From Eledone cirrhosa (Eukaryota), in assembly GCA_964016885.1 (NCBI GenBank), contig OZ024743.1, forward strand, positions 285,882,001 to 285,946,000: a stretch of 64,000 nt of DNA. Reading direction: 5' to 3'. The position numbers and the translations under genes are program-made. Positions 1 to 64,000 of this stretch are shown here, in pieces. The stretch's first letter is position 1, and each line of letters opens with the position of its first letter. The notes below the pieces were generated by a model. It was given only the letters and a program-made list of their open reading frames with translations. It was not told the origin of the DNA and made no database searches.

Positions 1-33
1 GTCCTGCCTGCAGTCAATTTACTTTATAACATA

Positions 34-94
<61 letters not shown>

Positions 95-102
95 GGGGAG
101 AA

Positions 103-190
<88 letters not shown>

Positions 191-336
191 GGAAGAGTGG
201 GGGTGAGAGAGAGATAATTACGTATATATTTGTGTGTGTGATATTTGGTCGTTACTTGTTCTCTTAAATCGAAAGATGACCTGAAGAAAGTTATATTTTA
301 ATCTCGACTAACCTGTAACTAAACAATATACAAATA

Positions 337-460
337 ACTGTTTCTACGTTAGGCACAAGGCCAGCAATTAACCAGTGCATTACTGGTACTTTATTTTATC
401 GACCCCGTAAGGATGACAGGCAAAGTCAACTTTGGCGGGATTTGAACTCAGATCGTAAAG
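337..460 (-). mobile_element. tRNA-derived SINE fragment inside the array unit (a second one at ~765-950); repeated in every unit
   Basis: Reverse complement of the CTGAGTTCAAATCCCGCC...GCCTTTCATCCTTACGGGGTCGATAAAATAAAGTACCAGT...GGCCTTGTGCC family dispersed elsewhere in the window. Confidence 0.85.
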
Positions 461-622
461 GGACTAACAGACATGAAATGGAGAATCCTATAACATATAC
501 AGTTGAGTGATATGTAATGAAACATTGTTAAAAGATGAAATAATACCTCCATTGTAATACCTCCACTGTAATTCTCTGTTACTAATATACAAATATGATA
601 ACTGAGAATTAATGTCGACGCT

Positions 623-704
623 GGTAGTGTGGCCGAGTGGTCTAAGGCGCTGGTTTTAGGCACCAGTCTCTTTGGAGGCGTGGGTTCGAATCCCATCACT
701 GCCA
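623..704 (+). tRNA. tRNA-Leu(UAG), unit 1
   Basis: 82-nt cloverleaf: GGTAGTG/CACTGCC acceptor stem, CTGGT-TT-TAG-GC-ACCAG anticodon arm, long variable arm, B box GGTTCGAATCC, T-run ~20 nt downstream. Confidence 0.95.
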
Positions 705-1331
705 ATAGTGTTTGTTTCCATACTTTTTTTCATATGGCCTTAATAATTGTATCAGCTATAGGCACCAGGCCATCATTTTGAATTCGATTAAATCGACTCC
801 AGTGCATTACTGGTGCTTTATTTTACCGACCCCCATAAGGATGAAATGCAAAGCTTAACCTCGGCAGGGTTTGACCTCAGAACGTTAAGGGACGTAACTC
901 TATGTCGTAAAGCATAATGTACTATGCTTTACCGATACTGTAATCCACCACCCTTCATATGGCCTTAATGATCAATAATATTTACACATAATACATAAAG
1001 TGAGTGAAAGTGGGGTGAAAAGAAGAAATGTGTGTCGTCTGAACTAATAGCCTCTACTTTCAACTAACTTAGCCTACACCTCTTGGTCCCGGCTGACAGG
1101 ATGGAGAATACAGCGCCCAGGAGGACGGGTTTCGGACCTGCGGGCGGCCAACTCCGCTCCGATAGAAATGTGTAACATTGTGGCACGGTACCAATAAACA
1201 TTTGAAGTCTCCTCTACGACAGGCTCTACAACGAATTACATTTTAGTAAGAGATGAAGTTATACCACATCTGTCATTATCTTTGACAATCTAATATGAAA
1301 ATACTATACCTAAACGTCGGAATTATCAAGT

Positions 1332-1413
1332 GGTAGCGTGGCCGAGCGGTCTAAGGCGCTGGTTTAAGGCACCAGTCTCTTCGGAGGCGTGGGTTCGAAT
1401 CCCACCGCTGCTA
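1332..1413 (+). tRNA. tRNA-Leu(AAG), unit 1 (3' end GCTGCTA variant, G1-U72)
   Basis: Cloverleaf with anticodon AAG, A/B boxes, immediate TTTTTT Pol III terminator. Confidence 0.95.
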
Positions 1414-2199
1414 TTTTTTATTTTTTACTTTTTCATACATCAAGTTAATATGATTTTTAAAAGTAAGTTGTAGAATGTGTGCATGCACTTACACGCATAA
1501 TTAATCGTAAGGTCCCCACTGAATATAAAGAATATGATGAGTATTTTTGCTGTCCACTCGGTTCAGCCGCGTCGGCTTAAGCTGCAAGGTGAGACCTGCA
1601 GCATCCCAGCCATGCTTGATAATCCCGTCAAGAGTAGCATGGCGTGGAAGGTGGTCGACACTATAGCGGCAACAATTGTATAAATGACATTAAAAATTGT
1701 TTAGAGGTCTTACAGAATGAAAATCTAGATTAAAAGAAGTCGAATCATGTCACTCCGCGTCTCAATGCGTTCGTGAGGTGAATGAGTTAAAACGAAGGAA
1801 GGAGGGTGGTGAAAATTCTACGGATAAACAAAAAAAAATCAAATAGCGTTTCATGATTTGCACAAAGCCTTGCACGGGTGAGTGTGGGTATGTGTGTATG
1901 TGTGATAGCGCTTTGCTCAGTGTTTACAGCGTTAGCCCTTGGTTTCGCCCGTGAATTCTTTCAGTCAAAAAGAAAATCACCCTTTTTCTTCTGTTTTTCT
2001 CGCTGTTTTTCCTCCTTGGAGCCTCTTGAAATGTGTTTACCATCATTCCTTTGATATATAACTATTATGCAATACACACCTGATAATGTCACTAGGTTCA
2101 TACGTAACTTGACCACTGAAATGTGCTTAGTGTTTACGGGAATAAAAATTGGAAGGAATTCAATCTGTCCTGCCTGCAGTCAATTTACTTTATAACATA

Positions 2200-2237
<38 letters not shown>

Positions 2238-2270
2238 GGGGGGAGAGATAGATAGGGAGAGATAGAGAAA

Positions 2271-2328
<58 letters not shown>

Positions 2329-2764
2329 TGGTGAAGAGTGGGGGATGAGAGAGAGATAATTACGTATATATTTGTGTGTGTGATATTTGGTCGTTACTTG
2401 TTCTCTTAAATCGAAAGATGACCTGAAGAAAGTTATATTTTAATCTCGACTAACCTGTAACTAAACAATATACAAATAACTGTTTCTACGTTAGGCACAA
2501 GGCCACCAATTAACCAGTGCATTACTGGTACTTTATTTTATCGACCCCGTAAGGATGACAGGCAAAGTCAACTTTGGCGGGATTTGAACTCAGATCGTAA
2601 AGGGACTAACAGACATGAAATGGAGAATCCTATAACATATACAGTTGAGTGATATGTAATGAAACATTGTTAAAAGATGAAGTAATACCTCCATTGTAAT
2701 ACCTCCACTGTAATTCTCTGTTACTAATATACAAATATGATAACTGAGAATTAATGTCAACGCT

Positions 2765-2846
2765 GGTAGTGTGGCCGAGTGGTCTAAGGCGCTGGTTTTA
2801 GGCACCAGTCTCTTTGGAGGCGTGGGTTCGAATCCCATCACTGCCA
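2765..2846 (+). tRNA. tRNA-Leu(UAG), unit 2
   Basis: Same sequence as 623-704. Confidence 0.95.
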
Positions 2847-3485
2847 ATAGTGTTTGTTACCTTACTTTTTTCATATGGCCTTAATAACTGTATCAGCTAT
2901 AGGCACCAGGCCATCAGTTTGAAGGGTGAGGTTGAAAGTCGATTAAATCGACTCCAGTGCATTACTGGTGCTTTATTTTATCGACCCCATAAGGATGAAA
3001 TGCACAGATTAACCTCGACAGGGTTTGACCTCAGAACGTTAAGGGACGTAACTCTATGTAGTAAAACATAATGTACTATGCTTTACCGATACTGTAATCC
3101 ACCACCCTTCATATGGCCTTAATGATCAATAACATTTACACATAATACATAAAGGGAGTGAAAGTGGGGTTAAAAGAAGAAATGTGTGTCGTCTGAACTA
3201 ATATCCTCTACTTTCAACTAACATAGCCTACACCTCTTGGTCCCGGCTGACAGGATGGAGAATACAGCGCCCAGGAGGACGGGTTTCGGACCTGCGGGCG
3301 GCCAACTCCGCTCCGATAGAAATGTGTAACATTGTGGCACGGTACCAATAAACATTTGAAGTCTCCTCTACGACAGGCTCTACAACGAATTACATTTTAG
3401 TAAGAGATGAAGTAATACCACATCTGTCATTATCTTTGACAATCTAATATGAAAATACTATACCTAAACATCGGAATTATCAAGT

Positions 3486-3567
3486 GGTAGCGTGGCCGAG
3501 CGGTCTAAGGCGCTGGTTTAAGGCACCAGTCTCTTCGGAGGCGTGGGTTCGAATCCCACCGCTGCCA
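3486..3567 (+). tRNA. tRNA-Leu(AAG), unit 2
   Basis: Canonical cloverleaf ending GCTGCCA followed by a T-run. Confidence 0.96.
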
Positions 3568-4352
3568 TTTTTTATTTTTTACTTTTTCATACATCAAGTT
3601 GATATGATTTTTAAAAGTAATTTATAGAATGTGTGCATGCACTTACACGCATAATTAATCGTAAGGTCCCCACTGTATATAAAGAATATGATGAGTATTT
3701 TTGCTGTCCACTCGGTTCAGCCGCGTCGGCTTAAGCTGCAAGGTGAGACCTGCAGCATCCCAGCCATGCTTGATAATCCCGTCAAGAGTAGCATGGCGTG
3801 GAAGGTGGTCGACACTATAGCGGCAACAATTGTATAAATGACATTAAAAATTGTTTAGAGGTCTTACAGAATGAAAATCTAGATAAAAAAAGTCGAATCA
3901 TGTCACTCCGCGTCTCAATGCGTTCGTGAGGTGAATGAGTTAAAACGAAGGAAGGAGGGTGGTGAAAATTCTACGGATAAACAAAAAAAAATCAAATAGA
4001 GTTTCATGATTTGCACAAAGCCTTGCACGGGTGGGTGTGGGTATGTGTGTATGTGTGATAGCGCTTTGCTCAGTGTTTACAGCGTTAGCCCTTGGTTTCG
4101 CCCGTGAATTCTTTCAGTCAAAAAGAAAATCACTCTTTTCTTCTCTGTTTTTCTCGCTGTTTTTCCTCCTTGGAGCCTCTTGAAATGTGTTTACCATCAT
4201 TCCTTTGATATATAACTATTATGCAATACACACCTGATAATGTCACTAGGTTCATACGTAACTTGACCACTGAAATGTGCTTAGTGTTTACGGGAATAAA
4301 AATTGGAAGGAATTCAATCTGTCCTGCCTGCAGTCAATTTACTTTATAACAT

Positions 4353-4412
<60 letters not shown>

Positions 4413-4420
4413 GGGGAGAA

Positions 4421-4504
<84 letters not shown>

Positions 4505-4936
4505 GGAAGAGTGGGGGTGAGAGAGAGATAATTACGTATATATTTGTGTGTGTGATATTTGGTCGTTACTTGTTCTCTTAAATCGAAAGATGACCTGAAG
4601 AAAGTTATATTTTAATCTCGACTAACCTGTAACTAAACAATATACAAATAACTGTTTCTACGTTAGGCACAAGGCCAGCAATTAACCAGTGCATTACTGG
4701 TACTTTATTTTATCGACCCCGTAAGGATGACAGGCAAAGTCAACTTTGGCGGGATTTGAACTCAGATCGTAAAGGGACTAACAGACATGAAATGGAGAAT
4801 CCTATAACATATACAGTTGAGTGATATGTAATGAAACATTGTTAAAAGATGAAATAATACCTCCATTGTAATACCTCCACTGTAATTCTCTGTTACTAAT
4901 ATACAAATATGATAACTGAGAATTAATGTCGACGCT

Positions 4937-5018
4937 GGTAGTGTGGCCGAGTGGTCTAAGGCGCTGGTTTTAGGCACCAGTCTCTTTGGAGGCGTGGGTT
5001 CGAATCCCATCACTGCCA
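4937..5018 (+). tRNA. tRNA-Leu(UAG), unit 3
   Basis: Same sequence as 623-704. Confidence 0.95.
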
Positions 5019-5645
5019 ATAGTGTTTGTTTCCATACTTTTTTTCATATGGCCTTAATAATTGTATCAGCTATAGGCACCAGGCCATCATTTTGAATTCG
5101 ATTAAATCGACTCCAGTGCATTACTGGTGCTTTATTTTACCGACCCCCATAAGGATGAAATGCAAAGCTTAACCTCGGCAGGGTTTGACCTCAGAACGTT
5201 AAGGGACGTAACTCTATGTCGTAAAGCATAATGTACTATGCTTTACCGATACTGTAATCCACCACCCTTCATATGGCCTTAATGATCAATAATATTTACA
5301 CATAATACATAAAGTGAGTGAAAGTGGGGTGAAAAGAAGAAATGTGTGTCGTCTGAACTAATAGCCTCTACTTTCAACTAACTTAGCCTACACCTCTTGG
5401 TCCCGGCTGACAGGATGGAGAATACAGCGCCCAGGAGGACGGGTTTCGGACCTGCGGGCGGCCAACTCCGCTCCGATAGAAATGTGTAACATTGTGGCAC
5501 GGTACCAATAAACATTTGAAGTCTCCTCTACGACAGGCTCTACAACGAATTACATTTTAGTAAGAGATGAAGTTATACCACATCTGTCATTATCTTTGAC
5601 AATCTAATATGAAAATACTATACCTAAACGTCGGAATTATCAAGT

Positions 5646-5727
5646 GGTAGCGTGGCCGAGCGGTCTAAGGCGCTGGTTTAAGGCACCAGTCTCTTCGGAG
5701 GCGTGGGTTCGAATCCCACCGCTGCTA
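5646..5727 (+). tRNA. tRNA-Leu(AAG), unit 3 (GCTGCTA variant)
   Basis: Same sequence as 1332-1413. Confidence 0.95.
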
Positions 5728-6513
5728 TTTTTTATTTTTTACTTTTTCATACATCAAGTTAATATGATTTTTAAAAGTAAGTTGTAGAATGTGTGCATGC
5801 ACTTACACGCATAATTAATCGTAAGGTCCCCACTGAATATAAAGAATATGATGAGTATTTTTGCTGTCCACTCGGTTCAGCCGCGTCGGCTTAAGCTGCA
5901 AGGTGAGACCTGCAGCATCCCAGCCATGCTTGATAATCCCGTCAAGAGTAGCATGGCGTGGAAGGTGGTCGACACTATAGCGGCAACAATTGTATAAATG
6001 ACATTAAAAATTGTTTAGAGGTCTTACAGAATGAAAATCTAGATTAAAAGAAGTCGAATCATGTCACTCCGCGTCTCAATGCGTTCGTGAGGTGAATGAG
6101 TTAAAACGAAGGAAGGAGGGTGGTGAAAATTCTACGGATAAACAAAAAAAAATCAAATAGCGTTTCATGATTTGCACAAAGCCTTGCACGGGTGAGTGTG
6201 GGTATGTGTGTATGTGTGATAGCGCTTTGCTCAGTGTTTACAGCGTTAGCCCTTGGTTTCGCCCGTGAATTCTTTCAGTCAAAAAGAAAATCACCCTTTT
6301 TCTTCTGTTTTTCTCGCTGTTTTTCCTCCTTGGAGCCTCTTGAAATGTGTTTACCATCATTCCTTTGATATATAACTATTATGCAATACACACCTGATAA
6401 TGTCACTAGGTTCATACGTAACTTGACCACTGAAATGTGCTTAGTGTTTACGGGAATAAAAATTGGAAGGAATTCAATCTGTCCTGCCTGCAGTCAATTT
6501 ACTTTATAACATA

Positions 6514-6551
<38 letters not shown>

Positions 6552-6584
6552 GGGGGGAGAGATAGATAGGGAGAGATAGAGAAA

Positions 6585-6644
<60 letters not shown>

Positions 6645-7080
6645 TGGTGAAGAGTGGGGGATGAGAGAGAGATAATTACGTATATATTTGTGTGTGTGAT
6701 ATTTGGTCGTTACTTGTTCTCTTAAATCGAAAGATGACCTGAAGAAAGTTATATTTTAATCTCGACTAACCTGTAACTAAACAATATACAAATAACTGTT
6801 TCTACGTTAGGCACAAGGCCACCAATTAACCAGTGCATTACTGGTACTTTATTTTATCGACCCCGTAAGGATGACAGGCAAAGTCAACTTTGGCGGGATT
6901 TGAACTCAGATCGTAAAGGGACTAACAGACATGAAATGGAGAATCCTATAACATATACAGTTGAGTGATATGTAATGAAACATTGTTAAAAGATGAAGTA
7001 ATACCTCCATTGTAATACCTCCACTGTAATTCTCTGTTACTAATATACAAATATGATAACTGAGAATTAATGTGAACGCT

Positions 7081-7162
7081 GGTAGTGTGGCCTAGTGGTC
7101 TAAGGCGCTGGTTTTAGGCACCAGTCTCTTTGGAGGCGTGGGTTCGAATCCCATCACTGCCA
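7081..7162 (+). tRNA. tRNA-Leu(UAG), unit 4 (D-arm G13T variant)
   Basis: GGTAGTGTGGCCTAGTGG...; otherwise identical to unit 1. Confidence 0.93.
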
Positions 7163-7801
7163 ATAGTGTTTGTTACCTTACTTTTTTCATATGGCCTTAA
7201 TAATTGTATCAGCTATAGGCACCAGGCCATCAGTTTGAAGGGTGAGGTTGAAAGTCGATTAAATCGACTCCAGTGCATTACTGGTGCTTTATTTTATCGA
7301 CCCCATAAGGATGAAATGCACAGATTAACCTCGACAGGGTTTGACCTCAGAACGTTAAGGGACGTAACTCTATGTAGTAAAACATAATGTCCTATGCTTT
7401 ACCGATACTGTAATCCACCACCCTTCATATGGCCTTAATGATCAATAACATTTACACATAATACATAAAGGGAGTGAAAGTGGGGTTAAAAGAAGAAATG
7501 TGTGTCGTCTGAACTAATATCCTCTACTTTCAACTAACATAGCCTACACCTCTTGGTCCCGGCTGACAGGATGGAGAATACAGCGCCCAGGAGGACGGGT
7601 TTCGGACCTGCGGGCGGCCAACTCCGCTCCGATAGAAATGTGTAACATTGTGGCACGGTACCAATAAACATTTGAAGTCTCCTCTACGACAGGCTCTACA
7701 ACGAATTACATTTTAGTAAGAGATGAAGTAATACCACATCTGTCATTATCTTTGACAATCTAATATGAAAATACTATACCTAAACATCGGAATTATCAAG
7801 T

Positions 7802-7883
7802 GGTAGCGTGGCCGAGCGGTCTAAGGCGCTGGTTTAAGGCACCAGTCTCTTCGGAGGCGTGGGTTCGAATCCCACCGCTGCCA
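7802..7883 (+). tRNA. tRNA-Leu(AAG), unit 4
   Basis: Canonical copy. Confidence 0.96.
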
Positions 7884-8669
7884 TTTTTTATTTTTTACTT
7901 TTTCATACATCAAGTTGATATGATTTTTAAAAGTAATTTATAGAATGTGTGCATGCACTTACACGCATAATTAATCGTAAGGTCCCCACTGTATATAAAG
8001 AATATGATGAGTATTTTTGCTGTCCACTCGGTTCAGCCGCGTCGGCTTAAGCTGCAAGGTGAGACCTGCAGCATCCCAGCCATGCTTGATAATCCCGTCA
8101 AGAGTAGCATGGCGTGGAAGGTGGTCGACACTATAGCGGCAACAATTGTATAAATGACATTAAAAATTGTTTAGAGGTCTTACAGAATGAAAATCTAGAT
8201 AAAAAAAGTCGAATCATGTCACTCCGCGTCTCAATGCGTTCGTGAGGTGAATGAGTTAAAACGAAGGAAGGAGGGTGGTGAAAATTCTACGGATAAACAA
8301 AAAAAAATCAAATAGAGTTTCATGATTTGCACAAAGCCTTGCACGGGTGGGTGTGGGTATGTGTGTATGTGTGATAGCGCTTTGCTCAGTGTTTACAGCG
8401 TTAGCCCTTGGTTTCGCCCGTGAATTCTTTCAGTCAAAAAGAAAATCACTCTTTTCTTCTCTGTTTTTCTCGCTGTTTTTCCTCCTTGGAGCCTCTTGAA
8501 ATGTGTTTACCATCATTCCTTTGATATATAACTATTATGCAATACACACCTGATAATGTCACTAGGTTCATACGTAACTTGACCACTGAAATGTGCTTAG
8601 TGTTTACGGGAATAAAAATTGGAAGGAATTCAATCTGTCCTGCCTGCAGTCAATTTACTTTATAACATA

Positions 8670-8707
<38 letters not shown>

Positions 8708-8740
8708 GGGGGGAGAGATAGATAGGGAGAGATAGAGAAA

Positions 8741-8800
<60 letters not shown>

Positions 8801-9236
8801 TGGTGAAGAGTGGGGGATGAGAGAGAGATAATTACGTATATATTTGTGTGTGTGATATTTGGTCGTTACTTGTTCTCTTAAATCGAAAGATGACCTGAAG
8901 AAAGTTATATTTTAATCTCGACTAACCTGTAACTAAACAATATACAAATAACTGTTTCTACGTTAGGCACAAGGCCACCAATTAACCAGTGCATTACTGG
9001 TACTTTATTTTATCGACCCCGTAAGGATGACAGGCAAAGTCAACTTTGGCGGGATTTGAACTCAGATCGTAAAGGGACTAACAGACATGAAATGGAGAAT
9101 CCTATAACATATACAGTTGAGTGATATGTAATGAAACATTGTTAAAAGATGAAGTAATACCTCCATTGTAATACCTCCACTGTAATTCTCTGTTACTAAT
9201 ATACAAATATGATAACTGAGAATTAATGTGAACGCT

Positions 9237-9318
9237 GGTAGTGTGGCCTAGTGGTCTAAGGCGCTGGTTTTAGGCACCAGTCTCTTTGGAGGCGTGGGTT
9301 CGAATCCCATCACTGCCA
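9237..9318 (+). tRNA. tRNA-Leu(UAG), unit 5 (G13T variant)
   Basis: As 7081-7162. Confidence 0.93.
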
Positions 9319-9957
9319 ATAGTGTTTGTTACCTTACTTTTTTCATATGGCCTTAATAATTGTATCAGCTATAGGCACCAGGCCATCAGTTTGAAGGGTG
9401 AGGTTGAAAGTCGATTAAATCGACTCCAGTGCATTACTGGTGCTTTATTTTATCGACCCCATAAGGATGAAATGCACAGATTAACCTCGACAGGGTTTGA
9501 CCTCAGAACGTTAAGGGACGTAACTCTATGTAGTAAAACATAATGTCCTATGCTTTACCGATACTGTAATCCACCACCCTTCATATGGCCTTAATGATCA
9601 ATAACATTTACACATAATACATAAAGGGAGTGAAAGTGGGGTTAAAAGAAGAAATGTGTGTCGTCTGAACTAATATCCTCTACTTTCAACTAACATAGCC
9701 TACACCTCTTGGTCCCGGCTGACAGGATGGAGAATACAGCGCCCAGGAGGACGGGTTTCGGACCTGCGGGCGGCCAACTCCGCTCCGATAGAAATGTGTA
9801 ACATTGTGGCACGGTACCAATAAACATTTGAAGTCTCCTCTACGACAGGCTCTACAACGAATTACATTTTAGTAAGAGATGAAGTAATACCACATCTGTC
9901 ATTATCTTTGACAATCTAATATGAAAATACTATACCTAAACATCGGAATTATCAAGT

Positions 9958-10039
9958 GGTAGCGTGGCCGAGCGGTCTAAGGCGCTGGTTTAAGGCACCA
10001 GTCTCTTCGGAGGCGTGGGTTCGAATCCCACCGCTGCCA
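9958..10039 (+). tRNA. tRNA-Leu(AAG), unit 5
   Basis: Canonical copy. Confidence 0.96.
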
Positions 10040-10825
10040 TTTTTTATTTTTTACTTTTTCATACATCAAGTTGATATGATTTTTAAAAGTAATTTATAGA
10101 ATGTGTGCATGCACTTACACGCATAATTAATCGTAAGGTCCCCACTGTATATAAAGAATATGATGAGTATTTTTGCTGTCCACTCGGTTCAGCCGCGTCG
10201 GCTTAAGCTGCAAGGTGAGACCTGCAGCATCCCAGCCATGCTTGATAATCCCGTCAAGAGTAGCATGGCGTGGAAGGTGGTCGACACTATAGCGGCAACA
10301 ATTGTATAAATGACATTAAAAATTGTTTAGAGGTCTTACAGAATGAAAATCTAGATAAAAAAAGTCGAATCATGTCACTCCGCGTCTCAATGCGTTCGTG
10401 AGGTGAATGAGTTAAAACGAAGGAAGGAGGGTGGTGAAAATTCTACGGATAAACAAAAAAAAATCAAATAGAGTTTCATGATTTGCACAAAGCCTTGCAC
10501 GGGTGGGTGTGGGTATGTGTGTATGTGTGATAGCGCTTTGCTCAGTGTTTACAGCGTTAGCCCTTGGTTTCGCCCGTGAATTCTTTCAGTCAAAAAGAAA
10601 ATCACTCTTTTCTTCTCTGTTTTTCTCGCTGTTTTTCCTCCTTGGAGCCTCTTGAAATGTGTTTACCATCATTCCTTTGATATATAACTATTATGCAATA
10701 CACACCTGATAATGTCACTAGGTTCATACGTAACTTGACCACTGAAATGTGCTTAGTGTTTACGGGAATAAAAATTGGAAGGAATTCAATCTGTCCTGCC
10801 TGCAGTCAATTTACTTTATAACATA

Positions 10826-10874
<49 letters not shown>

Positions 10875-10882
10875 GGGGAGAA

Positions 10883-10966
<84 letters not shown>

Positions 10967-11398
10967 GGAAGAGTGGGGGTGAGAGAGAGATAATTACGTA
11001 TATATTTGTGTGTGTGATATTTGGTCGTTACTTGTTCTCTTAAATCGAAAGATGACCTGAAGAAAGTTATATTTTAATCTCGACTAACCTGTAACTAAAC
11101 AATATACAAATAACTGTTTCTACGTTAGGCACAAGGCCAGCAATTAACCAGTGCATTACTGGTACTTTATTTTATCGACCCCGTAAGGATGACAGGCAAA
11201 GTCAACTTTGGCGGGATTTGAACTCAGATCGTAAAGGGACTAACAGACATGAAATGGAGAATCCTATAACAGATACAGTTGAGTGATATGTAATGAAACA
11301 TTGTTAAAAGATGAAATAATACCTCCATTGTAATACCTCCACTGTAATTCTCTGTTACTAATATACAAATATGATAACTGAGAATTAATGTCGACGCT

Positions 11399-11480
11399 GG
11401 TAGTGTGGCCGAGTGGTCTAAGGCGCTGGTTTTAGGCACCAGTCTCTTTGGAGGCGTGGGTTCGAATCCCATCACTGCCA
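11399..11480 (+). tRNA. tRNA-Leu(UAG), unit 6
   Basis: As 623-704. Confidence 0.95.
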
Positions 11481-12106
11481 ATAGTGTTTGTTTCCATACT
11501 TTTTTTCATATGGCCTTAATAATTGTATCAGCTATAGGCACCAGGCCATCATTTTGAATTCGATTAAATCGACTCCAGTGCATTACTGGTGCTTTATTTT
11601 ACCGACCCCCATAAGGATGAAATGCAAAGCTTAACCTCGGCAGGGTTTGACCTCAGAACGTTAAGGGACGTAACTCTATGTCGTAAAGCATAATGTCCTA
11701 TGCTTTACTGATACTGTAATCCACCACCCTTCATATGGCCTTAATGATCAATAATATTTACACATAATACATAAAGTGAGTGAAAGTGGGGTGAAAAGAA
11801 GAAATGTGTGTCGTCTGAACTAATAGCCTCTACTTTCAACTAACTTAGCCTACACCTCTTGGTCCCGGCTGACAGGATGGAGAATACAGCGCCCAGGAGG
11901 ACGGGTTTCGGACCTGCGGGCGGCCAACTCCGCTCCGATAGAAATGTGTAACATTGTGGCACGGTACCAATAAACACTTGAAGTCTCCACTACGACAGGC
12001 TCTACAACGAATTACATTTTAGTAAGAGATGAAGTAATACCACATCTGTCATTATCTTTGACATCTAATATGAAAATACTATACCTAAACGTCAGAATTA
12101 TCAAGT

Positions 12107-12188
12107 GGTAGCGTGGCCGAGCGGTCTAAGGCGCTGGTTTAAGGCACCAGTCTCTTCGGAGGCGTGGGTTCGAATCCCACCGCTGCCA
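12107..12188 (+). tRNA. tRNA-Leu(AAG), unit 6
   Basis: Canonical copy. Confidence 0.96.
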
Positions 12189-12976
12189 TTTTTTATTTTT
12201 TACTTTTTCATACATCAAGTTGATATGATTTTTAAAAGTAATTTGTAGAATGTGTGCATGCACTTACACGCATAATTAATCGTAAGGTCCCCACTGAATA
12301 TAAAGGATATGATGAGTATTTTTGCTGTCCACTCGGTTCAGCCGCGTCGGCTTAAGCTGCAAGGTGAGACCTGCAGCATCCCAGCCATGCTTGATAATCC
12401 CGTCAAGAGTAGCATGGCGTGGAAGGTGGTCGACACTATAGCGGCAACAATTGTATAAATGACATTAAAAATTGTTTAGAGGTCTTACAGAATGAAAATC
12501 TAGATTAAAAAAAGTCGAATCATGTCACTCCGCGTCTCAATGCGTTCGTGAGGTGAATGAGTTAAAACGAAGGAAGGAGGGTGGTGAAAATTCTACGGAT
12601 AAACAAAAAAAAATCAAATAGCGTTTCATGATTTGCACAAAGCCTTGCACGGGTGAGTGTGGGTATGTGTGTATGTGTGATAGCGCTTTGCTCAGTGTTT
12701 ACAGCGTTAGCCCTTGGTTTCGCCCGTGAATTCTTTCAGTCAAAAAGAAAATCACCCTTTTTCTTCTCTGTTTTTCTCGCTGTTTTTCCTCCTTGGAGCC
12801 TCTTGAAATGTGTTTACCATCATTCCTTTGATATATAACTATTATGCAATACACACCTGATAATGTCACTAGGTTCATACGTAACTTGACCACTGAAATG
12901 TGCTTAGTGTTTACGGGAATAAAAATTGGAAGGAATTCAATCTGTCCTGCCTGCAGTCAATTTACTTTATAACATA

Positions 12977-13010
<34 letters not shown>

Positions 13011-13042
13011 GGGGGGGGGATAGAGAGGGAGAGATAGAGAGA

Positions 13043-13087
<45 letters not shown>

Positions 13088-13519
13088 TGAAGAGTGGGGG
13101 TGAGAGAGAGATAATTACGTATATATTTGTTTTTGTGATATTTGGTCGTTACTTGTTCTCTTAAATCGAAAGATGACCTGAAGAAAGTTATATTTTAATC
13201 TCGACTAACCTGTAACTAAACAATATACAAATAACTGTTTCTACGTTAGGCACAAGGCCACCAATTAACCAGTGCATTACTGGTACTTTATTTTATCGAC
13301 CCCGTAAGGATGACAGGCAAAGTCAACTTTGGCGGGATTTGAACTCAGATCGTAACGGGACTAACAGACATGAAATGGAGAATCCTATAACAGATACAGT
13401 TGAGTGATATGTAATGAAACATTGTTAAAAGATGAAGTAATACCTCCATTGTAATACCTCCACTGTAATTCTCTGTTACTAATATACAAATATGATAACT
13501 GAGAATTAATGTCAACGCT

Positions 13520-13601
13520 GGTAGTGTGGCCTAGTGGTCTAAGGCGCTGGTTTTAGGCACCAGTCTCTTTGGAGGCGTGGGTTCGAATCCCATCACTGCC
13601 A
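13520..13601 (+). tRNA. tRNA-Leu(UAG), unit 7 (G13T variant)
   Basis: As 7081-7162. Confidence 0.93.
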
Positions 13602-14239
13602 ATAGTGTTTGTTACCTTACTTTTTTCATATGGCCTTAATAATTGTATCAGCTATAGGCACCAGGCCATCAGTTTGAAGGGTGAGGTTGAAAGTCGATTA
13701 AATCGACTCCAGTGCATTACTGGTGCTTTATTTTATCGACCCCATAATGATGAAATGCACAGATTAACCTCGACAGGGTTTGACCTCAGAACGTTAAGGG
13801 ACGTAACTCTATGTAGTAAAACATAATGTCCTATGCTTTACCGATACTGTAATCCACCACCCTTCATATGGCCTTAATGATCAATAACATTTACACATAA
13901 TACATAAAGGGAGTGAAAGTGGGGTTAAAAGAAGAAATGTGTGTCGTCTGAACTAATATCCTCTACTTTCAACTAACATAGCCTACACCTCTTGGTCCCG
14001 GCTGACAGGATGGAGAATACAGCGCCCAGGAGGACGGGTTTCGGACCTGCGGGCGCCAACTCCGCTCCGATAGAAATGTGTAACATTGTGGCACGGCACC
14101 AATAAACACTTGAAGTCTCCACTACGACAGGCTCTACAACGAATTACATTTTAGTAAGAGATGAAGTAATACCACATCTGTCATTATCTTTGACAATCTA
14201 ATATGAAAATACTATACCTAAACATCGGAATTATCAAGT

Positions 14240-14321
14240 GGTAGCGTGGCCGAGCGGCCTAAGGCGCTGGTTTAAGGCACCAGTCTCTTCGGAGGCGTGG
14301 GTTCGAATCCCACCGCTGCCA
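14240..14321 (+). tRNA. tRNA-Leu(AAG), unit 7 (D-loop GGCCTAA variant)
   Basis: Cloverleaf intact, single T>C change in the D loop. Confidence 0.94.
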
Positions 14322-15107
14322 TTTTTTATTTTTTACTTTTTCATACATCAAGTTGATATGATTTTTAAAAGTAATTTATAGAATGTGTGCATGCACTTAC
14401 ACGCATAATTAATCGTAAGGTCCCCACTGTATATAAAGAATATGATGAGTATTTTTGCTGTCCACTCGGTTCAGCCGCGTCGGCTTAAGCTGCAAGGTGA
14501 GACCTGCAGCATCCCAGCCATGCTTGATAATCCCGTCAAGAGTAGCATGGCGTGGAAGGTGGTCGACACTATAGCGGCAACAATTGTATAAATGACATTA
14601 AAAATTGTTTAGAGGTCTTACAGAATGAAAATCTAGATAAAAAAAGTCGAATCATGTCACTCCGCGTCTCAATGCGTTCGTGAGGTGAATGAGTTAAAAC
14701 GAAGGAAGGAGGGTGGTGAAAATTCTACGGATAAACAAAAAAAAATCAAATAGAGTTTCATGATTTGCACAAGGCCTTGCACGGGTGGGTGTGGGTATGT
14801 GTGTATGTGTGATAGCGCTTTGCTCAGTGTTTACAGCGTTAGCCCTTGGTTTCGCCCGTGAATTCTTTCAGTCAAAAAGAAAATCACTCTTTTCTTCTCT
14901 GTTTTTCTCGCTGTTTTTCCTCCTTGGAGCCTCTTGAAATGTGTTTACCATCATTCCTTTGATATATAACTATTATGCAATACACACCTGATAATGTCAC
15001 TAGGTTCATACGTAACTTGACCACTGAAATGTGCTTAGTGTTTACGGGAATAAAAATTGGAAGGAATTCAATCTGTCCTGCCTGCAGTCAATTTACTTTA
15101 TAACATA

Positions 15108-15143
<36 letters not shown>

Positions 15144-15156
15144 GGGAGGGGGAGAA

Positions 15157-15248
<92 letters not shown>

Positions 15249-15680
15249 GGAAGAGTGGGGGTGAGAGAGAGATAATTACGTATATATTTGTGTGTGTGAT
15301 ATTTGGTCGTTACTTGTTCTCTTAAATCGAAAGATGACCTGAAGAAAGTTATATTTTAATCTCGACTAACCTGTAACTAAACAATATACAAATAACTGTT
15401 TCTACGTTAGGCAAAAGGCCACCAATTAACCAGTGCATTACTGGTACTTTATTTTATCGACCCCGTAAGGATGACAGGCAAAGTCAACTTTGGCGGGATT
15501 TGAACTCAGATCGTAAAGGGACTAATAGACATGAAATGGAGAATCCTATAACAGATACAGTTGAGTGATATGTAATGAAACATTGTTAAAAGATGAAGTA
15601 ATACCTCCATTGTAATACCTCCACTGTAATTCTCTGTTACTAATATACAAATATGATAACTGAGAATTAATGTCAACGCT

Positions 15681-15762
15681 GGTAGTGTGGCCTAGTGGTC
15701 TAAGGCGCTGGTTTTAGGCACCAGTCTCTTTGGAGGCGTGGGTTCGAATCCCATCACTGCCA
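15681..15762 (+). tRNA. tRNA-Leu(UAG), unit 8 (G13T variant)
   Basis: As 7081-7162. Confidence 0.93.
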
Positions 15763-16388
15763 ATAGTGTTTGTTTCCATACTTTTTTTCATATGGCCTTA
15801 ATAATTGTATCAGCTATAGGCACCAGGCCATCATTTTGAATTCGATTAAATCGACTCCAGTGCATTACTGGTGCTTTATTTTACCGACCCCCATAAGGAT
15901 GAAATGCAAAGCTTAACCTCGGCAGGGTTTGACCTCAGAACGTTAAGGGACGTAACTCTATGTCGTAAAGCATAATGTACTATGCTTTACCGATACTGTA
16001 ATCCACCACCCTTCATATGGCCTTAATGATCAATAATATTTACACATAATACATAAAGGGAGTGAAAGTGGGGTGAAAAGAAGAAATGTGTGTCGTCTGA
16101 ACTAATATCCTCTACTTTCAACTAACTTAGCCTACACCTCTTGGTCCCGGCTGACAGGATGGAGAATACAGCGCCCAGGAGGACGGGTTTCGGACCTGCG
16201 GGCGCCAACTCCGCTCCGATAGAAATGTGTAACATTGTGGCACGGCACCAATAAACACTTGAAGTCTCCTCTACGACAGGCTCTACAACGAATTACATTT
16301 TAGTAAGAGATGAAGTAATACCACATCTGTCATTATCTTTGACAATCTAATATGAAAATACTATACCTAAACATCGGAATTATCAAGT

Positions 16389-16470
16389 GGTAGCGTGGCC
16401 GAGCGGCCTAAGGCGCTGGTTTAAGGCACCAGTCTCTTCGGAGGCGTGGGTTCGAATCCCACCGCTGCCA
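16389..16470 (+). tRNA. tRNA-Leu(AAG), unit 8 (D-loop GGCCTAA variant)
   Basis: As 14240-14321. Confidence 0.94.
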
Positions 16471-17255
16471 TTTTTTATTTTTTACTTTTTCATACATCAA
16501 GTTGATATGATTTTTAAAAGTAATTTATAGAATGTGTGCATGCACTTACACGCATAATTAATCGTAAGGTCCCCACTGTATATAAAGAATATGATGAGTA
16601 TTTTTGCTGTCCACTCGGTTCAGCCGCGTCGGCTTAAGCTGCAAGGTGAGACCTGCAGCATCCCAGCCATGCTTGATAATCCCGTCAAGAGTAGCATGGC
16701 GTGGAAGGTGGTCGACACTATAGCGGCAACAATTGTATAAATGACATTAAAAATTGTTTAGAGGTCTTACAGAATGAAAATCTAGATAAAAAAAGTCGAA
16801 TCATGTCACTCCGCGTCTCAATGCGTTCGTGAGGTGAATGAGTTAAAACGAAGGAAGGAGGGTGGTGAAAATTCTACGGATAAACAAAAAAAAATCAAAT
16901 AGAGTTTCATGATTTGCACAAGGCCTTGCACGGGTGGGTGTGGGTATGTGTGTATGTGTGATAGCGCTTTGCTCAGTGTTTACAGCGTTAGCCCTTGGTT
17001 TCGCCCGTGAATTCTTTCAGTCACAAAGAAAATCACTCTTTTCTTCTCTGTTTTTCTCGCTGTTTTTCCTCCTTGGAGCCTCTTGAAATGTGTTTACCAT
17101 CATTCCTTTGATATATAACTATTATGCAATACACACCTGATAATGTCACTAGGTTCATACGTAACTTGACCACTGAAATGTGCTTAGTGTTTACGGGAAT
17201 AAAAATTGGAAGGAATTCAATCTGTCCTGCCTGCAGTCAATTTACTTTATAACAT

Positions 17256-17300
<45 letters not shown>

Positions 17301-17311
17301 GAGGGGGAGAA

Positions 17312-17427
<116 letters not shown>

Positions 17428-17859
17428 GGAAGAGTGGGGGTGAGAGAGAGATAATTACGTATATATTTGTGTGTGTGATATTTGGTCGTTACTTGTTCTC
17501 TTAAATTGAAAGATGACCTGAAGAAAGTTATATTTTAATCTCGACTAACCTGTAACTAAACAATATACAAATAACTGTTTCTACGTTAGGCACAAGGCCA
17601 CCAATTAACCAGTGCATTACTGGTACTTTATTTTATCGACCCCGTAAGGATGACAGGCAAAGTCAACTTTGGCGGGATTTGAACTCAGATCGTAAAGGGA
17701 CTAATAGACATGAAATGGAGAATCCTATAACAGATACAGTTGAGTGATATGTAATGAAACATTGTTAAAAGATGAAGTAATACCTCCATTGTAATACCTC
17801 CACTGCAATTCTCTGTTACTAATATACAAATATGATAACTGAGAATTAATGTCAACGCT

Positions 17860-17941
17860 GGTAGTGTGGCCGAGTGGTCTAAGGCGCTGGTTTTAGGCAC
17901 CAGTCTCTTTGGAGGCGTGGGTTCGAATCCCATCACTGCCA
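17860..17941 (+). tRNA. tRNA-Leu(UAG), unit 9
   Basis: As 623-704. Confidence 0.95.
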
Positions 17942-18568
17942 ATAGTGTTTGTTTCCATACTTTTTTTCATATGGCCTTAATAATTGTATCAGCTATAGGC
18001 ACCAGGCCATCATTTTGAATTCGATTAAATCGACTCCAGTGCATTACTGGTGCTTTATTTTACCGACCCCCATAAGGATGAAATGCAAAGCTTAACCTCG
18101 GCAGGGTTTGACCTCAGAACGTTAAGGGACGTAACTCTATGTCGTAAAGCATAATGTACTATGCTTTACCGATACTGTAATCCACCACCCTTCATATGGC
18201 CTTAATGATCAATAATATTTACACATAATACATAAAGGGAGTGAAAGTGGGGTGAAAAGAAGAAATGTGTGTCGTCTGAACTAATATCCTCTACTTTCAA
18301 CTAACTTAGCCTACACCTCTTGGTCCCGGCTGACAGGATGGAGAATACAGCGCCCAGGAGGACGGGTTTCGGACCTGCGGGCGGCCAACTCCGCTCCGAT
18401 AGAAATGTGTAACATTGTGGCACGGTACCAATAAACATTTGAAGTCTCCTCTACGACAGGCTCTACAACGAATTACATTTTAGTAAGAGATGAAGTAATA
18501 CCACATCCGTCATTATCTTTGACAATCTAATATGAAAATACTATACCTAAACGTCAGAATTATCAAGT

Positions 18569-18650
18569 GGTAGCGTGGCCGAGCGGTCTAAGGCGCTGGT
18601 TTAAGGCACCAGTCTCTTCGGAGGCGTGGGTTCGAATCCCACCGCTGCCA
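18569..18650 (+). tRNA. tRNA-Leu(AAG), unit 9
   Basis: Canonical copy. Confidence 0.96.
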
Positions 18651-19438
18651 TTTTTTATTTTTTACTTTTTCATACATCAAGTTGATATGATTTTTAAAAG
18701 TAATTTGTAGAATGTGTGCATGCACTTACACGCATAATTAATCGTAAGGTCCCCACTGAATATAAAGGATATGATGAGTATTTTTGCTGTCCACTCGGTT
18801 CAGCCGTGTCGGCTTAAGCTGCAAGGTGAGACCTGCAGCATCCCAGCCATGCTTGATAATCCCGTCAAGAGTAGCATGGCGTGGAAGGTGGTCGACACTA
18901 TAGCGGCAACAATTGTATAAATGACATTAAAAATTGTTTAGAGGTCTTACAAAATGAAAATCTAGATTAAAAAAAGTCGAATCATGTCACTCCGCGTCTC
19001 AATGCGTTCGTGAGGTGAATGAGTTAAAACGAAGGAAGGAGGGTGGTGAAAATTCTACGGATAAACAAAAAAAAATCAAATAGCGTTTCATGATTTGCAC
19101 AAAGCCTTGCACGGGTGAGTGTGGGTATGTGTGTATGTGTGATAGCGCTTTGCTCAATGTTTACAGCGTTAGCCCTTGGTTTCGCCCGTGAATTCTTTCA
19201 GTCAAAAAGAAAATCACCCTTTTTCTTCTCTGTTTTTCTCGCTGTTTTTCCTCCTTGGAGCCTCTTGAAATGTGTTTACCATCATTCCTTTGATATATAA
19301 CTATTATGCAATACACACCTGATAATGTCACTAGGTTCATACGTAACTTGACCACTGAAATGTGCTTAGTGTTTACGGGAATAAAAATTGGAAGGAATTC
19401 AATCTGTCCTGCCTGCAGTCAATTTACTTTATAACATA

Positions 19439-19472
<34 letters not shown>

Positions 19473-19501
19473 GGGGGGATAGAGAGGGAGAGATAGAGAG
19501 A

Positions 19502-19554
<53 letters not shown>

Positions 19555-19986
19555 TGAAGAGTGGGGGTGAGAGAGAGATAATTACGTATATATTTGTTTT
19601 TGTGATATTTGGTCGTTACTTGTTCTCTTAAATCGAAAGATGACCTGAAGAAAGTTATATTTTAATCTCGACTAACCTGTAACTAAACAATATACAAATA
19701 ACTGTTTCTACGTTAGGCACAAGGCCACCAATTAACCAGTGCATTACTGGTACTTTATTTTATCGACCCCGTAAGGATGACAGGCAAAGTCAACTTTGGC
19801 GGGATTTGAACTCAGATCGTAAAGGGACTAACAGACATGAAATGGAGAATCCTATAACAGATACAGTTGAGTGATATGTAATGAAACATTGTTAAAAGAT
19901 GAAGTAATACCTCCATTGTAATACCTCCACTGTAATTCTCTGTTACTAATATACAAATATGATAACTGAGAATTAATGTCAACGCT

Positions 19987-20068
19987 GGTAGTGTGGCCGA
20001 GTGGTCTAAGGCGCTGGTTTTAGGCACCAGTCTCTTTGGAGGCGTGGGTTCGAATCCCATCACTGCCA
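19987..20068 (+). tRNA. tRNA-Leu(UAG), unit 10 (unit truncated before its AAG gene)
   Basis: As 623-704. Confidence 0.95.
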
Positions 20069-20730
20069 ATAGTGTTTGTTACCTTACTTTTTTCATATGG
20101 CCTTAATAATTGTATCAGCTATAGGCACCAGGCCATCAGTTTGAAGGGTGAGGTTGAAAGTCGATTAAATCGACTCCAGTGCATTACTGGTGCTTTATTT
20201 TATCGACCCCATAAGGATGAAATGCACAGATTAACCTCGACAGGGTTTGACCTCAGAATGTTAAGGGACGTAACTCTATGTAGTAAAACATAATGTCCTA
20301 TGCTTTACCGATACTGTAATCCACCACCCTTCATATGGCCTTAATGATCAATAATATTTACACATAATACATAAAGTGAGTGAAAGTGGGGTTAAAAGAA
20401 GAAATGTGTGTCGTCTGAACTAATATCCTCTACTTTCAACTAACTTAGCCTACACCTCTTGGTCCCGGCTGACAGGATGGAGAATACAGCGCCCAGGAGG
20501 ACGGGTTTCGGACCTGCGGGCGCCAACTCCGCTCCGATAGAAATGTGTAACATTGTGGCACGGTACCAATAAACATTTGAAGTCTCCTCTACATCTGATA
20601 GTTTGTAAAAATTTTACATAGATCTATATGATATACATACCAACACACATATATATCCTAGAAACGATCGAAAAATGATGAATTTTTTAATATAAGGAAC
20701 TTGTTCTTTGTTTTTATTCATTGTTTTTTA

Positions 20731-20824
<94 letters not shown>

Positions 20825-20838
20825 CATATATATATATA

Positions 20839-20871
<33 letters not shown>

Positions 20872-20872
20872 G

Positions 20873-21081
20873 TATTACAAAATAACAGGAGGCATGTTCT
20901 GGTGTAAATCCTTGAAAGGTTTATATGTGTGTATGTGTGAAAGCGCATGGCTCAGTGTGTACAGCGTTAGCTCTTGCTTTCGCCCGTGAATTCTTTGAGT
21001 CAAAAACAAAATCACTCTTTTTCTTCTCAGTTTTTTTCTCTCTGATTTACACCAGAACATGCCTCCTGTTATTTTGTAATA
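20873..21081. repeat. 38-bp inverted repeat enclosing a diverged copy of the array spacer
   Basis: TATTACAAAATAACAGGAGGCATGTTCTGGTGTAAATC (20873-20910) and its reverse complement (21044-21081). Confidence 0.9.
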
Positions 21082-21215
21082 ATTAACTCCGTACTCGCAC
21101 CACCAACTACACAAACGAAGACGAGTGGTTGCATTACGTTCAGTGCTTTCCATAACATTATATCGTGGCTGACCACACAGAATGACCAGTTCTATCCAAT
21201 AGTGAACCAACAAAC

Positions 21216-21297
<82 letters not shown>

Positions 21298-21431
21298 TAC
21301 TTTGGGAGGGTCATGTTGCCAATAAGAAACACACGCATCATTGCTTTCACTTCAATTTATTATAAATTAAATTTATAAATTTAGGAATTTATATATTTCT
21401 GGTTGGTTGGTTGGTTCCACAACCAGACGAT

Positions 21432-21485
21432 TGTTCATATATTGTCAAAGTTATTTCGTCACACATTCTGTGACCTCTTCAGTGA
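21432..21485 (-). ncRNA. Second hammerhead-like motif (mirror copy)
   Basis: Minus strand TCA-CTGAAGAGGTCACAGAATGTGTGACGAAATA...TATA-TGAACA; short stem III present, stem I truncated. Confidence 0.6.
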
Positions 21486-21569
21486 CTGAGGATTCTTTTC
21501 TCTGTTTTTGTGCCTCTCCTTTGTTCTGTCCTACGCCATCTTGTTTTTGTGTGTGTTCACACAAAAGTA

Positions 21570-21626
21570 TGTTCACTGAAGAGGTCACAGTATGTGTGAC
21601 GAAAGAACTTTGACAATATATGAACA
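21570..21626 (+). ncRNA. Type I minimal hammerhead ribozyme-like motif
   Basis: TGTTCA-CTGAAGA-GGTCACA(gtatg)TGTGAC-GAAA-...-ATA-TGAACA: stem I, CUGANGA core, stem II, GAAA and an NUH site. Confidence 0.7.
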
Positions 21627-21819
21627 ATCGTCTGGTTGTGGAACCAACCAACCAGAAATTTATAAATTCCTAAATTTATAAATTTAATTTATAATAAATT
21701 GAAGTGAAGCAACTGGTGCGTGTGTTTCTTATTGGCAACATGACCCTCCCAAAGTATAAAAATATCGGTTTCAACACACGTTTTCAGATAAAGAATCTTG
21801 CTAAACAAATTCAGAAACG

Positions 21820-21851
<32 letters not shown>

Positions 21852-21855
21852 ATTA

Positions 21856-22260
21856 TTATTATAAATGTAAGCTATCACCGTATTTTGACTAAAGGAATTA
21901 AAGAAATTATTTAGCCTGATAGTGGGGTTAAGAACCCTCGGAGAAATGGAAAAAGATGAGTATTGACGTACATGGGAGTCGAACCCACATCTTTGGTTAT
22001 CCAGACCACTGTGCTACCATTTACACCAACACATCACATTTTTGGCTATCCAGACCACTGTGCTACCATTTACACCAACACATGTGTTGGTGTAAATGGT
22101 AGCACAGTGGTCTGGATAACCAAAGATGTGGGTTCGACTCCCATGTACGTCAATACTCATCTTTTTCCATTTCTCCGAGGGTTCTTAACCCCACTATCAG
22201 GCTAAATAATTTCTTTAATTCCTTTCGTCAAAATACGGCGATAGCTTACACTTATAATAA
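21856..22260. repeat. 179-bp-arm inverted repeat whose arms contain a tRNA-like Pol III head
   Basis: 21856-22034 and 22082-22260 are reverse complements. A-box-like TGGTGTAAATGG and B box GGTTCGACTCC in each arm. Internal partial duplication at 22041-22083. Confidence 0.85.
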
Positions 22261-22285
22261 TTTCAAACCAGCTCGCTGTTTCGAA

Positions 22286-22333
<48 letters not shown>

Positions 22334-22601
22334 GAGAAGAATGAATACTGCGTGGTTGCACATGGGTTACATATGGTAAAAATAGTCCTTCATCAGTGAT
22401 TTTCCAACCTTCATTGGTAATTCATCGCATTAAAAATCATATACCTCCAGTTGGTGCGAGCAATAGCTAAATAAAGCTATTGGGACAAGTAAATCGCGTA
22501 AAGCGAGCGAGACAAGTAAACAAACATAGAAGGATAGCAACGCATAGATAGGAAAAAAGAAGCACATGGGAGTCCGATCAGCTTAAGCTATATATATATA
22601 C

Positions 22602-22678
<77 letters not shown>

Positions 22679-23582
22679 TACATATATATATAAATATTGA
22701 AGTTTCCGTTGAAAATTGAAAAAGTCAGAGAAATGAAGAGTGCTCTATGTAAGTTACAGAGCTAAATATTTAATGTATAATAAACAATACAGTATAATTA
22801 CCTCATTACCAGAGGTTTCCCGAATAAGACGAATACAAGACACGTCCGCATTCGTTCATCAGACAAGGCACTTTGCAGTGTCTTTGTAATTAGTCCACAG
22901 ACATTTTAAAGAAATCTAAAAATTTTTTTATTCAAATATTGCTCACCCAAAGCAGATAAACTGAACTGCACGAAGATATGGAGCGACAGTCTCATGATCT
23001 GTTTGCTCTACGAGTTCCTGAATAGATTGTCAACCCCCTTCATTGACATAGGTGGATAACAGAGTGGAGAGTTAGAAGAACTGATAACTTTTCAAAATGA
23101 CATTCCTAAATTCCACAAGTGCTTTCAAGAATTTCGGTTTCAAAAGGCTATCTGTGACCGGATCAAATTGTTCTTCTTTGCTTTTCCAACATCATATTTG
23201 GTTGAGAGAAGATTCAGTGTGGTCACTTTGCCTTCTTACGAAGCAGCAGTCCAAGCTCTGAATTACGGGACGTGGAGATCTTCAGCCCGAGATTGACAAG
23301 CTATTTTCACTTCACCAAATTCATCCTTCTCTGTGAACCCCCTCCCTGAAAACCTATCTGGGTGGGCTGTTTTTTCTCCAATGTGCGTTGTAAATTTGTG
23401 CATTATTTTATTGAGTAAGAATATATTTGCGTATGTAGAAAGGCACTTTTTTGGTAATGGATTGGGGGACGCTGTGTTAGGTCGATCTTGTTATAAAGAA
23501 TTTTTCGTTACAACGAATTTTTTTATAATCCGTGGATTTCGTTATAACGGAATGTCACTGTATTTATAATATTAGAGTATTT

Positions 23583-23768
23583 GGTGGATTGGCAGTATCG
23601 GTAGAGGGTCTGACGCCATGCTTTGCAGCAAAAAGTTACGGCCCTTTATGGTCTGAGTTCAAATCCCGCCTAGGTTAACTTTGCCTTTCATCCTTACGGG
23701 GTCGATAAAATAAAGTACTAGTATTATACTGGGATAATTGCTGGCCTTGTGCCAAAAGTAGAAACAAT
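23583..23768 (+). mobile_element. tRNA-derived SINE, near full length (central part resembles the MetaSINE domain)
   Basis: GGTGGATTGGCAGTATCGGTAGAG head, GAGTTCAAATCC B box, GCCTTTCATCCTTACGGGGTCGATAAAATAAAGTAC core, GTAGAAACAAT tail. Confidence 0.85.
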
Positions 23769-23782
23769 TATATACATATATA

Positions 23783-23968
23783 CAGTGAAATTCAGTTATA
23801 ACTAAATTCACAGATTTTAAAAAAATTCGTTGTAACGAAAAATTCTTTATAACAAGATCGACCGAAACAAATCGAGCGTTTGTTTGTTATTACTGCGAGG
23901 ATTGAAAAAGAATTCGTTATACTGAAAAGTTCGTTATAATGGTATTCGTTATAACAGAATTTTACCTG
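23783..23968. mobile_element. Tc1/pogo(Tigger)-like MITE; an opposite-orientation partial copy lies at 23474-23560
   Basis: TA-CAGTGAAATTCAGTTATAAC ... GTTATAACAGAATTTTACCTG-TA. Confidence 0.7.
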
Positions 23969-24313
23969 TAATAGTATATTAACTATCAAATGATATATAT
24001 TATATAGTAAAATAAAAAATGTATATTTATTTATACATAGTATATATTATATTATTTATTATACATAAATTAACGATTTCATTATGTATTATTTATAATT
24101 TGCATGTAGATAGGTCTCTCTGGAAATAGGGGTGGGGGGCTGAGAGTATAATATAGCCGTGAGGAGGGGGGGGGCGGTCGCCCAAAAGGTTTGAGAAGCT
24201 CACTGACTGATTGCTGACTGACTGCTTGCTAATTGACTGCTTGCTTCTAACATACACTGAATCAACTAACTTGTCAAAAAAATACATTATAATTCAGCAT
24301 GCTAACTACAGTT

Positions 24314-24395
24314 GGTAGCGTGGCCGAGCGGTCTAAGGCGCTGGTTTAAGGCACCAGTCTCTCCGGAGGCGTGGGTTCGAATCCCACCGCTGCCA
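24314..24395 (+). tRNA. tRNA-Leu(AAG), orphan copy outside the array
   Basis: Intact cloverleaf (variable arm CTCTCCGGAGG), long T terminator, unique flanks. Confidence 0.95.
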
Positions 24396-24877
24396 ATTTT
24401 TTTTTTTTAATATAAGATGAAATTGACATTTAAGGTCTCCGTATGATGTTATACACCTACACTGTATCGTTCCTACCATAGGGTATTATTGCGGTTTTGT
24501 AAAATATAAAAAGTATTTTTTAAATATACCTGTTGTCATTGACTGCAGGGTTTTCTTAGAAAAGAAAACAAACTCACACATAAAGAAACACATATGCAAA
24601 CTAAGATACATGCACACACAGATTCACACACATGGTGCAGTTAGACAAACAAAAGTTCTAATTGAATTTTAACACATTATAGAAATTATTAGTGTTAAAA
24701 CTTTTGATAACGGTTATTTTTTTCAAGGTATATAAGGGAGCCAACTTTTAACAATTAAATGAGTCTTTCAAAATTGTCCATTTCCATTAATTTTAATTGT
24801 CTTGACAGTGAATTATTTTCAAACAAGAAACATTGTTAAAAGTAAAATACAATACCTGGTTGTGTGAGTTATAATAT

Positions 24878-24959
24878 GGTAGCATGGTCGAGTAGTCTAA
24901 GACGCTAGTTTTAGGCACCAGTCTTTCCAGAGGTGTGGTTTCGGATCCCACCACTGCCA
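24878..24959 (+). pseudogene. Degenerate tRNA-Leu(UAG) pseudogene
   Basis: GGTAGCATGGTCGAGTAGTCTAAGACGCTAGTTTTAGGCACCAG...GGTTTCGGATCCCACCACTGCCA: many transitions, damaged A/B boxes and stems. Confidence 0.85.
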
Positions 24960-24984
24960 ATGTTATTTGTAGTTATTATTTGTA

Positions 24985-25300
24985 AGTGGATGAGTTCAAA
25001 TCCTGCCGAGGTTGACTTTGCCTTTCATCCTTACGGGGTCGATAAAATAAAGTACCAGTAATACACTGGGTAATTGCTGGCCTTGTGCCTAAAGTAGAAA
25101 CAATTATTTGTTAGTGGATTGGCAGTATCGGTAGAAGGTCGGAAGCCATGCTTTGTCGCATAGAGTTACGGCCCTTGCCATTCTGAGTTCAAATCCCGCC
25201 GAGGTTAACTTTGCCTTTCATCCTTATGGGGTCAATAAAATAAAGTACCAGTAACACACTGGGTAATTGCTGGCCTTGTGCCAAAAAGTAGAAACAATTA
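24985..25300 (+). mobile_element. Two tandem copies of the same SINE (first one 5' truncated)
   Basis: Same core and tail as 23583-23768. Confidence 0.85.
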
Positions 25301-25596
25301 TTTGTAAATAGATATACCAAACTTTTAGGGAATCTGTGTGTATAGGAAGAATGGACAGCTTCTTGTTGCCTTACAATCTCTAAACAAATGCTTTAGTATT
25401 TGTAATTTTACTGCAGAGTCCTCTCACAGATCCTGAGTATTACACTCCTCCCAATTGTGTTCCTGTAATGTTTTATTATTCTATTTCATTCTTTTCACAC
25501 AAAAAAAAACATTGTAAAGTAATTCCTGATATGGAGCCGGCAGGACTGGACCGAGGGGACGGCAAATGGTCAGACGGCATGACCATCTTCCCTTTC

Positions 25597-25647
<51 letters not shown>

Positions 25648-26404
25648 TTATGAAAATAAATGTTAGCGTTTTTTTTTTGTTCTTTTTTAGAAAATACTTT
25701 GAATTGTAGCACATCTTAAATTACATATATATATGTGTGTGTGCGTGTGTTTGTGAGTATGTGTGTGATATATATATGTTATCTAAATTCTCACTTCACC
25801 CCACCCTCCCATTAAAGTAATATCTTATTCTTTTATTCTTGTATTCTCATGCAAAACCTTCTATAAGTCCCCACTATTTTATTATGTGTTCCTCTATGTA
25901 TGCAGTGTGCATACAAATAGTATATACACTTCACTACTATATCTGTTTTTAACCCCTATACTTTACTTGATCTTATTTACTTCTATATAAGCCACTTTTT
26001 ACTGTTAATTCTTCACTTCTATATAACCTACTTCTTATTGTTAACTTTTCACTTAAATATACCCTTTAAGCCCCATCTGTAAATAACCCCACCCCTCCAC
26101 CCTACTCCACCCCTACTCCATTCCTACCCACTAACCACCTCACCTCACTCACACTACTTCCTTCTCCTGACCCCTTACCTGTCTGGATATACTTACAACT
26201 ATCTGTCCCTCATTTTCTCCATCTATCCAGCCTACTACTTTGATAAACTCAACCAAAGCACTACCAAGACCAGTGGCCTCTTTTTTCATGCCCTACACAT
26301 ATTACTACGCCCACTAACACTAAAAACACAATAGAGTCAAAATTTAGTTGAATGACGATTATCTCCTGTCCTTTGAAACAATATAGGTCCGAGTTTGAGG
26401 ACAA

Positions 26405-26451
<47 letters not shown>

Positions 26452-26460
26452 TGCCATAGA

Positions 26461-26496
<36 letters not shown>

Positions 26497-26659
26497 TCTA
26501 TGGCAGAATTAGGAAAACAGAGCCCAGATTTCCTCAGGGAAATAGCCTTGCTCAGTGTGCAGGAAAGGAGTAGGTAGAATTCCAACCCAAATGGAAGCTA
26601 TGGGTACATAAAACATATTGTGGGATCACAGGTAGGCTATCAAAGAACATAGATTTTAT

Positions 26660-27700
26660 ATGTGGTGGATTTCACAGGTGCAGTCAGTAGCAAGAGTCCA
26701 CAGGATAATAGCTCCTTCAAATACCCAGATGGCTCTGTAGAAATAGTCAACAGTTTCCATTACCTGGGCGACCAAATCACCAGTGGAGGAAGGTGTTCCG
26801 AAAGCCAGAGTAAGAACAGGGTGGAGAAAATTCAGGGAGCTACTACCATTGCTGGCTACAAAAAGTTTTTCTTTCAAAATGAAGGGTAGATTGTACAATG
26901 CTTGTATACAAACAGCAATGTTGCATGGTGCTGTGTGCAGAGGATCTGCGAAGATTGGAAAACAATGAAGCCTGCATGCTCTGGTGGATGTGTAATAGTA
27001 TATACATGAACCGCAAAGTGAAAATGAACTCAGAGAGAAACTAGGCATAAGAGGGATCAGATACAGTGTGCAAGAGAGGAGGTTGCTTTGGTATGGCCAT
27101 GTGATGTGTATGAAGCATGACAGCTGTATAAAAAGGTGCAGGGTGATCAAAGTTGATGGAAGCTATGGAGTAGGAAGACCCAAGAAGACTTGTGATGAGG
27201 TGATAAAAGCTTACCTTGCACAATTGCACTTCTCAAAGACAATAACACAGGATGGAAATATTTGGCATTATGCAGTAATACAGAAAACCTGCCTTCCCAT
27301 GCACATGGATTAAAGCATATATCTAGTATGCATCTCTTAACCACTATTCTCTCTCCCGCTTCCATACTCCTCCAACGCCTTAGCACCCCTCCCACATTGA
27401 TCGTCTCATCCTTCACTCATGCCTTTACATCCATTGCCCCAGTCAACACTGTAAATTCGCCATGTAGGTGTCACCCGAAAAGCACCCAGCCCACACTGTA
27501 AATTAGCCGTGTAGGTGCCAATACAAAAAGCACCCAGAACATACTGTAAATGTGGTTGGCATTAAGAAAAGCATCCAATCATAGGAACCAAACCTGAAAC
27601 AGTTCTGTATCGACAAGACATGGTCACTTGACCAGACTTTCCTTAAATGGGAGGTCCTGTCTAATCCATGCTAGCATTGAAAACAGACATTAAACGATGA
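26660..27700 (+). mobile_element. RTE-type LINE 3' fragment with 3' UTR
   Basis: Frameshifted VEIVNSFHYLGDQI / RVRTGWRKFRELLPLLATK / RRLLWYGHVM..GRPKKT, ending in AAACGATGAT. Confidence 0.85.
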
Positions 27701-27854
27701 TAATTGTTTCTACTTTAGGTTTCTACTTTAAGCAGTACCAGTACATTACTGGTACTTTATTTTATCGACCCCGTAAGGATGAAAGGCAAAGTTAATCTCG
27801 GCAGGATAATGATGATGATATACATATATACAGAACTTTCATCATATCATCCTT

Positions 27855-28240
27855 TTGAGAAACGTGGACCCGATACTTCTATGCAATGGCACACACTTTA
27901 CAACCAGGAGGATGATGAACCATCTCCTAGAGGCCACTATTTTTGGAGGCAATCATCAAGGAGAAAATGCATTTATCCCCAAGATTCCTTTTATCCCTCC
28001 TTCTACCGAGCTGCCTTTCAAATTCTCAAGACTTCAGTTCCCTGTTAGAGCCAGTTTTGCTATGACCATAAGTAAGGCTCAGGCTCAGATTTTCAAAGTT
28101 GTAGAATCGCATACAAGAGAATCACTTTCTACCCATGGACAGTTATATATAGGTTGTTTACGACTGGGAACACCTAGAAATCTTCATATGCATGAGCGAT
28201 AAAACGAAGAATCTGGTGTATCTAGAAGATTTTTTACAGT
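27855..28240 (+). mobile_element. Helitron PIF1-helicase C-terminal fragment
   Basis: FIPKIPFIP..LPFKFSRLQFPVRASFAMTISKAQAQ..THGQLYIGCLRL matches the RxQFPxxxxFAMTINKSQGQ...HGQLYVALSR motifs. Confidence 0.85.
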
Positions 28241-28308
28241 TTATTTTATTTTCTGTCACACACACACACACACAATACTAGCCGAAACATATCAAAGTTA
28301 TCAAAGTT

Positions 28309-28372
<64 letters not shown>

Positions 28373-28378
<6 letters not shown>

Positions 28379-28952
28379 CGGACTTCTATGTTTTACCGGC
28401 GAAGATTCGAAACCGAATCTGAGCTTTCTCGCCTCTGGGACAATCTATCGTTGGAAGTTCTCACCATTGTCCTGTCAAGACAACGATGATAAATGTACAT
28501 TCCATTTGACCTGTGACCCCAACCTCTTGGGAGACGATAACCACAGGTCTAATCATAAATCAACCTCATATATCCATCCTTCTAACTTTAGCACTTATTA
28601 TAAATACAAGGAGTTAAGGAACCAAAGGGTCAGACTCGAAGCAGCAGTCAACAGAAGATAAGCGATGTAGACATTAGCAGGCCTTTCACCCTACCTTTTT
28701 TCTGGCCCTTACTGGCTTACCTCCTCGGCCACCGAAACAGCCAGACAGCCAGCCATGCCTGCCTGACAGATTGACCACTACTACTAAGACAATAACGTAT
28801 ATTAAGAATAGGCACACACACACATAGTAAGTTCATATTGTTTATATTATACTCTCATCCTATTCTTCCTGTAATATTGTATCTGCAAGACACGACACAA
28901 CTTTTACATCATCGACTTCTGAGATACACACGTTAGCTCGTAGCAGCTAACA
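28373..28952 (+). mobile_element. Possible solo LTR
   Basis: Starts TATAAC (degenerate TGTAAC?), has internal TATAAATA, ends GCAGCTAACA; GC-richer than flanks; no TSD confirmed. Confidence 0.3.
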
Positions 28953-29300
28953 ATTTAATGTACGGATATTTTCATGTCATAAATTTTATTACTAAGTGTC
29001 CAAATCGAATATTGTTATTATAAAATAAACATTGTTAACAACTCAATCATGGTATTATTCTGTTCATCAAACTACCATACAAAGAATACAACTTATCCGT
29101 TACATATATATATATATATATATAAAGAGAGAGAGAGAGAGGGGGGAGAGAGACAGAGAGAGAGAGAGAGAACGAGAGAGAAACAGTAAATAAATGAGTA
29201 AGTGGATAGATAAGTGGGTAATGCATGTGAGTTACATACACTAGATGGACAAGCACATTCATATATGCACACATACACATATTTTATATAATTATTATTT

Positions 29301-29477
29301 GGTGGATTGGCAGTATCGGTAGAGGGTCGGACGCCATGCTTTGACGCATAGAGTTACGGTTCTTGCCATTCTGAGTTCAAATCCCGCCGAGGTTAACTTT
29401 GCCTTTCATCCTCACGGGGTCGATGAAATAAAGTACCACTGGGTAATTGCTGGCCTTGTGCCAAAAGTAGAAACAAT
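29301..29477 (+). mobile_element. tRNA-derived SINE copy
   Basis: Same family as 23583-23768. Confidence 0.85.
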
Positions 29478-29579
29478 TATTATTTAACATTCCTTCTTCC
29501 TGATAGCAAGGGTTGGATGACTCGTTGCACACCAAGCTAGTACTCAAGCAAAGCTACTGACACACATTCACACACAAAC

Positions 29580-30945
29580 ATCTTTGTAAAAATACCAAAT
29601 TTTGTTATAGAAGGAGGAGAACTAAAGCCTAGCAATAAACAGCTAATCCCTAAATACATATCCCGGCAGACATTAACACTAACCATAAACCAACAAACCT
29701 AGGACCGCTCTAAAATCCTCCGATATCGCAGCAATAACCTTAAATAACCCCAACCTCAACAAAAAAGATATAACTACTAATTAATGAAGTAAAAAACATA
29801 GTGATTGCTCTACTATCTTAACACTGACTACTATATAATTAACACATTGAATTTAGTCTATAAAAATACGACATATATAAAAGAAGGGAGAGTACAAAAG
29901 CCTAGCAATAAATACTGACTAAACTTAAGAGTTCACCCCTAAATTCAAACTCTAACAAACACTAACGCTAAACTTATACCCACAACATGACCGTGAACAT
30001 TAGGACTAACTTTAAACCAACAAACCTTAGCCCGCCCTAAACCCTCCGATGTCCTAGCAATAACCATAACATAACCTCAGCCCCAACCCTAATCTTAATA
30101 GAAGGATATAACTACTAATACATCAGAAAAATTATTGATTGCCATAGTCTTAACACCATATATAAATGCAAATGGATTAAGTTAAACTTTGTTTATAAAA
30201 ATACCATATTTATAATAGGAGGGGGAGCACTAAGCCCCAGCAGTAAATATTGACTGAACGTAATTGCTAACACCTAAATTCATATCCCAACAAACTCTAA
30301 TCTAAACCTTAAACCTTAAACCTTTCATGAACATTAAGACTAAACCAACGTCCTTAAGCCCTGAATTCCGCCAATACCCTACCAATAATCATAAAATATA
30401 AAATTGCCCCATGCATCAAATAAATTTTGTCTCAAGTCTTACATTAATTCTTAACTTAAATTTAATAATACATATCAAGAAATATGTTCCATATTTTTAT
30501 ATTCCACAAGGAAGATAACTCGAAAAGCCTACAGCTAAAAAAACTATATTAGTAATCTCCCTTTAAACGTTAATTTGTATAGTTTTTTAAAACAGTTTTG
30601 TACATACGCACACAAGACTAACCAAAATTCTAATGAAAGGTATATAACTACTAATTAATGGAGTGGAAAACATGCAAGTGATTGGTCTATACTCTTAACA
30701 CTAACTTCTATATAAATGCAGACACATTAAATTAAATTTAATCTATAAAAATACTATTTTCACAATAGAAGGTGGAGTACAAAAGCCTAGCACTAAATAT
30801 TGACTTTAAACTTAACAGCTAACCCCTAAGTTCAAACCCAACAAACACTAATGCTAACCGTAAACCCTAACCATGACCATGAATATTAAGCCTAACTTTA
30901 AACCAGCAAACCTAAGCTCTAACAGCCTCCGATGTCCTAGAAATA
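29580..30945. repeat. Diverged ~280-340 bp tandem repeat rich in CCCTAA/CACTAA-like hexamers
   Basis: Recurring AGRRGGRGAG(T/C)AC(A/T)AAAGCCTAGCAATAAA-like motif near 29610, 29885, 30218 and 30768. Confidence 0.7.
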
Positions 30946-31064
30946 ATGTGTGTGCGGTGTGCTGTCATTGTGTTAAACATAAAATCTTTAAAATATAATG
31001 CCTATCCTCTATAACTTAAAAATGACCTCAAAAATGATTGCAATTGACTTTTTTTTCCCCCTGA

Positions 31065-32695
31065 ATTAGTGTTAAATTTAGGGTTAGTGTTAGGGCAAGT
31101 TTTACTGCTAATGTTAAGTTTATTGTTAGTGACAGTGATCTGATACTGTTACTGTTAGCGTTACAGTTAGCGTTACAGCGTTATTGTTACTGTTACTGTT
31201 ATTGTTACTGTTACCGTTACTGTTAGGGTTACAGTTAGCGTTACTGTTACTGTTAGCGTTACTGTTACTGTTAGCGTTACTGTTATCGTTACTGTTGGCG
31301 TTACAGTTACGTTACTGTTACTGTTACTGTTACAGTTAGCGTTACTGTTACTGTTAGCGTTACTGTTACTGTTAGCGTTACTGTTATCGTTACTGTTGGC
31401 GTTACAGTTACGTTACTGTTACTGTTACTGTTACAGTTAGCGTTACTGTTACTGTTAGCGTTACTGTTACTGTTAGCGTTACTGTTATCGTTACTGTTGG
31501 CGTTACAGTTACGTTATTATTACTGTTACTGTTACTGTTAGCGTTACTGTTACTGTTAACGTTACTGTTACTGTTAGCGTTACTGTTGGCGTTACAGTTA
31601 CGTTATTATTACTGTTACTGTTACTGTTAGCGTTACTGTTACTGTTAACGTTACTGTTACTGTTATCGTTACTGTTGGCGTTACAGTTACGTTATTATTA
31701 CTGTTACTGTTACTGTTAGCGTTACTGTTACTGTTAACGTTACTGTTAGCGTTACTGTTTCTGTTACTCTTACTGTTACTATTATCGTTACTGTTAGCGT
31801 TACTGTTAGTGTTACTGTTAGCCTTACTGTTGGCGTTTGCATTATCATTTGCGTTAGCGTCAGCGTTTGCGTTAATGTCATCGTTGGCGTTTGTGTAAGC
31901 GTCTACATAAGCGTTTGCGTCAGCGTTAGTATTTGCGTTAACACTTACGTAAGCGTCAGCGTTAGTGACTGCGTCTGCGTTAGCGTTTGCGTTAGCGTTT
32001 GCGTTAGCGTTTGCGTAAGCATTAGCACCTGCATCAAAGTTAGAGTTTGAGTTAGCGTTAGCATTTGCATTTGCGTTAGCGTCAGCATTTGAGTTAGGGA
32101 TAGCATTTCCATTAGCGTTCGCGTTTGGGTTTGCGTTTGCATTTGCATTAGTGTCAGCGTTTGCGTCTGCGTTTCCGTCAGCGTTTGCGTCAGCGTTAGC
32201 GTTGGTGCTTGCATTTGCGTCTGCATCTGTGTCAGCGTTAGCGTTTGCGTTAGCGTTTGCGTTAGCGCTTGCATTAGCGTCAGCGTTTGCGTCAGCATCA
32301 CTGTTAGTGTGTTTGTGTTAGTGCATGTTAGTGAATGTTAGTGTTAGTGTTTGTATTAGCGTTTGCGTCAGCGTTACTGTTAGTGTTAAAGAGTGTTGGT
32401 GTTCAGGTTAGTATTAGTGTTAGTGCTAGTTTTAGTGTTAGTGTTTTTGTTAGTGTTATTGTAAGTGTTTGTGTTAGTGTTAGTGTTTGTGTTAGTGTTT
32501 GTGATAGTGTTAGTTTTAGTGCTAGTGTTCAGGGTTGTGTTAGTGTTCAGGTTAGTGTTAGTGTTAGTATTCTGGTTAGTGTTAGAGTTCAGGTTAGTAT
32601 TTGTGTTAAGGTTCGGGTTAGTGTTAGTATTAAGTTAACTGATAAGGTATGTGTTAGTGTAAGTTTAGGGTTCGGTTTTAGTTTACGGTTAGGTT
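31065..32695. repeat. Degenerate hexamer satellite: (GTTACT)n, (GTTAGC/GTTTGC)n, (GTTAGT)n, with TTAGGG at both ends
   Basis: 6-bp periodicity read directly from the sequence. Confidence 0.9.
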
Positions 32696-33659
32696 TTCTG
32701 CTTTCCGGGAAAACCAATCAAGGTCTAGACTGAGTCAATTGGAATTCTTGCAGAAAACATAACTATACAATGTTCCTATACTAATTTGTTTTTTATATAT
32801 GCTGAATAATAGCATCATTGATGCAAGAACAAAATTGGAAATAGTAAGGTTACTTTTCCAACACAATCTTCTTCAGGTTCTTAATTTGCAAAGAACATCA
32901 GTTTGATGGCAATCTTGCTCTTGGGGAGATTTCTTGAAAGGAGTGCAAGAGTGACCAGTAAGGCAATGCATAAAGAATAAGATCAATTGTATTGCCTGTA
33001 AGTAGGTTAAAGAAATTCTTATCCAAAATTAAAGCAACCAACATACCTTGATATTGAGGATAATATTGCTGTTCAAGTTAGGCCCTGACCAAGCAAATAT
33101 ATGGCAGGTACACTTAATCCATCACCCAGTTTAACAACACTATCTGGCTCCTGAGTACCTTTAGAAGAGTCAACTCTGTTGCAAGCGTCCAGTCCAAGTA
33201 TCTGGCTTGAGGATCCTTCCTCCCACCAGTCTCAGAGGCCCTGAAAAGGCTCATGGTTGCCGTCTTTCATTCCCTGACTAGACAGTACATAAAAAGTGTT
33301 CACTTCTAATGGAGCAGTGCTTTTGACAGAAAACCATATTCAAAATTGAATGCAAATTACTCTACTAAACTTGTAAAGTCATATATATGCTCATGGTCAA
33401 CTTCAAACCTAAAGCCAATTCATGTTGAAGTCATTCTGCCACTTCAACTCAAGTTGCATCATTTGAACTTCTATTGGGGCAACCACAACAATAATATCAA
33501 ATGTGATGTATTCTAATCATAAACATAACTTTATTATTTATTTATTTATTTTGCATAGTTGAATCTATAACTAATTTATCCAATGTGTCCTTGCTTTTTT
33601 TTTTTTTAATAGGGTGTGCTTTAAGAGAGATTTCTAGCTGATCAAGCAATCATATAGAG

Positions 33660-34021
33660 CATGGTTTCCCAACCTGGGCGATATTGCTCTCTGGTGGGTG
33701 CTTTTAACTGTTGGGTGGGTGATGAGCAGCTGAACAGAAAATGGTGGGTAACTGGAAATTTTGGTGGATGATATAGGATTTTGAGTATTAAGAAGGTATT
33801 TCAACATATGCTACCCGAAAAAAAAATATTCAAAGGAGATATGTGAAGAACCTGTATATATAAAAAAAAAAAACAGGAGTCTAAATGGGAATAATGAACC
33901 AGTAACAAATTTTTTATCAAACAGTTTTGTTATGCTTTTTTATATTTACTATACAGGTGCGCGGTGGAAAATGTTTCCATGTGAAAATGGGCAATGATGT
34001 AAAAAAGGTTGGGAACCCCTG
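33660..34021. mobile_element. hAT (Charlie-like) MITE
   Basis: TIRs CATGGTTTCCCAACCT / AGGTTGGGAACCCCTG; 8-bp TSD ATATAGAG / ATGTAGAG. Confidence 0.85.
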
Positions 34022-34911
34022 ATGTAGAGGATCGCTTATTGGCTGAACGTTACCATTGTTGAAAGATTTTGAGGTAATGTAATTTTTGCAGCCCCAGTCA
34101 CTGGAATAAATACCAATGCATATGTCTTGTATTTCCTTAAAAATTCAGTTCATGGGCTCAAATCTATTGCAGGCATTTAGTTGGAACTTAATGCAAGTCA
34201 CTTTCCCCTATATGATCATGTGGTCAGCCTGAGTTATCAGTGGAAAGTAAATCTACTGTTGGGAATAGGTACCTACAATAAATAACCTGGTATTCTATGC
34301 AGGATGAAGTTTGCCTCATTCAAAAAGCACTACTAAAACTGGAATAAAGCAATGGTTCAATGGATCCCAAACATTTATGAACGAATTTGATTTTCTCTAA
34401 AATGGACTTGTATCTAACAAAGGAACTACTGTATATAAGCTGACCCCACTATTTCATATCTGAAAAATTAGCAAAAATCCAAACTTTATTCACATAGAAT
34501 TTGAAGTAGGTGAAAATCATCAAAACATTGAGCCTGAATTTAAGTTGACCCACATCCTTTCTACTATTGATTTTTTGGTCACATTATTCCTCAACTTATA
34601 CTTGAGTATATACGATATATTTTCGATATGCAAAAAACTAAATATCAATAACTAGCTGGACCAATGGAAATACCATGGCTATTTGTTGACAATTCAAACA
34701 TAATAATTACTCTGGCATACAATCATACACAATTTTGTTGATGTAATTATCATGTGAGTATAGATAAATGAGAAGGAAATTAGATTTTATTTTGCCTCAA
34801 CAACTAATAATTCATAACATTATAACTGTTGTATCAGTATAGTTACTACATCATTGTACCATTAATTAATATTATCATAATTTATACCATTAATTTAATA
34901 CTTCTTTATAT

Positions 34912-35360
34912 CATCATCACCATTTAACATCCATTTTCCATGCTTGCATGGGTTAGACAGGTCATCAACGACATGAGACTAGTCTGGCCAGTTGGTTGCA
35001 CCATGCCTTGCTCAGACAGAACTGTAAATTTTGCCTGGATTTTTACAGTCGGATGCACTTCCTAACACCAACTACATTTATAGTATGGAATTGTATGACA
35101 CTGTTATGAGGAGGGACAAATCAATTGGCTGCACCGAGCCCTGCTCATATCAGAACAATAGTTTGAGAGCAGCAACCACATTTACAGTGTGGTACTGGAT
35201 GGCGCTGTTATGAGGAGGGACAGGCCAGCTGGCCAACCACAAGTACCGTACTGCTTGCCTTTGATCTTGAGTAAGACCTTTTGTAGCTAGCAACAGCTCC
35301 CTGAACTTTTTCCATCCCGTTCTTACTCTGGACTTTCTGCACAACCACCTCTGCTGCTGA
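34912..35360 (-). mobile_element. RTE-type LINE fragments
   Basis: Minus strand RVRTGWKKFRELLLATKG plus the same 3' UTR family as 27440-27700. Confidence 0.75.
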
Positions 35361-35569
35361 TATAATAATATGTTTTTAGTGATAGATTTTGACTTTGGTT
35401 TCTTTGCTTATTAGTATTAATTGCCTAAACAAAAACATCAGTTAATTTCCTAGCCCTAGGGAATGCAACATATAACTAACATCATTAAACATGGGTTGTA
35501 GTAAGTAAATCCCTATCTGATTAAATGTTTCACCCTGTTTTATTTATTGTCATTGAACACTCTGAAGAA

Positions 35570-36087
35570 ACTCAGCAGTGCTGGCGATTTCTCACATTTC
35601 TCTTCAGCCCTTTGACATGGACTTACCATTCATTCTACGAAGATTACAATTGCCCATCAAACCTGCTTTTGTTATGTCAATAAATATGAGTCAAGGACAA
35701 AGTTTAGAAAGATGTGGACTGTATCTACCTGATCCAGTGTTCATACACAGACTATTATTTTGCTAACATCAGAGTGGGAGACCCTGAAGATCAGTGCATA
35801 TACACAGACCAAATAGAATTCAGCAGCACAACCAAGAAGAAACAAGATGATGGAAAAAGAACTTTGACAAGGCATGTTGTTTATCATGAAGTTATCTTCA
35901 TGAATATACTTATTCTGTAGAATACGAAACAAAGTATTTTATATAACTGTTGTTGTTTAACAGTATTCAAAGTGCTATTAATCTTCGCTGAGAAATTCAA
36001 TCTAAACATTATTTGAACAATTTAGAAAGATAGGTACATGATTAACAAATATTTTTACTGGCAGCATAATAATGGGTAATGCCCTAG
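35570..36087 (+). mobile_element. Helitron 3' end
   Basis: LPFILRRLQLPIKPAFVMSINMSQGQSLERCGLYLPDPVF; terminal CTAG followed by T at 36084-36088. Confidence 0.8.
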
Positions 36088-36329
36088 TCTAACTAAAAAC
36101 TATGTTCTTTGTAAAAGGTTCAATTTAACAAATGACAGTTAATTGCACTAAAACACATATGTTAAATTATTGACAATTAAAAGGAAGATAAATTATAGTT
36201 CAATAAAAAAAAAATCAAACTACATTCTTCACTTTTCCCTCCTTACCACCACCACCACCACCTTCGTTAGCCAATACCCCTATTGATAATGCCACCAGTG
36301 CTGGATGGCTTGACTGGTTAGAAAGTCAC

Positions 36330-36780
36330 CTAAGCAATGAGAATCAGGAGTGATAATCCCAATATTTAATTCATGAAACACTAGCTGATCCTAAAATGAG
36401 AGACAAGAGGGATTGCTCCAATTATAAAGAGAATTCCTTGTTAAGCCTACTTGGTAAAGTCTATGTTAAGTGTCTGGCAAAGAGGAGTAGGGAGATTGTT
36501 GTGTCCAAGTTGGCTGATAAACAGTGTTGTTTTCAACCCAGACACAGTACAACCAACCAAATATTCGCACTGCAGGTCTTTGAGAAATTGTGGGCATACA
36601 ATCACTGCAGGAGTATGAAATTGATGGACAGCTGCTTGTTGCCCCGATGTCTCTATATAAATTCCCTAATATTTGTATTCAGATAAATCGAAACCATTCA
36701 ATATGAGAGTCGGACTCCACCAAGGTTGTGTACTATCACCTCTCCTGTTCAAGATATTCATGAACAGGATTGGCATGTGC
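36330..36780 (+). mobile_element. Non-LTR reverse transcriptase fragment (RTE-like)
   Basis: DKRDCSNYKENSLLSLLGKVY..KQCCFQPRHSTTNQIFALQ..EKLW and GLHQGCVLSPLLF. Confidence 0.8.
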
Positions 36781-38618
36781 AGCCAGACTGGAAATTAAAT
36801 TTCTCAGAAAACAAAATCCATAACTTATATTTCATCCCTTGTGGTAACATTCCTTTACATTCTGGTTTCAAATCCAAAGTTGACTCAGCTTTTTACTTGA
36901 TAAAATCAATAGGTGCCAGTAATATGCTGGGGATTAATTCAATAAGCCACACATCTATAATAGAAATCTCTATTATTACATGCTGAAAAATACTCTCTTT
37001 ATGGCAGGCTCTATATGCCACAACTGAAAATGTTCAGACATCTTCTGAGGTTGCAGCATCTACAGGCTTTCCTCAAGGCACATTTTCACACAGTTAAAGA
37101 AAAACCAAGATTATGCATATGGCATCTGGAATGTTGTCAGACATTCACAATTCTCTAGCAGTTGGGCAACGCATCTGGTTGGATGTCAACCCTTGCAGCC
37201 TATAGAGGGTTTGTCATGAGCTATGATATTTTTGGGGAGATTCTGGATGACTCTGAGGAAGAACTGGTCTATCTCTTTATGAAGACTTTCAGCCTGGGGA
37301 CTACAAACAACTATTAGAAATCCTGGCAATGCTACTCAGGAGGCACTGCCTGTTTAGAATAAATTCAACAGGCATAAAAGCACTATGAACTAAGTTTGAT
37401 GCATAGAGTTATGAAACATGCGTACATTCATGCAGTGTTTGAGCCTTGTTGATCTGTAGACTTGTCTATCAGTCAGTCATGACTATCAACCAGATCAGGA
37501 AGACCATGTAGTCTTCATCAGTCTGGTTGCTATACCAACAGAAGTAGTGTGGTGGATGAAATTGGAAAGAATGAGGACAAACACTTTCCTCTTTAGCCAA
37601 TCATTCATCAATTATTTTAAGTACCACTTGGAGAGAAAGGTAAGGGTGGCGATGGAGGTGCTACTCTTCAATATATTTTCTGAAAGGTTTAAGTGGCAAG
37701 TGTGACCTATTCTCTGAAGAACACAGATGAAGAAAGCAGTTCATGCTGTAAAGTGGTTGACAATAGGACAGACATCCAGCCATAGAAACCAAGCCAAAAA
37801 CGAAATCTATGAGTAAGACTTGATCATCTCACTAGTCAAGCCTTAAAATAGGACAACCTGTCTAATCCATGAAAGTGTGGAAAATAGACATAAACGGTGG
37901 TAATTATGATGCACAAGGCCAACAAATTTGGGCAAATGACAAAGTTAATTAAATCAACCTCTGTACTTAACTGGAATTTTATTTTATTTACCCCTGAAGG
38001 ATGAAAGGCAAAGTTGACCTCAGTGGGATTTGAACTTAGAATATTAAGAGCCAGAACAAATGCCACAATGGCATTTTATTCAAGGCTGTACCAATTCTGC
38101 CAGTCCACCAAGAAATATAGCAAGAGTTAATGAAATGGTATATGTGTTTCTTAAAACACTTAACTTAACTCCTCCATCATGTGAATGTTTCAGTTTTGAC
38201 ACAGGCTCTCAGATCAAAACACTTGCCTAACAAGTATGAATGCAAATATATGTCTAATCAAGAAATTTGTTTTACAACCAAGTGGATTTGAGTTCAATCC
38301 TACTGTTCAGCACCTTGGACAAGTGTTTTTTTTTCATTATCACGATTGGCCTACATCTTGTATGTGGAATTTGGTAGGCAGAAATTCTGCAGAAGCCCAT
38401 CATGTGTGTATATGCATATTTTTCGTCGATATAAATCAGTGAACGATAGTGGTTTGAAAACAAAATGAAAATGAAAGAAAAAAAACGATGCATTTCGAAG
38501 TTTCTTGAGATGTTTGTTCTGCATCGAGTTATAAACACTCCCTTGCCATTCTCACAATCAAACTTGTCCCTTATTTTTGCACGAAAAATTCCAATAGCTA
38601 TCTATCTATATATCTATC

Positions 38619-39106
38619 GATTGTCATGATCAAACCGCCACCCTCCTTCAAAAACGAAGGAGAGGCGGTTTTCCTTTGTGTGATAGCTATGGCGAAAGAG
38701 GTTGTATGGTGGACGAGGTTAAAAGGGCTGAGGTCAGACACCTTTCTCTCCGGCCAACAACTGATTCTTTTTTTCAAATACCACTTTGGAAGAAGAAAGT
38801 TTTATGAAAGGTGGGTGAAAGTGGCGAGAATGGCCCGAGTGAATGGGCCTTCTCTCTATATCAGCCTGTAGGTTGAGGAAAAAGAGGAAGAGAGGAAAGG
38901 GGTACAAACTCTTCGTATTCCTGGAGATGAGGGTTGCACATTCTTTCGGGGGTATGTGTTACTCATATGAAATGTCTCCCCCTATTGGGTAAAATCGATT
39001 AATTTTTAAATTACATTTGTGATAGCATTTTACACGTTTTTATTGTATGTAAACTTCCCCCTTTGTATTTGTCCCCTTCTTTTGTGCCCCTGTGGCTAAT
39101 AAAGAA
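38619..39106 (+). mobile_element. 5'-truncated L1/Tx1-clade LINE end
   Basis: ORF2 C-terminus-like FLCVIAMAKEVVWWTRLK..LILFFKYH..FYERW; 3' UTR ending AATAAAGAA; flanked by ATATATCTATC on both sides. Confidence 0.6.
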
Positions 39107-39854
39107 ATATATCTATCTATCTATCTAGAGAGAGAGAGAGAGAGACCCGTTGGTAGAGAAGGTTGATTTCTGGGCGTGAATGAAAGCATCCTCGGGATCA
39201 GCTAGTGTTTCATGAATTCTAATTAAAAATTTGAGATTGTAGAGTTTGTGACAGACGGACAAAAAGTTATGTAATCTAGTTTCATATCATATATCACAAC
39301 ATCTTATTTTCTCAATCCCTGAAACGCTAGGTACATGTGAGAAAATAATGTCGTAAGGAAATGTATAAGAAATCCTTGACTATTACTGAACTAAATTACT
39401 TTTCATATTAAATTTCTTCTTTCTACATTCTGAGTTCGAATCCCACTGCTTCTGACTTCGTCGTTCACCTTTCCGGTATCGATAAATCAAGGTACCAGTA
39501 TTATACTGCATTGATTTAATCGACTGTATCGATTAGACTTGCGTCTAGACGAACTAAGTGAGTGTAGCTATTCCTTCATTCTCATATTCGTTCATTCGCT
39601 TATTCAGCGTATTCTGTTATTCCATTCGCCATTATTGCTATCTTTATCTCGTGAAGTCGTGACACGTTCTGCCATGATCGTGAGACGAAATTTTCCGCAA
39701 GCTGCTTGATAATTTGACTCCAATGCAGAATTTTAAAAACTATATTACGACCTAAATTGACTTTATTGTATGTTTAGATATCTAAAAACAAAAAGGAAAA
39801 AAAGATATAAACAGGATTAAAAAATCAGCATTATCTACTTGTTAAAACTTCCGT

Positions 39855-39899
<45 letters not shown>

Positions 39900-40756
39900 C
39901 CATAAATTATATTGCCGAAATTACATTCATGGAATAATTTGGATTGTATATATATATGTGACAGCAAAACAAAATATTATTCATGTGCATATTTATATGC
40001 ATACATGCATCCCTGTATATTTATTTGTGCGGATAAGTATATTTTTGGACAGTATATTCGATTTCAGTTGTTACATTCTTCCCGCCATTGTTTCTAAGCA
40101 TTTCATGGATGTGAGATGGTATAATCTATATAGATAAATAGATGCCGTGGAGTTGTTGTTTAACCCTTAGGTCGGCTCTGCTCGAACAGACCAACGATCA
40201 AGGCATTGCAACTGATTGCTCTATTGGTTTCTTATGTGCAAGGAATACTCGACCACATTATCAAATGTGTCTTTTTCTAAGTCGATAGAGTGGTATTTGA
40301 GAAAAATTCGGCTGTTATTTCTAGGAGGTCGAGCGGCCATTAGAGGCTCATAGTGAGGATGAGTGGCGTGAAAATGACTCTACAGGACAATAATACTATG
40401 AGAAAGTTATTTTCCTGGGCAAAGCAGTCAATTTTTTTCCACTGTAGATCTAGATCCAACTAAATGTCATGCAACTATTCGACCCAACTCTTATCTTTAC
40501 TTTTTCCTATTTAACAACCAACCATCCGAACCTCAACTGAGTTGAACTGTCACCGATGAAATTAATCTCTTCTCTTTCTCTTTCATATTATTATTATTAT
40601 TGTTGTTTTCAAAGCGTATAATTCCACCATCAATCACATCACCTATTTCAAGTTAAGTTAATATTATTAAACAGTAAATCTCAATAGACTCCTACATAAA
40701 ATCAGCAACAATTATATTTATAACTAAACTTAAGAAGTAAACAATCAATAATAATA

Positions 40757-41269
40757 ATGGAGCCTTATACAAGAAGAAGATACACAAGACTTGAAACGAA
40801 AGAAGCGATGAAGCTTTTATGTCTTCCAAGTTCGAACTTTGTATCAAAAATCCCAAATCGTCCAGCCGGTGGAGAAATCTATTTATTTCAGCCTAGACTT
40901 CGTATGTATTTAGATAATTGGCGAACAGATGGTTATCGCTGGTCGAACAGAGGGACATCTACTATGTCCCTTAACAGATGTCCAGCTTTACGAAAAAGTT
41001 TCTTCTATTTAATGACTAAGGAAGGCCAGAAGAACAATTTTCAAAAGCATGTCTACAGATTGCTGGACAGTGACCAGAAGGTAGTCATTCATTATATCGG
41101 CGACGAAAAATTGTGTACGGACACTTCGGTTGCTCCCAGTAGAAAAAAAAGCCGACATACTTCACATTCAGTTCGATCCTTTTTACCACTGCCTGAACAA
41201 TTTAACAGAAAGAAAGATTTGATTGAAAGGAACAATAAGTACATTATGAAGAAAACAGATGCCTTTGAT
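40757..41269 (+). CDS. CG-1-like (CAMTA/MULE-type) DNA-binding domain, coding exon 1 of cassette 1
   Basis: RPAGGEIYLF, WRTDGYRW, FQKHVYRLL and VVIHYIG resemble CG-1 motifs. Intact ORF ending at the phase-0 donor GAT|GTAAGT (GT at 41270). Confidence 0.8.
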
Positions 41270-42684
41270 GTAAGTTTTGTATTTGAATTTGAATTACGAT
41301 AATTAAGTTGTTTTTTTTTGGGGGGGGGGGGGGGCTATATACACAACCGAATTCAAGAGCAACATCACGTTTCTTGTTACGGATAGGCAACAAAAAATAC
41401 TAAAGTGTTTGTTTTTTTAATCAGTAGTATCATCATCGATTAATCTGATTGTCCATTTGAGAATAATATATTTTTAAAGTCCTGCCTTATGCTCGTGTTT
41501 TTCGATAGTGCATGTTAGAGAAAAAATACAGTTTCACATTTTTAAGGATCTTTCGAACGAAGAACTATGTAATATATGGTGAAGTTAGTATAATTTAAAC
41601 TGTTCCTAACTGGTTCTCGGTATTGAAAATAGAAACATGTTTATTATCAAGAAAATGATACGTTGTGCTGTATCGTTGACACAGTCCTATCTTAATGTAA
41701 ATATGTGCCAGAGCACATGGTATAATTAGTATTTTACTTAAGTACATAGCTACAAATTCATTATAGAGAAAACTGCATTTGTAGTGGGCTGGCTCATTGA
41801 AAGATCTATTAAGTGATGTGACAAACGTTTTTGCTAATGTTGTTCCTGGCCTACGTGATCGATTGGAATTATCTTATTTAACTTAAGGTGTTAATGCTCT
41901 TTGGGAATGTATGAGTACCACAACCTCTTATATTTGTACTCGTCTTTTGCTGGAGTTCACGATAAGATTGGAGAGAAACCCACTAAATGATCCGTGTTTA
42001 ATAACTCACTGTTCGCCGGTGTTTCGAAACAGGAAGTGAACTCTCAGCCAAGTCGACCCGCCCACAACAGACTTTAGTGCTTACAATGAAATTAAAGCTT
42101 TAAATAGTTTTAGTATTTTTTTCTTCCCAGACATTAGAAACAGCTGTACTTAATTCTAGTTTTATATTAAATCATAAGAAAAAAAATTTATTTTTGATTG
42201 GATTCATAAGCAGTCACTTCTGGATATTTTTTCAAAAGTGACCGCACATTATAAACTGTACAATTGATTAAAAAATGTATAGAGTTAACGCAAATGACAG
42301 AGCGCCTGATTAGATGATTAACTAAAACAAATACATGTGTAACTGAATTAGAATTCAATTACACCTTTCCAAACAAAGGGTCGAGAGGACTCTTCAGTAA
42401 TAAGGTCCCTAGTGCTGGTTCCCCCAAAATGCACTCAGGGCGCTATATTGAGAGAGAGAGGGAGAACGTGTGAGATGTGGCCCATCTGTGAGGTCAGTAA
42501 CTCCAATTAAGTATTGACCTGACCTATCCAGCGTTTACTAGCAGGGAGAACATACATTAAATGAAGCTGATGGATGTGTGGAGGGGGAAGAAAGAGAGAT
42601 AGTGTATATGTATAGATATAAACTGCCGAGAAAACCATCATGGGCCTAATTTCATAGTGAGAGTATAACTGTTTATACTGTATT

Positions 42685-42818
42685 TACGTCCCTTTACGGA
42701 CTGAGCTCAAATCCCGCCAAGGTTAACTTTGCCGTTCATCCTTACGGGGTCGATAAAATAAAGTACCAGTAATACACTGGGATAATTGCTGGCCTTGTGC
42801 CAAAAGTAAAAACAATTA
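42685..42818 (+). mobile_element. SINE copy (5' truncated)
   Basis: Same family core and tail. Confidence 0.8.
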
Positions 42819-44297
42819 TTTATTCATAACTCGCACTTCTTAACTTTGTACTATTACGGAAATAACTGTACCATTTTGTTTGCATTGTTACTTTGTTTTG
42901 GAAAGGAGGAGTGAACAAGTTCTGATGAGCTTTTAAATAATAAATACTTGAAAATAATCACTTCAGAATTCTTAGAGCAAAGAGAATGCACAAGAAAGAA
43001 AATCACACGCTTTCTTTTAAAATTATTCATTAAGGGGGAATAACTAAATCTTATAAAAAATGTTCACAGATGTCTTGATTATTGTCTAAAAGTCTACTAA
43101 CACGCCTTTTTTTTTTTTAGTTTGAATATTAGTATTTATATTAAAGTGAAATCGTAACCGTTGGAATATCTTTTTATTGGAGCAGGGAATTTCTACTCAT
43201 ATCTTCCAACAGGAATTAATAAATTATTTATAGATTATTGAATCCAGGTAAAAGCACTTATCATCTTTATGCCTACAAATATATTTTAAGTTATGGTGTT
43301 TATATAATTCTGCTTTCTCGGTCAATTTTGAGAAAAAAAACCAAGTTGCCAAGATAAGAGGTTCTGTAAATTAAGATAATCTTAAAGGCTTTGTAAATTG
43401 TTAGATATTTCCTGCTAGATAATGTTAATTGCCCTTGAAAAAGGTGTTCTTATTATTACTTACACCCTTGTCAGAATGTAAAATTGTTTTTTAAAATGTC
43501 TATATTTACATTATTCAAATATTCCATTTTTATTTCAGCCATATGATATTTATGATGTGTTTTGTTTTTTGTTTAATACATTCCTATATTAGAGAAAAAA
43601 GAACTGGCAAACTTTTGACACAACATAAAACTCACTAACTTAAATGATTTGTGATATCAATATTTACATTAGCACCAAACCATAGATTTACAGTTGTAGA
43701 GTATAGTTGGATTAAGCCCAGTGCATGAAACTAAATTCTGTAAGGCATTTAATCCAGGATTCTACCATCTCCACTACAGCAACCCATAAAAAGAAATTAG
43801 CAATATTAATTTTATACATTCTTAATAAAGCTACAAATCTTTTAGATGGTACATTCAAATGAATTAACCCCTGTATATGACTAGTACATATTTTATCAAT
43901 TGCAGAGAAATGAAGGAAACACTCAGAGTTTAATTTCTAGATTCAGCACTCTATTGTTTCTGCTATTCAAGCACACTAACGTAAGAAGATATGCCTACAT
44001 GTTTTGGCTGTGATATTTTTTGAAAGGGCATAAACATCATAGTCTTAGACTACCATTTCCGAATAGGCTGTAGGCAACATGGTTAATCATGAAATTAATA
44101 TTAAAACAACTTTTCCAGCATAAAGTACATTTTATAATATCCAAGATTCAGAACAAACAATACATGTTTTTTGTTAATTTACAAATATAAGTTCATCTTC
44201 AAATCTAATGATCCAGTTCTAATTATTTAAAGCTGTATTACTTGAGTAAACTTATTAATAAATTACCCTACTAATTCATTATTGTTATATGTTTTAG

Positions 44298-44367
44298 ATA
44301 AAAAAGGTGTGGGAAAAGGTGATCCCATCCCAAGCCATATACAACAGTTACCTTCTGGATAGTCATC
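44298..44367 (+). CDS. Predicted 70-nt second exon of the CG-1 cassette (IKKVWEKVIPSQAIYNSYLLDSH), phase 0 in, phase 1 out
   Basis: Branch-like CTAAT at ~44271, acceptor GTTTTAG, open in the frame required by the 41270 donor, donor C|GTAAGT. Confidence 0.65.
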
Positions 44368-44700
44368 GTAAGTATAATTAAATATTTATGTAAAATTACA
44401 CTTGTTACACATGTTTTCCCTTAGACTGTCTGTCAATTTATCTGTCTCTCTCTTTCTCTATTTTATTCAAAGTAATAAAAATGTAAATAATAAGTGACTT
44501 TCATTAAATCTTTGACTAATAGCAACAAAGTCGTGAGCTCAAAATGTTACACCTCCTTTGTATTGTGTCTCAAAACAAGGTTTTTCACTAGAAGTCTGTT
44601 TGTTGATCTGAAACCTATGTGCCACAATTGCATGATCAGTGGTCAGTAGGCCATTTAATTTGATATGGAATATTTTTTGTTTATTATGCATGAATATATG

Positions 44701-44733
<33 letters not shown>

Positions 44734-44749
44734 GTAGGTGTCTTGACAA

Positions 44750-44976
44750 AAAGTATCCAACCCACACTGTGAAGTGGTCATGTAGGAGACATGGCAAAAA
44801 GCACCCAACCCACACTGTAAAGAGGTTGGTGTTAGGAAGGGCATCCAGCTGTAGAAATATTGCCAGAAACAGTCCTATATGAACGGGACACGGTCACCCA
44901 ACCCAACTTGCGTTTAATGGGATAAACCCGTCTAACTCATGCTAGCGTGGAAAATAGACATTAAATGATGATGATG
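44750..44976 (+). mobile_element. RTE-related 3' tail repeat (other copies at ~52460-52700 -, 53810-54030 +, 54370-54690 +, 56065-56330 -, 63840-64000 +)
   Basis: CACACTGTAAA..GGTTGGTGTTAGGAAGGGCATCCAGC..CATGCTAGCGTGGAAAA..(GAT)n. Confidence 0.8.
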
Positions 44977-45489
44977 TATAGTAGTGAAAAATAAGAAGGT
45001 TTATATCCAAAGTTGGTAGAGAACTCAATCCAAAGAACAAGTTCAGTATAGAGTTCTCACTATAACCACACACAGGTTGAAAATCCTATTTAGGTGAAAC
45101 GCATGTTCTCAAGTATGGTTTGGTAATTATGGAATTAACTCCCTCTCTCTCTCACTATATATATATATGTATATATATTAGAGTATTTGTCACATGGTTG
45201 TATAATCATGGGTTCACTTATCAGTGACGTATTGTGCCATTGTGCAAAACACTTTACATTGCTCCAGTTCACTCAACTGGCAAAAAGGAGTTGTAGCTGT
45301 AATTAAAAGAGCTAGCTGAATCTCCCTGAAAACCATGTTATGGGTGCATGTTTTGGCATGTTAATTTCTCAAGCAGTCTGTTCCATTGTTTGGACAACTG
45401 GAACACTCGTCATCTGACATACACACACATATATATGTGTGGAAATACAGAGGTTGTGTCGTAACTGAAGGGTCCTCGCAACCTTTTCG

Positions 45490-46960
45490 GTATGGTTTCA
45501 ATGTGTATTGTGGGGTGATCATAGCTGAGAGAAATTATCCAAGTAGCTGAGAACAAATGTTCTTTACAGCACCAACTTGGTTTCCCAATCCTTTGTCCTG
45601 AATGTCTTCTGAATCCACCTGGCCATTCATCTGTACATTGCCATCATTGTGGAGATATGTGCATGAAACAATGTATCGTTGCTCATATCAATTCCCAGAT
45701 CACACACTGATTTTGATCGCTTTGGCTTCAGTGTGTCTGTTTATAATGAGTTTGTGGTAGTAGGTTGTTAGCAGAGGATTTGAAATGTTCCAGCTTTAAA
45801 CTGGTATCTAAATCTCACTGTAAGAGAGTAGCATTAGCCAGATTTTTTATTGCCTATGTCAGCATAGCTAGTGAGAGCAGCTGCCTGTTGAATTGGGGTC
45901 ATGGCCAAGAGAGCCACTACAAACATCAGTGGCCCCAGGATAATTCCCTGAAGGACTCCACTCACTATTAGTGTTTCTACTGAAAGGGAACCAACAGCCT
46001 AGTTTCTGCCAGTCATGCTCCTTTCTCCCAGGTTTCCAAACATGCTGAGGCCACATAGTTTGTGACACATCATTCTATGATTGATTTTATCAATTGGCTT
46101 TTGCAAAGTTGAGATATATCGCATCAACATTTAAGTGTTTTAGCAGCTGTTTCAATATCCAGTCATAATGCTATATGAGCTGTGTCAAGAAGCTTCTTCC
46201 TGGTTGAAAGCCATGCTGAGTGTTAGGTCATATTTTTCCAGGAATGTAATCAGTTTCTTTCTGATAATTTGTTCCATGGCATTGATATGTAAGGTCAGAG
46301 ATAGGGCTGTAATTTTTAACATTTGCTCAACTTCCTCTTTTATGGGTAGAGCATATGCCTTTCTTTAACTTTCTGGGGAATTTACCACTTGCAAGGAAGC
46401 TGTGGAAGAAGATCTGTAGTGGTTTTACTATAGGTCATTTACATGTGTTTAAGATGATTGCTGGAAGCCCACCAGGGCCAGAAGCTGAATTTGTGTTCAT
46501 TTCATTTATGGCTGATAGTACATCATCCTCTTTTATGCTGATGTAGTTGATGGTTGCCATTTCTATGTGTAGAGCTGTGGTGTCAAAAACTCATCTGGCT
46601 TATTTATTTGCATGTCCCATCACATATCTTTTGGGAGTCTGCAGTCAGTGATTCATCATCTTGGAACAGAGGCCCTGTCTTGTGGTGTACTGAAGCAGAT
46701 GATTTTGCAAATTTAAAGAGAGCTTTAGTGTTTCTTTTTATATCCCTCTTTATCTCACATGAATGCTTAAGCACATTCCCAATTTTTACCAGCGTCTTAA
46801 TTTAGTGGGATTTCTCGCTGTCTCTTATTTATCTTTGAATCCTTAAATTGTTTATTTAGGCAATCTTTGTTCTTTGTGTCATAAGAACTTTTATGTCACT
46901 GGGAATTTTATTTTGTGTGTGTTGACATTTATACTGGAACAAATTTCGGCAATAGTGGTT
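45490..46960 (-). mobile_element. Decayed CR1/Jockey-like LINE reverse transcriptase
   Basis: Minus strand remnants GFQPGRS, VDAIYLNFAKA and QHVWKPGRK, with many stops and frameshifts. Confidence 0.7.
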
Positions 46961-47379
46961 GACTCAAAATAATGGAAAATTCATAAAAAATATCCCTTGA
47001 ATTTAATAGATGGTGAGATTAAAAAGACAAAGGAACTAGATATATCTCAACTTAGGACTTTTAGATAAAAAGTTAAGTAGGATATTCTGTTCGTCAACAC
47101 CAATCAACATTTATGATCCAGGAGTACCAAACATATGCCACCATTATTGCAAATCTGTCAATCCTGTTCTAAAGCTCAAAAAAGAAAGTTCTGGTGAAAG
47201 AAACCTCAATCAAACAAGTTAGCTTGAATAAATAGCTGTCAATCAATAAATCAATATTCATTATTTCAAATGAAATAATAGAACAGAGAGAAATATGTGC
47301 ACATACATAAACCATATTAACATAATGTCTTGAGGGAGATAAAATAAGTGGCTTTTTCCTGAATTGCAGTGACTTTTGC

Positions 47380-48200
47380 ATTCAGTTCTTTTGTGACCAT
47401 TCTTTGGAATGTGGTCTCGGTCTTTGTCTCTGGCAGCAACCTCTTGATGGTTGATGTAGCAGAAGACACTCAGCATGGAAGTTACTAATTGGATGCCAGA
47501 TTTCATGACCAATCCATGACAATCGCCGGTTTCGTACATGAGCATTGTGATGTGACTGCTGTGCCTGTGAACATTTCTGCATTTGTTATGCGATCTTAGT
47601 ATGTTTGTTACACCACAGATAATGCGTAGACAATTTGTGTGAAATGTGTTCACTGCTCATTTTTGTGTTTGCCTATGAATGTCCATATAGGTGCAGAGAG
47701 TCAAGGATCAGCCATAGGAAGATACACATACCACCAAACAACAACGGAATGAGGTACACTAATTTCTGTCAACAGAACAGCTTGCATGACCTTCAGTCAC
47801 ATTTCAACTATAGTGATACTCATAAATGGACATGGTTACATTCTGCCGGCGATAAAAATCAACTGAGCCTAATAGCAGTAAAATCTAAATAGATTGGGTC
47901 CTTCACTAACTGTCGAGCAAATTCTAGTGTTGAAATAAATTCAGATCATAGAATTGTGTCCTGTCATTTTTGGATGAAACCGAACAGCGATCGAGTAAAA
48001 TATACTAAAAGATGTCTTTACAACTGGTCACAACTACCATGTGTCAAATCTACTTAATCAGACAGCTGATGATCAATTTCAGAGTAGTAACGAACTGAAT
48101 GATATCCTTATTAAAGCAGTCAAAAATACTACAATGCAAGTACTTGGAAAATGTGAGAGAAGCACACACCATAAGCCTAAATGGGTCTCACAAAATACAC
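47380..48200. mobile_element. RTE-like LINE fragments (C-terminal part on -, endonuclease part on +)
   Basis: FHTNCLRIICG and RRLSWIGH on the minus strand; NNNGMR, HKWTWLH and SDHRIV on the plus strand. Confidence 0.65.
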
Positions 48201-50809
48201 CATCACAATGTACAGAAATTGAAATATGTAAATGGCATGGGAAATCTCATTGCGGTTACAGCGGCAGATGAGCTTGTCAAATGGCTGTAAGATAGTTAAA
48301 ATAATTATTGTGTACCACTACTATTTCTGAGATACAACATATTTATCCATTCAGTAAGAAAATATACCTTTTTATTCCTACACCTGATGGATAGATGAAA
48401 TATCCACTTTAGCATATGTAAGATTATGTATATCTGTATATAGGGTAGATGGTCATAGTTGGGGAGCGAAATATGGAGAAACGAAGATTGAGAGAGGGGA
48501 AAAGAGTTGGCCACACAAAAAATTATGTATGTTTGTGTGTGAATGTATGTATAAGAGAGACTAAGAGTATCATCTTTATGTAAGTATGATTTACAGATAC
48601 AAGCTAAGTATTATCCATTGGACATAGTTCATATATTTGCTGTTACATGCATGACTTGTAAATATGTACATATTGTAAGAATGTAGGTGTCTGTGTGCTT
48701 GTGAAGGCAAACGTTTGTAACTGCAGTAATGACTGTTGGTTTATATAATAAAAATATATTCTTTTCTCGTGAGAGTTATAGTTGGTTGAATTTGTTGGGA
48801 GTCATTTTATTCAAAATATATGCTTAAGAGTATATAAAGCAAACCATTTGTAGTGTAGAATGGACTATTTGAGCTACAGTCCAGTTACAAACAAACAACA
48901 GCTTTAGTATTATAGAGACAGAAGTAGCTAACTGGTACTATACAAAATTTTGTGAACTATTACTGCTCTATAATTATAGTTGTTTATACAATGATGACAA
49001 GAAGCAAATGTAATTAACATCAAAACAAAAGCATGAAATTATAAAATGTTACAAGAATACACTCTGTAAATGTAGGAATGTATGTGAGATGCACCTCCCC
49101 CGGTCCATCTGAAAGGTCAGTAACTCTGATTAACTACTGACTTCGTCTTTGATGGTCCGTCCAACTTTTGTTAGCATAGAGGATAGCTCAAGATTAGCAG
49201 CTGTGTATATCAAAAGTAGAAAAATTGTGATTGATGTAGACCAGCACAAACCATATGAAATGGCTTTAGGTTCTTTTGTAAAAACGAAATATTAATCAGC
49301 TTAGATCAATAAAAGATGAAGTATTTACAGCAACCCACTGTTGGTTTGTGCATTTTACAGTATAAAAATATTTATAAGTAATAACGTATAGTTATACACT
49401 AGTGGGCTCATGCTGTCAATATTGAAAGCATCTCACATATATTAAAACTTATATGTATGGTTATGCAAAAGAATGGGGGAGTTTAAAGTCTCTACAATGG
49501 ATGAGTGAAGTGAAAGGCGGTTTCTTAGATGGATAGATAACTGGCCTTTGAAATCATTCTAAATATATGCCGTTAGGACATTAGAGAGCAATGGCGTGCT
49601 AACATTTGTTGCTATATTATTTACATTTGCTGTAAATATATAAAACTTAATACGAAATATATATGATCGCTATCTGTTTTATTGTAAACACTTGTCTGAG
49701 CAATGTATTTCGTAGTGCGGCTTTAAATTTTACCGCTTTCATCTAGTTTTTACTTCTCTACGGCTCTCTCCTCTCTTTATCTATCCATTTCCCTTTTCTC
49801 TCGTATTCTATTACACATTACAACGTGCATAAGTCGTTAAGGGCCGAAACACTCGTCGTTGTGTTTCTTCTGTGAAGACCCGCTATCCAGCTTTCCTGGG
49901 AGTGTCTTGCCATTATAACATCAAACAGTTTCTTTTACTTCTCCCCCTACTCCCTCGAAACACGAGAGCGTTTATGAAGAATAGGAAGAGAGGATTTGTT
50001 AGTAAAGTTGTAAGAGTGAGAAAGAAGGGGAGATAAAAATAAAAAAAGAGAGAGAGAAATAGATAACCACAGAATGAGAAATTTCATAAAAAGTTACCCT
50101 CAGGTAATGAATATATGTAGATACAGATGTATAATGCGTATTTTTATATTGAATTAAGGGTACAAGAAACTTAATTAAAACATGATATCCTAAAAATGTT
50201 TATACAGACTAGCATTTCAACGATATTAGAAATCATAAGCATTCAACTGAAGTATATAGTAAAGATAGATAAGCTGCTCACTGGACTTGAACTTCATATC
50301 TATCACTTATTGGACGACCGTGTATTAATTGCACTACAGTGTGTCCTACAATGTAATCGGTAACACGGTCAGTCCTCCCTCCCTTTCGAATTCGTTCTTG
50401 TAATGTTTAATGTTATTTACATTCTGAACTGATTCATATTCTATAGTTTGTTTTAGCAATCAGAGTTAAGGTTATGCCGGTGTAATATATTTCCTTATTT
50501 ATATTAGTTGAACTTCTTCCGACATATTTGTTAACTGACAAAGTGTTGGTTATTCTATCCTTTGCCGACACGTTGCCTATCATCTGCCTTCCGTAATTTT
50601 GCTCGTTGATAATCACGTGACACACTTATTGCCTTCCATACATTGTTTAATTCCTTCATACGGAATATATATTTAATACTTTTAAGGTAGCAATGTGGTA
50701 TCGATATTTCACTTTTGTTTTTGGAAACAACCAGTCTCTATTCCTGACATTTTCCAAATTCTAAGAATGTCTTGTACTATAGCAATATTTTATTAAATTT
50801 CTTTCCATT

Positions 50810-51062
50810 ATGCTGTCCGAGTGTATTGTTAAAGGCTGTCGCTCAAACAGCTGCATAAACAAATCAATAGCATTTTTTCTACTACCTTGGGACAACATAC
50901 AACTGCGGACAACCTGGGTTAGGTCGGCTGGTTACGATCCACTCGATGCCAATGACGTGAAACACATCACTAGGGAGCATAGCATTTGTAGTCTCCATTT
51001 TGTTAATAACCAGAGCGACTTACTACAGGGGAGCATTCCGACTCTGAATCTTCCAATTCAAG
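50810..51062 (+). CDS. THAP zinc-finger domain exon (cassette 2)
   Basis: C-x4-C ... FFLLP ... W ... ICSLHF ... SIPTL (C2CH plus an AVPT-like box). Ends exactly after the domain at the phase-1 donor AAG|GTACGA (GT at 51063). Confidence 0.88.
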
Positions 51063-51646
51063 GTACGATTATTTATTCTCTTCGTTAAAACAAACTCATA
51101 CTCAGAAATAAGTTGATTTTTCTCTATACTTCGCATTACTAAAGTGTATAATATCCAATATTAATTTGTTTGGCGGCTGCGGATGTATCGTTTCCGACAC
51201 CGTGCTAATGTCAACATGTTTTGCTTATTTTTTTTTGTGTTATTTTGTTTTGTTTATGCGACTGACTTCAGTCTCAGTCATTTTTTATCTTTTAGTTGCA
51301 AAGAGACGTAATTCAACGCACTGAACTCGACATGACTGTTTAATGTTTTTTGTTTTCTTTTTTCTATTCTTGAGGTAAAATAAAACATCGTTCAACAGAA
51401 ATGTAGAATATATTAATGAAATAAAATAATAGAAATTATTCCGAGAATGTTCAATTCAGATACTTTCCGTCGGCGATTTTTTTTAGTATAATGTACCAGA
51501 TTCATTTTCTCAAACTTTTGCTAATACCATGTTTGTTTAGCAGACGCGGAAGACTTTTTTTTATTGATAATGTGCTGCGGCCAGATTGTTGTTATGTTGT
51601 TTAACCCTTTTATCATTTCTAATGAAATACATTATTTAATCTGGGC

Positions 51647-52305
51647 GGTGGATTGGCAGTATCGGTAGAGGGTCGGATGCCATGCTTTCCAGCATAGTTA
51701 CGTCCCTTTACGATCTGAGTTCAAATCCCTTTTGCCTTTCATCCTTACGGGGTCGATAAAATAAAGTACCAGTAATGCACTGGACAATTGCTGGCCTTGT
51801 GCCTAAAGTAGAAACAATTATTTCATCTGAATTAATGAAAAATTTGGGATTTACCAAAATTATTTATCTTTTCATTATTAAGATGGTATATGTAATGTAA
51901 TTTATCAAAAGGTTGAAAGGTTTTAATTTAGATAGAAGCACTTTAAAATTCATGGATTTATTTCATAGAATCAGAAGCTGTTTTCAGATAGTTGGTATCT
52001 AAAAGAGTTAAGAGGTTTGTGCCTGTATATCATACATTTGGCAGTATCGGTAGAGGGTCGGACGCCATGCTTTGCAGCATAGTTACGGCCCTTGTCATTC
52101 TGAGTTCAAATCCTGCCGAGGTTAACTTTGCCTTTCATCCTTACAGGGTCTATAAAATAAAGTACCAGTAATGCACTGTGTAATTGCTGCCTTGTGCCAA
52201 AAGTTAGAAACAATTGTTAAATTTTAAGGGCAGTGGATTGGCAGCATCCCTAGAGTGTCATACACCATGTTTTGCAACATAGAGTTATGGCCCTTTACGT
52301 TCTGT
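51647..52305 (+). mobile_element. Cluster of three SINE copies (51647-51818, 52038-52214, partial 52234-52305)
   Basis: Same family as 23583-23768. Confidence 0.8.
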
Positions 52306-53651
52306 GGAAATAGGCGAGACAAATTATTTCCACAGAAATTATGCAAGAGACCAATGGAGAAAAGATTCCTGAAGATTAGTTTGAGGAGTCGCAAAGAAAC
52401 GCCAAATAGAAAGGCATTGGCACTACTTAACATTGTCGGAAATAATATTGATTGTAGATCATCATCATCATCGTTTAACGTCTATCTCCCACGCTAGCAT
52501 GGGTTAGACGGGAGTTGTCCCACTTCAGGCAGGATTGGTCGGGTGACCGTGTCTCGCTCGTATCTGGCAGGTTTTCTCTATGGCTGGATGCCCTTCCTAA
52601 CACCAACCACATTTACAGTGTGGGCTGGGAGCTTTTTACCGTGTTTCCTACACGACCACATTACAGCGTGGACTGTGTTTTTTTTTTGTTGTGACACCTA
52701 CACAACCTCATTTGTTTGAACTGGATGTTGTGGTACCAACATAACTTTATAGAGAAAGGGTGGTGTTGGCGGGAATGGGGGGTGGAGAAGGGGTAGTGGG
52801 TTGAGGTGTATGTTTGGTTTAGAGGGGCCTACTGACTGTAGGTTAACTTTGCATGTAGGGAAGGCGGGTCTTCTGTATAACTGTGTGGTGCCAAAGATCT
52901 CGATCCAGTGACATTGTCTTAGAGAAGTGCAAGTGTGCAAGGTCAGAATTTATCATGCTGTCGCAGGTTTTTCAGGGTCTGCCTACTCCGTAACTTCCAT
53001 CAATTTTGATTGCCCTGCACTTTTTTATATAGCTGTCGTCTTTCATGCGTATCACGTGACCATACCAACGTAATCTTCTCTCAAGATCAATAATGATATT
53101 CTGACAACACCTTAGGCAAGTGTTTTTGATAGCGCCAACTCAATTTATGAGTCGATTTAGTAGGCAGAAACTATATAAAGCCCATCATATATGTGTGTTT
53201 GTCTCTGCCTCTACACATTCATTACATAAATGCAAATAGTGAAATTAGTCCCACATAAACAAAGGGTTAGAAGTGTGAAGATCCATACCTTAGTGAGGGA
53301 AAGGTATCAAATTGTAAAAAAATTTTAAATCCATTCCATCATTAAAAAATGGATGTAAAACTGATGGTAATGATGATGATGAAGGTCTTGTGGGCAGTTC
53401 TTACTGGTCTTGAAAAGCACTATGTAAGTCAAATTTGTATTTATGTTACATGGCATTATTACTATATCTCCCACAAATTTGAGATTTTTAATTTTCCATA
53501 TTTTTAAAAGAGGCTGCAACCTATTTAAAAGTTTAGATCACCAAAGATTATATTGCTCAGGTTGAATAGCAATGCTCTTGATATTTTGATAATTCCCATC
53601 TGGGAGATAAAAATTTTTCAAACATTTAGGTGTTACAATTCCATTAATGAA

Positions 53652-53790
53652 GGCACATGGCTTAGTGGTTAGAGCATTGGGCTTGCAATCAAAAGGTTGT
53701 GAGTTCAATTCTCGGACCGGGTGATGTGTGGTTTCCTTGAGCAAGATACTTTATTTCACATTGCTCCAGTTTACTCAGCTGTAGAAATGA
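53652..53790 (+). mobile_element. Second tRNA-derived SINE family
   Basis: A box TGGCTTAGTGG, B-box-like GAGTTCAATTC, then CCTTGAGCAAGATACTT..TTGCTCCAG; no acceptor stem. Confidence 0.7.
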
Positions 53791-56700
53791 GATGATAGGA
53801 CTGGGGTCCCTATCATTCCACTGCGAAGTGGACGTGTAGGCGCCACGGAAAAAATGCACCCAGCACTCACTGTAAAATGAGGGTGGTGTTAGGAAGGGCA
53901 TCCAGCTGTAGAAATCAAGCCAAAATCAGTTCCTGTATGAGCAAGACAAGGTCGGCCGACTGGACACTGCTCACAACAGGGCAACCCGTCTAACCCATGC
54001 TAGCGTGGAAGAACGGACGTAAAACGGTAAAATGCGTGGGTATGAACATGTGATGCATATGAAGGTTGATAGCTGCATAAAAAGGTGCAGGGTGCTTAAA
54101 GTTGATGGAAGATATGGAGTTAGGATGAGGTGATAAAAGTTGACCTTGAACAATTGCACCTATCAAAGGCGATGACACTGGATCGAGATCTCTGGTGTTA
54201 TGCAGTAATGCAGAAGGGCTCGCTTTCCCATGTGCACAAGTTGAAACATACATCTGGTATGCACCATCCTCCCCCACCTCCCACGTCCTAACACCCAACC
54301 CTTCACCAGATTAGTCCGCCACTCCACCATCTACCTCTCCTAACCCCCATGCACCTCCTCCACCCCAGCCCTCACTGTAAAGTTGTCTTTTTGGTGCCAT
54401 GATAAAAAGCACTCAGTCCACACTGTAAAGTGGTCATGTAGGGGACACGACAAAAAGCAATCATTCCACACTGTAAAGTGGTTGTTTAAATGTCACGACA
54501 AAAAGCAGCCAGTACACACTGTAAATGAGGTTGGTGTTAAGAAAGGCATCCAGCCGTAAAAACCCGGCTAAAATCAGTTCTGTATGAGCAAGACATGGTC
54601 ATCTGATCTGGCTTGTCTTCAAGGGACAACTTGTCTAACCCAATCTTGTGTGGAAAATAGATGTTAAACAGTGATGATAATGATGATGATGACATTCAGC
54701 CCATGGGATTTGAGCCATTTGTAGGGAGCTGGGCTGCTGACAAAGAAATATTTGTCATCTCTGGCAGCTTGTTTTACTGATGTATCATATGATACTCTGG
54801 CTGTTCCAGTGTCTCAGCATCCCTATCACCAATATTTTGGTTACCTTAAAACATTTTAGGGGGGAAAAAACAGCATTCTCTGTTAGAATGTGTAATTAAA
54901 AGAGTGCACCCCATTTTTCCCTCTTGTCTCATTTTTAGTTATAATTCATTTCATTTTTTATTGTATGTGTATGTATAAACACCTGCCAATCAGGTGATAG
55001 AACTATGTATAGTCTTTTAAATTTAGTGTTCTATTGTTTTAAGTAGACAAGATATACCACTGAATTTCTGCATTTTCCAGAAGCCTCCTCTAATCACGCA
55101 TCCATACAAAATCAGTAGAAGTTAGCCAGAACTAGTTTTTCTGTCATTAAAATTACCACTGTACTAAGACATTGTGACCAACTATTTCAGCAGTATTGCC
55201 ATACGTAATCAAGTAATGACTAGAATGAAAATGAACGCAATAAGGTAATAAAATGAAAATGAATGGTATCCGATTGATTTGTATTTATAAATTCCAAATG
55301 ATTTATTTATAAAAAGAAAGAAAATAGAACATTTATGGGGTATCAATTGCCTTTCTACATATCTGCAGGAGTTTGGTTTATCTAATATATATTTGTGAAA
55401 GTTGGTTTGTGTGGATGTCCTGTTTTTCTTTTATGTAACACTCTTTTGTTCTTCCTCATGTGTTTTATCTCTCTTCTCACTATTCATTTACTCTCTCTAT
55501 TGTTATCTCTCAATACTTTGGAATACTTTTTAAACAATTTGTCGTATATCAAAAGTTATTTCATTAAATAGAAGGAAAAAAAGATATATGCATGTACATA
55601 CATACATACGTATGTAAAGATGTATTAGTGATGCTGTTGATTTTATTTGGTGGTAAGGGAAAGGGGCATGCGGTCAGCTAGCGCAGAAATGTGCACTAGA
55701 GGCAGGTGCATGCCTGTCAGTGACTTTGTCAATTGGACGAGTAGCTTTTTTCTGGATGAAATCTAGTATGTATGTGTGGCAACAGCACCATTCCAAATGT
55801 TAGAGCACTATATTGTGGGGTTTTACCTAAACATTGTAGAGAGGCTGAAGTTGTTGAAAGCTGATATAATTTCTGAATGGGAAGTACCAATCTGCTAGAA
55901 TCAGTTCTAGCTATATGTAGGATATACATTCGCCATGAAAGACACTCCAGTGGAAGTGAGGACTAGCATTAGAGTAAACACAAGGGTTCTTCTAATTGTG
56001 TGTTGTACATGTCTAAGGGTGGTGAGGTAAGATACACATACAACTAACAAAGCAAATGAACAATTATCATCACTGTTTTACGTCCATTCTTCCACGCTAG
56101 CATGGGTTAGACGAGTTGTCCTGCTGTGAGCAATGTTAAGTCTGGTGACCTTGTCCTCATACGGGAACTGATTCTGGCTTGATTTCTACAGCTGGATGCC
56201 CTTCCTAACACCAACATCACTTACAGTGAGTGCTGAGTGTTTTTTTTTCCGTGGTGCCTACATGACCACTTTACAGGGTGGGCTGGGTGCTTTTTTGTCA
56301 CGACACCTCCACGACCACTTTGCAGTGGGAAGGGATAGAGGCATATTATCTATATGCTTCAGCTTTGGCTTGTTCCCGTGGGAAGTCGGGTCTTCTGTGT
56401 TACTGCATGGTGCCAGAGGTCACAGTCCTGTGTCATCGCCGTTGAGAGGTGCAATTGGGCAAAGTCCGCTTTTATCGGCTCATCCCAGGTATTTTCGGTA
56501 CCCCCACTCCATGGCTTCCATCAACTTTTAGTGCTCTGCACTTTTTTATGCGGTTGTCATTCTTCATACGCAATAATAAAAAATAAATCAGATCTTTCAC
56601 GATTTGGTTTGCCATTCGACTGGTTTGTGGTCAGTTAGTCTTAAAGAGTTTCGGCGACCATGTTGATGCTAGGACGTATTTCAGTTTATTACTAATTATC

Positions 56701-57094
56701 GATCTGTTGGCCGAACTACTATGTTGCAAGACAAAAGCAAGAACACATACACACTGAATATGAATAGATTCAAATAGTATATTGTGCGGAATTGCAGTTA
56801 TTATGTCCACTAACTGTGTCATTTTTTCCTGGGCAACGTTGGGTACTACTGCTAGTTAGCAAAATAATATTTAAAATTGTTTGATAATGATTAAAGACAA
56901 TTTTTGTAATCAATTTAAATGAATGTAAAATAATTAAGTTGGATAGTAATGGGATCGGTCTGTTGATTAGAGCGACACCAATAAAATCCCCGCAGAAAAG
57001 TGGAAAATAGATTATTTGATGTCCCATGTGTGTGGCTAATAACTAACAAAAATCAAAAAGCTGTTCTGTGCGATCAGGTCTGACAATCCCCGAT

Positions 57095-57390
57095 TATGTA
57101 CGGACACGCGATTGGCGGATAATGGCGAAATTTTGAACTACGTCGCCTCTACTCAAAACAAAAGATCAAATACAGTATATATAAAGTTGGACATACACAA
57201 TTTATTTTCTGCTAGGGCAAGTCAAAATAACTGCGATTGTTTTTCAGTAATGCACTGGGTAATTGCTGGCCTTGTGCCTAAAGTAGAAACAATTATTTTT
57301 TTCTTTTGCTTAGCGCTGGTTATGACATCAAAGATCATAGGATACGGGAAACCACGTGTCTGTACGGAAATCGGAAATTTTCCGGAAAAT
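57095..57390 (+). promoter_or_regulatory. Promoter-like CpG patch upstream of FLYWCH cassette 3
   Basis: ATTGG (57111), AATGGCG YY1-like (57121), GAACTAC (57135), three CGGAAA/CCGGAA ETS-like sites (57365-57388). Confidence 0.5.
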
Positions 57391-57643
57391 AATTAAAATT
57401 GTAATCGTTTTATTAAATTTTTAATAATAGTGTAGTTGTCTTAATTTTCCTAATAAGAATCTGAACAGTTGTCTTCTGAGAAATAATCATCTGCGGAAAT
57501 TTCACTGATCAACAATTCATCGATTAGCAAATTTATCTACAAGCATTTGATCAACATATTCACCGAATATATGCACAAAACAATTTTAAAAGCCTATGTT
57601 CAAGCCGATTTTTTTTTGATTTTTTTTTATAAGCCTTTAAAAT

Positions 57644-57854
57644 ATGGTTCTTCAGTTTTTTGAATCAGAAAAGGGAAAGAAAAAACTGTTTGTTGGCAAC
57701 CACTTCTTTTTTAAAGAAAAACAACTCAAATGGACAGTACATTGGAAATGTGAGAAATACCAAAAAACTAAATGTCGTGCACGAGTGAGTACAGTCGGTG
57801 ACACTATAGTCAGTCAATCAAATGAACACAATCATGCTGCCGATGTAGAAGTTT
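57644..57854 (+). CDS. FLYWCH zinc-finger exon (cassette 3)
   Basis: SEKGKKKLFVGNHFF..WKCEKYQKTKCRARV..EHNH; phase-1 donor T|GTGAGT (GT at 57855) immediately after the domain. Confidence 0.88.
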
Positions 57855-59353
57855 GTGAGTAATAAAAAACCTTTACTGAAATCTTATTAATTTGCTAATC
57901 GGTGAATTGTTGTCGGGCAATTCTTGAAACCAGCACATAATGTATTTATTCTTCCTTTTTGAAGACAGCCAAATTTCAAATGACACGCTACTGCTATTTC
58001 TAGCAGCTCGATTGACCATGTAGTAGAGGTTGGCTCGTGTTGGATTTTTGGTAAAGGACGAAAGTATTTGAAAATGAATATTCTCGTAATAATCTTTATT
58101 GCATTGCATAAAAGTCTTAACGTCTCTTTAAGTTTGATGCTGAGTTACGTCCCTTTATGCACAAAACTTGAAACTTTGGACGGTCGCATCCCAAAACTAC
58201 CTCAAGCGAAACATTGTATAAGAAATCCTTCCACGTTCGCCAAACCACTATCTTCTACTGTACCATATTTTTCTTTTGATTCCATTTTAATAATTAATTT
58301 TATTATGTAAACACGGCGTTAGATTAATGGCATAAATGAGACTGCGTGTGCTTAATGGTGTTTAATACTTATAGACGAAGTGTCAAAACCGGTGTGAACT
58401 TATGTAATTTCAAGCCGAAATTTGCAATTTCTCATTTTCATTGAAATGTGTCGAAATTAGATACTTTATTCAGAATTGTTTCAAGGTGTATAAAATAACT
58501 TTAAATCTTTATATCCACGGTTTCCTTCACCATACTTTCAGGAATCGAAGCTAGTGTTGGCCAAATTATAAGAGGTTCGTATACTGTGATAGGCTTGTCT
58601 AGCAAAAACATTCCACGATCAACAACTGTAAGTGGTTCTATTAATAAATAATTTACTAAGCCTCGCTCAACGTGCTTAGAAATTGCATACAATATCTGAA
58701 AAGTTACGATATGGCTGCATGATCAGGGCCGACCTGGGGCTAAAATACATAACTGTACCTTTGATGGGGGTCCCGTCCCGTTAGCTGTCGTGGTGATCAC
58801 TACATAATATTGATAAATAAATTACTTTTGAAAGTTGTCTCTGAATTTCACCCATGATTCTCTTTTGAAAGAAACTGAACCACTTACGTTTGAGCTTGAA
58901 ATATCGAATGTAGGTGGTGTGTAATGTATAAAATATCTATAGCTTAAGGTTATGCGGGTAAATTATGCCCGTCTTGCATTGGGGAAATGTATTTTGAATG
59001 AATTTAACCAGAGAACTAAAAGGCGAATAATTTCCGAGAGTTTTGGTGGTCAGATTCATTTAACATAAAAAAAATCATGAAAAACAATTCACCGCCAAAG
59101 CGAGAGGGTGTAATAGTAAAAAAATTACCGAAATGCTAATCCAAAGAATCATCTTAAACACCAGGCATAAAATATATATATATTTTTAAACTTGGAGAAA
59201 AATACAAATGATGGTCGAGCTTTCGAAGTTAATGTTTGTGGATCAAAGAAAACTCATGGCGCTTGCGCGAGATTATCGGTTCGTTATCTTGGTGTCACAT
59301 GCGTTGTGACTGTTGTTGTTTTCTATAATTTTACTATTTTATAAAGGTACATC

Positions 59354-59842
59354 ATGGCGCCAACACTTACACGAAGGAAATATGAAGCTGGGTTTAAGTT
59401 GAATGTTATAGCATATGCAAAGAAGCATAATAACTGTGTTGCTGCGCGACTGTATGGTGTAACGGAGAAAGTAGTAAGAGACTGGAGATCAAAAGAAGAA
59501 ATATTAAAGAATATCCCTAAGAGCAAATGTGCAATGAGAAGGGGTAGTGCACACTGGCCGAATTTAGAGAATTATTTAGCAGATATAGTTTGTGAGTATC
59601 TACAAAATGGATATGGTTTATCAAAAAGTAAAATCCGCATTATGGCACTCCAGTGGGCAAAAGAAAATCAAGAGTATTGTAAAGAATTCAAGGCCACCGC
59701 TTCATGGTGTAGTCGATTCATGGAGAGACATAATTTAATATTGAGGCCGAAAACCAAATTAGCGAAAAATTTACCGAGAGAGATTGACACCAAAATTACT
59801 AATTCTCGTTGTATATTACTGCAACGTAAAAAAAGTAATTAA
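59354..59842 (+). CDS. Brinker-type HTH + CENP-B/Tc5 HTH (pogo/POGK-like N-terminus) with no DDE domain (cassette 4)
   Basis: RRKYEAGFKLNVIAYA..AARLYGVTEKVVRDWR; WPNLE..FKATASWCSRFMERHNL. Candidate phase-1 donors C|GTAAAA (59826) and A|GTAATT (59835). Confidence 0.85.
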   Translation: MAPTLTRRKYEAGFKLNVIAYAKKHNNCVAARLYGVTEKVVRDWRSKEEILKNIPKSKCAMRRGSAHWPNLENYLADIVCEYLQNGYGLSKSKIRIMALQWAKENQEYCKEFKATASWCSRFMERHNLILRPKTKLAKNLPREIDTKITNSRCILLQRKKSN

Positions 59843-60119
59843 TTTATTTATATCCCTTTTTCTTTTTCATCTGTAATTTTCATTCTCTGTCTATCGTCTA
59901 GTACAAGACAAAAACATTTTGAGAGACTGTTTGAAGTCGTCTTATATGCCTAGTCGCATTCTAGGCCGATACGGGGTAATTTTGTCGGTGCATTATTACA
60001 TTTGGGATATACTTTGCTTGACACCGTAATTTCAACTGCATAACGCTTATATTAGCGATTGTTACGTGGATGGATGAAAGTTGTATATAGCATTGTTTAT
60101 AATTAAAAAAAATAGTACT

Positions 60120-60275
60120 AACTCTCGAGACAAAATAGAACTACTTTCCGGAACCTATAACGGTAGAAATTTCTTGCGTTCTGGGTCCCCGAACTACCTT
60201 CTTAGAAGTGGTCTATATAAGAATGAACCCCGCGATATGTGCTGGCTCTTTCGGCGAATCTCCCTCGCTATCTGG
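60120..60275 (+). promoter_or_regulatory. Promoter-like CpG patch upstream of FLYWCH cassette 5
   Basis: TCTCGAGA (60123), GAACTACTTTCC (60138, ZNF143/SBS-like), CCGGAA (60148), second GAACTAC (60191). Confidence 0.45.
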
Positions 60276-60984
60276 TAATGCACCTTTGAAATTCTGTCCG
60301 TTGGAAATATAAGGCAACATTGACCTGAGTTTTTATACTGAGAAACAACGTGTCAACCTTTCATTGGTTGATTCCTGCTTTGCTTTTTGACTATGTAAAT
60401 GAATATTGATGGGAGAAACTATAGTGGATTAAAAGTGTTTTGTTCTGCTTTCTAACTCATGGCTGAAAATTCTCCCTGACGGATTGAATCACTTTTAAAA
60501 CTATTTTGTGTTCCTCTACAATATGCTCTTGAGTGATGTTAGTTATTAGAAAGGTGTTTGATAATTTGGTGCCATTTAATGAAATTGTATTTCTATCCTA
60601 GTTTCTTATGAGATAAAAATGTATTAGGATTTCAAATTGTTTGTTACTTAAAAGTTACATGTTGTTTGGTGGTATCAGTGGGACTCCAACACAATGTAAT
60701 TAACATACGGTTATCATTTGGTAGTTGAAGATAGTGTTTTGACTGATTATGGAATTTCGAATAAAACTATTTAATATCCACTACCCATTTCAAGGGGCAA
60801 GTTAAGCATGATAAATAGATAATTGGGTCCGGCAACTAGGTTAGATACATTTGGCACAGCCGATTCGGCGCAAAACCTATCTGACACCGGATGTTTTAGC
60901 GACGTAATTTTGTTTTTATTCTACATAACAAGTAATCTTTACTACTCAACGATAAAGCTCGCCTTAGTTACTTGGGCTTCGTTT

Positions 60985-61441
60985 ATGGATATGATGGCTT
61001 GTAAAGTGTTGACGAAACGCGGTAAAGAAAAATTTGCGCATAAAGGATATCTATACATCTTTGACAAAGAAAGCAAAACTGACAGTAATTTCAAATTTTG
61101 GCGCTGTGAGGAAAAACATCGATGCAAAGCCAGGCTTCATACTGTAGCTGGGATGGTGGTAAAAGAGCTTAACTGCCATTCGCATGAAGCTTCTGTTGCA
61201 AAACTAGCAGTTGCACTTTTCAAAACGAATATAAAAAAGAGAGCAGCAAAAACTCGTGAATCCCCGACTGTAGTTGTTAATGAATGTTTGACAAACATAT
61301 CCCAAGCGAATCTGGCCACCATTCCTGGCATGTCTGCTTTGAAAAAAATAATACGTAGAAAGCGTGATTTAGTAAACAATGCTCCCAACAAGTCAACCGA
61401 TTTACATCCAAATTACTACAATATTACAACTCATCGACCAG
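60985..61441 (+). CDS. FLYWCH zinc finger plus MULE linker region (cassette 5); start at ATG 60985, 60991 or 60994
   Basis: TKRGKEKFAHKGYLYIFDK..FWRCEEKHRCKARLH..CHSH; phase-1 donor CAG|GTGTGG (GT at 61442). Confidence 0.85.
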
Positions 61442-61923
61442 GTGTGGATGAAATATTTTTTATTGTGTGATGTATCAGTATAGTACACACTCCGTTTATT
61501 AATAATATTCGCTGGTATAAAAAAAAAAATCATTTTAATTATTTCATTGTTTTCTCCTGTTGTATGTTTATGATTTTTACATGTGTATATGTGCCCCCTT
61601 CTCTCTCGTATCCGTACGTTTCGCGTGTGACGTGCCAATACCAGATTCTCTCTTGCACGCTACATTTGATTTCTCTTACCACGTCTATTCTTTGTCATTC
61701 AGGTACATGAAAAGCGCACATCCATCAAACCATACTAGTTTCATTTCTTTGCAGGCATCATACAGCCAGCCTTTTGTTCGAGGCGTTTCATTCATTTTAG
61801 CGAAACATGAGCGAACATTAATTTTAAGCGAAATATATACTATCGTACATTTGGCCGTGATTTACGTCAATGGGCACAACCTTGATATTTTTCAAATCAA
61901 TTGGCATACGTAGCTAACCCACC

Positions 61924-62379
61924 ATGGACATTATTGTTTCGATTCGTGGCAAAAACAAAATAGCCTATAATGGTTTCATCTATAGAAAGAATAAAGCTTC
62001 TCAAACTACAATTGCATGGCGTTGTGAAGTGGAGGGTTGCAAAGGACGGTTGAGTACCTCATTTGAATACGAAAAGGATAGAAATTGCACTGAGAAAGGA
62101 ATACACTCGCATGCTCCCAAATCTGCTAAAGCTGGCATGGAAAAAGTTAAAGAAAAAGTCTGCAAACCTGCTGTAACAACGCATGAACCACCCAGAGGTA
62201 TACTCCAAGATGCCATTGCTGGTTTACCAAACAAACTTGCAGCAAAGATAGGATCAGGAGCAAAATTAAAGCGTACCATATCTAGGAGGCGAAGAGCTAT
62301 GAGGAACTACCCTCCACCCTCTCAATCAGCTGCATCCATCGTTATTCCTGAATCCCTGCGGTCTATTTTCACGGGCTAG
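61924..62379 (+). CDS. FLYWCH zinc finger plus MULE linker region (cassette 6)
   Basis: Kozak ACCATGG; SIRGKNKIAYNGFIY..AWRCEVEGCKGRL..IHSH; only a weak non-canonical phase-1 donor G|GCTAGT (62375) before the stop. Confidence 0.85.
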   Translation: MDIIVSIRGKNKIAYNGFIYRKNKASQTTIAWRCEVEGCKGRLSTSFEYEKDRNCTEKGIHSHAPKSAKAGMEKVKEKVCKPAVTTHEPPRGILQDAIAGLPNKLAAKIGSGAKLKRTISRRRRAMRNYPPPSQSAASIVIPESLRSIFTG

Positions 62380-64000
62380 TATATTTTTATTTTTATCGAC
62401 TTCGCTCAAACGACTGGACACGCATTCATAGAGAGAGACCCTTTGTTGTCAACAGAGGCAGTAGCTCCCTCAACTTATCCTATCCTGTTCCTATTCTAGC
62501 TACAATGCTCTCAGATCAACATGCACTGCTAATTAGGTCACCTAGGTAACAGAAGCTATTAACTACTTCTATGGAGCCTTCCTGGGATTAGAAAAAGTAC
62601 ATTTCACCAATGCTCTTACTACCAACCATCCCTGTACATCTGTTACAAAGTCTACTTTTTTTTGTTGGGTGTGCCTTCTATCCCACTACATTTCTTGTGT
62701 GCCCAATAGTTACATTGTGTGCATTATCTAGTTTCTATCCCTATTCCTACTTCCCTGGTGGGATCGTAGTTGTCATTTTTCCTGCATACTAAAACTTTCA
62801 TTTACTTGAAACCCTCTTGATTCTAAATTTTATTTCCATAGCTGTAATTTATTCTCGGTCTCTTCCATAAATTCAGCAGTAAGAACCAGGCGGTTGATAT
62901 AGCTAAGGAGCTATAGTAAATAGAAGCAGGCTGAAGACAACTCTAATGAACACCTACATACACATTGGATTCTTCATTAAACTTATTACTTACTTTCACT
63001 TTGCTGACAGAACCTCTGTATATGGCTTTCACAGCTCTCTAAACCTAGTTATGGACCACCAGATGACAGATAGTGGTACATTGTTTAGAGCAAAAGCTGC
63101 ATATACTGGCTTACACCTAGCTAAGAACTGTGCAAAGCTAAACTACATCTCAATTAATCAATAAATTATCAAATTTAACTTTTTGTTTCCTGCAATACAG
63201 CAAGAAAGGGGTCAGAGATGTCATTTTGAGTAAAGCCCTAGAGCAAAAACTCACAACCTGGGAGATGGGATATCTTCAGCAAGTTGCTGGTTAACCAGAA
63301 AGTCACTTGATAAGAATACCAAATGACCAACTGGCCTCAAGCTTATAACATCTTGCGTATGGGCTTGGAAACTGGAGGAAGGCCACATTGTGACTTAGTC
63401 ATAGGCACAGTACTACAAACCTCACAACTGCATATTTCATTTTCCAGCTACACCTTCCCAGTAGAAGCATTTGGACTAAAAAAATGTTAACTTTGTAATT
63501 AAAACAAAGCTTTACTGATTTTTATGGGGGAGGGGGGTCGTGGGCTGGGGGGGCAGTAAGGTTTGTTTGTCAGGCACAGTGTCACACAATCATTAGATTA
63601 AATAATACCACAGTTGGATGGCATGTATAACAATCTATACAACCAAATTTTTCATGCTTGCATAGTTTTGATGAAACTTTTTAAGGCTTGGTAACCTTGT
63701 TGGCATTTGTGAAACAGCTACATTACAAGACTGTTTATGGGAGGGGCATAAACTTTTTAGCAATTGTCCATTATAAAGATGTACATAGCAACTGACAAAC
63801 ACATACACTCATATATATATATATAATTATGCTGAACTGGTGTCACAACAAAAGCACCCAGTCCACACTAATGTGGTTGGCATTAGGAAGGGCAAACAGC
63901 TGTAGAAACCAAACCAAAATACAGATCTGTATGAGCATGATGTGAATCACTTGATCTGACTTGGCTCACGTGACAACCGGTCTGACCCATGTAGGCATAG

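Follow-up and report, generated by a model that had tools for sequence, protein, structure and literature searches.

A putative modular transcription-factor gene of Eledone cirrhosa with alternative 5' DNA-binding exons and constant BTB exons

The window analysed here, a stretch of 64,000 nucleotides of Eledone cirrhosa DNA, contains six open reading frames (ORFs) with DNA-binding domains, and the question is whether they are separate genes, transposon debris or interchangeable first exons of one gene. Here it is proposed that the locus is very probably a modular transcription-factor gene, in which alternative 5' coding exons with different DNA-binding domains are spliced to constant BTB exons.

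The ORF check confirmed six + strand ORFs within 22 kb, at the coordinates given below, each with its own ATG and stop. Pfam matches above the curated cut-off were found in 6/6, and the four unrelated domain types that an earlier sequence-only reading had recognised (CG-1, THAP, FLYWCH and Brinker/CENP-B) were recovered. The ORF scan of 20-65 kb, with a k-mer mask for repeats, found no cassette besides these six. The donors named in that reading are also present in the sequence, at 44368, 51063, 57855, 59835, 61442 and 62375 (the last a weak GC donor), and each yields exit phase 1, as it had claimed. A phase-1 donor within the last 30 nt occurs in 52 of 431 ATG ORFs of at least 60 aa (12%), a background obtained with a loose donor pattern that was drawn post hoc to include the cassette sites. 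All five single-exon cassettes have such a donor near their end, for which the chance would be about 0.12^5, given the same post hoc choice of pattern.

Conserved cassettes and the constant region

The CG-1 cassette consists of two + strand exons. The first, V1a (40757..41269), has the ATG and the CG-1 DNA-binding domain (Pfam E 3.6e-9), ends at a phase-0 donor (GAT/GTAAGT at 41270) and aligns with residues 1-177 of CAI9720206.1 (O. vulgaris) at 90% identity. The second, V1b (44298..44367, 70 nt), enters in phase 0, leaves in phase 1 at donor 44368 and matches residues 169-195 of the CG-1 isoforms, with a junction, NSYLLDSH/RSNEYDK, which agrees with the ortholog's LLDSHRSNEYDK. V2 (50810..51062, +) has an ATG and a THAP domain (Pfam E 3.7e-9) before the phase-1 donor AAG/GTACGA at 51063; it shares 70 of 84 residues with CAI9720207.1, and the junction LNLPIQ/GSNEYDK is the same in this ortholog. 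No second DNA copy of either V1a or V2 was found in the genome (G000). V4 (59354..59834, +) combines an ATG with a Brinker DNA-binding domain (BrkDBD, E 1.3e-13) and a Tc5/CENP-B helix-turn-helix (HTH_Tnp_Tc5, E 1.1e-7), and its phase-1 donor AAA/GTAATT at 59835 is favoured over 59826; the ortholog CAI9720209.1 shares the junction QRKK/SSNEYDK. The only DNA copies of V4 are a tandem paralog (93% identical) and one match at 65%, and the tandem duplicates differ by 3 synonymous and 21 non-synonymous changes.

The constant region, which had been expected beyond position 64000 with a phase-1 acceptor, begins 1.1 kb past the window end and comprises four predicted + strand exons (65129-69260 in continued numbering). 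The last part of the shared first intron occupies 62375..64000 (+). C1 (65129-65193) has the phase-1 acceptor and leaves in phase 0, C2 (65916-66115) is linker (phase 0 to 2), C3 (67206-67536) contains linker and the first part of the BTB domain (phase 2 to 0), and C4 (68271-69260) holds the BTB remainder, an acidic/Ser-rich tail and the stop. The phases are consistent (1-0-2-0), the constant exons follow the cassettes collinearly on the same strand, and joining to acceptor 65129 leaves the frame open for 6/6 cassettes. The predicted products, of 598-722 aa, have a DNA-binding domain followed by a disordered linker, BTB/POZ and an acidic tail, which bears out the shared C-terminal effector that had been postulated: linker and BTB are common to the cassettes, and all the orthologous isoforms run into the same C1 peptide, SNEYDKILET.

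In three Octopus species, isoform models, all of them from annotation, place CG-1, THAP and Brinker/CENP-B N-termini on the orthologous constant region, and the three junctions are reproduced by annotated Octopus isoforms at 83-86% identity. Over the full length, identity of the models is 85% to CAI9720206.1 (CG-1), 83% to CAI9720207.1 (THAP) and 83% to CAI9720209.1 (Brinker/CENP-B) of O. vulgaris, and an Argonauta CG-1+BTB protein (GAB1599697.1) is 70% identical to the window model. The codon across each junction takes one nucleotide from the cassette and two from C1, and the residue it encodes is R for CG-1, G for THAP and S for Brinker, as in the orthologs. Pfam matches BTB on the joined orthologs, and also Tc5/CENP-B, THAP and DDE_3 joined to it; three orthologs scanned carry only THAP/Brk/Tc5/DDE_3 and BTB domains, with BTB internal. 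Among 9 PDB matches of the ortholog with E <= 0.01, six are ZBTB-family (one of them a ZBTB17-BCL6 fusion), two Kelch-type and one THAP; the best is ZBTB9 (E 8e-5), and none is named as a Tramtrack-group protein. The opposite, mod(mdg4)-like arrangement, in which an upstream BTB would have the ORFs as its 3' terminal exons, was rejected: there is no BTB upstream in the window, and the orthologs have the reverse order.

The constant exons, the frame of the six joins and the orthologous models for CG-1, THAP and Brinker/CENP-B are what the analysis shows of the predicted gene. The same ORFs could be independent single-exon domesticated genes, with fusions produced by automatic annotation, in line with the ATG and stop of every ORF, with the status of the ortholog isoforms as predictions and with single-exon versions in databases (P0011, P0118). 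This explanation is highly improbable, however: the junction residues agree across species, the same fusions stand in separate annotation records of four species, complete fusions of decapod relatives lie on Logan contigs that barely exceed the coding length, and a joint on a contig of sequencing run X4 (see below) coincides with the predicted GT and AG.

FLYWCH cassettes and transposon ancestry

Three candidate variable exons, all on the + strand, encode FLYWCH domains (Pfam E 1.5e-15, 2.9e-11 and 7.2e-9). V3, or FLY1 (57644..57854), has an ATG and the phase-1 donor TTT/GTGAGT, gives a 598-aa model when joined in frame to the constant exons, and has dispersed DNA matches, three at 71-76% and one at 67% over the exon. 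V5, or FLY2 (60985..61441), corresponds to the 5' end of a MULE transposase, 152 codons with FLYWCH and a helical region, and ends at the phase-1 donor CAG/GTGTGG; its longer homologs are 49-65% identical, with a MULE domain in 6/7 and a BTB fusion in 0/7. V6, or FLY3 (61924..62374), is a young MULE 5' relic with an intact ORF, an ACCATGG start and, besides the weak GC donor at 62375, an alternative phase-1 GT donor at 62198; its dispersed copies are 76-90% identical. Downstream of FLY2 and of FLY3 there is no catalytic MULE sequence, as had been claimed for the ORFs. The companion claim that terminal inverted repeats (TIRs) are lacking fails for FLY3, where a TIR-like left end, belonging to the MULE family from which FLY3 derives, lies at about 61810-61861 (+). 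This end has many dispersed matches of 42-62 nt on both strands, and at another locus an inverted copy directly follows an internal fragment of the same MULE family; no partner was found within the 314 kb searched. An active or recent autonomous DNA transposon was not detected, with no catalytic remnant after FLY2/FLY3, no paired TIRs, and single-copy CG-1 and THAP.

The CG-1 and THAP exons are single copy and have orthologs, unlike the high-copy transposon fragments that would have spoken against the proposal; the FLYWCH exons have dispersed relatives. FLY2 and FLY3 may be recent captures or debris. With the CG-1, THAP and Brinker/CENP-B core as described, it is quite possible, though short of an even chance, that some or all FLYWCH ORFs are undecayed, unspliced, truncated MULE insertions in a long first intron. 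Such insertions would account for the dispersed family copies at 67-90% identity, the TIR-like end at FLY3, the lack of a FLYWCH isoform of the octopod ortholog among the five clusters matching exon C4, and the FLY3 branch dN/dS of 0.67, which is not significant for purifying selection (p 0.21). They fit less well with the state of the relatives, as 8/8 fetched for FLY2 and FLY3 are fragmentary or broken (for FLY2, 3/3 with 9 stops and 12 frameshifts in 313 codons; for FLY3, five dead relatives with 5 stops and 8 frameshifts in 404 codons), whereas both window copies have none and are open from ATG to donor. Against them also stand the FLY2 branch dN/dS of 0.46 (p 0.009), the orientation and phase that all three share with the conserved cassettes, and the FLYWCH N-termini that annotation gives to BTB proteins of three paralogous loci in Octopus. 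FLY1 and FLY2 are probably used in spliced products, and for FLY3 the prospects of use and disuse are about even. The idea of variable heads on one constant part stands for CG-1, THAP and Brinker/CENP-B, which have orthologs, and less far for FLYWCH, which has no such ortholog.

The origin of the cassettes as captured transposase 5' ends could be traced in this locus for FLY2 and FLY3, to MULE families; the THAP and pogo/CENP-B cassettes we take to be transposase-derived, and CG-1 may be. The array might grow when a DNA transposon lands upstream of C1 in the same orientation and its catalytic part is cut off by a splice donor of matching phase 3' of the DNA-binding domain. More tentatively, and with clearly less than an even chance, coleoid BTB loci could be "capture platforms" that repeatedly recruit new DNA-transposon 5' ends as alternative first exons. 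Each captured head would still bind the ends of its parent element and direct a BTB corepressor to them, an adaptive transposon control like that of KRAB zinc fingers, which would later serve again as a combinatorial transcription-factor code based on BTB heterodimers. On this view FLY3, with its transposon end and a dS of 0.07-0.29 to dead copies, would represent a capture still under way, and the specificities of the Brinker duplicates would be moving apart. Cassettes of very different age adjoin here, some shared with Argonauta and one with a transposon end, so that transposase capture, as the birth of a transcription factor, becomes testable stepwise.

Promoters and splicing route

In the proposed gene, each alternative 5' coding exon would have its own ATG and a different DNA-binding domain, be driven by its own promoter and be spliced, as a rule one cassette per mRNA, to the phase-1 acceptor at 65129 and the four constant exons. 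The BTB, by sequence like the dimerising ZBTB type, may pair isoforms and recruit chromatin cofactors; if it pairs them, their specificities would be combinable. Own promoters and one cassette per mRNA cannot be universal, because in some ortholog models CG-1 or THAP is chained with an additional HTH+DDE_3 exon and a paralog model opens with a leader exon; the earlier view of each cassette as its own first exon may not extend to all of them.

None of the listed sequencing runs is recorded as RNA, and three of four were compared, over 57550-67549, a range that holds V3-V6 and C1-C3. In a contig of run X4, the donor of the Brinker paralog, homologous to that of V4, is followed by a C1-like start, with the joint at precisely the predicted boundaries; the contig carries the letters of the paralog as against those of the window's own Brinker exon. 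C1 and C1' differ at 3 of their first 30 nt. The same contig is aligned unspliced over 152 nt 5' of the ATG. An X4 contig also covers 67209-67449 (C3) without extra letters. The X4 pieces over FLY1 and FLY2 are short and of low depth, the FLY1 piece extending 14 nt beyond the donor, too short to count as bridging, and none of those listed covers most of FLY3.

The same proteins could arise by another route, from a single upstream promoter with a non-coding or short leader and mutually exclusive cassettes, or by trans-joining as in mod(mdg4). Paralog models P0117 and P0067 share a leader peptide, joined to a THAP exon or directly to the shared exons; two variable exons are chained in models P0003, P0004 and P0010; an AG resembling an acceptor is found directly 5' of the Brinker ATG; and the placement of the X4 contig runs from the downstream Brinker paralog to C1, which is upstream of that paralog. 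This route is unlikely, however, given the collinearity on one strand and the unspliced 152 nt, and the X4 joint would be more simply read as Brk2 joined to its own C1'. A trans-splicing reading of the joint was not adopted, being indistinguishable from cis-splicing in unit 2.

A family of loci and related systems

The single gene first envisaged has its constant region, but the locus is one member of a multi-locus family. The genome contains 19 BTB matches, all but 6 of which were examined. Downstream of the window unit stand five further tandem units, each preceded by DNA-binding cassettes; in the roughly 30 kb 5' of four BTB paralogs (C4:297.95-298.33 Mb), no cassette was recognised among filtered ORFs. 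The O. bimaculoides paralog LOC106877732 has isoforms numbered to X36, and the 24/24 examined combine an identical 534-aa BTB C-terminus with, in all, 20 different N-terminal domains; in the genome, 14 cassettes matching such N-termini occur on one strand 5' of the orthologous BTB. Variable domains across the family include CG-1, THAP, FLYWCH, Brinker/CENP-B, psq, DUF3504 (also found combined with BTB) and STPR. Cuttlefish relatives share the variable-head/constant-BTB design, and in a cluster that includes A. pharaonis proteins one constant part bears THAP- and FLYWCH-like N-termini, the Logan contigs concerned being 2.4-2.8 kb long. An atlas search returned only generic BTB clusters. Beyond coleoids, the profile search gave generic BTB proteins below about E 1e-14. 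A Lymnaea protein and the DUF3504+BTB protein P0188 are leads only for the range outside coleoids.

Cephalopods are known for protocadherin and zinc-finger expansions, and this family is a candidate source of regulatory diversity in their lineage. Dozens of octopus factors that are counted as separate expansions of "THAP", "CENP-B", "psq" and "FLYWCH" genes may be isoforms of few loci, which would change gene counts, and such isoforms would be hidden from 3'-end expression data because one 3' end is common to all. Most Octopus THAP and CENPB factors carry BTB/POZ (Mukherjee and Moroz 2023, PMC10027918), and these proteins are very likely members of this family. That paper sees BTB as part of the transposon and the proteins as products of separate genes; in the text covered, the word "isoform" does not occur and a shared constant region is absent (PMC10027918). 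No published description of the architecture, and no literature on six LOC ids of the family, was found in CC-licensed PMC and bioRxiv; subscription papers may exist.

Clustered protocadherins and UGT1A have tandem variable first exons, each with its own promoter, and shared constant exons. The octopod locus resembles them in that tandem variable 5' exons converge on one acceptor in one phase; their variable exons are duplicated paralogs of one fold, whereas the octopod ones are unrelated folds. ZBTB factors have an N-terminal BTB and then a C2H2 zinc-finger array, unlike the three octopod orthologs scanned, in which BTB is internal and there is no such array, and the BACK and Kelch domains of Cullin3-adaptor BTB-BACK-Kelch proteins are absent from 48/48 family proteins scanned.

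As in Drosophila and lepidopteran mod(mdg4)/lola, a constant BTB is combined with many variable DNA-binding exons, FLYWCH included (PMC4667647). There, BTB is N-terminal to FLYWCH, the variable exons are mainly duplicated FLYWCH, some in mod(mdg4) are trans-spliced from the opposite strand, and a Tramtrack-group BTB is a criterion for mod(mdg4)-like genes; the octopod variable exons, in contrast, are 5' with BTB C-terminal to the DNA-binding domain (a mirror image), and mix unrelated folds (PMC4667647). On strand and BTB type the comparison is less sharp: the octopod cassettes found are all on the strand of the constant exons, one X4 joint is ambiguous, and the BTB matches are mostly of ZBTB type. 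The octopod design would be a second, independent, mirror-image route to that of mod(mdg4)/lola, in cephalopods and from unrelated transposase folds. KCTD1 isoform b similarly has a transposon-derived Crypton DUF3504 as isoform-specific N-terminus on a BTB protein, but it is one capture with one extra isoform, as against tens of cassettes from several superfamilies at several loci (PMC3212892). In KRABINER-type fusions, a transposase DNA-binding domain is spliced to a host regulatory domain (10.1101/2020.05.07.082677). The octopod ortholog models with Tc5/CENP-B, THAP and DDE_3 on BTB share this feature, and the FLY2/FLY3 joins are candidates for it. The vertebrate fusions are 106 separate genes with KRAB as the commonest partner, and "BTB" and "first exon" are absent from the text; in octopods, one host module appears to collect many transposase heads at one locus (10.1101/2020.05.07.082677).

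Cassettes and their constant region

The window (G000:C4:285882001-285946000, in the 3.0 Gb E. cirrhosa genome) contains six ORFs with DNA-binding domains, and both the ORFs and the domain identities proposed in the sequence-only reading were confirmed. Every donor it named is present and in phase 1, with CG-1 leaving via a small second exon as described, where a phase-0 donor at 41270 leads first to a 70-nt exon (44298-44367). Since a phase-1 donor near the ORF end occurs in only 52/431 background ORFs, counted with a loose donor pattern drawn post hoc to include the cassette sites, chance is unlikely for its presence in all five single-exon cassettes. The reported absence of TIRs does not hold for FLY3, the third FLYWCH ORF, which keeps a TIR-like left end (~61810-61861), for which no partner was found in the 314 kb searched.

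The shared constant region, predicted beyond 64000, was located there as four exons (coordinates past 64000 carry the window's numbering on into the neighbouring sequence): C1 (65129-65193), which has a phase-1 acceptor, and C2 (65916-66115), C3 (67206-67536) and C4 (68271-69260), whose phases match their neighbours. Joined to these exons, the cassettes CG-1, THAP, FLY1, Brinker/CENP-B, FLY2 and FLY3, in array order, give open frames of 722, 612, 598, 688, 680 and 678 aa, with one stop common to all; these gene models show unrelated DNA-binding exons converging in frame on one BTB constant region. The Pfam BTB domain was found on joined orthologs and on neither C3 nor C4 alone, because an intron splits it. 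The nine PDB matches of the THAP ortholog include six ZBTB-family BTB, two Kelch-type BTB and one THAP domain, the best being weak (E 8e-5), and neither BACK nor Kelch domains turned up in the 48 family proteins scanned. BTB domains are known for dimerisation and cofactor recruitment, and by similarity to ZBTB proteins the constant region would do both. Each cassette would be driven by a separate promoter. The prediction of a modular transcription-factor locus with a shared C-terminal effector holds for its core, and following it up led to a larger coleoid gene family, apparently undescribed.

Orthologs and read contigs

The proteins of the locus are 83-86% identical to their Octopus orthologs and 70% to an Argonauta one, and a search with the C4 exon returned five clusters. 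O. vulgaris has four consecutive records with this constant region, namely CG-1 (719 aa), THAP (609 aa), HTH+DDE_3 (911 aa) and Brinker+Tc5 (686 aa), while O. sinensis LOC115209547 and O. bimaculoides LOC106872006 include CG-1 forms and CG-1- or THAP-plus-DDE_3 forms, and Argonauta a CG-1+BTB form, the ortholog isoforms all being annotation models. Made of one cassette base and two C1 bases, the junction residue agrees between the window models and the orthologs: R in the CG-1 form, G in the THAP form and S in the Brinker form. No FLYWCH form of the locus was present among the C4-exon clusters or the FLY2 homologs. The Octopus orthologs P0003, P0004, P0009 and P0010 contain an entire HTH+DDE_3 (Tc1/IS630-like) exon, placed first or internally, in which, judged by eye, the apparent position of the first catalytic aspartate is substituted. 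No counterpart was found in the Eledone locus (40-65 kb); locus L041 (2723-3199) has a related cassette with the HTH only.

Three of the four listed sequencing runs were compared over 57550-67549, the record of none stating RNA. X1 and X2 run unbroken across the Brinker donor and are DNA-like. In X4, whose run kind is unrecorded, a 744-nt contig exits a Brinker exon at a GT homologous to 59835, and resumes at the C1 acceptor; another X4 contig covers C3 with zero differences. All 16 listed differences in the Brinker part of the 744-nt contig are letters of the tandem paralog at 80895, and this contig therefore supports the junction type and donor choice, not the window's own Brinker exon; most simply, this splice-like joint would lie in the neighbouring unit. 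Between the tandem Brinker/CENP-B exons (59354-59834 and L002:6895-7375) there are 3 synonymous and 21 non-synonymous changes, a dN/dS of ~2 from few changes, versus 0.41-0.57 for the constant exons. C2 with ~400 nt of intron (L001:1980-2561 vs L003:2199-2771) is 96% identical between units 1 and 2 and the C1 and C3 regions ~80%, and gene conversion at C2 is possible.

Origin of the heads

It is proposed that the array would grow when a transposon inserts on the same strand and a phase-compatible donor then comes into use. THAP and CENP-B/pogo are domains of transposase origin; by sequence, this origin was examined for FLY2, FLY3 and the DDE_3 exon. The longer homologs of FLY2 are MULE-type transposases, with a MULE domain in six of seven and a BTB fusion in none. 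Relatives of FLY2 and FLY3 are dispersed through the genome, and all eight fetched are fragments or broken, with 9 stops and 12 frameshifts in 313 codons for FLY2 (n = 3) and 5 stops and 8 frameshifts in 404 codons for FLY3 (n = 5). On their own branches, estimated from a small number of copies against a roughly built majority-consensus ancestor, dN/dS is 0.46 for FLY2 (p 0.009) and 0.67 for FLY3 (p 0.21). FLY1 has four dispersed DNA matches (67-76% over the exon). FLY1 and FLY2 are probably used as cassettes, and for FLY3 the chances appear even.

The locus operates in the manner of mod(mdg4)/lola, but their defining order, given in PMC4667647 as BTB before FLYWCH, is reversed here. In KCTD1b a Crypton was captured once, on the 5' side of a BTB (PMC3212892), and vertebrate host-transposase fusions are separate genes (10.1101/2020.05.07.082677). 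Octopus THAP-BTB and CENPB-BTB proteins were seen earlier in PMC10027918, the main text of which attributes THAP and CENP-B/pogo to transposases, calls BTB a transposon component and describes no isoforms. A description of the 5'-variable head plus BTB architecture was not found in searches of openly accessible literature.

Tandem units and the wider family

The BTB exon has at least 19 matches in the genome. Downstream, five more units lie within 140 kb, with heads of CENP-B and Brinker; of THAP, CG-1 and CENP-B; and of three STPR cassettes. Phase-1 donor candidates are present for the six cassettes checked, and the model of unit 2 gives an open frame of 664 aa. In unit 3 (P0128, P0266; L005:4636-4869, L007:4274-5200), a Logan protein has THAP joined to a common CG-1-like exon before the BTB, and a cluster mate joins another N-terminus to this exon, an arrangement that yields proteins with two DNA-binding domains. 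Head to head with this THAP cassette is a 155-codon ORF (L005:3896-4360, minus strand) that looks like a conserved host gene, presumably GSKIP-like.

In O. bimaculoides LOC106877732, isoform numbering reaches X36, and the 24 isoforms examined share an identical C-terminal 534 aa. Their starts comprise 11 different THAP (one also with psq), 3 CENP-B/Tc5, 2 DUF3504, 1 FLYWCH and 1 Brinker, besides 2 without a Pfam match at 1e-4 and 2 short forms. In E. cirrhosa, 14 cassettes match such N-termini at 60-100%, all on one strand within the 110 kb that precede the orthologous BTB, the junctions inspected being mostly phase 0. Three THAP half-exons (G000:C4:234741853-234758290; L087, L088) end in ...CSK at phase-0 donors and, in Octopus isoforms, join a common exon starting HFVGG. 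The final zinc-finger histidine of THAP seems to come from this common exon, making a split-domain version of the same combinatorics. LOC106879774 has three FLYWCH and two DUF3504 heads; a second large locus (G000:C11:580435-760326) has FLYWCH and DUF3504 cassettes ~80-180 kb upstream of a same-strand BTB exon, resembling by eye the isoform N-termini of LOC106879774. THAP+BTB and DUF3504+BTB forms occur in clusters that hold Acanthosepion pharaonis proteins, one of these clusters having THAP- and FLYWCH-like heads on a single constant part. Counting against generality, no cassettes were recognised near four BTB paralogs at C4:297.95-298.33 Mb. P0159, P0176, P0188 and P0157, weaker BTB matches whose N-terminal regions are long (a Lymnaea protein and a DUF3504+BTB protein among them), hint that the family may extend outside cephalopods.

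Elsewhere in the window, a plus-strand tandem array (1-20100, period ~2.15 kb) contains 19 alternating tRNA-Leu(TAG) and tRNA-Leu(AAG) genes, with one further tRNA-Leu gene beyond it at 24313, and a degenerate hexamer tandem repeat of ~1.5 kb spans 31066-32632.
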